Notes under the pieces: generated by a model
Databases searched by the model: none
What the model was told of the DNA's origin: nothing
What the model saw: the letters and a program-made list of their open reading frames with translations, nothing else
Assembly (NCBI GenBank): GCA_963809485.1
Contig: CAWEJX010000012.1
Span: forward strand, 32,001 to 96,000
DNA from: an uncultured Acidobacteriota bacterium
Lineage (GTDB): Bacteria; Acidobacteriota; UBA6911
Direction of reading: 5' to 3'
DNA: 64,000 nucleotides
Program-made: the position numbers and the translations under genes
In this document: one piece after another, positions 1-64,000 of the stretch
Numbering within the stretch: the first letter of the stretch is position 1
Layout of the letters: every line of letters starts with the position of its first letter

Positions 1-5
1 ATTCG

Positions 6-299
6 ATGCTCAAATCGCATTATCTCAGTCGGCTTCAGGTAATCGAATGGCTTGCTGAAAGCCTGTTTCCCGGCAAAAACGTTGAGGTAATAGTATCTTC
101 CAGGATCCCGCTTGACGCACCCATCCTGGATACGGTCATAGAAACGGATACTCTAAGTCTGATGGCTGTCGAAACAACCTATTTCTACAGGCTATCGATA
201 AGTGCTATCAGCGCGGAAGACATAGATCAGCTGGACCAGGTCGGACTGACCGACGGTGCCACGTATATCAACATAATATTTGCAGGTACGGAGCCCTAG
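6..299 (+). CDS. Hypothetical protein (possibly 5'-truncated by the window edge)
   Basis: 97-aa ORF with protein-like composition; no family recognised. Confidence 0.3.
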   Translation: MLKSHYLSRLQVIEWLAESLFPGKNVEVIVSSRIPLDAPILDTVIETDTLSLMAVETTYFYRLSISAISAEDIDQLDQVGLTDGATYINIIFAGTEP

Positions 300-765
300 G
301 AGGCTTGCCAGGCCGCAAAGATCCAGCGCATGCCTCCCGCTCTCCCGCATTCTAAGCCTTTTCTGGGAAAGTCCTGGAGATGCTGCAGCCCGATGTCACA
401 GCCCGGAGCATCAGGTTTGGAAAAGAAGATAAGCAATGGTCTAACGATGGATCAAGGGATATTTCAGGGCAAGGCCCTTTGCGGAGAAAGATTTGTACAG
501 ATGAATGGCACCTTGTTGTTTTTGTTGGCCACTTTGCCGGAAATTAATGGAAACGCCGATATGTCTTAAGAGTGCATCGAAGGACTTTATCAAGAAATAG
601 CCAGCCTGGCATTCGTGGGATGAAAATAGCCAGCCTTTGTATTGTCTTTCGCAATTGCAGTGATGTATGCGCCGAGCGCGGCATCCGAGGGGCTGGGGGG
701 ATAGAGTCTCTATCTATGACTTCTTTGCATTTTGCAAAGAAGTTTTTCTTCCCTTTTAGGATCAC

Positions 766-979
766 AGAATTGCTGGGATATGATCCACTTCTGGAGCCGG
801 AATCCCTCCCGGAAAGATTGAAAACGTACCGTTTACGGCTTGGCCTGTTGCAGAGGAAATTGGCAATCAAAATAGGAATCGATCCAGGGACGATCGGGGG
901 ATGGGAGCAAGGGAAGAAAAAGCCGATGAAGCACTATCGAAAAATCCTGGACCAGCACTTAAATGCTAGAATCCAATAG
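766..979 (+). pseudogene. XRE-family helix-turn-helix fragment
   Basis: LPERLKTYRLRLGLLQRKLAIKIGIDPGTIGGWEQGKKKP is a typical HTH_3 pattern; the upstream part of ORF 572..979 does not look homologous. Confidence 0.55.
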
Positions 980-1539
980 CTTCGCAGATGTTGGCAAGGA
1001 AGAAATTTTTGGGCTGGAAGCCGATAGCCTAACTCCAGCAAACAGAAGCCGTATTCCTCTTCACATAGTCACAGAACCCACGTATTTCATCAATTGTTCC
1101 TTTCTGCTCATCCTATGGACGAATCATCAATATATCAGCGAACAGGTTGGCGCGGACATAAGCTTCCGGCGAGAGCGCGTGGCAGAAGCGGGCAAATTGA
1201 ACTCCGCAAAAGAGCATTGTCGGCATCCAAGGAATGTGTGTGAACTTGGCTGAAAACAACAACTGCAAGTAAGGCACGCTGGCTATGAAATATCCTCGTG
1301 CATCGGATTGCATTGGAATCCAAATACGGACACCATAGCCAATCTCTGTGTCATAAATTGTCAATTACACGAAAATGGTGTGGCTTCTTAGAGGCTATCC
1401 AATTCTACAACAACAGCTACCAACAATAAACTCTAGCGCAGATGTTCTTCCCATGAATCCCTTTATGACATTTTCGGTGGGCATTTTCAGCTTATTTGCG
1501 TTTCTTAATAATGTGAAGCAATTGTCAGGAGGAAAAGCT

Positions 1540-1944
1540 ATGTCGACCGCGGCCAACAGGAGATCATGCCCCAGATTTCGGGTGCCTGGTGCAACGCTTT
1601 CTTACAGGGACGAGACATGTGAGGTGGTGAGCCTGAGTAGAGGCGGACTGGCCTTTTTGAGAAACGATCGCCTCAGACCTGGACAAAAGTTATCCGTCCT
1701 TCTCACTTTCTCTCCAAACCATGCTCCAATCCAGCTGCACGGGAAATCGATCTACTACATACAGAATCCCAACGAGGGCAATTGCTTTACTATCGGCATT
1801 AGTTTTGCACCCTTTTCAAAACGCCCGGGCCACAATTCTCCAGAATCCCTCAGGATTCTCAGACAACTGGAGCGTGCAAACAACCAACAAAGGGCGCATT
1901 CAATTCATCGGACCAGTCCCTCAATTCCCGCAGCCAATTCATGA
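1540..1944 (+). CDS. PilZ-domain protein (c-di-GMP receptor-like)
   Basis: RRSCPRFR (RxxxR) and SLSRGG (DxSxxG-like) motifs; AGGAGG RBS before ATG 1540. Confidence 0.7.
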   Translation: MSTAANRRSCPRFRVPGATLSYRDETCEVVSLSRGGLAFLRNDRLRPGQKLSVLLTFSPNHAPIQLHGKSIYYIQNPNEGNCFTIGISFAPFSKRPGHNSPESLRILRQLERANNQQRAHSIHRTSPSIPAANS

Positions 1945-2050
1945 GTTTATCTGGCAAGCTCAGAAATGTCTCAATGCGGGATTTGACATTTTGGGTGCAC
2001 TTGTAAAGCAGGCTGCATTTTTCAAACGACGGATTAGGGAAACAGCAACC

Positions 2051-2353
2051 GTGCAGAGGCAATCCAATACGACCGTATCCGGTACACCCTTCGGCACAGA
2101 AACCATCGAGGCAATTTGGAATAAAGCCAGGAGAGATGGACGCTTTGCTTACTATAGAAAAGACTGTTGCGGTGCAACGATCCATAAATACGACTATGGC
2201 AAGATTTCACCATTTGGCTGGGAGATCGATCACATTAAACCGGTTGCAAAAGGGGGGACTGACGATTCGAGTAATCTGCAGCCACTCCACTGGGAAAACA
2301 ATCGCCATAAGGATGATAATTGGCCTCAATGGGACTGTAAAAAAAATTGGTAG
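2051..2353 (+). CDS. Small HNH endonuclease
   Basis: GWEIDHIKPVAKGGTDDSSNLQPLHWENNRHK HNH motif; GTG start after AGGGA. Confidence 0.8.
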   Translation: MQRQSNTTVSGTPFGTETIEAIWNKARRDGRFAYYRKDCCGATIHKYDYGKISPFGWEIDHIKPVAKGGTDDSSNLQPLHWENNRHKDDNWPQWDCKKNW

Positions 2354-2544
2354 AGGCGCTTCGTAACCCCAAAAGAAGCTACGCCAATAGCTTTAGAAAC
2401 AAGCTGCCCTCCTGTCGTGGGGGCTTCCCTCGGCAACCAGCAATAATACTCTCCTAACATGAATATCTATTTGACACCCGCCAGGAGTACCCAATTGTGA
2501 TGCTCGTAAGTTCATAGGCATGCGATGTGATTACCAGGTCCCCA

Positions 2545-3420
2545 GGTCTCCGCGCTAAATGGCCTCGACACTACACCGTCGATCATGAGCTTTAGATAAA
2601 AGCTGTAGTTTGGCTAGTTGGTCAGATCTACTGCTCTAAACTCCGGCTGAAATTCTCTCTCCAAAATCTCCGCATCCTCCGAACCTACCCGAAAGGAGAT
2701 GATGGTTCCTGCATTGCCTAATATGGCGTCTCGGATCTGCGGATCAATTTGGGAGAGGTATTGATGACTGAGGATAAGCCCTATCCCGTACTTCCTAAGC
2801 TCCGAAAGCATGGTGGCGAGGTCGAGCGTCGTGAAGTTTTGAAACTCATCCAAATAAAGATAAGAATCCCGGCATTCTGCCTCCGGCACTGCGGTCCGGC
2901 TCAACGCCGCCAGGGCGATCTTTGATACCAGCATGGCACCGAGGAGCGCGGCATTATCTTCCATGATCTTGCCTTTGGCCAGATTGACGAGCAGCATCTT
3001 TCCCTGATCCATCACCTGGCGCAAGTCGAATGTGCTTTGGGCTTGCGTCAGAATATTTCGCAGCGCGGGATTGGCCAAAAAGGCGCCGACCTTGTTTTGA
3101 ATGGGTGCAATGGCTTCAGCTCGAAACTGTTTGGGATAGCCCTCATATCCGCAGCCAAAATTGCCGCACTTGGGCATTAGCGACACCGCAGGCAACCTGC
3201 TTTCGGAAGGCGGCATTATCTAAAAGCCGCAGGACATCAGCTAGAGTCGCCTCATGCCGATCCAGCAATGCCAAGAACGCATTGCGTATGATGTGCTCTA
3301 GCCAAGGTCCCCAGGAGTCGGCCCAGATCTTTTTGAACACTTCCAGTGATTCGGATGCGGCCAGGGGTCTTTTGGCTGGAAGCACGGTTTCCAGGGGATT
3401 AAAGCCTAGAGCATCCCGGG
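2545..3420 (-). pseudogene. Decayed VirD4/TraG-like type IV coupling protein
   Basis: Fragments in different frames: FNPLE...KKIWADSWGP, LLVNLAKG, YLYLDEFQNF (Walker B), LSELRKYG, LGNAGTIISFRVG; internal stop and no N-terminus. Confidence 0.75.
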
Positions 3421-4125
3421 CAAGATGGTCAGCATCGCTGGATTAAACACCAAGTGGGGCCGAATGCTTTTCATCAACATTGAGGCCAATGGCGATGCTC
3501 TGAAGCTCTTTGGCAGCCAGAAACAACTGGGTGATGCCATTATCGCCGCCGGGTATCCGCAACTAGCCAGCCACATCGACGAGAGGGTGGAATTATACAT
3601 CCCGTGCCGGATTACCACCAAGCAGAGTGAGGACGGCAGGCATCTCAATGTTGATCAGGTCTTTCCCTTCAATGGCGGTAATGGCGAGCGGAGGATGCGA
3701 TCATGACTAACCACACTCCATATCTCTCGCTTTCCCGAGTGAGCCGCTACCTGCACTGATCCGAGCAGTATCGTCGGTACTACGTAGAAAACCTCAACCC
3801 CCGAACTCCATCGGATATCCGTCCCTCCTCCGCGCATATGAGGTGGATTCCTTTTCTGCCAACGAATACACCGTCTCCTCGGGCGAACCTCATCCTGTCC
3901 AACCTTCGGCCGGCTCTTCGGCTGCTTTCCAAAGCTTTGGATTCGGGATTTTTCTGTAAAAATGCGAGCGGATATAGAAATTCGCCAAAGCCCAGACAGA
4001 ATTGGAAACTCAAACCCTTTTCGAGCGGGGCTCTTATTGCCGGCCCACACGGCCAATCCGGTATGCCCGGCCACATGGATTTTTGCCATTGCGGCCGCAA
4101 ATGAACGTTTGAAGGTTTCGGCGTT

Positions 4126-5058
4126 TCACGGGGACACGAAACCTGTTTCAATTCGATTGCGCCCCTTTTGCTTTGCCGCATATAGGCAGGCGTCCGCGCA
4201 CTCGATCAACCGGCTGCTTGACAGCGAGTCGGATGGAATTGTTGTCCCTGCCCCTATACTCAAAGTGACATGGCCGGCGGCCTCAGAAAATGCATGCGGA
4301 ATATTCGCGTTCTTCACTCGCTCCTGAAGCCGTTTCGCAACCAGCAGGACGCCTTGCGCGTCCGTTTCCGGGAGAAGCAGCGCAAACTCCTCTCCGCCAT
4401 AGCGAGCCGGGAGATCCGCTGACCGATACCCGATCCCTCTCAGAATCCAGGCTATGCGCTGCAGGCATTCGTCGCCGGCCAGATGTCCGTAGTGATCGTT
4501 ATACGCTTTGAAGAAATCAATATCCATCATCAGCAGGGAAATCGGGACTAGAGCGCGCCTGGCTCTTCTCCACTCATCTTCGAGGGATTCATTGAACTTG
4601 CGCCGGTTAGCGATCCCCGTCAGGCCGTCGAGAGTCGACAGTTCCTTCAGAATATCCCTGTAGCGTTTGAGTACAAGCTGATTGCGGACCCTGGCTCGAA
4701 CGATGGAAGGCCGGATGGGTTTGGTAATGTAGTCAATGCCTCCGGTGGTTAAACCTCTTGATTCCTCTTCCTCATTATCCATGGCCGTTACGAAAATCAC
4801 CGGGATATCGCGTGTGGCGGCGTTTGATTTCAACCTGGCGCACACTTCATATCCGTCCATATCGGGCATGACCACATCCAAAAGAATAACGTCCGGAAGT
4901 TCGACAGCAGCCAACTCAATCGCATCCTTTCCACTGGTGGCAAAAAGAATTTCGTATTCATTGCCAAGCACGCCATCGAGAACCTCGACATTGGTCGCCA
5001 CGTCATCCACAATCAACACGGTTTGCATTTTGCTTTTCATGTCATTATCGCTGATCAT
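4126..5058 (-). CDS. Response regulator diguanylate cyclase (REC-GGEEF)
   Basis: LIVDD...LLDVVMP receiver domain; DGLTGIANRR, DIDFFKAYNDHYGH, RYGGEEF. Confidence 0.95.
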   Translation of the reverse strand: MISDNDMKSKMQTVLIVDDVATNVEVLDGVLGNEYEILFATSGKDAIELAAVELPDVILLDVVMPDMDGYEVCARLKSNAATRDIPVIFVTAMDNEEEESRGLTTGGIDYITKPIRPSIVRARVRNQLVLKRYRDILKELSTLDGLTGIANRRKFNESLEDEWRRARRALVPISLLMMDIDFFKAYNDHYGHLAGDECLQRIAWILRGIGYRSADLPARYGGEEFALLLPETDAQGVLLVAKRLQERVKNANIPHAFSEAAGHVTLSIGAGTTIPSDSLSSSRLIECADACLYAAKQKGRNRIETGFVSP

Positions 5059-8000
5059 TGCAGCCCGGCCCTCACTTTAGCGGCGATCTCTTCCAGGACT
5101 CTCCTGGCCATCCTAAAATCAAAACAACTCATGTGCTCCTCAAACCGGCCGATGGGTTCGCCCAGTTTCGCCGTGTCGATCGTCTCCTTTAAAGCCGCCC
5201 ATTTCCCGCGGGCGCGCATGCTGTTTTTCTGCAACAGGGAGAGAAGTTCCAGAATCATGTCTTCAACCATTTCACTATCGCCGGGGGAGACGGCCGGCGC
5301 CGGATGCGGAGCGGTATTCGCCTGCGCCGCCTGCGGGCTCAAACCCTCGGCGATAACGCGAAATGCATTTTCCAGCCTGTCGAGTTCCTCCGCAATTGCG
5401 GCGGAACGCGGTTGTTGCAGCAGGATGTCCAGGCGCTCCGCAATCGAGAAAATGGTGCCGGCGGAAAGATTACCGGCGACGCCTTTTAGAGTGTGGACCG
5501 CACGGCTGGCCGAGACAACATCTCCTCGGTCCAGCAACCGTCGAATTCGCACGGGATCGTTGGAATGACTCGAGACAAAATCATTCACCACCTTCTTTAG
5601 CAACGCGCGGTTTCCCATCAACCTGACCATCGCCGCTTTCATATCGATTCCCGGGATGTCATCCTCTGCATCCGCCTCGCGAGCCTCGGGCCGCAAGGTT
5701 CCGGCGCCGATTGAAGGGGCCGTCGCGCCCGCCGGTTTTGGCTGGATCCATTTTATAAGCTCATCCCTCAGAGCATCCGGCTCTATCGGTTTGGTGACAA
5801 CGCCGTTCATCCCCGCCTGCAGGCAGCGCTGCCTTTCGGACTGGAGCGCATGCGCGGTCATGGCCAGGATGGGGAGGGTTTCCTTGCCGGTGTTTGCACG
5901 GATTCTGATGGTTGCGGCGAAGCCGTCCATCACCGGCATTTGCAGATCCATCAGAACGGCATGGAACCGTGCTCCGCCCTGATCGATCCTGTCGACGGCC
6001 AATTGACCGTTGGCTGCTATTTCGACCGTAGCCCCGAAATTCTCCAGAAGCTCGCGCGCCACCTGCTGGTTGATTTCATTATCTTCAACGACGAGCAGAT
6101 GAGCCCCGGCCAGAGTCTTTCCTGCCTCCGTCCGGCGCGGCTCCATCGTCCCTTCCTGTGTCTCCTCGCGGCCGAAGGCTTCCGCAAGCGCATCAAACAA
6201 CATGGAAGAGTTAACCGGTTTTACCAGGAAGGCGTCGAGTCCCATCTGCCGGGCTTGAAGCATGGCTTCCTCGCGGCCGAAAGCCGTGATCATAAAGATC
6301 TTTGGAGGGCGTGGAACACGCATGTTGTTTCTGATCCGCCGGGCCGTCTCGAAGCCGTCCAGGTCCGGCATTCTCCAGTCCAGGACGACAAGATCCAGGG
6401 CGTTGTCCTCCTGTTCCAGGGCCTGCAATACGGCACGGCCTGACTCCACGGCCGTCACGTCACAGGACAGATCGCGGAGCATCTGCAGCATCACCTCCCG
6501 GTCGTGAGAGTTGTCGTCCGCTACCAGCACCTTCAGTCGGCGTTTGTGCAGAAGGTCCCTTTTTGCAGCCAGGGGGATTTCAGTCTGCAGGCCTGCGGCG
6601 ATGGTAAAAGTGAAGGTGCTGCCTTTCCCGGGGAGGCTTTCCACGCCGATATGGCCGCCCATTCGTTCCAACAGCTGCTTGCTGATGATGAGTCCAAGCC
6701 CGGTCCCGCCGTGTTTTCGGGTAATCGAGCTGTCGGCCTGGGCAAAAGGCTGGAAAAGCTTCTGCCGCTGCTCCTCCGTCATCCCGATCCCCGTATCGCG
6801 CACAGAAAAACGCAGTATGGCATTTTCCGCATCTTTGGAATCCAGGCTGGTGGACACAACGATCTCTCCGGTCTGGGTGAACTTCAGTGAATTACCGATC
6901 AGGTTTGTCAGTATTTGTCCTATTCGCAGCGGATCCCCCCGCAGGTCTTGAGGGACATTCCCATCCGTCTCGAACCGGATCTTGAGCCCCTTCTCCTCGG
7001 CCCTCTGGAAAAAGATATTGGCAATGTTGTTCAACATCTGGCTCAGCTTAAAAGGGATCGTCTCGATTTCCAGCTTGCCGGCTTCAATTTTTGAGATATC
7101 GAGAATGTCGTTGATGATTCTCATCAACGTATTTGCCGAGGATTGAATCTTGACAAGATAGTCCTGCTGCTTGGGGGGCAGGCTGCCTTTCGCTGCCAGG
7201 TGGCTCAGGCCGATAATGGCGTTCATGGGAGTTCTTATCTCATGGCTCATGTGCGCCAGAAATTCGCTTTTGGCTTCGGTCGCGGCTTCAGCGGCCGCCT
7301 TGGCTTTGTGCAAGGCAATCTGCATCTCCCTTTTTTCCGTGATGTCCGTGGTGATGACAATATACTGCTGTCCCCCGATCGAATTTTGGGATATCGCCGA
7401 CAAAGAAACCCAGAAAACGCTGCCATCCTTGCGTTTGGCTTCTATCTCAATGGCCTTTCCTCTGTGTCCCTCGCCGATGAATCGAAGCAGCCGATTCCTG
7501 TCGTCCGGATTTCTGAAAAGGTCGCGGACCGAATGCGACCTCATATCTTCTTCCGAATCATAGCCGTACATGTCGACCAGTGTCCTGTTCACATCCAGGA
7601 TGCGTCCGTCCGGAGTCGACATGGAGATGCCCACGGGAGCGTTCTCGATCAGGGCGCGGAATCTGGCTTCGGAAGCCGTCAGGGATTCCTCCGCCTTTTT
7701 GCGCTCCGTAATGTCCACGATATTTCCGAGCGTAGTCTTCCTGCCCTGAAACAAGATCGGGCTGACAGTTTCGAGCACCCAGCGGGTTTCGCCGGTCTTT
7801 CTTTGAATACGGAATTCATAGGAATACATCTCTCCCAGATTTCCGTTCTTAAGCATATGGATGGCGCTGGTTCGGACGAAATCCCTGTCATCGGCAAAGA
7901 CATAACTCAGCGTGTCGCCGCCGATCAATTCGGTTGAATCGTAGCCGGTGATTTCCTCGAATTTGGGATTGACATAAATAAACTTGCCGTTCTGAATCAG

Positions 8001-8078
8001 GTATATTCCGGTCAACGACTTGTTGGCCAGCGTTTCGAATAGATATTGCGAATCTTTTGGCGTCCTGCCCCTTTTCAT
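5055..8078 (-). CDS. Hybrid sensor histidine kinase (PAS-PAS-HisKA-HATPase-REC-REC-Hpt)
   Basis: FLAHMSHEIRTPMNA H-box, DTGIG and GTGLGL boxes, two receiver domains, HTLKGVAGNL Hpt; stop overlaps the start of the cyclase gene. Confidence 0.95.
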   Translation of the reverse strand: MKRGRTPKDSQYLFETLANKSLTGIYLIQNGKFIYVNPKFEEITGYDSTELIGGDTLSYVFADDRDFVRTSAIHMLKNGNLGEMYSYEFRIQRKTGETRWVLETVSPILFQGRKTTLGNIVDITERKKAEESLTASEARFRALIENAPVGISMSTPDGRILDVNRTLVDMYGYDSEEDMRSHSVRDLFRNPDDRNRLLRFIGEGHRGKAIEIEAKRKDGSVFWVSLSAISQNSIGGQQYIVITTDITEKREMQIALHKAKAAAEAATEAKSEFLAHMSHEIRTPMNAIIGLSHLAAKGSLPPKQQDYLVKIQSSANTLMRIINDILDISKIEAGKLEIETIPFKLSQMLNNIANIFFQRAEEKGLKIRFETDGNVPQDLRGDPLRIGQILTNLIGNSLKFTQTGEIVVSTSLDSKDAENAILRFSVRDTGIGMTEEQRQKLFQPFAQADSSITRKHGGTGLGLIISKQLLERMGGHIGVESLPGKGSTFTFTIAAGLQTEIPLAAKRDLLHKRRLKVLVADDNSHDREVMLQMLRDLSCDVTAVESGRAVLQALEQEDNALDLVVLDWRMPDLDGFETARRIRNNMRVPRPPKIFMITAFGREEAMLQARQMGLDAFLVKPVNSSMLFDALAEAFGREETQEGTMEPRRTEAGKTLAGAHLLVVEDNEINQQVARELLENFGATVEIAANGQLAVDRIDQGGARFHAVLMDLQMPVMDGFAATIRIRANTGKETLPILAMTAHALQSERQRCLQAGMNGVVTKPIEPDALRDELIKWIQPKPAGATAPSIGAGTLRPEAREADAEDDIPGIDMKAAMVRLMGNRALLKKVVNDFVSSHSNDPVRIRRLLDRGDVVSASRAVHTLKGVAGNLSAGTIFSIAERLDILLQQPRSAAIAEELDRLENAFRVIAEGLSPQAAQANTAPHPAPAVSPGDSEMVEDMILELLSLLQKNSMRARGKWAALKETIDTAKLGEPIGRFEEHMSCFDFRMARRVLEEIAAKVRAGLQ

Positions 8079-8716
8079 ACGGGTGCTCCCGAAGCTTTGT
8101 CATCATCAAGCACGATGCACCTCCCGTACCGAGGCTGTGCCGGCGCAACAACCCGCATAAGTGCTTTTGGGCAGGCTCGGATTCCTTTTGTGCGATGTGC
8201 TATATCTAAAAACGCAAATTGGGGGAATCTGCCTACTGAATATCCAAAATTTATTGGAGGGAAAGGCGCTTAGGGGACTGCATCGACAAAATATTGTCAG
8301 GCTGCAATGCCCAAATCGGTAAAAAGCCGTTGCATGTCTATACAAAGAGTTCTGTAGTGCTCGTCAATCGAGCTCCAGTTTCTTGGTTTTCTGCCCATCC
8401 TGGGTTTTCGCTGCATTTTGACCGACTAAATAGAGTATCAATGGGGTTTTTGCGGGCTTTTCGGGATTCTTTTTATAGCTCCTATCACTGCTACTGAATT
8501 CAAAAACTGAAGTAAGTATTGGACCATTTTTCTACTCTCATGAGTGTGGGCAAGTCTCTTTAACACGCGGTGCTTCAGAAAAGTATGGCAACTGATGCCA
8601 CCGTAGCACTGTGTGCCACGATAGCGCCTGTATCTACGGCAGCATTCTGCGCCATGGCGCCACATTCTATCGAGACAGCCTTCTATTTCACTTTTATCAT
8701 TGTCCGGAGCCAAACC

Positions 8717-9042
8717 ATGAAAGCGGAAGAGATTCTTTTGCCAGATCCGATTGAAATCCCGGCCGAAATCATTGCATCGGTTATTACTCGCCTTTCCAGT
8801 CTTCAAACGGCATTGGCGGCGCGACTAATCCAAATGCCGACAAGCTCGAGTCGGCAAGATTCCACGCCGGAGCATGAAGATGAACTCCTGACGGCTGCAG
8901 ATGCGGCAAAGCTGCTTAACGTAAGCGAGGATTGGATCTATCGCCGAGCAGGCCGATTGCCGTTTGTGCGGCGGCTGTCAAAAGAACTCTGAGAATCAGC
9001 AAGGCCGGTCTGATGAAATGGCATGCCGCAAGAGTGGGATGA
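8717..9042 (+). CDS. Excisionase-like helix-turn-helix protein (one base apparently missing in the A-run near 8980)
   Basis: LLTAADAAKLLNVSEDWIYRR HTH_17 motif directly upstream of the integrase; continues as RTLRISKAGLMKW in another frame. Confidence 0.75.
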
Positions 9043-9057
9043 TTAAGGACAGAACAA

Positions 9058-10266
9058 ATGAGTGAACGGGGAATGGGCCGTATTTATCAGCCCATGTATA
9101 AAAACAAACGTGGCAAATGGCAACGCAGTGCAATCTGGTGGATTGCTTATTATCACAATGGGTACGAATTGCGTGAATCCTCCGGATCAAAGAATAGGGG
9201 TGATGCACGCAGGCTTCTCAGGGACAAACTGGCCGCATCGACAACGGGTACCCTAATCACGGGACATGCACAGCGGCTTCAATTTAGTGATCTTGTAGAC
9301 AAGCTATATCTGGATTATCGACGTAACAGCAGGCGATCGATCGATCGTGTTGAGGATGCGGTCTCACACTTGGAGTATTACTTCAGTGAATTCCGAGCCA
9401 GCGATATCTCGGATGAAGCCATAGAACAATATGTGGATCAGAGGCTGGATGTCCATAGTGCTGCGGTTACCACCGTTAAATACGAGCTTGCCTTGCTCAA
9501 GCGCATGTTCGCTCTCTCATGCAAACCCCTTCCTGTTCGCCCCGATTTCCCATGTCTCCGTCTCAATAATGTCCGAAAGGGATTTTTTGAAGATTCGGAG
9601 TTTTTCAAACTGAAGGAACAAATTGATATGGATTTACGGCCGGTAATGGAATTTGCCTATCTCACCGGATGGAGAATCAAAAGCGAAATTCCTCCATTGA
9701 GGTGGGGAGTGAATGTGGACTTTGTAGCTGGTGAAGTTCGATTAGAGCCGGGAACGACCCAAAATGGTGATGGAAGGGTGTTTCCCTTTCATGTGCTACC
9801 CGAGCTTGCTGATATGTTGGAGCGACAAAGATCCCACACTCGCGCTCTCGAGATTGATACGCACAAGACTATCCCCTGGGTGTTTCATCGACAAGGGAAC
9901 AGGATAAAGGACTTTCGTGTAGCGTGGCGCAAAGCTGTTATAGCAGCGGAAATTCCAGAAAAAATTCCGCATGATTTCCGCCGCACAGCTGTGCGGAATC
10001 TCGAACGGGCCGGCGTGCCCCGATCAGTAGCGATGAAACTGGTCGGGCACAAAACCGAAAGCGTTTACAGACGGTACGCGATTGTGGCAAAACAGGACTT
10101 GATTGACGGCTTGAAACGACTTGCCGAACATCGCACAATGGCAAAGACAGAATCAAAAATTCAAGAGGATGTCGGTGGCTCGGTGCCGAAAAATTCACTT
10201 ACCGTGAACTACAGCGAATTAGCGCGAAAATGGCGGAAATTGAGGGGGGGGGGAAACCAAAACTAA
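9058..10266 (+). CDS. Tyrosine recombinase/integrase
   Basis: TGWR, PHDFRRT, LVGH and YRRY catalytic motifs; adjacent to a tRNA fragment. Confidence 0.93.
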   Translation: MSERGMGRIYQPMYKNKRGKWQRSAIWWIAYYHNGYELRESSGSKNRGDARRLLRDKLAASTTGTLITGHAQRLQFSDLVDKLYLDYRRNSRRSIDRVEDAVSHLEYYFSEFRASDISDEAIEQYVDQRLDVHSAAVTTVKYELALLKRMFALSCKPLPVRPDFPCLRLNNVRKGFFEDSEFFKLKEQIDMDLRPVMEFAYLTGWRIKSEIPPLRWGVNVDFVAGEVRLEPGTTQNGDGRVFPFHVLPELADMLERQRSHTRALEIDTHKTIPWVFHRQGNRIKDFRVAWRKAVIAAEIPEKIPHDFRRTAVRNLERAGVPRSVAMKLVGHKTESVYRRYAIVAKQDLIDGLKRLAEHRTMAKTESKIQEDVGGSVPKNSLTVNYSELARKWRKLRGGGNQN

Positions 10267-10468
10267 ACTGTTGATAGGCCGCAATAAGCCGCAGTTGTCG
10301 CAAAATTCCGATATTTTGAAAAGGACTGAAAATCCTGGGCTGCGCAAGGAGCGCGCGGATTCAATTCCCGCCTTCTCTTCAAATGAAATGCCATGAAACC
10401 ACGCGCAATAACCTGATCGGGCCGCGTTTCCCAAGTCGGCGCTTTTGTGGCGGGTGAAGGGGGGAGCT

Positions 10469-10490
10469 GTGCCAAAAACCGTGCCAGAAA
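10469..10490. repeat. Candidate integrase arm-type sites
   Basis: Direct repeats GTGCCAAAAA / GTGCCAGAAA between int and the tRNA fragment; similar GTGCCGAAAA at ~10183. Confidence 0.45.
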
Positions 10491-10601
10491 TTAACCATTT
10501 GAGGGGATTTCAGTTAGAGGGTGTTCCGCGAGGACCCACCGAACCCGCTGAAATTGAATTGTTTACGGATTAGTCGCGGATTGGTCCGGCGGAATCTGCG
10601 C

Positions 10602-10643
<42 letters not shown>

Positions 10644-10660
10644 TCCTGAAATGCGGCAAT

Positions 10661-10689
10661 ACTATAGCTGTTTCTGAAACACTCCGCAA
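10661..10689 (-). promoter_or_regulatory. Sigma70-type promoter of the tRNA
   Basis: TTGCGG-17 nt-TATAGT followed by a GC-rich discriminator, ~20 nt upstream of the tRNA 5' end. Confidence 0.6.
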
Positions 10690-11430
10690 TGACCGATTTT
10701 AGCCCGGTTTGGCCCTAAGCCCGGCCCGGCAATTCCCATGCCTCATCCTACGGCTTTCTTCTCCTGCCTGCGAGCGGCATGCCCGCTCCCAGTCTGTCGA
10801 GCCATTGCCTGCACCGGTGATCCCCGAGAGTATTTTGCACTATGCTCCTCCGATACCGATACCGAGTTATGACCCGGCGCAGACTGGAGGAAATGTAGAT
10901 CGCCGCCGCACTCCGCAGCCTCAATCGCGAATGCCGGCCGCAGATCCCGGATCCGCAACCAGGGATAGCCGGCTGCTTTCCATGATACTCGACAGCCATA
11001 CCTGTAATTGCAGCAGGATCAAGATGTTTGATACGGTTGTTGGGAACAGCTTTACCTTATTGCAAAAAACGCGCTATGATTCTAATCCTAAGCCGCGTCA
11101 CCGGCGGACGGCCCTGGCGGTATTTTCATGCTCCGCGGCGATAAGTGTTTCCATGTCTGTCATCCTTTCCGTCAGGCTGGTTCAAACGTTCCGCGACCCA
11201 ATCAGTGGGACGTTCTCCCAGGTCTATACGGGAAACGCTTGCATGGGGCCCGTGATGAACGCCGTTAAAATGCAGCGAGGCTAGGGAGCGGCTGCACATT
11301 TTTGCAGGAGTGTTAGCGCGAAAATAATTCGGCCTGATATATGTTCGCAACACTATCCATACTGATGGTAATACCTGCCACGCTTTCCCTGGCGGGTTTC
11401 AGGAATGTCAGACAATTTGAATAACGGGAG

Positions 11431-12255
11431 ATGAATATGGAATACCAAGAAAGCAATGTCATGATCGATGGGACTAAAATCCACTACTACCGTTCCGGCG
11501 GGAAGAAACCGCCTATTGTGCTGCTGCACGGCGCAACGGACGACGGGCTTTGCTGGGGGCGGACGGCGCAAGAACTTGCGGAGCGCTATGACGTCATCAT
11601 GCCGGACGCGCAAGGGCACGGGCTTTCCGATAGACTGGGCCCGGATTTTTCCTTCGAAAACCAAGCGAAACAGGCGGCCGGCCTGGTCAAAGAACTGGGG
11701 CTGGAAAAGCCGATCATTATGGGGCATTCCATGGGCGCGGGGACAACCTGTAACGTAGCGATGGAGTTCCCTGATCTGCCTAAAGCCATTATCCTGGAAG
11801 ATCCCGCCTGGGGCATGTTTCCGCCAAAGCCGGAAAACGCCGAAGCAGCCAGGAAAAACCACGAGGAAATACGGGCTTATCAAACGGAAGTAGCCAAACT
11901 GCCGCTGGAAGAAATAAAGGCCAGATGCCGCAAGGACAACCCGACCTGGCCCGAAGATGAAGTCATCACCTGGGCACATTCCAGAAAACTGTGGGACAAA
12001 GCCCTTTTTGACAGAATTGGTGTTCCTTCACGCCCCTATGAAGAGATCGTCACAAGAATTCAGTGCCCTACCTTGCTCATCATCGCGGAAAAAGGCATCG
12101 TGTCCAGAGAAACGGCGGAAAACGCAGCCAGGCTCTGGAAATCAAAAGCGCCGTTTCAGTGGGTATACATCAAAGGCGCAGGGCACAGCATACGCCGCGA
12201 GCAGTACGCAGCTTTCAAAAGCGCATTATTTGACTGGCTGGATACGCTTAAGTAG
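11431..12255 (+). CDS. Alpha/beta hydrolase
   Basis: LLHG, GHSMG nucleophile elbow, GAGH. Confidence 0.92.
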   Translation: MNMEYQESNVMIDGTKIHYYRSGGKKPPIVLLHGATDDGLCWGRTAQELAERYDVIMPDAQGHGLSDRLGPDFSFENQAKQAAGLVKELGLEKPIIMGHSMGAGTTCNVAMEFPDLPKAIILEDPAWGMFPPKPENAEAARKNHEEIRAYQTEVAKLPLEEIKARCRKDNPTWPEDEVITWAHSRKLWDKALFDRIGVPSRPYEEIVTRIQCPTLLIIAEKGIVSRETAENAARLWKSKAPFQWVYIKGAGHSIRREQYAAFKSALFDWLDTLK

Positions 12256-12625
12256 CCACTCGAACACCGCGCATACGGTTCACCCTGCAGCAACGCAGTC
12301 CGGGAGCGGCAGCTTGTCTCATTTTTGTGACATAAGAAAGCGACATCGACCCGACCCCGATGTATAATGCGGCTCTAAGTGAGCGCAGACAGCGAAGTCG
12401 ATCCTAATCGGCCAAAGGGAGAGCAAGCACGGACGCGCGTCGTCAGCCGGATGTGAAAACTGACGGGCGGTGAGGCAGCTTATAGCTTCCTTCCATCGCG
12501 GGCGGAACATCCAGAACTCAATCGTTGCTGCGCTCCTCGATGGCGGTAGAATCGTCCTCATGTTGCGTTAGGGATACAGCTGTGTTGCAGCGAACGGGCC
12601 GCGATGTGCCCTGAGAGGAGGCAAA

Positions 12626-14326
12626 GTGTCCAAATCGAATTCGGGAAACACCACCAGACTCAATCGTCGCGAGGCGCTGCTGCTGTCGGCTACGGCAGGC
12701 GTGGCCGTGCTGGCTCAAACAGCGTGCAGCTCGGGCGGCAGCAGGAACGCGCAAACGCCCCAGGCGCCGGCAGCGAGCTGCAGCACGCCACGGACAGCCG
12801 TTGCAAACACGCAATACGGAAAGGTGCGCGGCTATGTCGAGGATGGCGTCCTGACATTCAAAGGCGTTCCGTATGGCGCGAACACGGGGGGCGAGAACCG
12901 TTGGCTTCCGGCAAAACCTCCCACGCCGTGGGAGGGCGAGTATCCCGCCCTGACCTATGGGGCCAATTGCCCGCAGCGCCTGCATGACTGGTCGAGTGAG
13001 CAGACGTTCCTTCAGCAGTGGACCGATGGTTGGCAGAGCGAGGACATGCTCAAAGTTAACATCTGGACGCCCAGCCTGACCGGCAAACGCCCGGTGATGT
13101 TTTACATTCATGGCGGCGGCTTCTCCTTCGGCTCGGCCTACGAACTCGCCTCGCAGGACGGAGCGCAAATGGCCCGGCATCACGACGTCGTGTCCGTGAC
13201 GGTCAATCACCGTCTCAATATCCTCGGATTCTTCGATGTATCCTCGATCGGCGGGCCGGCCTATGCCGATTCGGTGAACGTCGGGATGACCGACCTGGTA
13301 GCGGCGCTTCGCTGGGTTCGGGACAACATCGCCAATTTCGGTGGCGATCCGGGACTGCGTCATGATTTACGGCCAATCGGGCGGCGGATCCAAGGTGACC
13401 ACACTGCTGGGGATGCCCTCGGCAGCGGGACTGATCCATCGCGCGTCGGCGCAATCAGGAGGCGGCGGCAATCCTCCCAGCGGCGAGCAGTCCATGGAGT
13501 TCGCTAAACGCGTTTTCGCTGAGCTCGGCGTCAAGGACATCCCAGCGCTCCAAAAGATGGAATGGGCCAGGTTGAATGCGATCGGCGATGCCGTCGCGGC
13601 CAAGATGAATCCGCCGATGGGCGTGTGGGGCCCGATCCCGCCGCCGGGCACCGAGAAACCTCGCGTGGGTTGGGGACCGACCGTCGATGGCCGCATCATT
13701 ACCATGCGGCCCTTCTTCGATGTTGCTCCTGACGATTTCGAAGAACGTGCCGATGCTGATCGGCTCGGTGAGCGAAGAGGGGAATTCCATGCGTTCCCGG
13801 CCAACGGAGGCGGAGTGGATGGCCACCCTTGCGAAGAGCTACGGCGAGGCCAAAGCTGCGGCGCTGGTCGCGGCGCTGAAGAAGGCACATCCGGAGAAGA
13901 GCATTCGTACGCTGTCCTATATGTGCAGTGGCGGCGGCTTAAACAGTCTCAACATACGCAATCACGTCACGCGCATGGCCACAATGAAATGCAGCCAAAA
14001 TGGCGCGCCGGTGTTCACGTGGTATTTTAGCTGGCAATCGCCGATGCTGGAAGATGCGGGCGCGTGGCATACGGCAGAGCTTGCCTTCTGCTTCGACAAC
14101 ACGAAGCGCTGCGAACAGGGGACGGGCAACGGCCCGGAAGCGCAGGCACTGGCCAGGAAAATGGCCACCGCCTGGGCCAATTTCGCCCGCACGGGCAATC
14201 CCAGCCAGCCCGGGTTGACCTGGGAGCCGTTCGATCCGACGCGGTGCCAGACCATGGTGTTCGACAACAACTGTCGCATGGTCGATGATCCGGAAGGCTG
14301 AAGTGCGCAAGATCCTTCTGGCTTAG
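12626..14326 (+). CDS. Type-B carboxylesterase with twin-arginine-like signal (three +1 frameshifts near 13350, 13730, 14299)
   Basis: LNRREALL leader; FKGVPY, HGGGF, GQSGG, WHTAEL spread over consecutive frames. Confidence 0.85.
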
Positions 14327-14339
14327 TTGCAGCAAGGAT

Positions 14340-14378
14340 GCCACGAATTTCACGAACGCGATTCGTGAAATTCGTGGC
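14340..14378. terminator. 17-bp perfect hairpin (REP-like or bidirectional terminator)
   Basis: GCCACGAATTTCACGAA-5 nt-TTCGTGAAATTCGTGGC between convergent genes; second copy at 39874-39912. Confidence 0.7.
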
Positions 14379-14386
14379 TTTTACCC

Positions 14387-16106
14387 TCAATACCTCTCGT
14401 AATTCGGTTTGAGATCCTTGTACTTCGCCACCAGCTTGTCCCAATTCTTCGGCAACTCGATCTTTTTGGTGACAAGCGCGTTCTCGAAAAATCCCGGTCC
14501 CGCACTCCTCAGCAGCGCTATAAACGAGCCCGGCCCGCCGGCAACCAGAATCATGAGGCTTTTGTCGAGGTCCATTTTCGGTGGACTGGCGGCATTCGTA
14601 AGACCGACACTCGATCTGCCGGGGGTGCCGTGTGCCGCCAGGTATTCTCTGACTTTCTGCTTCGTGTATCCTTCACTCGACAATACCTTGGCCCAGGAAG
14701 GTATAAGAATCAGACTGGACATGGTGCTGCTAACCATGCCCGAAAGCGTATCCAGAATCCCCTTTGCGTCCGTCCCGCCCGGGACCGTCTGTATGAATGT
14801 GTTGGGGAAAAACACGGTGACGGTGCTGTCCTCCTTTTGTGAAGCCCCGCTCGACGCTGAGAGGCTCCCAGGGGCTCGCCTCCTCATCCTCCCCGATCAC
14901 CAGGCTGTACTTGCCCGGGTTGCCGATCACCCCCATGTCCTCGATGGCCTTCCTTGCCCCGCCGATGTTCTTGACGATCAGCCCGACGGCCCGGCCGATG
15001 GCGGCATTCGCGATATTTCCCGGACTCAAGGCGCCTGAGCTGCAGTTGACGTGGATGTCGTTTCTTATCCGACCGTTGATGGCAAGAAAAGGCGCCCACG
15101 AACCCGTGCTCACCTCAAAGGTATCAAACCTGGTTTTCGGATCGGCCAAAGCCTGCACCGTGGCGATCAGAACCGGCATGTAGGTGGGAAGCGCACCGGC
15201 CATCACCGCATTAATCGCGATCTTTTCGATCGTGGCCTTTCCTTTTCTCGGGATGATCGTGGCCACAATATGGTCCGGCGGCAGATCCGTCCCCGTCATC
15301 ATCTCCGCCACGACCTCCTCGGTCGGCGGTATGATCGGCAGACCGTCGGTCCATCCCTTGCTGTAGTAGAACCGGTTTACCTCCTGCAGGCTTCCTTTAA
15401 ATGCCACTCTCGGGGTCTTGCCCGTTTGCTGCTTCGGAGATTTCTCCTCGGCAGTCAGCGGGCTCGTTAAGGCCTCGACCACATCCTTCATGGCCGCCGC
15501 GACACCCTCTTCAATTTCCGCCTTGACGGTGGATTCACATGCCACCGATTCCCCAACGACTCTGATTCCGGGCATTCCCTTGCTCGATGCTGCCGATTGA
15601 GCATCGGTAACAAATCCATGATTAGCCAGTAGCACGACCGGCTTGCCAAAGTCCTCGATCGCTATCCCGTTGTAGGCGAGGTACTTTGTGCAGGACCCTC
15701 AATCACCGACTACGGCAATGGCCGCGTCTATCCCTTTGGCCCAGGCCGTGAACTTTTCCTTGTTCTTCGTCTCCATCTCATTGACGTTCGCCTGGGTGGA
15801 ATGGAATTTGATTATCTGAATATCGGGGTACATGGCCTTCAATCGTCTCTCGATTGATTCCGCCATCGGCATTGCCGCCCGCTTGGGATTGACGAATAAT
15901 CCGATTTTCTTTCCCGCCAGGGTCTGAATCCTCGGGGAAATCCCCCGGAGCGGGATCGGATCAGCGTCCGCCCAGGGACTGAGAACTTCAAATTGAGTGG
16001 CTGGCGACTTGGTTTTGGAACTCGCCGCCCCTTGGGCCCTGGATACATCCTGGACCGTCAGTACGGCTAGCATCCCTATGGAAAGCGCCGATAATATTCT
16101 ACGCAT
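14387..16106 (-). CDS. UGSC-family selenoprotein with signal peptide, copy A (Sec TGA at 15699-15701; extra G at 14839)
   Basis: VVGD-TGA-GSCTKYLAYNGIAIEDFGKPVV reads in frame into ORF 15635; hairpin after the TGA; nearly identical to intact copy B. Confidence 0.88.
15644..15692 (-). promoter_or_regulatory. SECIS-like stem-loop (copy A; identical in copy B at 41177-41225)
   Basis: TGC-A-CAAAGT-A-CCTCG ... CGAGG-ACTTTG-GCA pairing starts 7 nt after the TGA. Confidence 0.6.
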
Positions 16107-16225
16107 GGCAGACTCCTTCTCCTTTCAAAATGGCTCGGTGCCATCGCGATTATATCCGTAAAACACACAAAAGGCACGCTACACTGGATTCGCGTGGTCG
16201 GAGGAGTGCAATCACCTAAAATTGA

Positions 16226-17794
16226 CTATTGCCCGCCGCTTTTCTTCACCTGTTCTCCAAGCCAGGATATGTAGGCGTCGAATACTTTTACCTTATCCAG
16301 GTCAGGCAAAGGTCTTGCGCCGGGAGTTGCGTCGAACACCATCACCTTGGGATCGCTCTCTGCAAAGGCCGGCCATTTGGGAAGATCAGGGCCGTTCGGG
16401 TCGCCGTTTTTGGCGAAGTTGATCCAATAGGAGCTGATCCTGTCGGATAGTTTCAGGTCTTCCGGTTTGGGCGCCTCTTGCCGTCCGCCAAGGGTCTGGA
16501 ATGCATACGGCACATCGCTGCCATGCCCGGAACCGACATCCGGCGAAGTGTGGACGTAATCGAAGAGGTATTCGAATGCTTTGCCCTTCCCTTTCCGGGA
16601 CTGCAGACGAGCCCAGGTCCAGGTGTTCCAGGCGGACGAGCTCTGTCTGACTGCTCTTGACGCCTTCGCAGCCTCGGCATCCGTTGAGTGAGGATACGCG
16701 CTCAAAATGGCATCGGCCTGAGGGCCGTATTGCGACCTTATCTGTTTCTCGAATGCCTCCGGCGTGATATTGCCACGCCCGCCCATGGTTGCCGCTTCCT
16801 CCGATGTGTTGCCGAGTAAAATGGGCGTGTCGTTAAAACGTCCTGCCTGATATAAAGAATAGAGGTCGCTCGGGACGATATACCCGTCGGCCGCTGGCCG
16901 GAATCCGCCGCCTCCCATTCCGCCCTCCAGGCCTTTCTGGATCTCCTCTGCGCTCATCGCCCGGGCCGCCTTGATATCCGCCGCTCCCAGCTTTTTCAGA
17001 AATTCTTCGCCTCTCGACTCCGCCAGCTTGAGTGCCGGGACTCCCATGCCTGCGCCCGCCTGATTTGAAGTCTGCAGCGGGGCAAACGATCCTCCGCTCA
17101 TGCAGATGGCTCGGTGGAAAAGACCTTTTGTGATCGGGGAAGCCGCCAGCATGCTGACCGCCCCGCCGCCGGCCGAGTGGCCGAAGATCGTGACGTTGGA
17201 AGAGTCGCCTCCAAACCTGGCAACATTCTCTTTTACCCATTTCAAGCCCGCAATCATGTCCTCCAGCCCATAGGTCCCCGACCCCTTGCCGCTTTCACGG
17301 CTGAGTTCCGGGTGCGCGAGGAATCCGAAAGGGCCGACACGATACGCGACGCTGACAAACACTACTCCCTTTTTGGCGAAACCCGTTCCATCATATATGG
17401 GGATGCTGGTGGAGCCGCCGCTAAAGCCTCCTCCATAAATCCAGAAGATGACCGGAAGTTTTTCGCCCGGCCTTTTTGCGGGTGTCCAAACATTCAGGTA
17501 CAGGCAGTCTTCGCCGACCGGCGCGGTATTCCCCATTGAGTTGGCGGCCTGCATGCAGGCGAGCCCATAAGCGTCCGCCTTCCTGATGCCTGTCCAGGCT
17601 TGCACCGGCGCGGGCGCCTTCCATCGCAACTCTCCCACCGGTGGCGCCGCAAATGGAATCCCCTTGAATATCGAAATGCCTTCGGCAACAACACCCTGCA
17701 CTTCGCCTCCGGTCACCTTAGCCGTTTGAATCTGCGAAAATGCGGTCTGGGCAAAAGCACTTGTCAGGAAAGCAACGAATAAAACCTTTTTCAT
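16226..17794 (-). CDS. Type-B carboxylesterase, signal peptide
   Basis: FKGIPFAAPP, EDCLYLNVW, YGGGF, GHSAG, GHGSD. Confidence 0.95.
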   Translation of the reverse strand: MKKVLFVAFLTSAFAQTAFSQIQTAKVTGGEVQGVVAEGISIFKGIPFAAPPVGELRWKAPAPVQAWTGIRKADAYGLACMQAANSMGNTAPVGEDCLYLNVWTPAKRPGEKLPVIFWIYGGGFSGGSTSIPIYDGTGFAKKGVVFVSVAYRVGPFGFLAHPELSRESGKGSGTYGLEDMIAGLKWVKENVARFGGDSSNVTIFGHSAGGGAVSMLAASPITKGLFHRAICMSGGSFAPLQTSNQAGAGMGVPALKLAESRGEEFLKKLGAADIKAARAMSAEEIQKGLEGGMGGGGFRPAADGYIVPSDLYSLYQAGRFNDTPILLGNTSEEAATMGGRGNITPEAFEKQIRSQYGPQADAILSAYPHSTDAEAAKASRAVRQSSSAWNTWTWARLQSRKGKGKAFEYLFDYVHTSPDVGSGHGSDVPYAFQTLGGRQEAPKPEDLKLSDRISSYWINFAKNGDPNGPDLPKWPAFAESDPKVMVFDATPGARPLPDLDKVKVFDAYISWLGEQVKKSGGQ

Positions 17795-17931
17795 TTCCAC
17801 CTCCCACCGGAGCACTGATGCTGTCCGATTAAGGCCGAACTAGTCAACAGAGGCAAAACGATTGCATACGGCTTGAGCCCCAATTTGAATCTTTCCGCTC
17901 ATTCCGAATTTCCGTTTAATCTCAATGCGGA

Positions 17932-19716
17932 TCATCGCGTTTCTATAATCGGCAACGTAACATAGGACCTGTGGCTTGAATCGCGATATATCGCAACCTT
18001 CGGCGCGGGATCGAGCTTAGGCGTTGCCCGGTCTGCGAAATTCACCACCAGCCGTATGCGATGGCCGGCCTTAAAAATCATCGATATAGGCAATATATCA
18101 AATTGAAGCTCGGCCGGTTGACCGGGCACCAGCGGGGTCACGTCTTTCTGATAGAAGCCATGCCAGGGCAGCCCGAGATTGTTGTAGGGCGCATCTTGCA
18201 GCTTTCTCAATGAGGCTCGAAGCCGCCCATGAACGTTATACGATGCAGCCGTACCGTCCGGCCCGACATCCTGAATGGTCGCAACGAAGTCTCCATCCGC
18301 TGCGGTTGAGGATATCCACAGGTTGATGGCAGGATGGCCGGTGATCTGAAGGTCCGCGCTGAGCGGAGCCGTCTCGTATACGAGGCCTTTGGTCGTCATG
18401 GTATCGGGCGTAAGATCGTACGCGACCGTGGTTTCGTCTTTTTGATCAACTCCCGTCGGCTCCGCAGTGCTCAGCGAACCCTTTCCCAGGTAGTATTGGA
18501 TCCTTTTTTCATCGGGCAAAGGCCACTGCCTGGCCGATCGCCATTCAGAGCCGGCCGGCGCATTATAGGTATAGTAATATACCCGATCTTCATCCATGAC
18601 GCTGTTGTCGATGCCCTTGAGCCAATAGTCGAAGAAACGGCGTTCTTCAACGGTGATGTCGAATCCGGTCTGGCTCTGGACGGCGAGCCAGCCGCAGTGT
18701 CCGGCGGGGCCCACGATCAGTTTTGCAGGGTTGGCTATGTTGTTGAAGGTAAAGAAGGCGCCGTGCTTGGTGGTCCCTTCGTCCCAGTTGGCGGCCAGAT
18801 ACATAGCGATTTTGGAGGCGTTGATCTTTTCCAAATAAGTATGGGGGCTGCTTTTGATCCACCACGGCTGGGAACCTGGATCCGTGATCGCGTCGGCAAT
18901 GCTGTCGCGGTATGGCGCGCTTCCCACATTTTCAACCGTGCCCGCGTGCTCCGCAATGGCTTCATTCAACTGGGACCTATCGGTGTCGGCGTCCACCGGC
19001 GCCGCCGCCGCATCGCGAGCTTCCTGGGCCGACTGCGCTCCGGTCCGGCCCTTGGCAGGAGCACCCTGGGTCGATTCTATGCCGCCGGGAACGCGAAATG
19101 GATAGGCGTCGAATTCGCAACTCATAGGGAATATCGCCTTTAAATGCGGTGGAGCAGTGGTCGCCGCCTGCAGCTGACTTCCGCCAGTGGCCGAACAGCC
19201 CCACATGCCGATATTGCCATTGCTCCATGGCTGCCTGGCAAGCCATTCGGTGATATCGTACGCGTCCCGGCGCGCAGCAGTGATCCATTCGCCGCGGTTA
19301 AACGCCACGTTATGTCCGTAAGAAGCATAGAGGCCGCGGAAGTCTACGGTGGCGACCACGTACCCGAATTTCACCAGCTTCCCTGCTGTCCCCGGATAGC
19401 CTTCGACCGTCAGCTCCTTATTATTACTATATCTGCGATTATAGGGAGTATGCATCCACAGGACAGGAAGCGGAGTGGTAATTACATTTCCGGTGGTTTT
19501 ATCCTTGGGACGATATAGATCCATGGCGAGCCTGGTACCATCGCTCACCTGGACATACTGAGACGTAATCTCGTATTTGTCGTCGTAAATCGCGTCGCCA
19601 TAGCCGGCATATTCGCCCGGTCTGGAGATGCGATTAGCCTTGGATGAGTCATTGCTCCCGCATGAGAGTGCAAAAGCACAGATAACCAGGATCGCCAACA
19701 AAGCATTTCGTTTCAT
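17932..19716 (-). CDS. CocE/NonD-family hydrolase, lipoprotein
   Basis: ALSC lipobox, DGTRLAMDLYRP, TPY, GMWGCSATG, C-terminal FKAGHRIRL. Confidence 0.92.
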   Translation of the reverse strand: MKRNALLAILVICAFALSCGSNDSSKANRISRPGEYAGYGDAIYDDKYEITSQYVQVSDGTRLAMDLYRPKDKTTGNVITTPLPVLWMHTPYNRRYSNNKELTVEGYPGTAGKLVKFGYVVATVDFRGLYASYGHNVAFNRGEWITAARRDAYDITEWLARQPWSNGNIGMWGCSATGGSQLQAATTAPPHLKAIFPMSCEFDAYPFRVPGGIESTQGAPAKGRTGAQSAQEARDAAAAPVDADTDRSQLNEAIAEHAGTVENVGSAPYRDSIADAITDPGSQPWWIKSSPHTYLEKINASKIAMYLAANWDEGTTKHGAFFTFNNIANPAKLIVGPAGHCGWLAVQSQTGFDITVEERRFFDYWLKGIDNSVMDEDRVYYYTYNAPAGSEWRSARQWPLPDEKRIQYYLGKGSLSTAEPTGVDQKDETTVAYDLTPDTMTTKGLVYETAPLSADLQITGHPAINLWISSTAADGDFVATIQDVGPDGTAASYNVHGRLRASLRKLQDAPYNNLGLPWHGFYQKDVTPLVPGQPAELQFDILPISMIFKAGHRIRLVVNFADRATPKLDPAPKVAIYRDSSHRSYVTLPIIETR

Positions 19717-20034
19717 TGTGCTGCTCCTTTTTGCGGATAAAACGAGGGCGCCTGGGCCGATTACTAATCCCACCACACTCATTGCGTGTCGAAGGAATAT
19801 GACGTGATACCTGCACTCCTATTACCGGACCAGGCACGAACGGAGAACTCCAGGATGTTTTGCTTTTCCAATAATTCGCGCTATTTAAAACCTGTGGCAT
19901 GCGGGATCATCGAGGATCGAGCTGTCATCGCGTTCGCTCCTTCATCGAATTTTCCCACGCCCTTTTTAGCCGTCCGGGATTTGATTCCGCTGATTGAGAT
20001 TACGGGCTCCACTCAGATGCTACCAGGATAGCAT

Positions 20035-20064
20035 GAAATTTGTCACATGTTTGTGACAAATTTC
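20035..20064. promoter_or_regulatory. Perfect 13-bp inverted repeat, candidate operator
   Basis: GAAATTTGTCACA-tgtt-TGTGACAAATTTC between divergent hydrolase genes. Confidence 0.6.
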
Positions 20065-20204
20065 GTGTTAGAGTCTAGGTACCAGGAATACTCTGAGCGT
20101 ATACGGCTGAACGACTAGGCTACCTGATGGCGTCCAGCTCCATTGCCATACACAGGCGACCTATTCAAGCAGAAGCAAGCTGACAGTCAAGGGAGGCAAC
20201 CTCA

Positions 20205-21827
20205 ATGAAGAGAGCTTTTCTGATCGCAATATTCGCAATTCTTGCAGCCGGGTTCTGCTTCGCGCAGGCGCCCGCGCCGGTCAAGGTCCAAGGCGGATTG
20301 GTGCAGGGGGCCGTCGAGGACGGGTTGACGGTTTACCGAGGCATCCCGTTCGCGGCGCCGCCGGTCGGCGACCTCCGTTGGCGAGCCCCTCAGCCGGTTA
20401 TGAAATGGGATGGCGTGAAGGAAACCGTCAAGTTCGCTCCTGCATGCATCCAGGGCATGATGATGGGACCCGCAGGCAGCGGCCCAGCGCCGAGCGAGGA
20501 CTGCCTGTATTTGAACATCTGGACTCCGGCGAAATCGCCGCGCGATCGCGTCCCCGTGTTTGTTTGGATCTATGGTGGCGGATTTGCGGGCGGAGCGACG
20601 TCCATTCCCACCTTCAGCGGGGAGAAGCTCGCCAAAAAGGGAGTGGTGCTGGTGAGCATTGCCTATCGCGTGGGGCAAATGGGATTCTTCGTGCATCCGG
20701 AATTGAGCGCCGAGACCAGGAACCGCGTATCGGGGAACTATGGCCTGCTGGACATGATCGCCGGTCTCCAGTGGATCCGGAAAAATATTGCCGCATTCGG
20801 CGGCGACCCCCGTAAGGTAACCATCTTCGGAGAGTCGGCCGGGGGAATCGCGGTCAGCATGTTGTGCGCGTCGCCGCTGGCCAAAGGATTGTTTCACGGC
20901 GCGATTTCGCAGAGCGGCGGATCGTTCGGCCCCCCGAGGCCTGCAACCATGCCCGGGGAGAACATGAGACGGCTGGCCGACGCGGAGCGCTCGGGCGAAG
21001 CAATCCTCAAAACGGCCGGCGTGGCATCCATTGCGGAGGCGCGCAAGCTCCCTCCCGATAAGCTTTCCGGCGGTGGCGGCCCTGGTCAAGGCGGGCGCGG
21101 TCAGGCTGCTCGTAGCGGTGGCGGCCCGCCCGGCACGAGCTATTGGCCCATTATCGACGGCTGGGTGATTCCGGACGATCAGTACAAGCTCTATGAATCG
21201 AAGCGGTACAACGACGTTCCGGTTCTGATTGGCTACAATTCCGATGAGGGCTTGAGCTTTTCTCCTGCGAAGACCGCGGAAGATTACATTGCCAGTGTGA
21301 AGTCGCGCTTCGGCCCGTTCGCCGACAAACTCATCGAGGCCTATCCTCCAGGAGCAGGAACTCCGGCCAAGACCGCGCGCGACCTGATGCGCGATGCAGC
21401 ATTCGGATGGCACACCTGGATTTGGGCGCGGTTGCAGTCGAAGACGGGCAAATCCAAGGTGTTTTACTATTATTTTGACCAGCACCCGGATTATCCGGCC
21501 GATTCGCCGCAGGCCGGGCGAGGATCGCCGCACGGTCAGGAAGTGGCTTACGTGTTCCAGCACCTGAACCCGGATCAGAAGCCCACAAAGTCGGACGAGG
21601 CGATTTCGGAGGCCATGGCCACCTACTGGACGAACTTCGCCAAATTCGGGGACCCCAACGGCCCGGGACTCCCCAAGTGGCCGGCATTCAGCGACGCCAA
21701 CCCCCTGCTGATGTACTTCGCCCAGACGCCTCACATCGGGCCGGTTCCCAGCGTCGATGCGCTCAAGGTTATGGATCAGTATTTCGCCTGGCGACGGACT
21801 CCGGAAGGGGAATCTTTTGTTAAATAA
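20205..21827 (+). CDS. Type-B carboxylesterase, signal peptide
   Basis: RGIPFAAPP, SEDCLYLNIW, GESAG, PHGQE. Confidence 0.95.
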   Translation: MKRAFLIAIFAILAAGFCFAQAPAPVKVQGGLVQGAVEDGLTVYRGIPFAAPPVGDLRWRAPQPVMKWDGVKETVKFAPACIQGMMMGPAGSGPAPSEDCLYLNIWTPAKSPRDRVPVFVWIYGGGFAGGATSIPTFSGEKLAKKGVVLVSIAYRVGQMGFFVHPELSAETRNRVSGNYGLLDMIAGLQWIRKNIAAFGGDPRKVTIFGESAGGIAVSMLCASPLAKGLFHGAISQSGGSFGPPRPATMPGENMRRLADAERSGEAILKTAGVASIAEARKLPPDKLSGGGGPGQGGRGQAARSGGGPPGTSYWPIIDGWVIPDDQYKLYESKRYNDVPVLIGYNSDEGLSFSPAKTAEDYIASVKSRFGPFADKLIEAYPPGAGTPAKTARDLMRDAAFGWHTWIWARLQSKTGKSKVFYYYFDQHPDYPADSPQAGRGSPHGQEVAYVFQHLNPDQKPTKSDEAISEAMATYWTNFAKFGDPNGPGLPKWPAFSDANPLLMYFAQTPHIGPVPSVDALKVMDQYFAWRRTPEGESFVK

Positions 21828-22109
21828 GTTATACATCTATTTGCAGCCTGGGGCACTGAGGGCCCGGGGGCGCCGCCGATCACGTATTCCGGTGTGCGAT
21901 TGAGAGTTGTTCTTGTCTGAAATGAATTTGGTGAGAGGCATGCCTTGAGCAGAAATTCAAATAGAAAATCGGTAACCACATCTCGCCCCCGCGGCACTGA
22001 ATCCGCAATTCGAACTGACTCCAAACCCGGGCAGAAAACCTTGCCGTCCGGAGGCAACGAGGCAATTTTAACTAAGATCGGATATTTGCCTCCTTTAAGT
22101 CCGCCGCCT

Positions 22110-23580
22110 ATGCGGAAAAGAAAAGATAGGGTTCCGGATAGGACATTTAATTTTGAAATACCGCCTGATCCAATTCCATCCGGCGATATTAAGAAAAACA
22201 TGAACGCCGAAGTGGTGGTAGTGGGCGCTGGGATAGCAGGGTTGAGTGCTGCTATTTCTGCAGCAGAGGAAGGAGCCAAGACCATCTTATTGGAAAAGAC
22301 GGCGACCGTTCAGGCCCGCGGCCACGATAACGCCTTTATCGGCAGCCGGCTTCATGAAAAGCTGGGAATTAAGATTAATAAAGACGAAATTATACTCAAC
22401 CTGATGAAATATGGAGCCAATAAGCCCGACCAAAGATTAATCAGAATGTGGGCGGAAGGAAGCGGCAAAACTGCGGACTGGCTCATGGATATGACAGATG
22501 CGGCCGGTCTTGAGGTATTTATAAACCACTATCCCCCGCCGCCGGCTTTCAATAATGCCAAGGAATACTATCCTCAATACCCGGTTACTCACCATTACCG
22601 CAATGAACGCCCCGTGGCAAAATGTTTACTGGATAATGCCTTGAAGAAAGGTGTTGTCACTTATTTTAAAACCCGCGCAAAACAGCTTCTGAGAAAAAAG
22701 AACGACCGGGTTACCGGCGTTATTGCTCAAAATGCGGATGGAGAATATCCTGCAATTCAATGCCGCTAAAGCCGTTATACTCTGCACGGGAGATTACAGC
22801 AACAACGCTGAAATGATGGCCAAATACTGCCCTCAGTCCTCATATCTCGAATCCATGATACCTACTTCTACCGGAGACGGGCATAGGATGGCAATGTGGA
22901 TTGGTGCTGTAATGGAGCCCGGACCGCATATACCAATGATACACGGCCCCGCCGGTCCACTTCTTAGTTCGGCCTTCCTGCAAGTAAATCTCATGGGAGA
23001 ACGCTTTCAAAATGAAGATGTGCCCATTCAAAGCAATGTAAATGCCGTCGAGCGACAGCCTGGCAAGGTAGCCTGGCAGGTATTTGACTCGAAGTATCCG
23101 GAGGAACTTCCGTATCATGGGATAGGCCTCGGGAAAATTATTATTGCCACTGAAAAAATCCGGCAAAAAGTGGCCAAAGCAGCAATAATGGCCGACTCTA
23201 TCGAAGAACTGGCAGTGAAGATGAAAATGCCTGTTGAAGCCTTTAAGGCTACCGTAAGGAGATACAACAAACTGGCACACATGGGGAGAGACCTGGACTT
23301 TGGCAAGCGGCCGGATCGATTGTTTCCCATTGATAGGCCACCCTACTATGCTGGCAAAAGCGGTTACTCTTTACTGGCTGTTTTGGGTGGTCTGAATATC
23401 AATTGGAAATTGCAGCCTCTGGATAAGGATTGGAAAGTCATTCCGGGAATCTATCTTGCAGGAAATACAATGGGCAACCGTTTTGCCGTAGATTACCCAA
23501 CGATGTGTCCCGGGCTTAGCCATGGAATGGCGATACACTTTGGCCGCATTGCCGGTTTGAATGCAGCTTCGCAAAAATGA
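22110..23580 (+). CDS. FAD-dependent oxidoreductase, fumarate reductase/flavocytochrome-like flavoprotein (+1 frameshift near 22750)
   Basis: VVVVGAGIAG, AVILCTGD, TGDGH, GERFQNED, IPGIYLAGN, FGRIAG. Confidence 0.85.
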
Positions 23581-23730
23581 CCTAAACCGTAATATAGCAA
23601 AGATCCTCAAGTTGATTTCCGATTTGAAAAGCATCGTACGGAAACCACTTCATCGAAGATTCGATAGCCCTTTCAAAGCCCATTGCTAAAAAATACCAAA
23701 GAAGAGAACATTACGCGACGCAGAGGCTTT

Positions 23731-23912
23731 GTCAGGTATCTCCGGCAAAGCTGGAGGCTTGAAAGATTTGAACCGCTCAAAGCGGTTGGACTAGTTACGC
23801 TGGTCTTGAACGCTGACTTACGCGGGCAAAAGCCGATGAGGCGCTTCCGATCCCCGCAGAAAACTTCCTCGGAAGCGCCTCATCGGCTTTTGCTCGCCGA
23901 CCCTCGCCGAAC
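23731..23912 (+). mobile_element. IS200/IS605-like non-autonomous element, partial copy 1
   Basis: CTCCGGCAAAGCTGGAGG and CCGCTCAAAGCGG hairpins; internal ~29-bp inverted repeat at 23822-23897. Confidence 0.65.
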
Positions 23913-24011
23913 AAAAATGTGATTAAACTCGCCGCCAGCCTGAAAGCGGCTCCCGGGACTGCGGCCTTCATACGTCGGATTCCCCGCTAGGACTCGTATA
24001 TTTCAATATTT

Positions 24012-25448
24012 CTACAGAGATATGCCAATTCTTATCGGCTGTATCTTGGCTAAATCAGAATATCCGGACTTGATTTCCAGCGTCTCGGCAATCAAAAGGT
24101 ATCGGTCTCCAGCCTCATCCCAGGCCGGCCATTCTATAAGCCCCTTCACGCTTGGGTTCCCCGTTCTGGCAAATTGAGTCCATATACTCATCATGGCTTC
24201 GGAGATCTTTCTGTCAACGCCTGAAATGGTTGGAGCCGGTGATTGGGCGCCGGAAAGTGCGAAACCGCCATAGTGGGCTTCCCAGGCTTCGGCAACATCC
24301 AGAGATCCGAACATATAATGCAATTCCATCCCGTGGGCCGCCACACAACCTTCCTGTCTCCAGTTATCCGGTACGCGGTCGAATACGGCAGCGTACCCTC
24401 TTGAGCCGGCTTTGCTCGGCGCCTTAAGCATGGTTCTATAGTCTGCGACCATCTTGTCCGCAATGACCAGACCGGGCCCAGTCAGTTCCCCCATATCGGA
24501 TACAACCAGATAGGGCACTTCATTCCGCTTGCCGGCCTGGAACATGTTGAATATTGAATCCGGCAGGAACCATCCATCCTGAACCACGCTCCAGGGCCCC
24601 ATGAATTCATACTCCGGGCCCAAATCTACGTTCAAAGCCTGTTCCGCTTCGACAATTTTTTCCCAGGAGATTGCGCGGGCTGCAGTCAGAGGATCCCTTT
24701 CCCCATCGACACCGAGTTTGGCAAAATATTTCCCGCCGAATGCTTCCATATTTTTCAGTTGGGTTGGTTCAAAATCCTTTCCCCCGCTTTGAATGATGGC
24801 CCGCTGAAACAGCCCTTTTGCCAGAGGGGAAGCCATCAAGGCGGCCACTTTGAGCCCGCCTCCGGATTGACCAAAGATCGTCACGTTATCCGGGTCGCCA
24901 CCGAAGGCGGCGATGTTTTTTTTGACCCACTTCAGGGAATCAATCAAGTCCAGAAAAAGATAATTGCCGGAAACCCCCTGGGGGGATTCGCGAGAAATCA
25001 ATTCGTGTGCGAACAAACCGAATATACCCAGCCGGCTATTGACGGTAACCAGCACCACACCATGGCTGGGCAGTCCGAGACTGTTGCTAATAGGCAGATT
25101 GCCGTTCCCATATCGAGTGCCACCTCCATGAAACCAGACCATAACCGGCAATTGATCGCTCGCCTTTTGGGCCGGCGTCATTACGTTGAGATAAAGGCAA
25201 TCTTCACTCGATGGCAATGCCTGCAGTTTTTCCGATGCATGAACATCCGGATACTGAGCAGCCTGAATGCTGAATTCAGTGCATTCGCGCACACCCGGCC
25301 ATGAAGCCGCCGGTTGCGCCGGCTTCCAGCGCAAGCCTCCGACGGGCGGAGCGGCATAGGGTATGCCCCTGAATATATGGATCTCCGGACCACTTTGTCT
25401 TGCCTTCATGCCGGAGATAGAACCGGTATTCAGCATTATCCGATCCAT
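24012..25448 (-). CDS. Type-B carboxylesterase, no signal peptide
   Basis: FRGIPYAAPP, SEDCLYLNV, HGGG, GQSGG, AHGMEL. Confidence 0.95.
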   Translation of the reverse strand: MDRIMLNTGSISGMKARQSGPEIHIFRGIPYAAPPVGGLRWKPAQPAASWPGVRECTEFSIQAAQYPDVHASEKLQALPSSEDCLYLNVMTPAQKASDQLPVMVWFHGGGTRYGNGNLPISNSLGLPSHGVVLVTVNSRLGIFGLFAHELISRESPQGVSGNYLFLDLIDSLKWVKKNIAAFGGDPDNVTIFGQSGGGLKVAALMASPLAKGLFQRAIIQSGGKDFEPTQLKNMEAFGGKYFAKLGVDGERDPLTAARAISWEKIVEAEQALNVDLGPEYEFMGPWSVVQDGWFLPDSIFNMFQAGKRNEVPYLVVSDMGELTGPGLVIADKMVADYRTMLKAPSKAGSRGYAAVFDRVPDNWRQEGCVAAHGMELHYMFGSLDVAEAWEAHYGGFALSGAQSPAPTISGVDRKISEAMMSIWTQFARTGNPSVKGLIEWPAWDEAGDRYLLIAETLEIKSGYSDLAKIQPIRIGISL

Positions 25449-25595
25449 AGGCTTCTCCCGTTCCCTCTAAGCTCCCTTATTTCCCAATAGAATTTTTGAT
25501 ATTAACATGCTTCGCTATTTCAAGTCCGGAATATCCAAGCCGCGGCAACATATACTGAGCGTCCGAAATAAATGCTCATCCGTGGATTTTCATCA

Positions 25596-25706
25596 GGCGC
25601 AAAGGGCCGGCACAGCAGTGGAGTGCCGCGCCTTTGGCGCTCCTTTTAAATGTAATCCCATCCCGGCCTCACGGCCGGGCTTACTGCCTACCGGCCCATT
25701 CGGCCT
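25596..25706. repeat. REP-like cluster of short GC palindromes
   Basis: GCGCCTTTGGCGC and CCCGGCCTCACGGCCGGG hairpins in intergenic DNA. Confidence 0.45.
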
Positions 25707-25884
25707 CACCGGGGATACGCAATTATTCATGTCGTTCTGTATAGATCCAAGGAATAGCCTTCGAGAAGCGATTTGGGGACTCGAAGACTCAAAGGCTCCA
25801 GATTTCCAAGAATAGCAATGCGTGAATTTTATGGAATAGGAGCGCCCCGGAGGATGCAGCTACTGGTTTTGTCCTGCATTTTGC

Positions 25885-26793
25885 TCACTTGAGCGTTTTG
25901 GCAACGCGAAAGCCAAGATAGTTGCGGCCACGAGTATCCGGCGCATACACAAACGCCCGATTCGCCGAACGCAGGGTTTTCGAGTTGCTCTCAAATGAAT
26001 TGGAGCGGAATCCGCGCACGGCGCAATTGCCGCTCTTTACCGCCGAGCCGTCGGTCGGCAACAATGCGATGTCGGTTTCGTAGCAGTCCTCGATCCACTG
26101 GTAGATGTTGCCGTACATGTCACACAGGCCGAAAGCATTTGTCGGGAAGGAACATACCGGAGAGGTCGAATTTACCCATACGTCCCGTCCCGCTGCCAGT
26201 CCGCCCACATCCGGGCCGCCCTCTATGCCGTAATTGGCGTAATCATGACTGGGTTCGTTCCCCCACCAGTAGACGCTAGTAGTGCCGGCACGTGCCGCAT
26301 ATTCAAATTCCGATTCCGTCAAAAGGCGATATTTCTCCTTGCCGATCTTCCTGTTGAGCCAGCCGACAAACCCCTGTGCATCCCACCAGCTGATGCCAAC
26401 CACGGGGTGGCTGCCCCTGCCGTGGTCCACATACTCTTGGATCGGTTTCCCTTTGGGGTCCAATCGAAGCGCAGCTTCTAGAGCCTGCCCCTCGCACATG
26501 GCGTCGCGCACGCAGGCTTCCCACTGATCCCAGGTGATCGGCCCTTTGCTCACCGCAAAGGAATATGCGATCGTGACCTTGTGCTGCCCCTCGTCTTTAT
26601 CCCGGGCCTTCTCTGTTTCCGGCGACCCCATGATAAACGTTCCCGGGGGGATGACCACCATTTCCGGACACGTCTCACAATCCTTAAAAGTTCCGGAGGC
26701 ACCATCCGCAGCATCTGCGAACGTCGCCAATCCTCCCATCATGCTTAACACAGCGGCAGCCAGCGCTGGAATCCCCAAACGCAGTCGTTTCAT
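25885..26793 (-). CDS. Formylglycine-generating-enzyme (SUMF1/FGE-sulfatase) domain protein, signal peptide
   Basis: FKDCETCPEMVVIP, YRLLTESEFEYAARAG, NAFGLCDMYGN, GFRVAK. Confidence 0.92.
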   Translation of the reverse strand: MKRLRLGIPALAAAVLSMMGGLATFADAADGASGTFKDCETCPEMVVIPPGTFIMGSPETEKARDKDEGQHKVTIAYSFAVSKGPITWDQWEACVRDAMCEGQALEAALRLDPKGKPIQEYVDHGRGSHPVVGISWWDAQGFVGWLNRKIGKEKYRLLTESEFEYAARAGTTSVYWWGNEPSHDYANYGIEGGPDVGGLAAGRDVWVNSTSPVCSFPTNAFGLCDMYGNIYQWIEDCYETDIALLPTDGSAVKSGNCAVRGFRSNSFESNSKTLRSANRAFVYAPDTRGRNYLGFRVAKTLK

Positions 26794-26901
26794 ACCATCC
26801 CCTTGGATTAATTGTTTCTGCCTGTGTTCCTTTGCTTTTATGCACGTTCCCAGCGAAAAATACAAGCGAAGAACAAAAGGAGCTGGAAAACTAGCCAGTT
26901 T

Positions 26902-27191
26902 CTGTCGCGAAACTCGGGTTTTGCGAAAAAGCCAAATTTTTCAACCGTCAATAGGATATTTGATATTACATAGAAGCCGATAATTGGAGTCAGGCCGCGT
27001 AGCGGCCAGCTGAATTTAGCCAGGCCTTTTAAGGCCTGGATCGAAAGGAGTTAAGTTTTCCGTCGCGTAGCGACGGCTGAATCTCAGGCGTCGCTACGCG
27101 ACGCGCTGCTCGCTGTACCATGGTTCCCGGCCTTGAAAGGCCGGGCTAAAATCATAGTGCCGCTACGCGGCACAAACCAGTTTCGCGACAG
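26902..27191. mobile_element. MITE-like element with 13-bp terminal inverted repeats enclosing nested palindromes
   Basis: CTGTCGCGAAACT (26902) / AGTTTCGCGACAG (27179); inside, GTCGCGTAGCGAC..GTCGCTACGCGAC and GGCCTTTTAAGGCC..GGCCTTGAAAGGCC. Confidence 0.6.
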
Positions 27192-27351
27192 TCCTCCATG
27201 CGCCCGGGGCGCACCCAAGCGCATGAAAATCGGCTTCGCCGACGCTCAATTTGGTGAATGAAGGGTGTAACTGATTCATCAGCTTCGCTATTTTCGGAGC
27301 AGAAACTAGCCAGTTTCTGTTGCCGCACATGGCGCATCGAGTTTATTCCAT

Positions 27352-27395
27352 TGCATTTTAATTGTATTCTGTATGCATTTTAATTGCATTTTAAT
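27352..27395. promoter_or_regulatory. Four tandem 11-bp direct repeats, candidate regulator sites
   Basis: TGCATTTTAAT-TGTATTCTGTA-TGCATTTTAAT-TGCATTTTAAT upstream of the glycyl-radical operon. Confidence 0.5.
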
Positions 27396-27552
27396 ATTCA
27401 GGATATCTTGATATATTTTCATGGTCAGAATCTCAAATCGCTCTGACAGGAAAGGCAAAAACAGAAGGACTCGGCTTTTTCCTGCTCTGCAGCAGGCATT
27501 ACTGTGTCATTGGCTATACGTGAAATGATGCTATCATCATTCTGAGGGTATT

Positions 27553-27797
27553 TAGGCACCTCCGGCAAAGCCAGAGGCTTGAAAGATTTGAACCGCTCAA
27601 AGCGGTTGGAGGAGTTACGCCGGTCTTGAACGCTGACTTACGCGGGCAAAAGCCGATGAGGCGCTTCCGCTCGCCGACCCTCGCCGAACAAATCGGCGTT
27701 TGTCAGCGCTTTTATCAGCGTTTCCCAGCGTTTCAAACTACGGAGCTGTCAAACTCTTTGAGTCCCCCGGTAGAGCCCGGGTTTACCAATGTAATTA
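27553..27797 (+). mobile_element. IS200/IS605-like non-autonomous element, full copy 2
   Basis: Both subterminal hairpins (CCTCCGGCAAAGCCAGAGG ... CCCCGGTAGAGCCCGGG-TTTACCAATGTAATTA); no transposase. Confidence 0.7.
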
Positions 27798-27914
27798 GGC
27801 AAGTAAGGCGGGAGGATGTGGTTTATCGGCAGAACTGCAGAGATGGGACAGGAATGAATATCCGGGTTCTTATGCAGATTGGATGCTTCCCTCAATTATC
27901 GATAGACTGATGCC

Positions 27915-28835
27915 ATGAGCAATTCGGACTATGGAGTCATATTCAACATCCAAGGCTATTGCATCCACGATGGCCCCGGAATTCGCACTTCGGTATTTCT
28001 GAAAGGATGTCCGCTACGCTGCCTCTGGTGCCAGAATCCCGAATCTCATTCTTTCTATCCCGAACTCCTTTTTGCAGAGGAAAAGTGCACCGGTTGCGGG
28101 AAGTGCGTCCAGGTTTGCCCGGAAAATGCAATCCGGGTGAACGGGAAAAAGTCCCGAACCGATCGCCAGTTCTGTAAGAGCTCAGGATTGTGCGTAGATG
28201 CCTGTCCCAACGAAGCGAGAGCTGCAATCGGACGCAGGGCAACGGCCGACGAGGTTTTCAAAGAGATCGCTGCAGATTCATTGTTCTATCAAGAGTCGGG
28301 CGGTGGAGTTACTTTGAGCGGCGGGGAGCCTCTGGCGCAACCTGAGTTCGCGGCCCATATCCTGAAAAAATGCCGGGATGCCGGATTCCACACGGCGCTG
28401 GATACATGCGGGTACGCAAGCTGGACAATAATAAAAGAGGTCCTGCGCCATGTAGACCTCGTGCTTTACGATTTCAAGCACATGAATCCGGAATTGCACA
28501 GGAAATATACAGGCGTATCCAACGAGCTGATTTTGCAGAATGCAGAGAAAATACATCATGAGATGTCAATACCGATGCGAGCCCGCGTAACAGTCATCCC
28601 GGGTTTTAACGACTCTCCTGAAAATATAGAAGCCACAGCCAGATTTATTGCTGATAAACTCTCGAATTCCATTCCTGTTCATATACTTCCCTATCATCGC
28701 CTCGGAGAGGCGAAGTGGGAGCGGTTGGACAGGAACAGTGAGACTGCAGCGATCGACACTCCCGGCGAACAGCAGTTAGCGGAGTGCCGGCGGATTTTTG
28801 AGTCCTTCGGTCTGACACCGATTGCCGGCGGTTGA
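27915..28835 (+). CDS. Glycyl-radical enzyme activating protein (radical SAM with ferredoxin insert)
   Basis: HDGPGIRT, CPLRCLWCQNPES, CTGCGKCVQVCP, SGGEP. Confidence 0.96.
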   Translation: MSNSDYGVIFNIQGYCIHDGPGIRTSVFLKGCPLRCLWCQNPESHSFYPELLFAEEKCTGCGKCVQVCPENAIRVNGKKSRTDRQFCKSSGLCVDACPNEARAAIGRRATADEVFKEIAADSLFYQESGGGVTLSGGEPLAQPEFAAHILKKCRDAGFHTALDTCGYASWTIIKEVLRHVDLVLYDFKHMNPELHRKYTGVSNELILQNAEKIHHEMSIPMRARVTVIPGFNDSPENIEATARFIADKLSNSIPVHILPYHRLGEAKWERLDRNSETAAIDTPGEQQLAECRRIFESFGLTPIAGG

Positions 28836-28885
28836 TTTATTCACAAGTAACCTTTTCCACAGGCTTTCTGTGAAGGGGAAAGGAT

Positions 28886-31288
28886 ATGAACACAAGAGTA
28901 CAAAGACTCAAGGATCGCCTCATGGTCAACCAATATCCGATTTGCGCGGAGAAAGCCCGGTTGATTGTGGAGTCTTTGCGGCAGACGGAAGGAGAACCGC
29001 AGATAGTTCGGAGGGCTAAGGCCACTGCCTACTATCTCGACAACAGGACAATTTTCATCGAAGACGACGAACTCATCGTCGGCAATGTTGCCAGCCGTCC
29101 CATGGGGATGGAAGCAGGATCCATGGGCCCGGCGTGGCCGGAGGAAGACCTCGAGGATCTCAGAAAAGGCACTCTTTCCCTATCTGATGAAGATGCGGCG
29201 ATTTTGAGATCGCTGGACGGCTATTGGAAGGAAAAGGGCCGGACCCTCGACGAACGGCAGGGGCAATTTTATGACGATGAGCGGTTGTGGCCGTTCATTC
29301 AATCAGGAATCCTCTGCCCGCCTTGGCAGAACAGGATTGAGGGGCGGGGCTCAGGTTCTGCAGGCGCCGGATGGGGATTGGGACTGGGGCTGTGTCTGAT
29401 CCTGCCCGATTATGCCAAGGTTTTGAATGAAGGACTGGCAAAAATTATCCGCGATGCGGAAGCTGAATTGAAAGCTTTGAAGTATTTGAGCCTCGACGCC
29501 ATAAAAAAGGCGGATTTTCTAAGATCCGTGTTGATTGTCATCCCTGCAATTATCCGCATTGCTGGCAGATTCTCCGACCTTGCCGCCGAAAAAGCCTCGA
29601 AAGAAAAGAATCCGCAGCGCAAAAGAGAACTGGAGAAAATAGCCGCGGCTTGCCGGCATGTGCCCGCAAATCCGCCCCGCACATTTTATGAGGCTATGCA
29701 GTCTTTCTGGTTCCTATGGCTGATGGTAGCCGGCGGGACCACGCCGGGAGGCCGCTTCGATCAGTTCATGTATCCGTTCTATCAAAAAGACAGGCAAAAC
29801 GGTGCTATCCGCGATGATGAAGTTTTGGAATTGCTGGAGCTATTGCGTATCAAAGTTATGCAGCTCAACTTTGTTGGCGGCGGCAAAGGCCAGCGTGAGA
29901 AGTGGGCGGGCATGGCCCGATGGAACAACTGGGTGATCGGGGGAGTCACGCCGGATGGCGACGACGCAACCAATGAGCTCTCCTACCTGATTCTGGAAGC
30001 GGCGCTTCAATGCCAGACTCCACATCACACTATCACGGTGAGGGTCCACCCAGGCACTCCCGACGCCCTCATGCTGAAAGCCCTGGAACTGGCAAAAACC
30101 GGGATTGGGATGCCGGCTTTTATTGGTGATAAATCCTATATCTCCTACCTCGTCGGCCAAGGGGTTCCGTTGCGGGATGCGCGGGACTTTGGATTGGCCG
30201 GCTGTATCGACGTCAATCTTCCCGGTAAATCGCGCATCAACGCCTTCGGCATGTTCATCGTGCCGCGTGTTCTCGAAATTGCCATGAACGGCGGCTTGGA
30301 TCCCCGTAGCGGAAAACAGCTGGGTCCAAGGACCGGGGAGATCGAAAGTTTTGAAACATTCGACGCCTTTTTCAATGCCTTCAGGGAACAACTCGCCTAT
30401 TTCATGGGGCTTACGGTAGAGGAGCATAACATTTTATTGCAGGCGCAGACGGAGCTTTTCCCGGATGCCGTTCATTCCGTCCTCATGGAGGATTCCCTGA
30501 AGGTCGGCAGAGATGTACTGGATCGGCGCCTCCCCTTTGAGAACGGCTCGGCCCTGAATCCGGTAGGAATGATAAACGTCGCCGATTCGCTGGCCGCGAT
30601 CAAGAAGCTGATCTTTGAAGAGAAGAAAGCAACGGCGCGGGAGCTGAAATCCGCCCTTGCTGCCAACTGGCAGGGGAATGGATATTCTGAGATGCGCTCA
30701 CTGTTCCAGGCAGCCCCCAAATACGGCAACGGTGATGAGTATGTCGACTCCATAGCCGCGGAGCTTTACAGGTTCTGGGCCGACACAGCGGTTACCTTCC
30801 CGAGCATTTGGGGAGGGAACGTAAAACCGACGGGCATATCGATTACGGCGCATGCGCCTGGAGGCGCTTTGACCGGCGCTACGCCCGACGGCAGATATGC
30901 CGGCGAAACGCTGGCGGACGGAACCATGTCTCCCGCCCAGGCCCGGGACACGCACGGCCCCACGGCCGTAATCCGGAGCGCTCTGGCAATCAACCAGGCT
31001 CCTTATCAGGCTACATTGCTTAACATGAAGTTTCACCCTACGGCCTTAAAAAGCACAGAGGACCTGAAAAAGCTTTCGCATCTGATAAAAGCCTATTTCA
31101 ATGGGGGCGGCAAGCACATTCAATTCAATGTTGTCGACAGGCAGACGCTGATCAATGCTCAGCAGCACCCCGAACGGCATCGGGACCTTCTGGTAAGGGT
31201 GGCAGGCTACAGCGCATATTTCGTGCATCTCACCAAAGCGGTCCAGGATGAGATCATCTTGCGCACTGAAATTGAAAGCCCCGGATAG
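28886..31288 (+). CDS. Glycyl radical enzyme (PFL2-like superfamily), substrate unknown
   Basis: RVAGYSAYF glycyl loop, AGCID Cys loop, GRFDQFMYPFY, ATPDGR. Confidence 0.95.
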   Translation: MNTRVQRLKDRLMVNQYPICAEKARLIVESLRQTEGEPQIVRRAKATAYYLDNRTIFIEDDELIVGNVASRPMGMEAGSMGPAWPEEDLEDLRKGTLSLSDEDAAILRSLDGYWKEKGRTLDERQGQFYDDERLWPFIQSGILCPPWQNRIEGRGSGSAGAGWGLGLGLCLILPDYAKVLNEGLAKIIRDAEAELKALKYLSLDAIKKADFLRSVLIVIPAIIRIAGRFSDLAAEKASKEKNPQRKRELEKIAAACRHVPANPPRTFYEAMQSFWFLWLMVAGGTTPGGRFDQFMYPFYQKDRQNGAIRDDEVLELLELLRIKVMQLNFVGGGKGQREKWAGMARWNNWVIGGVTPDGDDATNELSYLILEAALQCQTPHHTITVRVHPGTPDALMLKALELAKTGIGMPAFIGDKSYISYLVGQGVPLRDARDFGLAGCIDVNLPGKSRINAFGMFIVPRVLEIAMNGGLDPRSGKQLGPRTGEIESFETFDAFFNAFREQLAYFMGLTVEEHNILLQAQTELFPDAVHSVLMEDSLKVGRDVLDRRLPFENGSALNPVGMINVADSLAAIKKLIFEEKKATARELKSALAANWQGNGYSEMRSLFQAAPKYGNGDEYVDSIAAELYRFWADTAVTFPSIWGGNVKPTGISITAHAPGGALTGATPDGRYAGETLADGTMSPAQARDTHGPTAVIRSALAINQAPYQATLLNMKFHPTALKSTEDLKKLSHLIKAYFNGGGKHIQFNVVDRQTLINAQQHPERHRDLLVRVAGYSAYFVHLTKAVQDEIILRTEIESPG

Positions 31289-31372
31289 GGACTCCAAAAT
31301 TCCTATGGAGCATTTGCATCCCAGGAGCTTTATTCCGGTCTTTGAATTCTGTTTACGGAACTGGGGGTTGTA

Positions 31373-33764
31373 ATGGAAACAGTGGCAGACAAAATACGCA
31401 GGAGAGGGTTTCCTTTATGTATAGAGAAGGCCCGCCTGATTACCGAATCCTATCAACAAACAGAGGGCGAGCCATCCATCCTAAGGCACGCAAAAGCTTT
31501 CTCCTATATGCTGGAAAATATGCCTGTATTGATAGATAACGATGAGCTTTTCGTTGGTGAAGGAGCCAGCAAACCCTGGGGGGCCGAAATAGACCCATTT
31601 CTGGGAGTGTGGAGGGAAGAGGAGATCAAGGCTGCAGCTGAAGAGGGAATCATATCTGTTGACGAAATAGACTGGCCGCTGTTCAGAGAACTTGGCAAAT
31701 ACTGGGAGACTAGATGCTCGGAGTACACTCAATCAAAGCTTTTCGATGAGAGAATATTCAGATACCTGCAGCTCGGCATTACGCTTCCACCGATGAAAAG
31801 AAAAGATGAATTTAGAGGTGCCTATGCCGGCAGCGGACTCTGCCTATCCTTTGCCTTTACCGATTGCTATGCGGACTTCTCCAGATGGCTGAACGGATTG
31901 AATCCAATAATTCTGGAAGCGGAAGAAGAGCTCCGGAACTTGAGGTTTTTCAATCTGGATGACGTGGAGAAAAAACTATTTTTGGAAGCAGCAATAATGG
32001 TGCTTAAGGCCGTCATCCGGCTGGCCGACAGATATGCCGAGGCAGCCGAAGCGCTGGCGGAAAACGAGGGAAATGCCCGGCGGAAAGAAGAGCTAAAGAG
32101 AATTGCAGAAGCATGTCGTTGGACGCCGGCCAATCGCCCTGACAGCTTTTACCAGGCGATGCAGTCGCTGTGGTTCAATCAAATCCTGTCCGCTCCCACC
32201 TCGACCTATAATCTGGGCAGATTCGATCAGTATATGTATCCGTTTTATAAAAAAGACATTGAGGAAGGCCGGATTAACAATGAGGAAGTTATAAGCCTGT
32301 TGTGTGAATTGCGCATCAAATGCATGAGGCCTGAGAATATCAAGCTCTCAAGCGCCAAGCGATCGCAGCATGCAGGCTTTGCTAAATGGCGGAACATGAC
32401 CATCGGGGGCGTCACAGCTGACGGCAAAGATGCCAGCAATGAATTGACCTATCTGGTCCTGGAGGCGGCCAACAGGCTCAGAACGGCGCATCACACCATT
32501 ACACTGAGAGTTCACGAAGAAACGCCGGAAGACTTGCTAATAAAGGCTCTGGAGGTTGTCAAAACAGGCATCGGTATGCCGGCCCTGGCACTGGACAAAT
32601 CCTTTCTTGATTATCTGACCTCCGGAGGCATACCGGTGGAGGATGCCCGTAATTACCACCTTGCCGGGTGTGTGGATCCGGCCATTCCGGGAAAAGCCAG
32701 CTTCCTGGCGGGCAGTTTTTTTGTAGTGCCCAAGGTCCTGGAAATCTTCTTGAATGACGGAGTAGATCCGCGCACAGGCCTGGAAGCCTATTCTTTCAAG
32801 CGGCCTGTTGAGGAAATTGAAACGTTTGAAGAGTTCTACGAGGCGTTTAAGAGCACCCTGTCCTATTTTATCAGTCTATGGCATGAACACAGCTTCCTTA
32901 GTGGACATCCCAAGGACTACTACGATGCGGTCGAGATTCTGGAAACTGTCCTGGTGCAGGATGGAATCAAGATAGGCAAACCCCTATCGAGGAGAAAGCC
33001 CGTCCCGCCTTATGACTTCAGGGCGGCGATGGTGCCTGTCGGCGCCATCAATGTGGCGGATTCACTGGCGGCCATCAAGATGCTGATCTTCGACGAAAAG
33101 AAATTTTCCATGAAAGCGCTGAGACAAGCATTGTCTGCGAACTGGGAAGGTCACGAAAATATCAGAAAGATGTGTCTGCAGGCGCCCAAATATGGAAATG
33201 ACATCGACTATGTGGATTCCATAGCCAGGGAACTCTACAGGTTTCTTATAGACGAGGAAGCCAAATATCTGCACATTCGGCCGCCCTGAACATGGAAAAA
33301 TCCGAGGGATTGGCGGCGCCTCCATCTCATCCATGTTTGCAGGCGGCACCATAGTCGGGGCAACTCCCGACGGGAGATATGCCGGCACAACTTTGGCTGA
33401 CGGGACAGCCTCTCCTGCCCAGGGACGAGACACACATGGACCTACGGCAATGCTCAGGAGCGCCGCGAAGATCGATCAGTCTTTGTGTGCCTCAACGCTG
33501 CTGAACGTGAAGCTTCATCCTTCGTCCTTGGCAGGCCGGGAGGACCTGAAAAAACTGGGAAGTCTCATCAAAGCCTACGCTGCCATGGGAGGCAAATGGA
33601 TTCAATTCAATGTCGTCGGAAATGATCAGTTGCTCGAAGCCCAGAAGTTTCCTGAAAGGTATCGCGACTTGATTGTAAGAGTGGCAGGATATAGCGCGTA
33701 TTTTGTGGACCTGAATAAAGGCGTCCAGGATGATATTGTCAGACGAATGGAGGTCAGTATTTAA
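31373..33764 (+). CDS. Second glycyl radical enzyme (+1 frameshift near 33285)
   Basis: AGCVD Cys loop; the fragment 33333..33764 carries RVAGYSAYF; paralogous to the upstream gene. Confidence 0.9.
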
Positions 33765-33952
33765 AGGGTTGAGTATTTTATGCCCCAAGGGTCTATATAT
33801 GAACCTGTTAGCTGCCGCGTTCATCGCAACCCCCGCAGCCGACCCACGATTCCATAGAGAATGCCTGAGCAGTTTCATCTCGAAATACCTGGATGCCATG
33901 CTATCGCGCAATCCGGGCCTGTTGCCGCGCTCTGCCGATGCGCAGCCGCTGG

Positions 33953-35887
33953 CTATTGAACATGCGGATTGTATTGGATTGCGCCGGCTTTTTGATCGCG
34001 GGAATAATGCTTTACGAAATCCCATGCAATCCTGGCATACTCGGGATAGAGCGCGTGAATAAGATGCTCCGTATAGTTTAAAGCGACCATTGGAACTCCG
34101 TCGCCATTGTTTAGATACCAGCAATAGTTATCATACTCATTATTGAGTTTGATCTTCTCCAAACGGTCAGCCTTGAAGCCGTTGACTGGATGCGTCGCGA
34201 AATCAAATGCATCGATCGCCTTCATGCCGTTGTACCCAAGGAAGAGATTGAGCTGGGTTTGGTAACCGACGGCGATGTTTCCATTTGCTTGATCGAAGGC
34301 CCCCGGAAGGTCGAACGATGAAGTTGTGAACATCACCGGCAAATGGGCCTTCCTTAACTGGGCTGCCTGCTCGGCGTTGGCTGTATAGCCGGCGGCAGCC
34401 ATAGGAACCGCTGCGGCAAATACAAAGGGATCGCCATTGACAGCTTTTAGGGTCGCAGCGCCCCCCATCGAGTACCCCGTAACGTAAACGCGAGAAGGAT
34501 CCAAGGACGGATATGTTTTGAGAATGTGCTTCACATACTTAGGCAGAATGTTGCACAGCAGGCCTTGAATGGTTGGATCGTTAGTCCTCGCAAAATTAAG
34601 ATATTGATGCTCCGGCGCGACCATGGCAAAACGCTCGGAGCCTGCCAGATCCAGAAGACCGATTTCATCCACAAACACGCGGGGATCGTCTCCGCCTCCA
34701 TGCATCGCAAGAATCAGCGGTACGGTTCCGGCAGGCGCCGTACCCTTTAAGACCTCGTCCGGAAGATATTCAAACCAGGTCTGCAGGTATTCGCCATCTT
34801 TCGACTTCATGTCACTAAACATTTCTGAGGTTCGGCGGATCACATGGATGCCGTCTCGCGTCGTACCGTTAATCACGGCATTTCTGCGGCATAAGGAATA
34901 GGGAGCTTCGTCGAAATTGTATCCCTGGTATGGAGTGGATGCGGAATACAGACCCTGTTTGATGACGGGGACACGCATCGCCTTTATAAACATATTGTAG
35001 TATGCGTCTTTTATATATCTAGCCGCGTCGGGGTTTCCAGTTTCCTTGGCAACGACGACTTTCCTGAGCGGGAACGCCTGGTTGAAATATGTCTCGATGC
35101 CGCTTGCGTTTATGTAGGCATCGACATCATTCACCTTCTTGTATTTTGCAATAACCGATTCAGGCGCGTTTACCAGATACACGGGAACCAGCGCCGCGAC
35201 ATTGCGGACGTTGTCCATTTTGCCGTTGATCAGCAGCATGCCGGCAATGCGACTGACGTAATCAAATGTTCCCGCAACGTAGTTGTTGAGGAATGTTGCG
35301 CCGCCGTCAATGCCCATGACATAGGTGTAGCCGTATCCGCCGAAGTACTCGGCGTCGGAATAGTACGTCGCCGCATTTCCGCTTCTTTCATAAGCCTTTT
35401 GGGCAAGCATGGCAGTTTGAAGGGCGTAGTAATATTTCTGGTCGTTAGCGGTAAAACCGGCCTTGGAATCCGATGGAGTGACGAGCACAATGCTGCCGAT
35501 TGCCTCATCGAGGATCCTGATCAAATCCAGGCTCTTGAGGTACGCAAGCGCGGCATCCTTGCCTGAGAACGATTTCTCAACGAATAGCAGGATATCGGTG
35601 TTAAGCCTCGCCGCAGCGCGTCCCCCGAATAAATTAGCGGATCGGTAGACATAGGTGGTGCCCTTGGGATAACCATCCAAAACGGGATGGGACTTGAACG
35701 TCTTTCCGTTGTTGGTTTCAAGTTGTGCTACGGCCGCGGGACTGCTTGTGCGGGTCTCTTCCAGGGTCTCGAAAGTGGCAGGATTTCCCTGGCTGCCCGA
35801 ATAATTCAGCGCAAAAGCGCTGAAGGGAGGCGATAAACTTATTGCAAGCGTCAGGACAATTGTCAAAGACAACTTCTTAACGAACAT
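33953..35887 (-). CDS. Exported alpha/beta hydrolase (PHB depolymerase/esterase-like C-terminal domain)
   Basis: Signal peptide; PLILAMHGGG, DPSRVYVTGYSMGG. Confidence 0.8.
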   Translation of the reverse strand: MFVKKLSLTIVLTLAISLSPPFSAFALNYSGSQGNPATFETLEETRTSSPAAVAQLETNNGKTFKSHPVLDGYPKGTTYVYRSANLFGGRAAARLNTDILLFVEKSFSGKDAALAYLKSLDLIRILDEAIGSIVLVTPSDSKAGFTANDQKYYYALQTAMLAQKAYERSGNAATYYSDAEYFGGYGYTYVMGIDGGATFLNNYVAGTFDYVSRIAGMLLINGKMDNVRNVAALVPVYLVNAPESVIAKYKKVNDVDAYINASGIETYFNQAFPLRKVVVAKETGNPDAARYIKDAYYNMFIKAMRVPVIKQGLYSASTPYQGYNFDEAPYSLCRRNAVINGTTRDGIHVIRRTSEMFSDMKSKDGEYLQTWFEYLPDEVLKGTAPAGTVPLILAMHGGGDDPRVFVDEIGLLDLAGSERFAMVAPEHQYLNFARTNDPTIQGLLCNILPKYVKHILKTYPSLDPSRVYVTGYSMGGAATLKAVNGDPFVFAAAVPMAAAGYTANAEQAAQLRKAHLPVMFTTSSFDLPGAFDQANGNIAVGYQTQLNLFLGYNGMKAIDAFDFATHPVNGFKADRLEKIKLNNEYDNYCWYLNNGDGVPMVALNYTEHLIHALYPEYARIAWDFVKHYSRDQKAGAIQYNPHVQ

Positions 35888-36038
35888 AGCCCGATCCTCC
35901 TGATTCCTCAGCAAAGCCCATGCAAGCGATTCATGTCGAAGCTTTGCATCCGCGCCCCCAGCAACCGCAAATTGGGCGTTGGGAAAAAATGCAGCAGACA
36001 ACAACGACCGTGAATGGGAAATGAAGCGGCAAATCCCC

Positions 36039-36974
36039 TTATTTGCAGATTTGTTCGTTCGGCCAGCCCATTGATTTTGATCCGGCGCCAATGACGGCTT
36101 GTATCAAATCCACCTTGCCATTCCTCATCCGGAAAATATGGAAATCCGGCAGGTTTCCCGCAAAATGCACATAGGCGACAACCGTTCCTGCTTCCACATC
36201 TACCAGGAAGCGCCGGAGGCCGTGGTTTGTAATAACCAAGCCCTTCGGGGAACAGTCATGGGCCGTCATCTTAACGCCGCCCATCGTTCCTCCTCCCTTG
36301 GTTGTCTGAAAGCCGTTCTCCCAGCGATCACAAACGCTGGCGAACGGAGTGTGCACCTTGGGATTCTCCGCGAACATATCGTAATAATCATCTGCAGCGG
36401 CAATCATGGCCAGCCGGCTGCTCCGCTGTTCCGCAGGAATGATGCTTTCCCAATCCTGGTCTTTGGTTTCCAGCACCTTTGCGCCATTGAACGCAAATTC
36501 GGTTTCCCGGGCGACAAACGTTTCCATCTCCGTAATCTGTTGATTTTCAACCTTCAGCCGAACTCCATAGAGAATAGGTCGAATGGTGCCATCGGCAGGC
36601 GGTTTCGCCGATAGGCTGGCAAAAGGTGATTTTGAGGCCGGCGCTGGTATCTTGGGGGCTGTGTATTTTTCTTCAATAACGACATTGGAATGCGTGCCGC
36701 ACTTATAGGTGTCGATCAGATCGCGTTTGAGCAAGGTTTTTCCCGCGGTTTTCCAAAATCCTTCTCCTGCGGGCATCTCGACGCCGTTTTCCGTGAATTT
36801 CACCTTGGCAGCAAGCGGAAGACTCGATGGGTTGTGCGCCTCGAGGGCGCTGAAATATTGTCCGATGATTCCCTTAAGGCCGTCGCGTGTGCAGGCCGAT
36901 TGCGCGTAGGCTGAGACGAGAATGCCGCAGGTCATCATTGCTAAAGCTAAAAGGCATTGTGCCAATCGTTTCAT
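36039..36974 (-). CDS. Exported hypothetical protein, possibly two NTF2-like domains
   Basis: Signal peptide AYA-Q; repeated ENG motifs (VKFTENG, CDRWENG). Confidence 0.7.
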   Translation of the reverse strand: MKRLAQCLLALAMMTCGILVSAYAQSACTRDGLKGIIGQYFSALEAHNPSSLPLAAKVKFTENGVEMPAGEGFWKTAGKTLLKRDLIDTYKCGTHSNVVIEEKYTAPKIPAPASKSPFASLSAKPPADGTIRPILYGVRLKVENQQITEMETFVARETEFAFNGAKVLETKDQDWESIIPAEQRSSRLAMIAAADDYYDMFAENPKVHTPFASVCDRWENGFQTTKGGGTMGGVKMTAHDCSPKGLVITNHGLRRFLVDVEAGTVVAYVHFAGNLPDFHIFRMRNGKVDLIQAVIGAGSKSMGWPNEQICK

Positions 36975-37280
36975 TCCGCATTCCCCCCAAAAAAGGTTTT
37001 ATAAAGGGCGGTCGAAGATTGAGCGCTTTTCACAAAAGCCGGCCTTCGTGCAATCTGCTCAATCCAGGGCTGCCTAGGAGCTTTTCCGCACATCATTCTT
37101 GGCTTTCATTATTGCGGAAGCTACTATATCACAGCAGGAGTTTGGCATAAGGCAAGTATTCCCGGTCTATATGCAGGATCCTTACCGCCAGGCAATCCTC
37201 TGTTATCGCGGCAAATTCAGGAGTATGCGGCAAATATTCCTACTTTCCCAGCTCCGCTTTTGGACCTGATAAAATGCGGA

Positions 37281-37521
37281 GTCAGGTACCTCCGGCAAAG
37301 CCGGAGGCTTGAAAGATTTGAACCGCTCAAAGCGGTTGGAGGAGTTACGCCGGTCTTGAACGCTGACTTACGCGGGCAAAAGCCGATGAGGCGCTTCCGA
37401 CCCTCGCCGAACAAGTCGGCGTTTGTCAGCGCTTTTATCAGCGTTTCTCAGCGTTTCAAAATACGGAGCTGTCAAACTCTGTGAGTCCCCCGGCAGAGCC
37501 GGGCGTTTACCAATGTAGTTA
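37281..37521 (+). mobile_element. IS200/IS605-like non-autonomous element, full copy 3
   Basis: CCTCCGGCAAAGCCGGAGG ... CCCCCGGCAGAGCCGGGCG; closely matches copy 2. Confidence 0.7.
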
Positions 37522-37613
37522 TGCCCATGAGGCAGGATTAATGTTTCAAGAGCGCCATAAGTCGGCAATCGGACGGAAACCGATATTCCCCTGTTTTCGG
37601 AATAGGGCAATGA

Positions 37614-38816
<1,203 letters not shown>

Positions 38817-38944
38817 ACACTGCCGGGGCTGTTTCTAAGAAGATTGAAATAACGAATCAAATTGGGATGGCCATTTGGGGATTTGTGCACAAATCCATTT
38901 TCCACCGGATTCAGCGCAGGATACATCCGTAAGGAGAATCAACA

Positions 38945-39535
38945 ATGATAGAAGCCAATAATCGTTATCACGCCATGAAATCAATATTTGGAATGCTGGC
39001 TATTCTGACCGCTCTGGTATTTGTAGCCGCCTGTTCCAAGGCGCCTGCAGCGCCGCCCCCTGAACTGACAGAGCTGGTGGAGCGCGCCGCTATCGAGGAC
39101 CTTTTTAACGATTACTATTCGCAGTTCGGGCCGAACGGCCAACATAACTATATGTCCTACTTTACCGCTAACGGCAGACTCGAGGTCAACGGGCTGGTCG
39201 CGAATGGCCTCGACGAGATCAAAGCCATGTATGTCCAGGCTGGAGCGGGCAGCCAGGCAAAATCGCCGAAAGCTGAAAGCGCTGTGCCGGAGGGGATATC
39301 CGAGATGATGTACACGAATCTGAAGGTTAATAGACAGGGCGATAGAGCTACTGCAACGCTGCTTTGGCATAGCGTCAAGTCTGACCTTTTGACGTCCGCG
39401 CCCAAAATTACCGAATACGGGCGGGAACGCACTGAGCTGGTCAAACAGGATGGGCGCTGGCTCATCAGCAAGCGTGTTATCCTGAGCGAGGGCGGCATGC
39501 CTGAGGGGCTGCTGAAATCCTATCCGAAGCAATAA
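38945..39535 (+). CDS. SnoaL/NTF2-like lipoprotein
   Basis: VAAC lipobox; ERAAIEDL...LVKQDGRWLISKR. Confidence 0.8.
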   Translation: MIEANNRYHAMKSIFGMLAILTALVFVAACSKAPAAPPPELTELVERAAIEDLFNDYYSQFGPNGQHNYMSYFTANGRLEVNGLVANGLDEIKAMYVQAGAGSQAKSPKAESAVPEGISEMMYTNLKVNRQGDRATATLLWHSVKSDLLTSAPKITEYGRERTELVKQDGRWLISKRVILSEGGMPEGLLKSYPKQ

Positions 39536-39650
39536 CCGCATGTCTCACCAGATTTCGTCGCAAGGCGGTACAGACGGGCATGGCTGCGCCGCTTCGCGAA
39601 CCGGCGCGCGAGGAAAGGACTCCCATAATTCGATAAAGGAGTGGATTGTT

Positions 39651-39800
39651 GAGTCAGACTTGAAAGATTGGAGCCGCTCAAAGCGGTTGGAGGAGTTACG
39701 CTGGTCTTGAACGCTGACTTACGCGGGCAAAAGCCGACTCTCGCCGAATAAATCGGCGTTGGTCAGCGCTTTTGTCAGCGTATCTCAGCGTTTCAAAATA
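39651..39800 (+). mobile_element. IS200/IS605-like non-autonomous element, degenerate copy 4
   Basis: Same internal sequence; terminal hairpins lost. Confidence 0.6.
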
Positions 39801-39920
39801 AAGAACCATTAGGAAATGCGAGCTAACCAGGCAGAAGTAACCAAACTGCAGCTGGAAGATATAATAGCCAGATGCCACGAATTTCACGAATCTCGTTCGT
39901 GAAATTCGTGGCTTTTGCTT

Positions 39921-41639
39921 TTAATACCTCTCGTAATTCGGTTTGAGATCCTTGTACTTCGCCACCAGCTTGTCCCAATTCTTCGGCAACTCGATCTTTT
40001 TGGTGACAAGCGCGTTCTCGAAAAATCCCGGTCCCGCACTCCTCAGCAGCGCTATAAACGAGCCCGGCCCGCCGGCAACCAGAATCATGAGGCTTTTGTC
40101 GAGGTCCATTTTCGGTGGACTGGCGGCATTCGTAAGACCGACACTCGATCTGCCGGGGGTGCCGTGTGCCGCCAGGTATTCTCTGACTTTCTGCTTCGTG
40201 TATCCTTCACTCGACAATACCTTGGCCCAGGAAGGTATAAGAATCAGACTGGACATGGTGCTGCTAACCATGCCCGAAAGCGTATCCAGAATCCCCTTTG
40301 CGTCCGTCCCGCCCGGGACCGTCTGTATGAATGTGTTGGGGAAAAACACCGTGACGGTGCTGTCCTCCTTTTTGAAGCCCCGCTCGACGCTGAGAGGCTC
40401 CCAGGGGCTCGCCTCTTCATCCTCCCCGATCACAAGGCTGTACTTGCCCGGGTTACCGATCACCCCCATGTCCTCGATGGCCTTCCTTGCCCCCCCGATG
40501 TTCTTGACGATCAGCCCAACGGCCCGGCCGATGGCGGCATTCGCGATATTTCCCGGACTCAAGGCGCCTGAGCTGCAGTTGACGTGGATGTCGTTTCTTA
40601 TCCGACCGTTGATGGCAAGAAAAGGCGCCCACGAACCCGTGCTCACCTCAAAGGTATCAAACCTGGTTTTCGGATCGGCCAAAGCCTGCACCGTGGCGAT
40701 CAGTACCGGCATGTAGGTGGGAAGCGCACCGGCCATCACCGCATTAATCGCGATCTTTTCGATCGTGGCCTTCCCTTTTCTCGGGATGATCGTGGCCACA
40801 ATATGGTCCGGCGGCAGATCCGTCCCCGTCATCATCTCCGCCACGGCCTCCTCGGTCGGCGGTATGATGGGCAGACCGTCGGTCCATCCCTTGCTGTAGT
40901 AGAACCGGTTTACCTCCTGCAGGCTTCCTTTAAATGCGACTCTCGCAGTCTTGCCCGTTTGCTGCTTCGGAGATTTCTCCTCGGCAGTCAGCGGGCTCGT
41001 TAAGGCCTCGACCACATCCTTCATGGCCGCCGCGACACCCTCTTCAATTTCCGCCTTGACGGTGGATTCACATGCCACCGATTCCCCAACGACTCTGATT
41101 CCGGGCATTCCCTTGCTCGATGCTGCCGATTGAGCATCGGTAACAAATCCATGATTAGCCAGTAGCACGACCGGCTTGCCAAAGTCCTCGATCGCTATCC
41201 CGTTGTAGGCGAGGTACTTTGTGCAGGACCCTCAATCACCGACCACGGCAATGGCCGCGTCCAGCCCTTTAGCCCAGGCCGTGAACTTTTCCTTGTTCTT
41301 CGTCTCGATCTCATTGACGTTCGGCTGGGTCGAATGGAACCTGATTATCTGAACGTCGGGGTGCATGGCCCTTAACCTTGTTTCGATTGATTCCGCGATC
41401 GGCATAGCCGCCCGCTTGGAATTGATGAACAATCCGATTTTCTTTCCCGCCAGGGTATGAATCCTCGGGGAAATCCCCCGGAGCGGGATCGGATCAGCGT
41501 CCGCCCAGGGACTGAGAACTTCAAATTGAGTGGCCGGCGACTTGGCTTTGGAACTCGCAGCCCCTTGGGCCCCGGATACATCCTGGACCGTCAGGACGGC
41601 TAGCATCCCTATGGAAAGCGCCGATAAAATTCTACGCAT
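39921..41639 (-). CDS. UGSC-family selenoprotein with signal peptide, copy B (572 aa, Sec136; TGA at 41232-41234)
   Basis: Continuous frame except for one TGA in VVGD-U-GSC; the codons between TGA and ORF 41168 encode the conserved IEDFGKPVV segment. Confidence 0.92.
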
Positions 41640-41827
41640 AGCAGACTCCTTCTCCTTTCAAAATGGCTTGGTGCCAATGCGATTATATCCGCAAAACACA
41701 CAAAAGACACATCACAGTATATTCGTGTGGCCGGAGGAGTGATTCATACCCTTCCAGAGTCCCTTGCCTATGAGCCCTAATCAGGGGATCGTTCGCGGGA
41801 AACACCCCTGGTTCTATTATTTGCAGC

Positions 41828-43255
<1,428 letters not shown>

Positions 43256-43293
43256 TCAGGACGATGATTTTTGACTAACATCCAAGGCACCGT

Positions 43294-43307
43294 GTTCGTA
43301 TACGTAC
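43294..43307. promoter_or_regulatory. Palindromic operator candidate (GTTCGTATACGTAC)
   Basis: 13/14 match to the palindrome at 62462; between the divergent esterase and marR genes. Confidence 0.6.
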
Positions 43308-43353
43308 ATTATATACGCTCTCGGGCTTTCTATCATTTCATTGCTTGCCATGG

Positions 43354-43480
43354 TAATTACATTGGTAACCCCCCGGCTCTGCCGGGGGACTCAAAGAGTT
43401 TGACAGCTCCGTATTTTGAAACGCTGAGAAACGCTGACAAAAGCGCTGACAAACGCCGATTTGTTCGGCGAGGGTCGGCG
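43354..43480 (-). mobile_element. IS200/IS605-like non-autonomous element, partial copy 5 (inverted)
   Basis: TAATTACATTGGTAACCCCCCGGCTCTGCCGGGGGACTC... is the reverse complement of the ends of copies 2 and 3. Confidence 0.65.
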
Positions 43481-43688
43481 GTATCGGAAGTTGGGATTGT
43501 AGCCGCAGGCGAGACGGGGAGGAGTCTGAGTGCATGGAGGCTTCCATACCTCCCCGGCCCTTATGGGATTTCTGCAACCCGACGATGGTTGATATTTGGC
43601 CTTGCATCCAATAGAATGGCTCACTCTCGAATGATTGCCTCATTTTGCCGGGGATCTGTTAGCTCACTTTGAATGGAGAGGTAATGCA

Positions 43689-44207
43689 TTGGCCAACGCG
43701 AGAAATTTGAAAGCACACAAAATGGAAGATAGGGAATACGATTTGTGGATTCTCATTAGTCGCGTATATCATATGGTAGCCAAGCTCAGGAATATGGAAA
43801 TGAACAAGCAGGGCATTTTGCCCGTTCAAGCCTATATGTTATTTATTATTCAGGCCATGGGCAATGCGACCACCCCGGCGGAACTGTCCCGCTTTGTCTA
43901 CCAACAAAGAAACTCCGTTTCTGATATTCTCAAACGAATGGAAAAGCAAGGCTTGGTAACCAAGGAAAAAGCGTCGAAAGGGAACGGAAGAATTCTGGTC
44001 AAGATAACTGAAAAAGGTAAAAAGGTTCTTCAGCTATCCAAGCAGAGAGAGCACCTTCACAATGTTATGTCTGTTTTGAGCAAGGGAAAAAGAGGACAGC
44101 TCGAGTCGCTGTTGGAGTTGCTGAGGGATAGAGCCATTAAGGAACTTTCGATTTATCAGAAGACTGTGCTTCCACCCTCCCAATTATCCAGATATTATCA
44201 AGAATAG
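43689..44207 (+). CDS. MarR-family transcriptional regulator
   Basis: TPAELSR...SVSDILKRMEKQGLVTK...ITEKG winged helix. Confidence 0.9.
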   Translation: MANARNLKAHKMEDREYDLWILISRVYHMVAKLRNMEMNKQGILPVQAYMLFIIQAMGNATTPAELSRFVYQQRNSVSDILKRMEKQGLVTKEKASKGNGRILVKITEKGKKVLQLSKQREHLHNVMSVLSKGKRGQLESLLELLRDRAIKELSIYQKTVLPPSQLSRYYQE

Positions 44208-44246
44208 ATCGGGTCGAGATGCGATCGCGGATCCAATATTCATGGA

Positions 44247-44693
44247 TTAGGGCTTGGCTTTCGAACCTATTGAATATAGCTGGACCAACTTCGCCGCCTT
44301 GCGCGGGTCACTTTCCAAAAAGACTTTGACCTTTGTTATCTTGATGTCTTTATCAGCGCCAATTTTCAGATTATAGAGGACGTTCATTTTCAGTTCCAAA
44401 AGTACTTCGCCGGTTGCTCTTTCAATAGCCTGTGTCTTGAGCAACGCACCCACCTCTTTCTGCCTCTCATCAACAATGAGGTGCTCAACCAGCAATTTGT
44501 CCTGAATGGCGGGATGAGCAAGGCATCTTTCATACCATTCAGCGCGGCTTTTCACCACATCGTCATCAAACGTAAGGTCTGGCGCATAAAATTTGTCCAT
44601 GACATGCTGAGTCTCAGGAAGCTGGCCATATTGGCTGTACGCCAGGACGTACTCTTCCATGAAACGAACTATGTCGCTGTATAGAGATTCCAT
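44247..44693 (-). CDS. Hypothetical protein, NTF2/SnoaL-like
   Basis: 148-aa last gene of the operon; KFYAPD...HLIVDE pattern. Confidence 0.6.
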   Translation of the reverse strand: MESLYSDIVRFMEEYVLAYSQYGQLPETQHVMDKFYAPDLTFDDDVVKSRAEWYERCLAHPAIQDKLLVEHLIVDERQKEVGALLKTQAIERATGEVLLELKMNVLYNLKIGADKDIKITKVKVFLESDPRKAAKLVQLYSIGSKAKP

Positions 44694-44763
44694 GTTTTCA
44701 CCTCAACTTTTCCTTTGTGGCCGCTGTCGAGGCGACCCTGTCTTCTACTCACTCACGATTATG

Positions 44764-46483
44764 CTATTTAATGGTTGGGCTTTCCCATCCTTTATTTCTT
44801 TCCAACAAGTCTCGCCAATTCCCGGGCAACACGATCGGCTTTGTTACAAAATGGGCCGGGCCATATCCAAAGGTGCTGATATAGCTAATCCCATAAGGCC
44901 CCGCACCTCCCGTAACGCAGATCTTTATACTACCGGGCCCGGCGAGCAAGGGTATCAGGGCATCAGGGCCTGACTTGCAGCGATTCCCTGATACGTTCTG
45001 GCAAGCGACCAAAGGCCGGCATTTCTGCTATATCTCTGCCGTTAAGAAAATCAGAACTCGGTATCTGAATGGCATCATAGAGAGCTTTTTGCAGATCGAG
45101 TCTCGAATATCCTTCTCTGCGGATGCAGTCCAGAGTAGCTCCACAAATGACCACAAGGTTATCCATTCCCCAGTTTCCGGCAAGCCTGTCGTGCTTCACC
45201 TTTCCTTGTTTAGCGATATACTCCACTATCCGTTTTACGGTCGGCGGTTCCGGTTGCACGATATCGGGCTGCCACGACATGGCCGGCATGACGCTGATTG
45301 TGGCCTGATCAAGACCATAGCCTTCTGCCACCCGAAGCGGCTCCCATGCTCCACCCAACGCAGTTTCATTTTCCGCAATCAGAGAAACAGACTTAAACGG
45401 GCTGCCCAGCGTTTTCATATCATTCTTGCCCGGCCAGGTATGTCCCAGATTGGTCATTATTAGTCTTACCGCGCGGGCAATCGTGGCATTCGCTCTCCAT
45501 CCCGGGCTTAGAGTGCCGAAGCTGCAATTGATGTTCAGATCCTGAATCAATCCCGGGCCGCTGACGATTAATAACGGCGCCATATTGCATGAAGTGCATT
45601 GAACCTCCCTGAGGTTGAATGCAGGATCGGTGATAGCTTCAATCGCTGCTATAACAACCGGCATGTAATGAGGAAGACACCCCGCCATGGCAGCATTGAT
45701 TGCAATATCTTTTACTGTGGCCTTTATGCCTCCGGGTTCAACAATCCCGACCACATGGTCCGAAGCGAAGTCAACACCCTCAAGCATTTGGCTCACTGCG
45801 CCCGGCGTGGGCGGCACCAGGGGCAGGCCGTCACTCCAACCGTGCCGGAGAAAATATTTCTCCATGCTTTCGCGCGCTGTTTCGTAATCGCTGCCGCTGA
45901 AGGTCAGAGTTCTTTCGGCCGTTTCGGTTTCCTCCCCGGGCTGCGGCTTCCATTGTGTCAGCGCCCTGATGACCTCATCCGCAGCCTTCTCCCCGAGTCC
46001 CAATTGCTCGATTTCCTCATTTAAGGGCAGAGAGTCCACCGGGACCACGGCGAGAGATATATCCGAGAGACCCTCGCGTCTGGCAATGAATCTGGCGTTA
46101 GCCTCGAACGGCCTCGTCACCATAAAGGCGACAGGTTTGCCCAATTTCTCCAGGTCAACCGCCTCACGTGCGGTCCTCGCCGAGCTGGTTCCCGTAAAAC
46201 CAAGGAGGACGATAATGCCGTCGCTGTACTCGGCGATTTCTTTGGATCTTGCCTCTCTGAGCTCCGGTGCTACGAAGGCGGGCCACTCGCGAAAATCGAT
46301 TCTGCCGACCCGTTTTTTCAATGCACTTTCAAGCTGCGGGAGCAATGCCTCTGCCAAACCCGCCCCGGTTCCGAACTTCAGCACACCGATCTTTTTTCCG
46401 TGCAGGCTTTGCAGACGAGGTGAAGGAGAGACCATGCGGAGAGTTTGAAATTCGCCTCTTGGATTGTATACCGTCAATTCCAC
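44764..46483 (-). CDS. UGSC-family paralogue without Sec/Cys (TGTS in place of UGSC; +1 frameshift near 44985)
   Basis: DGIIVLLGF-TGTS-SART...LEKLGKPVA; GWSDGLPLVPPT, AINAAMAGC. Confidence 0.85.
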
Positions 46484-46586
46484 TTGTGCTGTTTGGCATA
46501 AAAGGCACCCATGCTCATTTGGTATGCAGGATTGATAGGAGCGCTATGAATGGCTGAAACCATATTGCCATCCCGCCATAGTTGCC

Positions 46587-47814
46587 TTATGAGGTCATTG
46601 GACCGAATGCGCCCGCCATCAGGAATCCATCAAATTCGGCTTCTGACATCCCCAAAATCTCAAGGCAAATGTATTCATTGTGTTCGCCCAAAACGGGGGC
46701 CTCCCGAAAAAGCTTTGCGGGAGTCATGGATAATCTGGATGGCTGTCCCAAATAGGAGAACTCTCCCAGTTCTTTGTGATTTCCTCTCCAGAAACATTCT
46801 CTTTCTCTTAGTTGCACTATCGCTGCAAATATCTTTTGCATCTTGCACGACTCCCGCGGCAACTCCCTCCTGCTGCAGCAGAACCATGATATGTTCAGGC
46901 TCGTATTGGGATGTCCATTGCTCCACAAGATGGTTTAGCCTTGCTTCGTGTTTCTTCCTTTCCGGAAGCGTCGAGAATTCAGGGGCTTTTGTCCATTCCG
47001 GATTTCCCATGGCTTTACACATGGATTGCCACTCATCGTCCGTAAAGACAGTGATTGCGCACCAACGGTCCTCGCCTTTGCAGCGAAAGACTCCATGCGG
47101 GGCGGCATATTCGCAGGAGTTGCCGTTGGCTCTTGCCTCCATGCCGCTTGTTGAATAATCAAGCAGAAGCGGGGCTATGAGCTGCAAGCCGGATTCGAAC
47201 TGGGATACATCAATCAACTGACCTTTGCCCGTTTTGTTCCTGTGGTCGAGGGCGCTTATCAGGGCGCTTGCTGCAAAATGGGGGACGCAATAATCCGTAT
47301 AGGCCACCATTGGGGATATCGGTTCTTCGTCCGGAAAGCCTACGAGATTGACGATTCCTCCCAGCCCATTAATGTGGTTTCCCAGGCCGGGCTGAGTCGC
47401 CGAAGGCCCTGTCAGGCCCTGATTGGAGCTTCGAATCATGATGATATCCGGCTTGATCCTGCTCAATTCATCATAGCCCAGGCCCCAGCTTTCCAGCACG
47501 CCGGGCCTGTGGCTGTCAGCCACAACGTCCGCCCAGGCCACCAGTTTTTTTGCGATTTCTTTCGCGACCGCATTTTTTAGATCGAGGCTGATGCTGTATT
47601 TATTGGCTGCAAAATAGCTGAAAAATCCGGCCCGGTTAATGTTTGTTACGCCATCCTTAAAAGGAGCGGAAGTCCGCAGCAGGTCCGGCCTCTCGATGGA
47701 TTCGATGCAGATAACGGTTGCACCGTAATCGGCCAAATATTTAAGGGTCAGCGGACCGGCAATGGCCCACCCGAAATCAATCACATTAATTCCGGCAAAG
47801 ACCTTTGGATCCAA
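46587..47814 (-). CDS. Class III CoA-transferase (CaiB/BaiF), catalytic-type subunit (+1 frameshift near 46815)
   Basis: AGP...LADYGATVI, AYTDY with conserved Asp, APVLGEHN. Confidence 0.9.
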
Positions 47815-47841
47815 GCGAGTTCCTTCCTTTCACCCAAATAT

Positions 47842-49096
47842 CTAGATAATTCCGGATTGCTGCAAGAGCACCAGATCTCTTTTTGAAAAACCCAGTTCCT
47901 TTTCATAAATTTCCAGGTTGTGTTCCCCGGGCAAAGGAGCTTTCTTCAAGCCTTGTGAGCGGCGTTTCGGATAATTTTGCGAAGGGTCCGGGATAGGTAA
48001 TCTGTGCCGGAATTTCCGGATAATCAACTTTTGCCCAGAAGTTCCTGGCATCCAATTGTGTGTTTTCAAATATGTCTCGAGCTGTGGACACAGGGCAAAG
48101 CATTATCTTTCTTTTTAAGGCCTGGCCATACAATTCGGCCTTTGTGTATTTCAAAAAAAGCTCCGCGATCGGCGCCTCCATCTGTTCCTGCATTTCCTGT
48201 GTCTGTCTGGACATGTCAAACGCAGTCCAATCGAAATTGGCCATAAGCTCCGAGGCCAAACCCTCTTCCTGCAGCCACGCCGCGATGGCGCGATTGGTCT
48301 TGAGACCGAAATCACCGCCCAAAATATAAAAAATGACGTATCCGTCCTTGCACCGCCACAATAGCTTCTGCTTTGTGTCCGTCCATCGGCCCGAGAGATA
48401 GGATCCTGCGCGCTTGAGAATTTTATGATTCAACTCCCATAGCGGAACGGCATTGGAGAGCTCCCACAGAACACACTCCTGCGCCGACACATCGACATAT
48501 TGCCCTTGCCCGGTTTTTTCACGATAGAAATAGGCGATAAGGCTCGCAGCCGCCGCATGGGCACTGGCTAACAAAAATGACTGCGGAAAACTTATTCTCA
48601 CGGGAGGCGCATCCGGTTTCCCTGTTATGTACAACAGTCCACTCATAGCCATGACCACGAGGTCGGATGCCTTGAAGTTCTTGTAGGGCCCCGTTTGTCC
48701 AAACGGGCTGATCGAGGTATAGATCATGCGGGGATTGAGTTGATTGAGATTGGCATATCCCAGCCCCAATTCATCCATGTATCCCGGCGGGAAGGACTCG
48801 ATTAGGAAATCGGCATGGTTCACGAGAGTCTTGAGAATCTGCTGCCCATCCGCAGAATCGAGTTTCAGCGTTATGCCTCGTTTGTTTGCATTGTAGGCCA
48901 ACCATACAAGGCTTCTTTCCGGCGCCGGAGTTTGGCGATAAAAGGGGCCGATGCGCCTGTCCGGATCGCCTCCAGGCTTTTCAATTTTTATGACGTCTGC
49001 TCCCAGGTCCGCCAGAATCCTGCCGCACAGGTAGCCGTTATTGTTAGTTAAATCCAGCACTCGCGGCGATCGAGCCAGACATTTCTTCTCTTCCAT
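47842..49096 (-). CDS. Class III CoA-transferase, BbsE-like subunit (+1 frameshift near 47940)
   Basis: LADLGADVIKIEKPGGD, NANKRGITL; catalytic Asp position reads PQSF. Confidence 0.88.
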
Positions 49097-49100
49097 CCGA

Positions 49101-50285
49101 TTAGTTTCCTTTAGGGCGTAATCGATTATCCAGCGGGGAGAAATTATTCTTCCTGGACGGCAGAGCCACAATCGCATAGCCGGGCATTACATTTTCATGC
49201 CTTTGATTTATCGCGGATCGTTCGATACGAACGCAGGAATCTCCGTCGGCATCCATGAACTTTTCGGTAACCTTGCCCTTGATCCAAACGACGTCCGATA
49301 AATATACGAACTTATTGTATTCCGTATAACTTCTCTTCAGCCAGCCATCGTCTCCCATCCAATTGGTGATCAGTTGAACGGCCCAGCAGTGCCTTTGAAC
49401 GCCGACATCGTAGGAGTGCGGAAGCCCCATGGCATTGGCCGCGGCCCGGTTATAATGAACGGCAAAAATCGGTTCGAGCGCTGAGGTGTTGGGATCCCGG
49501 AAAGCCCAGGCCGGATGCTTTTGATAGGATCGCAAAGCCACACCGTGGGCCTGCAATCTCGGGATAGGGACTCCTCCGCCGATAACGTAAGCTATTTCAT
49601 CCGTGACTCCGAGCGGCCCTTTGACCACCGGTTTAAGCTCATCCCCGATTTCAACGTCTTCCCAATACCGCGGGTTGGAGCCTCGGATTTCCTCGGAAAG
49701 AATTTCCTGTTCAATCTGCTGCAATTGTTCCTCGGTCCAGGGATGCGGCAATTCGATGTGAGCGTGCCTTTTTTTCTCGCGGGCCTTAGCCCTGGCAAAA
49801 TGAACCACCCACCAGCGATACCTGGCGATTAGATCCCCGTTCTGGTTCCAATATTGATTTTGAAAATGATCTATCACGGTTTCGTCAGCATAGCTGCTTT
49901 CCTTCGGCCCCTCAAAACTCTTGAATACGCACTCTGCCGATATTTTATCCCCTATATAGATCGGCTTCATGAATTCCACATCGCAGCCCGCATGAAAGCC
50001 TCCCAGTCCTCTCCAGCCAAATATTACATGCGCAAAACAGGCCCAGACAAAGGAAGGAGGAGCCACGATGCGGCCATACGGGCTATTTTGGGCATATTCC
50101 TTATCACTCCATAGAGGATTCACATCTCCTACGCCCTCGATGAATTTGAGAATCGCCATTCTGGATGCATACTCGTTGTGCGTGCTTTCGTCTATCCGCA
50201 GCGAGAGGCCCAGTTTGGCGCGCATTCCCTCTATCATTTCCTTGGTGATTGTCGAATCCGGCATCACCACCTTTTTTTCGGTCAT
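49101..50285 (-). CDS. Double hot-dog MaoC-like acyl-CoA (de)hydratase
   Basis: GDVNPLW...IVAPPSF, YWEDVEIGDEL, VHYN...YDVG, ITNWMGDDG. Confidence 0.85.
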   Translation of the reverse strand: MTEKKVVMPDSTITKEMIEGMRAKLGLSLRIDESTHNEYASRMAILKFIEGVGDVNPLWSDKEYAQNSPYGRIVAPPSFVWACFAHVIFGWRGLGGFHAGCDVEFMKPIYIGDKISAECVFKSFEGPKESSYADETVIDHFQNQYWNQNGDLIARYRWWVVHFARAKAREKKRHAHIELPHPWTEEQLQQIEQEILSEEIRGSNPRYWEDVEIGDELKPVVKGPLGVTDEIAYVIGGGVPIPRLQAHGVALRSYQKHPAWAFRDPNTSALEPIFAVHYNRAAANAMGLPHSYDVGVQRHCWAVQLITNWMGDDGWLKRSYTEYNKFVYLSDVVWIKGKVTEKFMDADGDSCVRIERSAINQRHENVMPGYAIVALPSRKNNFSPLDNRLRPKGN

Positions 50286-50334
50286 CAGCCACCTCTTCAG
50301 CACGATCCGATCGTTCCAGCTGTATGCTTTGGAT

Positions 50335-51693
50335 CTATACCTCGCCAATTCCAATACCAAAATGTTTTCTCAGTTCAGTGACATAATCCGGATCCATGCA
50401 CCCCGCCTGTTGTTTTTCCAGCAAATCTACTCGTGTGGGCCTTCCGGGTGGGAACTCGGGCGTCCTGGAAATGACCTTCTCCTGCTCCAGATGCGCAAGG
50501 TCCTGCTTCGACATGCCCAACAAGGAACAAAGAACGTATTCGTTGTCCTCTCCAAAATGAGGAGCTCGTTTCAGTGCAGATTTCTTGAATCCCCGGAACT
50601 TTGCCGGTATCTGGCTGGGTATCGGTCTCTTACCTATGCCCTCCCCGTGGTCGACACACTGAAAGAAGCCTCGCTTCATGAGGTGAGGATTCAGGTTGAT
50701 TTCTTTCATGTTGAGCGCCGGCCCGGCCGGAATTCTCAACCTCTGCAGGGTATACAATACTTCGAATTTGTCCCGCCGAGCAGTCCATTGCTCAATGAGG
50801 CAATCCAATTCAGGTTGCCTTGCAAGCCTGGCCTGCCTGGAGGAGAATGCCGGGTCCCTTAAGGCTTCCGGCTCATGAATCTCCCGGACGAAGCGTTTCC
50901 ATTGGCTATCGGTTTCTATGGCAATCGCCACCCATTCGTCATCTCCCTTACAGCGGTAACAGCCGTGAGGGGCACATCCCGGATGACGATTGCCCATGCG
51001 TTTCCGGTCGCGAGTGTTCAGGATGTAATCGAGAACTATGTCGCCCAGATGACAAATGGTGGCTTCTCTTCCGGAAACATCCACGTACTGTCCCTTGCCG
51101 GTTTTCCTCTGATGGAAAAGTGCGGTCATCAGCGCCATGGCGGCATGTGCGCCCGTAACCCAATCCCCGTATGCGAAACCGGACAGAAGCGGGGGCTCAT
51201 CAGAATTGCCGGTGTTGTGCGTCAAACCACTCATCCCCTCCATGCCCGGCACATACATATAGTAGTCTTTGAGGGGGCCATCGTGTCCCAAACCGCTGAT
51301 TGAAACCATGATGATTCGAGGATTGATCTTCTTTATGCGTTCGTAGTTCAATCCCCAATTGGTCATGACCCTGGGCGAATAGTTCTCAATGACTGCGTTG
51401 CTCACTTTTAGCAGCTGCCTGAAGATATCGCGTCCTTCTTCGGTGGCCATGTTGAGTGAAATGGCCCGTTTGCCTGCATTGAGGGAGTGAAACAGGCAAC
51501 CGCGGTTCCAGGGATCGGTGCCCGGGTTGTTATCGGGATAGACATTGGCTCGCGTAAATACGTCGGGGCGTTGCCATGATTCTATCTTGATAACTTCAGC
51601 CCCCAATTCGGCCAGTATCTTGGTGGCAACGGGACCCGCAAAAACCATGGTCAGATCGATAATCCTGATGCCCTCTAAAATCTTGTATGCCAT
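50335..51693 (-). CDS. Class III CoA-transferase, catalytic-type subunit
   Basis: LEGIRIIDLT, AGP, AYGDW with conserved Asp. Confidence 0.93.
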   Translation of the reverse strand: MAYKILEGIRIIDLTMVFAGPVATKILAELGAEVIKIESWQRPDVFTRANVYPDNNPGTDPWNRGCLFHSLNAGKRAISLNMATEEGRDIFRQLLKVSNAVIENYSPRVMTNWGLNYERIKKINPRIIMVSISGLGHDGPLKDYYMYVPGMEGMSGLTHNTGNSDEPPLLSGFAYGDWVTGAHAAMALMTALFHQRKTGKGQYVDVSGREATICHLGDIVLDYILNTRDRKRMGNRHPGCAPHGCYRCKGDDEWVAIAIETDSQWKRFVREIHEPEALRDPAFSSRQARLARQPELDCLIEQWTARRDKFEVLYTLQRLRIPAGPALNMKEINLNPHLMKRGFFQCVDHGEGIGKRPIPSQIPAKFRGFKKSALKRAPHFGEDNEYVLCSLLGMSKQDLAHLEQEKVISRTPEFPPGRPTRVDLLEKQQAGCMDPDYVTELRKHFGIGIGEV

Positions 51694-51708
51694 TCTCGTC
51701 CCGATCGT

Positions 51709-52914
51709 TTATATGATCCCGGCGCTCTGCAATTTTTTGATTTCTCTTTGTGTGTACCCCAATCCCCGATAAAACTCACGATTGTGCTCTCCCAACAGCG
51801 GAGCCCTTCCGGGGAGCCACGGTGTTTTGCCCAGTTTGACTGGCGATCCGGGGCTGGCAATTCTGCCCAGATGTGGATGATGCGTCGTATCAAAGAACTT
51901 CCTGGCTTTCAATTGCTGGTCCTTGAAGAGTTCTCCGGCGCTCAGGACGGGAGTGAAGGCCAGGCGCAGCTCCTGGGCTTCGGCTGTAATGTCCCATTTG
52001 TTGCGGCTCATCAGCCACGGAATGATCAGGGCGTCAAATCCTTCCGGATCGGCCATGCGCGTTCGCGGGTCGGCAAAAAAGCCGCTATTTTGAAGTTCAG
52101 GTTCGTTGATCAGAAAAGGAATATTCGGCGCGCCTCCGATGCCGGGCGTGAGGCTGATCCATCCATCTTTACAGGGGACGCTGTAACCTATGGGGTAACC
52201 GTGGATGGCAAATGGATTGGTGCGTCTGCTAAATCCCAGGTACGAATATTCCGTAACATGTCCCATTAAAGTGCTGGCAACACACTCCATCATGCCTACA
52301 TCTATCGATACACCACTATTGTTCTTTGCCCGACCTATCAGAGCCGCTACTGTCCCTATATAGCTCAGCACCCCGGTCGAGAATTCCGCCTGGTATCCTC
52401 CTTGTACTGCAGGTCTTGTTTTGGGTTTAGTGCCCGGTCTCATCGGGTACACTGTCCCGCCGAGGGCCGATACCGTGAGATTATTTGCGCGGTAGCGACG
52501 GTAGGGCCCGGTTTTGCCAAAAGCTGAAATGGAGGTCACGATCATGCGGGGATTGATGGTCCGCAGTATTTTCCCGGATAAACCCAGTTTTTGGAGAGTG
52601 CCCGGAACATAGCTTTCCACAAAAATATCTGTTGTTTTCAAAATCCGCTTTAATATTTCCGTCCCTTTTTTGCTTTGGACGTTTAATGTGATGCTTTTCT
52701 TATTCGTATTCAGATAAAAGAAAGTGCCGCTCTTCTCGAGGTCGTACTCATCGTTTGGGAACGGCCCTATTTCCCGGGTGATGTCCCCAAAATTCGGTCT
52801 TTCGACCTTAATCACTTCAGCGCCAAAAGAAGCAAACAATTTCGTGCAATAGGGACCTGCGATCCCCTGCGTAAGGTCCAGTATCTTAACGCCGCTGAAC
52901 ACCCGTTCGCTCAT
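51709..52914 (-). CDS. Class III CoA-transferase, partner subunit
   Basis: GVKILDLT, NTNKKSITL; YQAEF at the catalytic Asp position. Confidence 0.9.
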   Translation of the reverse strand: MSERVFSGVKILDLTQGIAGPYCTKLFASFGAEVIKVERPNFGDITREIGPFPNDEYDLEKSGTFFYLNTNKKSITLNVQSKKGTEILKRILKTTDIFVESYVPGTLQKLGLSGKILRTINPRMIVTSISAFGKTGPYRRYRANNLTVSALGGTVYPMRPGTKPKTRPAVQGGYQAEFSTGVLSYIGTVAALIGRAKNNSGVSIDVGMMECVASTLMGHVTEYSYLGFSRRTNPFAIHGYPIGYSVPCKDGWISLTPGIGGAPNIPFLINEPELQNSGFFADPRTRMADPEGFDALIIPWLMSRNKWDITAEAQELRLAFTPVLSAGELFKDQQLKARKFFDTTHHPHLGRIASPGSPVKLGKTPWLPGRAPLLGEHNREFYRGLGYTQREIKKLQSAGII

Positions 52915-52958
52915 AAAATCACGCTGACTTGCCGGCAACAGAGATGTTCGTACCATAA

Positions 52959-52970
52959 TACGTATACGTA
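52959..52970. promoter_or_regulatory. Palindromic operator candidate (TACGTATACGTA)
   Basis: Perfect 12-mer, 45 nt upstream of the CoA-transferase ATG. Confidence 0.65.
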
Positions 52971-53035
52971 CATGGCGGCTTTCAACAGGCATCCTGTGGT
53001 TCGGTTGAATCGAGTCTGCATATAAATTGGCCGTG

Positions 53036-54761
53036 CTACTCAGCCGGCAGGATTTTTTCCCAGTTTGCCGGCAATTGGATCCTTTTGCTGACCGGGGGCC
53101 CTTGCTCGTGGTTTTGGACATAGCCTCTGCTGCGATTTCGCCCGGAGTCCCCACTGACCACAATCCCAATCCATTCGGGCTTCAAAAATACCGGAACCAT
53201 TCTTGCCGGATCGTCTGACTCGCAATACAGGTGTGAAATCAGCTTCTCGTCCACCCTTCGGCGCAGGCTGAAGCCGGTAAAACCTCCCTGCCAGGCGAGT
53301 CTTTCCATTGAGGCCACAGACACCTTGGAGTGGTCATACAAATACTGCTGCACGTCCTTTTTCTGCAACCCGTCTTTTGCCAGCACGCGTGCTATGCTTG
53401 GACTGATTACCAATAAAGGAAAAAATTTCCCCCAATTGACGGCCATGTGGGTCCAGGTCGACATGGCTCCCCCGAACACTTCCACGAATGTGTCCAGGTG
53501 GTCCCTGGCTTTATCCCCTCCACTGGCAATCGGCGCTGTTGCGTATACAACACTCTGGACGGTGACGACACTATCGTCGGGTTTAAAGCCGCGAGAAACG
53601 CTGAACGATTCCCATCCAAGCTCGGTCAATACATCCTCATTCTCGGCCAGAGCTACCTTGAATGTTTCACCGATCGTCGCCTTATCCGTTGTTCCGGGTG
53701 GTATCCGCAAACCGGCCACATTCCTCATGAACAGCCTCAAAAAGCGGCCCATGCTGGTATTGGCCTGGCGGCCAACTCGCATCACCCCGGTTTCATAGTT
53801 GATATTCAGGTCTTTTATTATGGGGCCATTGAGAACAATCAGCGGCTCCCAGCCGGGGGTACTGCCGGCATCCTCAATCCGGAATTCAGGATCGGAAACA
53901 GCCTCTATAACGGCCAGGAGAACGGGCATATATTCCGGTCTGCACCCTGCCATTACGCCGTTAACAGCGATGTTCCAGACCGTGGCCGCCCGGCTTTCGG
54001 GAAGCAAAATCCCGATGACTTCTTCCCGCGACCGGTCCGTAAATTGAAGAAACTTTTCGACTCTGTCGATGGTCGGAGGGATCACCGGGAGACCATCGGT
54101 CCATTGTCTCCTGATAAAAAACTCCTGAACTTCATCCAAAGTCCCCCGGAAAATGATTTGGTCCGGTTCCGGTTCTTTTGTTCTGGCCGCCTGCGTTACA
54201 GGTTTGGTAAATACCTGAATGATATTGTCGACAAGGGTACCGGTAACCTTTTGGATCAACTCTTCCCGGCTGTCTACGGACACCACGCCTGGATACTCCG
54301 CCACGGGCAGATTCTGGACTCCCAGGCTCTGGCCCACTGTCTGGACTTGTTTCAAAAAGCCGGTGGTGATAATCGAGGCTGAAGGAATGCCGGCTTTTTC
54401 AGCAACTACGCTTGCCCGCGCAACCGCGGGCGAGCAGCTGCCTCAGCCTCCGACTCCGGATATAACGGCATCACAGCCGATATTGACGAAGTCTGTCTGC
54501 CAGGGTGGCAATGATCTCGGCTTCTTGCGGGCCATGCGTATTGCCGAAGGTCTCATATTCAATGAATTTTACACCCGGATATCGCTCGGACAGTGAGGCT
54601 CGGATGAGAGGAAAAATTTCTTCCGCCCTGAAACCGTAGTCCGACAACTCACAGATAGTCTTGCCGGATAAATCCGCAATTCGAGGCGCCAGGGTTACCT
54701 TTTCAGATATTATTTTCCCAAGAGGCCATACAACTTCGTATCCCGTCTCTTGCATCATCAA
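53036..54761 (-). CDS. UGSC-family selenoprotein, no signal peptide (Sec TGA at 54443-54445; +1 frameshift near 54480)
   Basis: CDAVISGVGG-TGA-GSCSPAVARASVVAEKAGIPS in frame with ORF 54355; WTDGLPVIPPT domain follows. Confidence 0.88.
54401..54442 (-). promoter_or_regulatory. Bacterial SECIS-like element
   Basis: GGCAGCTGC/GTAGTTGCT lower stem, GCCCGCG-GTTG-CGCGGGC upper stem; loop begins with G, 18 nt after the TGA. Confidence 0.8.
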
Positions 54762-54851
54762 TCTCCCGATCTCGCCGTGGATACACGGCTTTCAGCATAT
54801 TCGCCTCAAAAAACCGATCCTCTCTATCCCAATGCAATTGGCGGATACACC

Positions 54852-56594
54852 TTATTTAATCGTCGGACTTCCCCATCCTCCGTATTTAGAGAGGAGGGAG
54901 TGCCAGTTTTGAGGAACGTGTATCGGTTTGGTTACAAAATGCGATGGCCCATATCCCCAGGTCCCTATATAGGCAATCATGTCGGGACCGGGGCCTCCAG
55001 CAACGCAGACCTTGAGGCTTTCCGGATTGAGAAGCAGCGGTACCGGGGCATTCGGGTCTTTCTGATGTTTTTCAATAACCCATTTCGGCAGCCTGCAGAA
55101 TCCCGGGGCTTCCCTTCCGTCGAACACCTCGTTTCCGGGCAACTGGATTCTTTCGTATAGCTTTTCCTGGAGTTTCTTTCTGGAAAAACCTTCCCGACGG
55201 ATAGCCTCAAATGCAGTCGGCGAAATAAGCACCAGATTGTTGTAGATACAGTTAAGAGCATACCGGTCATATTTCGCTTTTGCCTGGAGGCTAATATGGG
55301 AAATGATTCTCTCGACGGAAGGAGGAGTCGGCAATACCAGGTCCGGCTGCCAGGACATGGCCGGCATCACGCTGATTGTCGGCTGATCGTCAGGAAATCC
55401 TTCGGCGACTCGCAATGGTTCCCATGCGCCTGAGTATGCCGATTCATTCTCTCCTATCAGGGAGTAATATCTGAAAGGGCTCCCGAAGGCTTTCATGTCA
55501 TTGATGCCGGGCCAGGTTTGGCCCAGGTTCATCATTATCAGCTTAAGCGCCCGCCCGATCGCTGCATTCGCTTTCCATCCCGGACCCACTGTGCAAAAAC
55601 TATCATTTATATTGAGTTCATCGATCAGCTTTTTCCCGCTGACAACAAAGAAAGGAGCCACCTGGCCGGATGTGCACTGCACGCCTATGAGGTCAAACAA
55701 GGGATCGATGATCGCTTCCACCGCAGCCAGGATGACGGGCATATGCTGCGGCAGGCACCCGGCCATCGCCGCATTGACCGCGATCTTCTCTATGGTCGCG
55801 TTCACTCCACTGGGAGGGAACCGGGCTATGACGTGCTCGCGCGGCAAGGATGCCCCTTCAAGCATTCTTGCCACTGCCTCTTCCGTCGGCGGTGCCAGCG
55901 GCAAGCCATCGCTCCAGCCATGATTCAGGAAAAAGCGCTCCATTTCCTCCTGAGCTGCAAGGAAATCCTTGCCGCCGAATGCCAGACTCGCTTCATTGAC
56001 TTCCGGTATCTCAGGAGGCTGCGGGGACCACCGGGTCAAAGATCTGACAACCTCGTCCGCAACCTTCTCGGCTATCTCCAATTTCTCAATTTCCTCTGCA
56101 GGCGGTACATAATCCAAAATCAACGGAGCCACTGCCAGGTCTTCCAAACCTTCGCTCCTTGCAAGAAACCTGGCGTTGGATTTAAAACAGTTTGTGACTA
56201 TGAATGCCACCGGCTTCCCCAATTTCTCAATACGGATGGCATCCGGGGCGGTTCGGGTCGTGCTGCCTCCCGACATTCCCATCGCGACGATCACGGCATC
56301 GCTATTGTCGGCAACCTCTCTGAGTTTAGCCGCCCTGGCATCCGCATCCCCCAGCACCGACATTTCCCACGTGCGGAATTCGGCGTCGGGCATTCTGTTT
56401 CTCAGGGCCTTGTCCAGGTAAGGATAGAATATCTGGCCCACCGGGACGCGGTTTCTGAGGATGCCGATCTTCACCCCATTCAGGTCCTTCAGACGAGGCG
56501 CATTGGGTATTGGAGCAATCTCCGAACTCGCCGTGGGATTCAAAACCCTCAGATGCGTTTGGCCGCTGGTCACGTTGGTATCCTCCCGGAGCAA
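54852..56594 (-). CDS. UGSC-family paralogue without Sec/Cys (SGGS in place of UGSC)
   Basis: DAVIVAMGM-SGGS-TTRT...IEKLGKPVA; GWSDGLPLAPPT; close paralogue of 44764..46483. Confidence 0.9.
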   Translation of the reverse strand: MLREDTNVTSGQTHLRVLNPTASSEIAPIPNAPRLKDLNGVKIGILRNRVPVGQIFYPYLDKALRNRMPDAEFRTWEMSVLGDADARAAKLREVADNSDAVIVAMGMSGGSTTRTAPDAIRIEKLGKPVAFIVTNCFKSNARFLARSEGLEDLAVAPLILDYVPPAEEIEKLEIAEKVADEVVRSLTRWSPQPPEIPEVNEASLAFGGKDFLAAQEEMERFFLNHGWSDGLPLAPPTEEAVARMLEGASLPREHVIARFPPSGVNATIEKIAVNAAMAGCLPQHMPVILAAVEAIIDPLFDLIGVQCTSGQVAPFFVVSGKKLIDELNINDSFCTVGPGWKANAAIGRALKLIMMNLGQTWPGINDMKAFGSPFRYYSLIGENESAYSGAWEPLRVAEGFPDDQPTISVMPAMSWQPDLVLPTPPSVERIISHISLQAKAKYDRYALNCIYNNLVLISPTAFEAIRREGFSRKKLQEKLYERIQLPGNEVFDGREAPGFCRLPKWVIEKHQKDPNAPVPLLLNPESLKVCVAGGPGPDMIAYIGTWGYGPSHFVTKPIHVPQNWHSLLSKYGGWGSPTIK

Positions 56595-56598
56595 TGCA

Positions 56599-57624
56599 TT
56601 ATTTCGGCCGGATCCCTTTCGAATAATTCACCCGGCCTACATAGAATTCCTCCTCAGGCTCGCGCGGCGTTACACCTGCCCTTTTCAGGCCTGCCCGCAT
56701 GGCATCCTTCAAGCGCTGGAACAGGAATGACGTCGGTTTCCTGAACATGCCTCCATTCCCGCCAGTCAGCCACTGCATGTATTTCATTCCCAGCATCCCG
56801 CCCTGAAACGCGGCATCCCGGGCGCCCATAATTATCGGAGTCAGCTCCCAGTAGAGTTCCATCCCTTTGGAGAACTCTCCTTGAGCGAACAGATTGAACA
56901 TCCGGACTATTCTTGGATTCTCCGCTGTCTGGTCGAAGATTACGTAGTCGGCCGGCCCCGCCCACTGTTGTCCGTATTTGGCGACAGTGATCGGCCATTC
57001 CGCCATTTCTGCGGCCTGAAGCAGCACTTGATCGCCGACACGATGGTGAACGTCAACCCACTTTCCAAGGCCGTCACTGAGATAGGCCTTTATTGCCACT
57101 ACGTTGGGTATTTGACAGATTCTCTCGATGAGCGCCGGATTGAACATGCTTGGATGAAATCTTCCGAAATCGTAAAAAGGTTTCGGCCAGAGATCGACAG
57201 CGAGGTTGATGGAATCGCATATCTTTTGGGTGACGCGATAGATGTCCTCTTCCGATTTGGCATAAAAGTTGCCCGGCCAGCCCAAAAGAGTGTGGGTTCC
57301 GCCCACGCTTTCGAAATAATTCAGCAATTCTATCGATTGATCGGCATCGTCAAGGGCTCCGAACATGGACACAAGAACTTTGCCCTTGGCTTCTTCAGCG
57401 ACAATTCTTACAAATTGCCTGCGCTCTTCATTGCTCAAAGCGCTGACTTCTAAGGCGCAAAATACGCTGAACATGCCTTTTTCTATGTTGTGCCTGACGT
57501 CGTGCCGGATCCCTTCCTCATCCAGCGCCTCGAGGTCCGGAGTGTACGAGGGTTGAATGACTCCATCCAATCCGCGATAGTGCTTTTTGGCCCATGCCTT
57601 CGCTTCTGGTTTTGTAAATTCCAT
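56599..57624 (-). CDS. DHDPS-like class I aldolase/lyase
   Basis: TPDL..LDEEGIRHDV, EER, IPNVVAIK Schiff-base Lys; lacks GTTGE. Confidence 0.85.
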   Translation of the reverse strand: MEFTKPEAKAWAKKHYRGLDGVIQPSYTPDLEALDEEGIRHDVRHNIEKGMFSVFCALEVSALSNEERRQFVRIVAEEAKGKVLVSMFGALDDADQSIELLNYFESVGGTHTLLGWPGNFYAKSEEDIYRVTQKICDSINLAVDLWPKPFYDFGRFHPSMFNPALIERICQIPNVVAIKAYLSDGLGKWVDVHHRVGDQVLLQAAEMAEWPITVAKYGQQWAGPADYVIFDQTAENPRIVRMFNLFAQGEFSKGMELYWELTPIIMGARDAAFQGGMLGMKYMQWLTGGNGGMFRKPTSFLFQRLKDAMRAGLKRAGVTPREPEEEFYVGRVNYSKGIRPK

Positions 57625-57696
57625 AAACAGCTCCTTGCAGTGGTGATAACGCGTTTTATCCGTTATCGCATATACATAGGTGTCTTCTATTTCGTG

Positions 57697-58743
57697 TCAT
57701 GCCTCATATTTTTTGAGCCTGTAACCTTTTGCATAATTTACGCGGCCCACATAAAACTCCTCCTCCGGCTCACGCGGAGTAATTCCCAGGGCTTTCATAC
57801 CGGCCCTGATGGCATCCTTTTGATAATCGTACAGACGGCCTGTAGGCTGCCGGACGGTTCCGCCATTTCCGCCGGCGCACCAGTGAGCGTATTTATCCGA
57901 TAGAGCGGTCACGATGCCGGTGTGAAAGTAGGAATCCGCCAACGACCCCTGTGCGCCCGGCCGGGACATCCCCCAGAAGATATCCATAGCCTTGTCGATC
58001 TCGCCCTTGATTAAATTGTCGAATATCCTCACGATTCGCGGATTCTCAGGAGTCTGCATACAATAAAAAGGCCCTGCGCCGGCCCACTGCTGCCCGTACT
58101 TCGGGATAGTGAAAAACCATCTGTCCGGCATCGGATCACTGACCAGGATTCGATCACCGCAAAGATGGAAAGCCTGAATGGTGAGTGCAAGGGAACTGCC
58201 GCCGGTGACTTTCATCGCCACGACGTTGGGGATGTCGCAAATTCGGCGCATCACGTCCGGCGGGAAATAACTTGGATGGAAATGCCATGTGTGCAGCCGG
58301 CCGGGATAAAACGTTATTGCCAGGTTGGTGGACTCGCACATGAATTTATACATCTGGAAAATGTCTTCTTCCGACCGGGGGTAATATTGCACCGGATGGG
58401 CAAGCGTGACATGAGTGCCGCCGACCTTTTCGATATGATGCAGCATCTCGATATCCTGCTCGACCGTGTCCTGCATGACGCTTACGGAACTGTGCATTTT
58501 GCCTTTGGCTTCGTCGCAGACTATCTGCACGAATTGCTTCCGTTCCTCGAATGTCATGCCGCAGGCCTCGGGCGCAGCCATTATCGAAGTAAAGCCATTG
58601 GCGTAAATCTGGTTGACATCGAAACGGATGCCATCGTCATCCAGCTTTTCAAGGTCGGGAGTGAAAGAAGGGAAAATCGGCACTTCCAGGCCTTTCATAT
58701 GCTTCTTTGCCCACAATTTAGCTTCTGATTTGGTGTATTCCAT
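57697..58743 (-). CDS. DHDPS-like class I aldolase/lyase
   Basis: IPNVVAMK; paralogue of the neighbouring gene. Confidence 0.85.
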   Translation of the reverse strand: MEYTKSEAKLWAKKHMKGLEVPIFPSFTPDLEKLDDDGIRFDVNQIYANGFTSIMAAPEACGMTFEERKQFVQIVCDEAKGKMHSSVSVMQDTVEQDIEMLHHIEKVGGTHVTLAHPVQYYPRSEEDIFQMYKFMCESTNLAITFYPGRLHTWHFHPSYFPPDVMRRICDIPNVVAMKVTGGSSLALTIQAFHLCGDRILVSDPMPDRWFFTIPKYGQQWAGAGPFYCMQTPENPRIVRIFDNLIKGEIDKAMDIFWGMSRPGAQGSLADSYFHTGIVTALSDKYAHWCAGGNGGTVRQPTGRLYDYQKDAIRAGMKALGITPREPEEEFYVGRVNYAKGYRLKKYEA

Positions 58744-58809
58744 ATTTGTCTCCCCGGTCCGATTGCAGATTTCCGATTGAATAAGGTCTATTCAATCCGC
58801 GACCCGCGG

Positions 58810-59863
58810 TTATTCAATCACCCTGGTAATAGAGCCATTCCCAAAGGTTGGAATAAAGCATGAATGCTTTCCCGGTCCACCCAAAACCATTACGACAAAG
58901 TCATCCTTATGGGCGATCGGCATCCATTCACAGTCTGTAAATTCACCATACTTTTCAGGGAATTTTCTCCTGTACTGGAGATTTTCTTCAGACAAACTCT
59001 TTTTAGAGAAGCGAGCATTTTCAAAAAGAAATTCCCTAATCTGCTCCTTTGAAAATCCGTCTTTGGCGATCGCCGCTGCATGTTCCGGGCACAGCATCAA
59101 GACAGGTTCGCCGGTGAAAAAAAGCGCATTGTTGCTGCCCGGTTGAGCCATAGTAGCGGCAATGGTCCTCAATAAGTCTTTGCCAAGGACACTGTTATGT
59201 TCATTGATATTGTGGGGGCCTTCCGCAGCAAACACAGTGACCGTGCTATCCCCGGCTTTGAAAGCCTCTCTCAACATGGAAAGGCTGCCACGGACTTTCC
59301 TCTTCGTTTTCGGCAACGCAGTAGGTGTATTTTCCAGGCTGACCCTGCGTGGACTTGTCGATCTCGCCCGGCATGGCCCCTCCGATGTTGATCAGGATCA
59401 ACCTGACGGCGCGGCCTATGGTTGCATTGGCTCTGACTCCAGGTCCGAATGCATTGCCTTTGCCGTTCAATCCTATTCTTTGCGCGATGGGACCGTTGAC
59501 CACGATCAAGGGACTGCAGGGATGCGTTGTTGATTGCACGCCCCGGAGCCCGAATTTCTCATCAGACATCGCCTTCAGGGCAGCGACAATCACCGGCAAA
59601 TACTCGGGCAGGCATCCAGCCATCACGGCATTGATGGCAGTCTTTTCCAGCGTGGCGGCTCCCATCCTTGGAGGAAGGATCGCCACAACTTCCTGCGGAT
59701 CCCCATTGCCGATAGCGGACAGCATTCTGCGTACCCGCTCCTCCGTGGGTGCGATGATCGGCAGGCCGTCGCTCCAGCCAAACTTGATGAAGGCGTTGTT
59801 TACAGCGTCTTCACAATTCTCAACGCGAACTTTTTTCGATACCAGCCTGCGGACGTTTTCCAC
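58810..59863 (-). CDS. Stand-alone C-terminal domain of the large UGSC proteins (+1 frameshift near 59255)
   Basis: GWSDGLPIIAPT, AINAVMAGC, RANATIGRA, QPGKY, ENEEESPW, GGPG. Confidence 0.85.
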
Positions 59864-59884
59864 CGGAGATCACCTCTGCATGAA

Positions 59885-60763
59885 TCAGGCGCTCAATCCG
59901 AGCAGTTTGGCCGGATTTTTCTTGGCCATCAGGGTAATTTCTTCCTCGCCTATGCCATATTTAATCAAAGTGACTATAAACATTCTCATGCCTTCGACAG
60001 GCAGCGGGTTCCATATTTGCCCGAGATCCGTCGACATAATGCACTTTTCGGCGCCCACTGCCTTGATTACGTCCACCATCTCGGCGGGATCATGTCTGAA
60101 CTCGGATGCCTGGAAGGCCAGGAAGGTGCACTCGATAAAAGCGCCGTTCTTTGCCAGCTGAATCAGATCCTGCTTGGTGAAAGCCTCGGAAAAAAACTCG
60201 TGATCCAGAGGATGCGTGACCACAAATTTATCGATGCCCAATCTGCGGGCTTCCGCTTCCAGGGCAAACGTCTCGGTCGGCGACATGTGCCCGCTTGCCA
60301 GAACCATATCGTGTTTCTTGATGATCGGGAGCATCGGACCGATCTCCGGCACCAGGCGCCCCTTGCTATCCAGGATCGAGTACCCCTCTCCTTTAAGGGG
60401 AAGCCCGAGTCCTCTCATTTTGGAAATGGAGTTGGTGGATGAGAATGTCGGCATCCAGACCACGCGCGCCCCTGCTCTCGCGGAATATTCGACCGCATAC
60501 ACATTCAATCCGCCCATTTCATAGTCCAGGCAGACGCTGCCAAATGCGGTGAAATCAGGAACCAGCTGGTTCACCATCATCGCTATTGGAGCGGACGGGT
60601 AGAAGTGGTTTTTTATGACGAAGGCTTTCATCCCGGCCTGCTTCGCCTGATTGGCAGCTTCCAGTGCATCCACCCGGCATTTGAAGGCGTCGGGGCCGGG
60701 ATGAAAATGCATATCGATGGATCCTGACAGCAATTCGTCATAGTCAATGATCTTCATGGCCAT
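59885..60763 (-). CDS. DUF6282-like amidohydrolase-fold metalloprotein
   Basis: IDMHFHPGPD, IKNH, LASGH, VTHP, STDLGQ, NPAKLLGL. Confidence 0.8.
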   Translation of the reverse strand: MAMKIIDYDELLSGSIDMHFHPGPDAFKCRVDALEAANQAKQAGMKAFVIKNHFYPSAPIAMMVNQLVPDFTAFGSVCLDYEMGGLNVYAVEYSARAGARVVWMPTFSSTNSISKMRGLGLPLKGEGYSILDSKGRLVPEIGPMLPIIKKHDMVLASGHMSPTETFALEAEARRLGIDKFVVTHPLDHEFFSEAFTKQDLIQLAKNGAFIECTFLAFQASEFRHDPAEMVDVIKAVGAEKCIMSTDLGQIWNPLPVEGMRMFIVTLIKYGIGEEEITLMAKKNPAKLLGLSA

Positions 60764-60774
60764 GTGTGCTCTCC

Positions 60775-61318
60775 CTATCGCGTGCCGACAAGCACCGCGA
60801 CTATGGTATCAACAGCATTTTCAGCCTTTTTTCGCACTTCCTCCGGGGTAACGCCTGCAAGGGGATGCGGAATCGTAACCAGGCGCGGAGCCGATATCCC
60901 CCTGGCCATGTGAAACTGATTTGGCCAACGACAGGAATGCATCGCTGCAAATGATGGCCGTCGGAATCCCTCTCTTTTCCAATTCTGTCGAATCGTGGAT
61001 ACTCCACGATGTGCAGGAACCTCAATCGCAGATCCCATAAACAATGGCGTCACATTTGGGCGCAAGCTGCTTCATCTCTTCCGGAGTCAGGGGAACCGTC
61101 GCGCCGGTCCCTCCTTTTTTAATGTGGACAATCTCCGCAAATTGAAATTTTTGACGGAGTGCTGCTTCCACATGATCCAAAAAAATATCGAAGTTGGGTT
61201 TGCGGTTATCCACCAAGCCGATGACCTTGCCATTCAGGTCATCCAGACACATTGCGATGTGTTCTTGTTTTACAGTCGTGGTTGCAGTCGGATCCAATAC
61301 TTCGATATATTCTTTCAC
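60775..61318 (-). CDS. Small UGSC selenoprotein (Sec TGA at 61022-61024; +1 frameshift near 60912)
   Basis: CDAIVYGICD-TGA-GSCTSWSIHDSTELEKRGIPTAII ... PRLVTIPHPLAG. Confidence 0.88.
60981..61021 (-). promoter_or_regulatory. Bacterial SECIS-like element
   Basis: ATCGTGGA-GTA-TCCACGAT 8-bp stem; loop begins with G, 19 nt after the TGA. Confidence 0.8.
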
Positions 61319-61353
61319 TCTATTCGCCCTGAAATGTCGGAATTCCAAAAACT

Positions 61354-62274
61354 CTACAGTTGATCCATCAGCCTTTGTATCGCGATTGCTGCCGTCGCGC
61401 CATCTCCTACTGCAGTGACTATCTGTCCCCGGGAATTGCTTCGGATGTCACCCGCCGCGAAAATATTGGGGAGGTTTGTTTGCATCATTTCATTCACCAG
61501 AATGCGTCCCTGGTTGTCGAGTGACAGTAGATTTCTGATAAAGCCGGTGTTCGGATCGGTTCCCACGGCGATCAGGACGCCATCGATACTGAGGGTTTCG
61601 GTCTTTTGTGTCGCCCTGTCGTAAATCTCAACCGCTTCAACCTTGCCGCTACCTGATATCTTGACCAGCTCTGCGCCGCATCGAAGCTCGATCTTGCTAT
61701 TGGAACTAATCCTTTCCTTGAGAACCGCGGAAGCGGAAATCGTCCCTTCGACCTCGATCAGATACACTTTGGCTGCGATCCTGGCCAGGTAGAGAGCCTC
61801 GGTGACGCCCCTGTCTCCGGCGCCGCATACAACCACTGTCTTATCGTGAAACTGACCGCCGTCACAAAGAGCGCAATCAAATACGCCCTTCTCCTCCAGT
61901 TCCCGCTCCCCGGGTATATTCAGTTTCCTGGGACGGCAGCCGCTGGCAATTATCAGCACTTTAGCCGTGAAGTATCTCCCGTCGGTCAGCTGCACGCAGG
62001 TCGATTCGGAATACGATTCGATCCCGGCGACCTCGGCCATTTCCATCTGCAGGCCCGAGTTGACGGCCTGGATCGTCATTTCCGAAGCCAGCTGGGGCCC
62101 TGCGACGCCGTCACTGAATCCGGGATAATTCTCGATCCAGTCGGCATTCTTAATGCTGCCGCCAAAACCATCCTTATCAACCAGCAGGGTCCGATACTTG
62201 CCCCGGCTCAAATAGAGGCCGGCCGTAAGCCCCGCAGGGCCTCCACCAATTATTATGGCATCAAAGTCCCACAT
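61354..62274 (-). CDS. Thioredoxin reductase-like flavoprotein with non-canonical NAD(P)H site
   Basis: IIGGGPAG, IENYPGF, CALCDG, FAAGD; GAGDRG and IEVEG instead of GGGxxA and HRR. Confidence 0.92.
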   Translation of the reverse strand: MWDFDAIIIGGGPAGLTAGLYLSRGKYRTLLVDKDGFGGSIKNADWIENYPGFSDGVAGPQLASEMTIQAVNSGLQMEMAEVAGIESYSESTCVQLTDGRYFTAKVLIIASGCRPRKLNIPGERELEEKGVFDCALCDGGQFHDKTVVVCGAGDRGVTEALYLARIAAKVYLIEVEGTISASAVLKERISSNSKIELRCGAELVKISGSGKVEAVEIYDRATQKTETLSIDGVLIAVGTDPNTGFIRNLLSLDNQGRILVNEMMQTNLPNIFAAGDIRSNSRGQIVTAVGDGATAAIAIQRLMDQL

Positions 62275-62461
62275 CGATTCCTCCTCTCGGTCTTGCGCAT
62301 GCCGGAGGATGGCCGGACAATTGGAACTCCCAAGTGACGGGAGTATGCCTCAGGCGGAGGAGCTGATCCCTGATCAGGATGCACCCCGCTGAGCCAATCG
62401 GATCATTTACCCGAAGCTATTGACAAAAATCATAAACTACTTTATATCTAACCTACATTAT

Positions 62462-62475
62462 GTACGTATACGTAC
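62462..62475. promoter_or_regulatory. Perfect 14-bp palindrome GTACGTATACGTAC, operator candidate
   Basis: In the AT-rich divergent promoter region, downstream of TTGACA at 62420. Confidence 0.7.
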
Positions 62476-62716
62476 TAGGGTACGAATAATTTTTTCTTAT
62501 CATACGTAAAGCTTGGTTTAAAATCAAAATAAAAGGAAAATGAAGGTCAGGTCGCGCATCCGCTGAACCAATGATCTTGTTTTCGAGAATGTTTTCCGCA
62601 GCCGGGCATCCTGGGAGCCTGGACGGTTTCAATGCATTTATGAATGGAATCAATTCCAAAACCAACAACTGGAAAGATACCGTGATTCTCGACTGGCGGG
62701 ATAAGGTGGCTGGGGG

Positions 62717-62960
62717 ATGGAACCGATCAATGAAGCCTCCATGGGGATGGCTTCGGTCCCCTGCTTCGATAGCGGGCTGATTTATGCCACGACGGACAAG
62801 TACTATCACGGGTGCAACGGCGGTATGCTGAGACAGCCGGTGCCGGGATTGTATGATTATCAGAAACCGAGGATTCGGGCATCTTTAACAGCCGGGGGAA
62901 TGACTCCGCGATAAGCTCAAGAAGAAAAGTTCTACGTAGGCAGGACCAATTATGCCGGAG
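62717..62960 (+). pseudogene. C-terminal remnant of a fourth DHDPS-like paralogue
   Basis: DKYYHGCNGGMLRQP..LYDYQKPRIRA...TPR*AQEEKFYVG matches the C-termini of the three intact paralogues. Confidence 0.75.
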
Positions 62961-63011
62961 GAGCGAGGTAAGGAACCAGGGTTCAATAAAACGTGGAGGG
63001 CGGAATAGAGA

Positions 63012-64000
63012 ATGGAATTTTCCAAGCATGATGCCAAGGACTGGGCAAAACAGAATCTGAAAGGACTGGAAGCAGTAATTTTCCCGTCATTTACACCGGA
63101 TTTGAAAGAACTCGACGAAGAGGGCGTTCGATACGATGTAAATCATCTTATTGCCAACGGTTTTACATCTGCATTGGTCGCGCCGGAAACCTGCGGAATG
63201 ACTTTTGAAGAGCGAAAAAGGCTTGTCGAAATAGTGTGCGACGAAGCAAAGGGGAAAATACACACGTCGGTCGCTGTGATGCAGGATAGCGTCGAAGAAG
63301 ATATCGAGATGCTGCAGCATATCGAAAAAGTCGGAGGAACCTTTGCCTTGCTCGGCCACCCGGTACAGTACCATCCCCGGTCGGTCGAGGATATTTTCGG
63401 GATGTATAAACACATGTGCGATTCGACAAATATCGCGATAGTGTTTTACGCCGGTCGACTCCATACCAGGAAATTTCATCCGAGCTGTTTTCCTCCCGAG
63501 CTCCTGCCACGGATAGCCGATATCCCTAATGTTGTAGCCATGAAAGTCGGCGGAGGGAGTTCGATGGCAATCACGGTGATGTCTTTTCGTCTGTGCGGCG
63601 ATAAAATCCTGGTCAACGACCCGACGCCCGACAGGTGGTTTGTTACCGTGCCCCAATACGGTCAGCAATGGGCAGGCGCCGCGCCTTTTTACGCAATGCA
63701 AACTCCCGAAAGACCGCGTATGGTTAATATGTTTAATCTGCTGGTGAAGGGTGAAATAGATAAAGCAATGGATATTTACTGGGAGGCGGCTTCTCCTGCA
63801 GAAGGCGGAGAAGAACCGGCCGGCTCCTATTTTCATTCGGGTGTTGTTACCGCTTTGAGCGATAAATATTCACACTGGTGCAACGGGGGCAACGGCGGTA
63901 CCGTCCGGCAACCTACAGGCCGGCTCCACGACTACCAGAAAGAGAGGATAAGGGCAGGGCTGAGAGCGCTGGGATTTACTCCTCGTGAACCCGAAGAGGA
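63012..64000 (+). CDS. DHDPS-like class I aldolase/lyase, runs off the window (absent from the ORF track)
   Basis: MEFSKHDAKDWAKQNLKGLEAVIFPSFTPDL...IPNVVAMK; very similar to 57697..58743. Confidence 0.88.
   Translation, partial: MEFSKHDAKDWAKQNLKGLEAVIFPSFTPDLKELDEEGVRYDVNHLIANGFTSALVAPETCGMTFEERKRLVEIVCDEAKGKIHTSVAVMQDSVEEDIEMLQHIEKVGGTFALLGHPVQYHPRSVEDIFGMYKHMCDSTNIAIVFYAGRLHTRKFHPSCFPPELLPRIADIPNVVAMKVGGGSSMAITVMSFRLCGDKILVNDPTPDRWFVTVPQYGQQWAGAAPFYAMQTPERPRMVNMFNLLVKGEIDKAMDIYWEAASPAEGGEEPAGSYFHSGVVTALSDKYSHWCNGGNGGTVRQPTGRLHDYQKERIRAGLRALGFTPREPEE

Follow-up and report, generated by a model that had tools for sequence, protein, structure and literature searches.

In-frame UGA codons very probably encode selenocysteine in four UGSC-family genes of an Acidobacteriota bacterium that carries some forty such genes

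The UGSC-containing protein is a selenoprotein family described by Zhang and Gladyshev (NAR 2007, PMC1976440; PLoS Genet 2008, PMC2398784), for which curated models now exist in Pfam (PF24696) and NCBIfam (NF041046). Figure S1A of the 2008 paper presents a fused form, the 'UGSC/Unknown_1' selenoprotein, and its Table 2 lists the U-x-x-C motif of PrdB. Members occur widely and in large numbers in environmental sequence data, with a reported tally of 255 selenocysteine (Sec) against 21 cysteine forms in an ocean survey. Four genes in the window (the whole stretch of 64,000 nucleotides analyzed here) are members of this known selenoprotein family, for which both the U-x-x-C motif and the fused form are published. 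The initial annotation, which read four in-frame UGA codons in these genes as Sec, was correct, though to recognize members of an already described family in this way is nothing unusual; the standout feature is the presence of about forty Sec-carrying UGSC genes in one bacterium.

All features located below are on the minus strand. Gene 1 (14387..16106) and gene 2 (39921..41639, intact, 572 codons) encode long-form UGSC/Unknown_1 selenoproteins that are predicted to be exported, gene 3 (53036..54761) encodes a long form predicted to be cytoplasmic, and gene 4 (60775..61348) encodes a stand-alone UGSC selenoprotein. The putative Sec codons lie where the initial annotation had placed them, within (D/G)-U-G-S-C: at 15699..15701 and 41232..41234 in genes 1 and 2 (D-U-G-S-C, readthrough context VVGD-U-GSCTKY), at 54443..54445 in gene 3 (G-U-G-S-C, GVGG-U-GSCSP) and at 61022..61024 in gene 4 (D-U-G-S-C, GICD-U-GSCTS). 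In all four genes Sec and the x-x-Cys after it occupy the conserved site that follows the third strand. Genes 1 and 2 are 96.5% identical copies (93% within the domain), and the remaining pairs share 25-38% identity over 52-118 residues, in agreement with their description as three quite divergent genes. Conserved family sequence had also been claimed beyond the codons, and PF24696 indeed spans each TGA, scoring 88.1, 87.1, 71.0 and 133.4 bits in genes 1-4 (gathering cut-off, 25 bits). The four genes score 69.9, 70.4, 56.6 and 105.5 bits with NF041046 and thus miss its equivalog cut-off of 125 bits; because the long forms have diverged and gene 4 is shortened by a frameshift, we place them in the Pfam family and not among the NCBIfam equivalogs.

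Searching the whole genome gave 58 family matches, 41 of them with TGA, and 40 of these 41 read U-x-x-C, the other reading U-U-G-G. When the 52 matches that span 350 nt or more are aligned, TGA occupies one column in 38 rows, and the 13 true non-TGA rows have S, T, L, G, A, N or M in the Sec column and Cys at neither position. Two long-form members without TGA lie in the window itself, with S-G-G-S (54852-56594) and T-G-T-S (44963-46483) replacing U-x-x-C; neither appears in the initial annotation. Among 79 related public loci, the nearest of them mostly from metagenome-assembled genomes (MAGs) labelled Acidobacteriota, 77 have TGA at the site and continue past it, none has Cys, and the remaining two stop short of the site and do not cover it. 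An alignment to cysteine-containing (CGSC) homologs had been proposed as a check, and no Cys form was found in the genome or in the 79 loci. Moreover, orthologs of genes 3 and 4 in five genomes of the same genus keep the TGA, as do gene 4 orthologs in two genomes from other genera. Each of the 24 same-genus genomes sampled carries family matches, ranging from 9 to 45. Most copies in the genome begin with an export signal predicted from sequence, two of them of twin-arginine type; the N-terminus of gene 2, MRRILSALSIGMLAVLTV, is signal-peptide-like. Because genes 1 and 2 start with such a signal, the proteins they encode would be active beyond the cytoplasm.

A stem-loop had been proposed after each UGA, two of them fitting the bacterial SECIS pattern. 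The latter two are those of genes 3 and 4, short hairpins whose G-first loops start 18 and 19 nt after the UGA: in gene 3 at 54414..54431 (7-bp stem GCCCGCG / CGCGGGC, loop GUUG) and in gene 4 at 60992..61010 (8-bp stem AUCGUGGA / UCCACGAU, loop GUA). Genes 1 and 2 have no short G-first-loop hairpin after the UGA and instead show a long interrupted stem, at 15640..15697 in gene 1 (17 pairs, 19-nt loop) and, with identical sequence, at 41173..41230 in gene 2, which we propose as the SECIS of the UGSCTK(Y/F) subfamily. None of the four hairpins reaches significance when single sequences are shuffled (z from -0.47 to -1.63), the hairpins of genes 3 and 4 being unexceptional at -1.63 and -0.47, respectively. 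The mean minimum free energy of nucleotides +10 to +45 is -11.1 kcal/mol in the 38 Sec paralogs and -6.2 kcal/mol in the 14 other rows (P = 1.6e-4, Mann-Whitney test), a contrast that is if anything understated because a misaligned U-U gene with a strong hairpin is counted among the 14. The post-codon hairpin is thus specific to the TGA-bearing paralogs, which is the outcome of the SECIS check that had been suggested. The gene 4 stem also shows a compensatory swap from G-C to C-G, with pairing kept, in two genomes of other genera. In the long stem of genes 1 and 2, 87.3% of cells are paired across 72 distinct sequences, as compared to 30-46% in a slid control, which is biased in favor of the stem because the stem was drawn from one aligned sequence; 35 cells are doubly changed, as compared to 14.2 in shuffles, a value reached by 0 of 500. 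This stem was chosen by hand after RNAalifold had given a trivial 5-pair structure for 73 sequences of the subfamily and had not recovered it; much of it overlies conserved codons, and its apical loop lacks an initial G. At gathering thresholds Rfam has no match in the window.

Genes 1, 3 and 4 each contain one 1-nt frameshift outside the Sec codon, which the initial annotation does not mention. The insertion in gene 1 (~14839) directly follows the ERGF codons, that in gene 3 (at 54480) puts the N-terminal part out of frame, and that in gene 4 (~60910) puts the last quarter of the domain out of frame. A separate Unknown_1-domain gene (58810..59863; WSDGLPIIAPT, NAVMAGC) is likewise read in two frames through a 1-nt insertion at ~59261, again after ERGF. 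It could be asked whether the Sec codons are true while genes 1, 3 and 4 are real pseudogenes in this strain, gene 2 being the only functional one in the window. Some features are in line with such decay, since none of the four 1-nt insertions is a simple homopolymer slip and two of them fall at one homologous spot in two paralogs, but we consider it unlikely. A same-genus genome (91% identical over 7.4 kb) has no extra base at ~60910, ~59261 or 54480, contigs from three public DNA runs are one letter shorter at each of these positions, and one RNA run lacks the letter at 54480, the sole tested site that it covers. The letter is thus left out by every covering run at all three tested sites, and no other indel was listed over the 9.3 kb compared with run contigs. 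The run contigs are 90-99% alike and so come from related strains, which favors the pseudogene reading to the extent that their shorter sequences are no proof that this strain is without the insertions. In addition, other genes in the window, namely a COesterase, an FAD_binding_2 and a PFL-like one, show splits of this kind, which fits a systematic consensus error. Absent from the sister genome and from those of the four public runs that cover them, the insertions in genes 3 and 4 and the one that splits the Unknown_1-domain gene are most likely assembly errors; gene 1 has a frameshift of this type too, and the read comparison covered the other three sites. An RNA-library contig from a related strain also spans 54377-54715, across the TGA of gene 3, which is not proof of transcription.

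The presence of selA, selB, selC and selD in the genome had been named as a check, and all four were found: selA at 564.7 bits, selB at 391.3, selD at 345.5 and selC at 70.6, each above its family cut-off, the last called by ARAGORN as tRNA-SeC with anticodon tca. Together with the homologs that continue past the site and the paralog-specific hairpin, this makes three of the four proposed checks favorable to the Sec reading. It is conceivable that a tRNA(Cys) resembling tRNA(Sec), of the 'selC*' type, decodes UGA as cysteine, such tRNAs being reported from anaerobic bacteria including delta-proteobacteria (PMC5389517). This is very unlikely here, because the tca tRNA-Sec-type gene is the single one of its kind (the next Rfam match is a tRNA-Ser with anticodon tga), because selA and selD, needed solely for Sec synthesis, are far over their cut-offs, and because selD carries one in-frame TGA of its own.

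That the TGAs are genuine stops, in nonsense-mutated pseudogenes or between pairs of short genes, is barely credible. Translation table 11 does break each gene at its TGA, as the initial annotation had expected of standard annotation, and a frameshift in three of the four genes could suggest decay. However, the TGA stands in one column of 38 aligned paralogs and in 77 of 77 loci covering the site, in line with the earlier judgment that nonsense mutation is implausible; the family model continues past the codon, the Sec machinery is complete, and the tested frameshifts are missing in the sister genome and in the public runs covering them. A reading of TGA as a sense codon throughout the genome (a code like table 4 or 25), which has open frames and nothing further in its favor, stands virtually no chance, given one in-frame TGA per family gene in a fixed column (40 of 41, the 41st having two adjacent TGAs), 16 of 58 family frames terminated by TGA as an ordinary stop, and reading frames without TGA in both selA and selB. 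Judging from these sequence comparisons, the four in-frame UGA codons are very probably selenocysteine codons in four UGSC-family genes.

The C-domain of genes 1-3 comprises ~350 residues and is fused to the UGSC domain, the two being encoded by separate genes in the gene 4 cluster. Structure prediction gave a full-length model with pLDDT 78.8 and pTM 0.79, and a C-domain model with pLDDT 82.8. The UGSC domain is predicted to be a five-fold beta-alpha, flavodoxin-like unit with U-x-x-C at the start of the third helix. Its 50 best VIA matches are of flavodoxin, receiver, TIR or Rossmann type, and thioredoxin is not among these 50 matches of the predicted model, which does not by itself exclude that fold. 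The best VIA-align match is 8s7v_H (Z = 11.6), which does not stand out, since a designed protein reaches 10.8; from the subunit sizes given in PMC12176620, this chain H is possibly Mmp7, including its McrC-like domain. A profile search of the PDB with the full-length alignment gave no match at E values up to 1, and the gene 4 domain alone gave two matches, both at chance level (E = 0.3 and 0.72). Foldseek against the PDB returned, for the full model, one weak row below E = 0.001 (7xky_A, TM 0.18-0.30) together with generic flavodoxin-type rows, and for the C-domain nothing below 0.001. The best VIA-align score of the C-domain is Z = 5.0 over 71-79 residues, so that no fold is assigned, and the domain has no Pfam family and no clear relative among solved structures. 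Its clusters in the ESM Atlas are unnamed or auto-named 'thioredoxin / thiol-disulfide oxidoreductase family', have no Pfam families and serve as leads only.

Directly upstream of gene 4 lies a gene for a thioredoxin-reductase-like flavoprotein (Pyr_redox_2; 61354..62274), a candidate electron donor, and a DUF6282 gene (59885..60763) separates gene 4 from the Unknown_1-domain gene. The operon also holds substrate-handling enzymes, namely CoA-transferases, a MaoC-type hydratase and DHDPS-like proteins, and family genes adjoin esterases, CoA-transferases and the thioredoxin-reductase-like gene. In our reading, SelB carrying Sec-tRNA(Sec) would be recruited by an mRNA stem-loop starting a few bases past each UGA, and Sec would take the leading place in a U-x-x-C redox pair. 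From the motif and the gene order, we infer a redox mechanism in which the Sec/Cys pair would cycle between selenol/thiol and selenenylsulfide and would deliver electrons to, or accept them from, a substrate held by the C-domain, while the thioredoxin-reductase-like neighbor might recharge the cytoplasmic members.

Because standard gene callers halve each of these genes, about forty proteins of 560-660 residues are missing or halved in the protein set. It is possible, and we suggest it tentatively, that in this lineage a single selenoprotein family has grown to about forty Sec copies per genome, mostly exported and each joining a U-x-x-C domain to a catalytic-looking one without a Pfam family or solved relative. 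The proteins would then form an undescribed family of extracytoplasmic selenoenzymes and rank among the largest selenoprotein expansions within one family, which might bring the selenoproteome close to or past the published bacterial records of 57 and 63. A count of U-x-x-C / C-x-x-U contexts between long open frames is too noisy to gauge the size of the selenoproteome (TGA, 237 of 6165; TAA, 79 of 2447; TAG, 71 of 2707). In the literature searched, on UBA6911 selenocysteine, Acidobacteria selenoproteomes and Methylomirabilota or groundwater selenoproteins, we did not find the expansion described. Outside that search, Deng et al. (2026, in Cell Rep) reportedly describe a MAG with 63 selenoproteins, which may bear on the novelty of the expansion. 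A genus with 9-45 copies per genome offers many natural variants (Sec and non-Sec, exported and cytoplasmic, fused and split) and gene contexts that could point to a substrate.

GrdB and PrdB are the selenoproteins of glycine reductase and D-proline reductase, and are used together with the thioredoxin system. The likeness of our locus to them is an analogy of gene context only: a U-x-x-C selenoprotein beside a thioredoxin-reductase-like gene, within an operon that also encodes substrate-handling enzymes. With the Escherichia coli fdhF-type SECIS, as outlined in PMC13188914, the genes share a hairpin inside the coding region right after the UGA; genes 3 and 4 also resemble it in having a G-first apical loop 18-19 nt after the UGA, whereas the proposed element of genes 1 and 2 is a longer interrupted stem whose 19-nt loop is not G-first. 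The alignment of UGSC/Unknown_1 printed in Figure S1A of PMC2398784 (AVNGVMAGCRPEYMP...) agrees with the C-domains of genes 1-3 and with the gene at 58810-59863; by eye, gene 3 has NGVMAGCRPEYMPVL at the corresponding block, and genes 1 and 2 have NAVMAGALPTYMPVL. The figure shows a 60-column block and gives no function, whereas the whole domain of ~350 residues is modelled here, and the conserved Cys of the printed block (MAG-C) is Ala (MAG-A) in genes 1 and 2. With the UGSC family itself, our genes share the domain, as recognized by HMM, and the U-G-S-C / U-x-x-C motif; Sec far exceeds Cys in both (255 to 21 in the ocean survey as reported, 77 to 0 here), and gene 4 is the classic short form of the family. 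Our genes differ from it in that most copies have an export signal, that all four genes fall below the NCBIfam equivalog cut-off, and that the modelled domain has five beta-alpha units with thioredoxin not among its 50 best structural matches. They also differ in number, with 41 Sec copies in this one genome, as compared to 33 genes in 26 organisms in a 2016 survey (Table 3 of PMC5029168).

In-frame TGA codons interrupt four minus-strand genes of the UGSC family (genes 1-4, at 14387..16106, 39921..41639, 53036..54761 and 60775..61348), and the initial annotation read them as selenocysteine (Sec) within the motif D/G-U-G-S-C. All four TGAs are where it placed them and all four carry the motif: 15699-15701 in gene 1 and 41232-41234 in gene 2 (both AVVGD-U-GSCTKYL, with TGA read as U), 54443-54445 in gene 3 (SGVGG-U-GSCSPAV) and 61022-61024 in gene 4 (YGICD-U-GSCTSWS). 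As had also been predicted, translation with table 11 breaks each of the four genes into two ORFs. The Pfam model PF24696 ("UGSC family") spans the TGA in every case, with 88.1, 87.1, 71.0 and 133.4 bits for genes 1 to 4 (gathering score, 25 bits), and none of the four reaches the 125-bit equivalog cut-off of NCBIfam NF041046 (56.6-105.5 bits). Genes 1 and 2 form a 1.87-kb duplication (96.5% DNA identity; 93% identity in the UGSC domain) and the other pairs are 25-38% identical over 52-118 residues, so that the claimed three divergent genes are indeed three lineages.

The genome (6.04 Mb in 21 contigs) contains all of selA, selB, selC and selD, the machinery on which the Sec reading was to be checked. 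There is one tRNA-Sec gene (Rfam, 70.6 bits; SeC with anticodon tca in ARAGORN), and selA, selB and selD score 564.7, 391.3 and 345.5 bits, each of the four above its own curated cut-off. One in-frame TGA is carried by selD itself and none lies inside the selA and selB frames. TGA is also used as an ordinary stop, ending 16 of 58 family frames. The reading of UGA as selenocysteine in genes 1-4 is supported.

A PF24696 search of the genome gave 58 matches, 41 of them with TGA, in the form U-x-x-C in 40 and U-U-G-G in one. This last gene, outside the window on contig C13 of the same assembly, G000 (45750-46277, plus strand), has two adjacent in-frame TGAs (GG-U-U-GG) with no downstream Cys and then a strong hairpin. 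When the 52 matches that are 350 nt or longer were aligned (six shorter pieces, gene 3 among them, were excluded), a single column held TGA in 38. In the 13 rows that genuinely lack TGA, the site is occupied by S, T, L, G, A, N or M, and Cys is found at neither position of the redox pair. Because the pair Cys is missing from all 13, the site in this genome is, as judged from the alignment, Sec-x-x-Cys or else not redox-active at all. Two of the 13 are in the window (54852-56594 and 44963-46483) and 11 elsewhere in the genome; both redox residues are gone (e.g., SGGS, TGTS or SSST), and these copies appear to be non-catalytic or to work in another way. Homologues ending at this position had been named as evidence against Sec. 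Of 79 loci from public data that are related to gene 2, all those reaching the site (77) keep TGA, and the 2 without it stop short of the site. The Cys (CGSC) form to which an alignment had been proposed was found neither in the 13 non-TGA paralogues nor in any of the 79 loci. Five genomes of the same genus also keep TGA in their orthologues of genes 3 and 4, as do two genomes from other genera in that of gene 4.

The initial annotation further described a stem-loop after each UGA. G-first hairpins are present in gene 3 (7-bp stem, loop GUUG beginning 18 nt past UGA) and gene 4 (8-bp stem, loop GUA beginning 19 nt past UGA), but not in genes 1 and 2, which have instead an interrupted stem of 17 pairs that spans nt 5 to 62 and closes a 19-nt loop. 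In single-sequence shuffles, the hairpins of genes 3 and 4 are no better than shuffled ones (z = -1.63 and -0.47). The comparative evidence is stronger: the mean fold energy of nt +10 to +45 is -11.1 kcal/mol in the 38 Sec paralogues versus -6.2 in the 14 other rows (P = 1.6e-4, Mann-Whitney test), which include the U-U gene, misplaced by two columns and itself followed by a strong hairpin. The stems are encoded by differing amino acids in each subfamily (PAVAGH, WWGSHH, SAVSR), with an equal distance and a loop opening with G, and in the gene 4 orthologues of the two other genera the stem GUGGA/UCCAC becomes GUGCA/UGCAC, a G-C to C-G swap. For genes 1 and 2, the 17 pairs plus four apical pairs were tested in 72 distinct subfamily sequences. 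They are paired in 87.3% of cells versus 30-46% with a slid partner, and 35 cells are doubly changed versus 14.2 in shuffles, a value matched by 0 of 500 shuffles. Because this stem was chosen from one of the 72 tested sequences, lies largely on conserved codons and was not recovered by RNAalifold in the subfamily, it is only a probable, putative SECIS-type signal.

In the AlphaFold2 model of gene 2 (pLDDT 78.8, pTM 0.79), the UGSC domain consists of five beta-alpha units, with Sec opening the third helix. The structural matches fall among generic folds of the flavodoxin, receiver, TIR or Rossmann type; the top one (8s7v_H; Z 11.6, with an rmsd of 4.7 across 138 residues) does not clearly exceed the others, and the 50 listed matches of the UGSC domain include no thioredoxin. 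The C-domain alone also gives a good model (pLDDT 82.8, pTM 0.85), but it matches no Pfam family at E values up to 10, no PDB entry by sequence and nothing below E 0.001 in Foldseek; with VIA the best Z is only 5.0, over 71-79 residues.

A minus-strand run of nine entries extends from 62274 down to 44963: a thioredoxin-reductase-like flavoprotein (from 62274), gene 4, DUF6282, a separate Unknown_1 gene (58810-59863), two DHDPS-like genes, a long form without Sec (54852-56594), gene 3, four family-III CoA-transferases with a MaoC-type hydratase, and a second long form without Sec (44963-46483). Genes 1 and 2 sit after esterase genes and have a signal-peptide-like N-terminus, the latter feature being shared by the majority of the genome's 35 long copies with TGA. 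Two of the 35, Sec long forms outside the window (G000 C12:202577-203035, SRRAFFKG..., and C4:294047-294559, RRAFLRDAG...), have twin-arginine-type signals, suggesting that these proteins are exported already folded. The Sec/Cys pair may act as the redox centre for a C-domain that binds substrate, and cytoplasmic members could be recharged by the neighbouring flavoprotein.

Elsewhere in the window, an intergenic repeat of ~125-245 bp (85-95% identity, both orientations) occurs at 23731-23861, 27554-27797, 37284-37521, 39656-39800 and 43354-43480, with no match in an Rfam scan. A glycyl-radical enzyme cluster (27915-33764) has a radical-SAM activase with ferredoxin-type clusters and then two PFL-like enzymes. 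The start of the window (572-10266) shows signs of a mobile element, with HTH proteins, an HNH endonuclease, a TraG/TrwB-type coupling-protein fragment and a phage-type integrase.

A single frame change occurs in each of four genes: 1, 3, 4 and the separate Unknown_1 gene. Gene 1 bears one extra base relative to gene 2 at ~14839, directly past the ERGF codons; relative to the orthologue of the gene 3/gene 4 operon in a same-genus genome, G015 (91% identical over 7.4 kb), single extra bases lie at ~60910, ~59261 (past ERGF codons) and ~54480. Four studies supplied contigs (three DNA runs and one RNA run) that are 90-99% alike to the window and thus from related strains; in 53000-62300 they show indels only at 54480/54481, 59257-59261 and 60909/60910. 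The covering runs drop one letter at all three places, at whole depth except for one run, X1, at 60909/10 (most of the depth). The insertions at 14839 and 59261 occupy the same homologous spot in two different paralogues, and such repetition could reflect an error of the consensus that depends on the local sequence. A COesterase gene (12626-14030), a FAD_binding_2 flavoprotein gene (21945-23580) and a PFL-like gene (31373-33764, Gly_radical domain on a separate ORF) each appear split as well, into two frames or ORFs, which fits scattered 1-nt assembly errors. We consider it likely that the frameshifts are errors of the assembly consensus, as checked with the runs for the three of the four that lie in 53000-62300. 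Real decay of the genes is an improbable account of the same frame changes. A programmed shift at the recurrent ERGF site is unlikely, since relatives read straight through it.

Family matches number 9-45 in all 24 sampled genomes of the genus, mostly with one TGA; among 16 genomes of other genera in the class, two have one match and 14 none. Deng et al. reportedly found in 2026 a MAG with 63 selenoprotein genes, and in the literature apart from that report we found no description of this UGSC expansion. What may be new is the expansion across the genus, along with the exported branch and a C-domain of no known fold or function. By comparison, a survey of >5200 genomes (Table 3, PMC5029168) counts 33 UGSC selenoproteins, spread over 26 organisms, and a 2026 review gives 57 and 63 genes for the largest bacterial selenoproteomes (PMC13188914).

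Genes 1-4 are new members of an already known selenoprotein family. It is the "UGSC-containing protein" of Zhang and Gladyshev (NAR 2007, PMC1976440), and the family is also treated in reviews of 2022 and 2026. A 2008 paper (PMC2398784) describes a "UGSC/Unknown_1" fusion, and the Unknown_1 block in its supplement 1 (AVNGVMAGCRPEYMP...) plainly corresponds, as compared by eye, to the C-domain of genes 1-3 and to the separate gene at 58810-59863. Gene 3, which is cytoplasmic, and the separate Unknown_1 gene retain the conserved Cys of the published block (MAG-C), whereas genes 1 and 2, which are exported, have Ala there (MAG-A; 40700-40720 in gene 2).

What the first reader, a model, noticed from the sequence alone, without database searches (positions are those of the whole stretch)
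43689..64000. Candidate undescribed selenoprotein reductase system: TrxR-like flavoprotein, GrdB-like UGSC selenoproteins, Sec-less paralogues, aldolases and CoA chemistry
Seen: one minus-strand run encodes TrxR-like -> small UGSC selenoprotein -> DUF6282-like -> stand-alone 'DGLP' domain -> 2 aldolases -> Sec-less paralogue -> large UGSC selenoprotein -> CoA-transferase pair -> MaoC -> CoA-transferase pair -> Sec-less paralogue -> NTF2-like protein. Known (recalled): the segment DAI.....UGSC.......ELEKRGIP...PRLVTIPHPLAG resembles the selenoprotein B subunit of glycine/betaine/proline reductases (UGTC...EIERAGIP...IPHPLG), which are coupled to reductive bond cleavage; I know of no assigned function for UGSC proteins. 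Inference: a Stickland-reductase-like enzyme that reductively cleaves a C-heteroatom bond in a CoA-activated or Schiff-base-bound substrate. The Lys aldolase-like proteins might play the role of the pyruvoyl subunits (GrdE/PrdA), which are absent here.
Basis: partly seen in the sequence, partly recalled or inferred. Interest (0 to 1): 0.92.

Follow-up and report, generated by a model that had tools for sequence, protein, structure and literature searches.

The report
GrdB-like selenoprotein operon, function unknown
A conserved soil-bacterium operon pairs a thioredoxin-reductase-like enzyme with selenium-containing proteins whose selenium site resembles that of the Stickland glycine/proline reductases; they belong to a family with about 40 selenium-encoding copies in this one genome, and its chemistry is still unknown.

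Summary
The gene run is real and in the stated order. It is conserved in related Acidobacteriota MAGs and partly in a Desulfobacterales and three Dehalococcoidales MAGs.

The UGSC domain (Pfam PF24696, a catalogued selenoprotein family of unknown function) is homologous to the Sec-bearing C-terminus of GrdB:
- BLASTP gives E 4e-8, with Sec aligned on Sec.
- hhalign gives probability 95%, against 7% or less for five controls.

No GrdE/PrdA or GrdA was found in the genome, so this is not a glycine or proline reductase. The constant partner of UGSC is an unnamed ~350-residue 'DGLP' domain with one invariant Cys, no Pfam model and no clear PDB fold match. It occurs fused to UGSC, or split, as here.

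TrxR-like, DHDPS-like and CoA-transferase genes are partners in this operon, not of the family at large.

The genome holds 58 UGSC matches, 40 with one in-frame TGA, and the expansion is genus-wide.

Six genes in the window are broken by single extra bases that no relative or read-derived contig shares. This is probably assembly error.

The reductive-cleavage mechanism stays an inference.

The parts
61354..62274 (-). TrxR-like flavoprotein, 306 aa, with a C-A-L-C-D-G redox motif in the sequence
   Evidence: TIGR01292 scores 311 bits, below its 343 cut-off. PF07992 scores 162 bits. It lies 5 nt upstream of the small UGSC gene.
60775..61348 (-). Stand-alone UGSC-domain selenoprotein (190 aa when intact). 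Sec codon at 61022-61024; SECIS-like hairpin at 60992-61010; extra base at 60909 breaks the frame.
   Evidence: PF24696 scores 136.9 bits in the window and 169 bits for the intact orthologue P0124. The hairpin has 2 compensatory pairs among 8 sequences. The extra base is absent in L001-L003 and in the runs laid.
59885..60763 (-). DUF6282 protein, 292 aa
   Evidence: PF19799, E 4.3e-61. No PDB relative by sequence.
58810..59863 (-). Stand-alone DGLP-domain protein (350 aa when intact, as in L002 = P0126). Extra base at 59260.
   Evidence: tblastn with paralogues shows a frame switch at 59258-59274. No Pfam or NCBIfam match. phmmer finds 5388 representative proteins.
57697..58743 (-). DHDPS/NAL-like protein 1, 348 aa
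   Evidence: PF00701, 32.5 bits against a cut-off of 22.1.
56599..57624 (-). DHDPS/NAL-like protein 2, 341 aa
   Evidence: PF00701, 40.5 bits. The Lys in '..VVAIKAY..' aligns with the K of '..SAVKE..' in DHDPS 2yxg.
54852..56594 (-). Sec-less UGSC-DGLP protein (580-aa ORF; homologues are ~573 aa). The motif position reads M-S-G-G-S.
   Evidence: PF24696, 84 bits. 898 homologues, all unnamed. AF2 model pLDDT 84.6.
53036..54761 (-). Sec-containing UGSC-DGLP protein (574 aa when intact, as in L002 = P0125). Sec codon at 54443-54445; extra base at 54479.
   Evidence: Hairpin at +10 to +37 after the UGA, without covariation.
51709..52914 (-). Family III CoA-transferase 1
   Evidence: PF02515, 7e-79. 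The orthologue in L002 is 401 aa.
50335..51693 (-). Family III CoA-transferase 2
   Evidence: PF02515, 9e-102.
49101..50285 (-). MaoC-like double-hotdog hydratase
   Evidence: PF13452 and PF01575. Weak PDB hit to hydratase ChsH1, E 9e-4.
47842..49096 (-). Family III CoA-transferase 3. Extra base at 47949.
   Evidence: PF02515, 7e-78. Frame switch shown. The extra base is absent in L134 and L135.
46587..47814 (-). Family III CoA-transferase 4. Extra base at 46816.
   Evidence: PF02515, 3e-93, with the C-terminal piece in another frame.
44764..46483 (-). Second Sec-less UGSC-DGLP protein (motif reads F-T-G-T-S). Extra base at 44981.
   Evidence: PF24696, 66 bits..
44247..44693 (-). 148-aa protein, possibly SnoaL/NTF2-like
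   Evidence: No Pfam match. Atlas feature lead of 0.93-0.96 to SnoaL-like clusters. 69-71% identical copies lie in Dehalococcoidales loci L010 and L011.
43635..44207 (+). MarR-family regulator, convergent with the end of the operon
   Evidence: PF12802, 4e-10. MarR also lies beside the module in L010 and L011.
63012..64000 (+). Third DHDPS-like gene, divergent from the operon and running off the window
   Evidence: PF00701, 41.6 bits.

Best explanation
This is a conserved catabolic operon built around UGSC-DGLP enzymes.

The UGSC domain is a Rossmann-like alpha/beta domain. Its second half is homologous to the Sec-bearing C-terminus of GrdB/PrdB, with Sec in the same U-x-x-C position. It most likely works the same way: a selenol acts as nucleophile or reductant and ends as a selenenyl-sulfide with the Cys three residues on. 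That selenenyl-sulfide is then re-reduced.

In this operon the re-reduction is proposed to run from NAD(P)H to the TrxR-like flavoprotein (which has a CALC motif), then to the stand-alone UGSC selenoprotein encoded 5 nt downstream.

The substrate-handling part is the DGLP domain. It has one invariant Cys in N-A-x-M-A-G-C and no known relatives. Here it is present once on its own and three times fused to UGSC (one copy with Sec, two without).

DUF6282, the two DHDPS-like proteins, two pairs of family III CoA-transferases and a MaoC hydratase process the carbon skeleton of an unknown organic acid.

Shown here: the gene order, the homology, the Sec decoding context and the recurrence of the neighbourhood. 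Inferred: the electron path, the role of the DGLP domain, the reductive chemistry and the substrate.
For: Homology to GrdB:
- BLASTP of small UGSC against GrdB gives 43% identity over 56 aa, E 4e-8, with Sec on Sec351.
- hhalign of 39 UGSC domains against 19 GrdB rows gives Prob 95.1, E 3e-8, aligning UGSC 99-189 with GrdB 342-428.
- Controls score far lower: reversed GrdB 1.3, GrdE 7.2, CaiB 0.2, DHDPS 0.1, TrxR 0.4.
- The UGSC HMM hits 19 of 19 GrdB sequences.
- Pfam UGSC on GrdB gives E 4e-4.

Sec decoding:
- The genome has tRNA-SeC, selB at 391 bits and selD.
- The TGA is conserved in orthologues.
- A hairpin after the UGA has 2 compensatory pairs.

Split and fused forms of UGSC and DGLP occur in one operon.

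The quartet TrxR-like, DUF6282, small Sec UGSC and DGLP recurs at about 30-43% identity in L060 and L064.

The operon order is kept in L001, L002, L003, L006 and L007.

Soil metatranscriptome contigs 95-99% alike lie on 19 of 30 bins. One crosses the TrxR/UGSC junction. This is a weak hint, because DNA carry-over is possible.
Against: - Two of the three fused copies here lack both Sec and Cys, yet they are highly conserved. The redox site is therefore dispensable for part of the family.
- A TrxR-like gene lies near UGSC-DGLP genes at only 2 places in the genome.
- The homology covers only about 85 residues.
- No GrdB or PrdB structure is solved, so fold identity could not be tested.
- The DGLP domain is unrelated to GrdE or to the GrdB N-terminal domain by hhalign (Prob 0.1 and 0.4).
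- No substrate is indicated.
- The genes in this very assembly are frameshifted.
Confidence: 0.55

Rival explanations
1. Stickland-type reductive lyase in the strict sense. The Sec attacks a carbon of a substrate held as a Schiff base on a DHDPS-like Lys, or as a CoA thioester, and cleaves a C-N, C-O or C-S bond. The DHDPS-like proteins replace the pyruvoyl subunit.
For: - GrdB homology.
- The DHDPS-like proteins keep the Lys that aligns with the DHDPS active-site Lys.
- A TrxR-like gene is in the operon.
- The DHDPS pair, DUF6282 and UGSC-DGLP recur together in L001-L010 and at G000 C20:1344-1351 kb.
Against: - Most UGSC-DGLP genes in the genome have no DHDPS-like neighbour. Such neighbours occur at 2 places only.
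- In L011 and L012 the same DHDPS pair and DUF6282 sit with a glycyl radical enzyme and no UGSC-DGLP gene within the locus.
- No pyruvoyl proprotein or GrdA was found.
Confidence: 0.2
2. General thiol/selenol oxidoreductase, as the reviews assume for UGSC proteins. On this view it is a thioredoxin-like redox carrier for repair or antioxidant defence and is not tied to a substrate pathway.
For: [quoted passage not shown]
- PMC13188914 (passages read) groups it with Trx-fold proteins.
- A TrxR-like gene is adjacent.
- One Atlas cluster of DGLP proteins is auto-named a thiol-disulfide oxidoreductase family.
Against: - The domain is fused to a large conserved domain.
- There are 58 copies per genome, sitting in varied catabolic clusters: Mo-hydroxylases, aldehyde:ferredoxin oxidoreductases, flavoproteins, esterases and amidohydrolases. 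This pattern suggests substrate-specific enzymes.
Confidence: 0.15
3. The DGLP domain is a non-redox enzyme (isomerase, hydratase or lyase) or a metal or cluster site. The UGSC domain is then a structural, regulatory or ligand-donating appendage rather than a reductant.
For: - The Cys of the DGLP domain is invariant whether or not the UGSC motif is kept.
- Stand-alone DGLP proteins are common: 77 of the 150 best representatives are 390 aa or shorter with no UGSC domain.
- There are weak fold echoes of class I (Fe-S) fumarate hydratase (Foldseek E 4.5e-3, TM 0.20-0.24).
Against: - Sec is costly to encode, yet 40 of 58 copies keep it.
- The U-x-x-C spacing matches GrdB.
Confidence: 0.2
4. In this particular strain the operon is decaying. 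The seven single-base insertions would then be real mutations and the genes pseudogenes.
For: - There are seven single-base insertions within 18 kb.
- Most paralogues elsewhere in the same assembly have long open frames.
Against: - At least four of the six gene-breaking insertions lie in short G or C runs.
- All are insertions of one base.
- None is shared by any of 5 related loci, or by any covering contig in 3 DNA runs.
- No run holding this exact strain was found; the best word share was 0.35. Reads of the strain itself were therefore not seen.
Confidence: 0.15

Closest known systems
Selenoprotein B of glycine/sarcosine/betaine reductase (GrdB) and PrdB of D-proline reductase (Pfam PF07355)
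   Same: - Sec sits in a U-G-S/T-C-T motif after a beta strand.
- It is followed by E-I/L-E-K/R-x-G-I-P and I-P-H-P-L-G/A.
- Sec aligns on Sec.
- A thioredoxin-reductase-type gene lies in the operon. That grd operons carry trxB is recalled, not tested here.
   Different: - Only about 85 C-terminal residues are shared.
- PF07355 does not match.
- No GrdE/PrdA or GrdA was found in the genome.
- The partner is the DGLP domain, which is unrelated to GrdE or to the GrdB N-domain.
- Some members lack Sec and Cys altogether.
UGSC family (seleno)protein (Pfam PF24696, NCBIfam NF041046; the 'UGSC-containing protein' of Zhang and Gladyshev)
   Same: The four UGSC-type genes here match PF24696 at 66-137 bits against a cut-off of 25. 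Two of them carry the UGSC Sec motif.
   Different: - The catalogued family is a ~150-190-aa domain of unknown function.
- Here it appears mainly as a ~575-aa fusion.
- It sits in a conserved operon with a dedicated TrxR-like gene.
- It is expanded to 58 copies in one genome.
- The 2008 paper notes a 'UGSC/Unknown_1 fusion'. Its supplementary figure could not be opened, so identity with the DGLP domain is unverified.
Glycyl-radical-enzyme gene clusters (PFL-like enzyme plus activase) in Dehalococcoidales loci L011 and L012
   Same: The same accessory set lies beside them at 57-73% identity: DUF6282, a DHDPS-like pair, the 148-aa protein, family III CoA-transferases, MaoC and MarR.
   Different: The key enzyme there is a radical enzyme, not a selenoprotein. 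That the two do equivalent jobs is only an inference.

Membership tests
UGSC family (PF24696 / NF041046) | Match to the family model above its cut-off | tested here: met
   PF24696 scores against a cut-off of 25 bits: small 136.9, 580-aa 84, large 71, 506-aa 66. The NF041046 equivalog cut-off of 125 is not reached; the best score is 108.8, for the frameshifted small gene.
UGSC family (PF24696 / NF041046) | Sec or Cys in the U-G-S-C motif | tested here: met
   Met for the small and large genes, with TGA at 61024 and 54445. The two Sec-less paralogues read S-G-G-S and T-G-T-S.
GrdB/PrdB (PF07355) | Match to PF07355 | tested here: not met
   No PF07355 hit for any UGSC protein at E up to 0.01, nor for P0124 at E up to 10. 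The model ends at the Sec position: GrdB matches it at residues 6-350 and its Sec is residue 351.
GrdB/PrdB (PF07355) | Sec in U-x-x-C aligned with the GrdB Sec, with shared flanking motifs | tested here: met
GrdB/PrdB (PF07355) | Pyruvoyl proprotein partner GrdE/PrdA (PF09338) in the genome | tested here: not met
   0 matches in G000, which is 95.7% complete. The same search found the family in 5 of 5 GrdB-holding genomes.
GrdB/PrdB (PF07355) | Selenoprotein A (GrdA, PF04723) in the genome | tested here: not met
   0 matches in G000. This model was not run on a positive control genome.
Thioredoxin-fold oxidoreductases | Thioredoxin fold of the UGSC domain | tested here: inconclusive
Low-molecular-weight thioredoxin reductase (TIGR01292) | Equivalog score and CxxC redox motif | tested here: inconclusive
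   The score is 311 bits, below the cut-off of 343.45. C-A-L-C-D-G is present in the sequence. Pyridine-nucleotide preference was not tested.
DHDPS/NAL class I aldolase family (PF00701) | Model match and Schiff-base Lys | tested here: met
   Scores of 32.5 and 40.5 bits against a cut-off of 22.1. The Lys of DHDPS-like 2 aligns with the K of DHDPS 2yxg. That this K is the catalytic one is recalled.
Family III CoA-transferases (PF02515) | Model match | tested here: met
   Four genes, E 7e-78 to 9e-102.

The most novel reading that the evidence does not exclude
UGSC-DGLP proteins are a new class of selenoenzymes. Each paralogue would be a substrate-specific reductive lyase that uses GrdB-type Sec chemistry without a pyruvoyl subunit. 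The class has diversified to about 40 Sec-encoding copies per genome in one wetland and soil Acidobacteriota genus, for anaerobic breakdown of recalcitrant organic acids. In Dehalococcoidales the same pathway would use a glycyl radical enzyme for that step.
Probability: 0.2. Interest if true: 0.9.

Novelty: new variant of a known kind. Interest (0 to 1): 0.74.

Why it matters
UGSC proteins are among the most abundant selenoproteins in aquatic metagenomes: 255 Sec sequences in the GOS survey. After about 20 years they still have no function, and the 2026 review still lists them as uncharacterised.

The results here give concrete handles for experiments:
- a tie to the only well-studied bacterial U-x-x-C reductases;
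- a candidate electron donor;
- an obligatory partner domain with one invariant Cys;
- a split form (UGSC and DGLP as separate proteins) suited to biochemistry.

A single family with 40 TGA-bearing copies in one genome would also put this Acidobacteriota genus near the largest bacterial selenoproteomes in print. Those are 57 and 63 genes according to PMC13188914 (passages read).

Tried and rejected
- **Fold searches, two-domain model.** Foldseek against the PDB gave only weak flavodoxin-like and FtsZ hits on the N-domain (best E 5.6e-4, TM at most 0.20).
- **Solved structures.** The tools also offer no model-to-model superposition.
- **Profile searches.** A profile search of the PDB with alignment A1 gave only chance-level FtsZ hits. 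hhalign of DGLP against GrdE and GrdB was negative.
- **RNA families.** Rfam has no match in the window.
- **SECIS folding.** The mean folding energy of the 63 nt after 36 UGA sites was -18.5, against -16.7 for shuffles (sd 4.5). This is not a convincing difference.
- **Promoter and terminator scan.** The counts were at shuffle level.
- **DUF6282.** No PDB relative by sequence.
- **Literature.** Searches for 'DUF6282' returned 0 papers. 'UGSC' with 'GrdB' returned 4 papers, which list both families; in the UGSC passages read from three of them no link between the two families is made, and their GrdB passages were not read. 'Acidobacteriota' with selenoprotein terms returned 3 papers; the one opened does not contain 'UGSC'.
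- **Supplement not seen.** Figure S1 of PMC2398784 could bear on whether 'Unknown_1' is the DGLP domain, but supplements are closed.
- **Sequencing runs.** No run held half or more of the words of the stretch (best 0.35). The source reads were therefore not examined.
- **Rows dropped before counts.** In one search, ORF pieces shorter than 540 aa or without a U at positions 90-210 were left out of the UGSC-domain alignment (38 of 65 used). GrdB rows L087 (identical to P0123), L094 and L107 were also left out.

Full report
**What is in the window**

The minus strand from 62274 down to 44247 carries 15 co-directional genes with short gaps. Family scans give them in this order:

| Position | Gene |
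|---|---|
| 61354-62274 | TrxR-like flavoprotein (TIGR01292 311 bits, below its 343 cut-off) |
| 60775-61348 | small UGSC-domain protein |
| 59885-60763 | DUF6282 (4e-61) |
| 58810-59863 | protein with no family match, carrying the 'W-S-D-G-L-P' motif |
| 57697-58743, 56599-57624 | two DHDPS-like proteins |
| 54852-56594 | 580-aa UGSC protein without Sec |
| 53036-54761 | UGSC protein with an in-frame TGA |
| 51709-52914, 50335-51693 | two family III CoA-transferases |
| 49101-50285 | MaoC-like double hotdog |
| 47842-49096, 46587-47814 | two more CoA-transferases |
| 44764-46483 | second Sec-less UGSC protein |
| 44247-44693 | 148-aa protein |

A MarR gene lies convergent at the end of the run. 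A third DHDPS-like gene lies divergent at its start.

**Frameshifts**

Six of these genes change frame in the window.

I aligned the window to related Acidobacteriota loci at about 83-95% identity: L001, L002, L003, and later L134 and L135. The window carries single extra bases at 60909, 59260, 54479, 47949, 46816, 46485 and 44981 that none of these loci has. In L002 every gene is open:
- the small UGSC is 190 aa with one TGA;
- the DGLP protein is 350 aa;
- the Sec-less fusion is 573 aa;
- the Sec fusion is 574 aa with one TGA.

I laid contigs of three metagenome runs on 53000-62400. Essentially every covering contig leaves out one base at each of the three sites in that stretch. At 54480/1 and at 59257-61 all of the depth lacks it in X1, X2 and X4. 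At 60909/10 all of it does in X2 and X4, and most in X1.

At least four of the six gene-breaking insertions lie in short G or C runs. I read them as consensus errors private to this assembly. Decay in this strain is not excluded, because no run holding the strain itself was found (best word share 0.35).

**Are the TGAs selenocysteine?**

- The genome has a tRNA-SeC, selB above its cut-off and a selD that itself carries a TGA.
- The TGA is conserved in frame in all orthologues found.
- Sequence is conserved on both sides of it.
- After the small gene's UGA there is an 8-bp hairpin at +15 to +33. Two of its pairs change on both sides in the distant copies L060 and L064.
- The large gene has a hairpin at +10 to +37 but no covariation.
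- A bulk energy test over 36 sites was not convincing.

**The GrdB link**

I took a genuine GrdB (PF07355 at 3.5e-156) from a Desulfobacterales genome and read it through its one TGA. It reads ...S-S-T-U-G-S-C-T-R-C-G...E-I-E-K-A-G-I...A-I-P-H-P-L-G.

| Test | Result |
|---|---|
| BLASTP, intact small UGSC protein against GrdB | 43% identity over 56 residues, E 4e-8, Sec on Sec351 |
| hhalign, 39 UGSC domains against 19 GrdB rows | Prob 95.1, E 3e-8; UGSC 99-189 on GrdB 342-428 |
| Control: reversed GrdB | Prob 1.3 |
| Control: GrdE | Prob 7.2 |
| Control: CaiB | Prob 0.2 |
| Control: DHDPS | Prob 0.1 |
| Control: TrxR | Prob 0.4 |
| HMM of this genome's UGSC domains against the GrdB set | hits 19 of 19 |
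| Pfam's own UGSC model on GrdB residues 325-425 | E 4e-4, 21 bits, just under its cut-off of 25 |

PF07355 stops at the Sec and never matches UGSC proteins. Neither GrdE/PrdA nor GrdA was found in this 95.7%-complete genome. The GrdE search worked in 5 of 5 control genomes. This is not a glycine or proline reductase.

**Fold**

**The DGLP domain**

This domain is the constant partner of UGSC.
- It has no Pfam or NCBIfam model, even at E 10.
- It has one invariant Cys, in N-A-x-M-A-G-C-x-P, plus invariant D, T, N, R and E-N positions.
- It is unrelated to GrdE or to the GrdB N-domain by hhalign.
- Modelled alone (pLDDT 76.4), it has no clear PDB neighbour.
- phmmer over 1.84 billion representatives finds 5388 proteins at E 0.001 or better, and 3792 at 1e-10 or better.
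- Of the best 150, 77 are 390 aa or shorter without a UGSC domain. Forty-nine are 391-480 aa, and 14 of those begin with the post-Sec half of a UGSC domain, which suggests gene calls truncated at the TGA. Nineteen are 481-600 aa and 5 are longer.

This operon encodes both the split form (small UGSC plus DGLP alone) and the fused form. That is a Rosetta-stone argument that the two domains work together.

**Recurrence of the neighbourhood**

Of 80 DUF6282 loci fetched:
- L001, L002, L003, L006 and L007 (Acidobacteriota) keep the order TrxR-like, small UGSC, DUF6282, DGLP, DHDPS. Those whose contigs reach further (L002, L003, L006, L007) continue with the fusions, and L002, L006 and L007 with CaiB and MaoC.
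- L009 and L018 (Desulfobacterales) keep parts of it.
- L004, L005 and L008 show a paralogous cluster that also exists in this genome at C20:1344-1351 kb.
- L060 and L064, at about 30-43% identity, keep TrxR-like, DUF6282 and a small Sec UGSC. L060 shows two DGLP genes after them; L064 has DGLP-type tblastn hits in the same place.
- L010 (Dehalococcoidales) has the DHDPS pair, DUF6282, the 148-aa protein, MarR and two UGSC-DGLP fusions.
- L011 and L012 have the same accessory genes at 57-73% identity, but next to a PFL-like glycyl radical enzyme and its activase. No UGSC-DGLP gene lies in the 20 kb held.
- About 60 further loci, mostly Dehalococcoidia and Bryobacterales at 35-47% identity, show none of the partners by tblastn.

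The carbon-skeleton genes are therefore a module that can serve different key enzymes.

**The family in this genome**

PF24696 matches 58 places. Forty have exactly one in-frame TGA, 17 have none and 1 has two. tblastn adds three tandem copies at C4:341659-348040 with a U-G-A-A motif. Most open frames are 560-670 aa.

Only 2 regions have a TrxR-like gene nearby and only 2 have DHDPS-like genes. Recurrent neighbours elsewhere are:
- molybdenum-hydroxylase large and FAD subunits;
- FAD_binding_2 flavoproteins;
- aldehyde:ferredoxin oxidoreductases;
- carboxylesterases;
- amidohydrolases;
- TonB-type outer-membrane proteins.

The expansion is genus-wide. All 24 same-genus genomes have 8-45 matches each, against 2 of 16 genomes from other families of the same class. 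The reviews read give 57 and 63 genes as the largest bacterial selenoproteomes (PMC13188914, passages) and 46 for isolates (PMC12013277, passages). None of the passages read mentions Acidobacteriota expansions or a UGSC-GrdB link.

**Expression**

One soil metatranscriptome run gave 14 contigs, 88-99% alike, over 19 of 30 bins. One crosses the TrxR/UGSC junction (61332-61660). Another crosses the Sec codon of the large gene and lacks the extra base. This is only a weak hint, since DNA carry-over is possible and contigs cannot show a single transcript.

**Verdict**

Most likely this is a GrdB-type Sec redox module working with an uncharacterised Cys-bearing catalytic domain. In this operon it is fed by a dedicated TrxR-like reductase and embedded in an organic-acid pathway. 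The chemistry and the substrate are unknown.

Noticed in passing
window 14337-16208 and 39871-41741: A 1.87-kb direct repeat at 96.5% identity. Each copy holds a Sec-type UGSC-DGLP gene (motif G-D-U-G-S-C-T-K-Y), with TGA at 15701 and 41234.
   Followed up: partly
G000 whole genome; densest in C12:46-215 kb: There are 58 PF24696 matches and 40 have one in-frame TGA. This one family alone approaches the largest bacterial selenoproteomes in print. Other selenoprotein families in the genome were not counted.
   Followed up: partly
L011:6530-9976 and L012:6537-9973 (Dehalococcoidales MAGs): A PFL-like glycyl radical enzyme and a radical-SAM activase sit directly beside DUF6282, the DHDPS pair, CoA-transferases and MaoC. 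These are homologous to the window's genes at 57-73% identity. This suggests a shared, horizontally moved pathway module with a different key enzyme.
   Followed up: partly
window 60909, 59260, 54479, 47949, 46816, 46485, 44981: Seven single-base insertions relative to all relatives within 18 kb. Most UGSC paralogues elsewhere in the assembly are open, so this region may be locally poorly polished.
   Followed up: yes
G000:C20:1216512-1216865 (L081); also four places in G005: Small ORFs of about 170-190 aa match only the last third of the GRDB model (PF07355 positions ~200-345). They are PrdB-like proteins of unknown role and were not read through for Sec.
   Followed up: no
G000:C4:341659-348040: Three tandem family members have the motif S-W-U-G-A-A-T, with no Cys at +3, so no U-x-x-C pair. 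Pfam's UGSC model did not report them.
   Followed up: no
window 41828-43255 (-): A 475-aa esterase (PF00756) lies just beyond the operon and MarR. Carboxylesterases also recur beside other UGSC-DGLP genes and in L010 and L011.
   Followed up: no
G000:C4:338451-340751 (L124): A 766-aa ORF combines a DruA-like domain with Tn5-type transposase domains. It lies next to the tandem UGSC-DGLP genes.
   Followed up: no
hhalign, UGSC 98-162 against GrdE 304-379: A weak match of the UGSC profile to GrdE (Prob 7.2, E 0.005). It scores above the other controls but is not significant.
   Followed up: no
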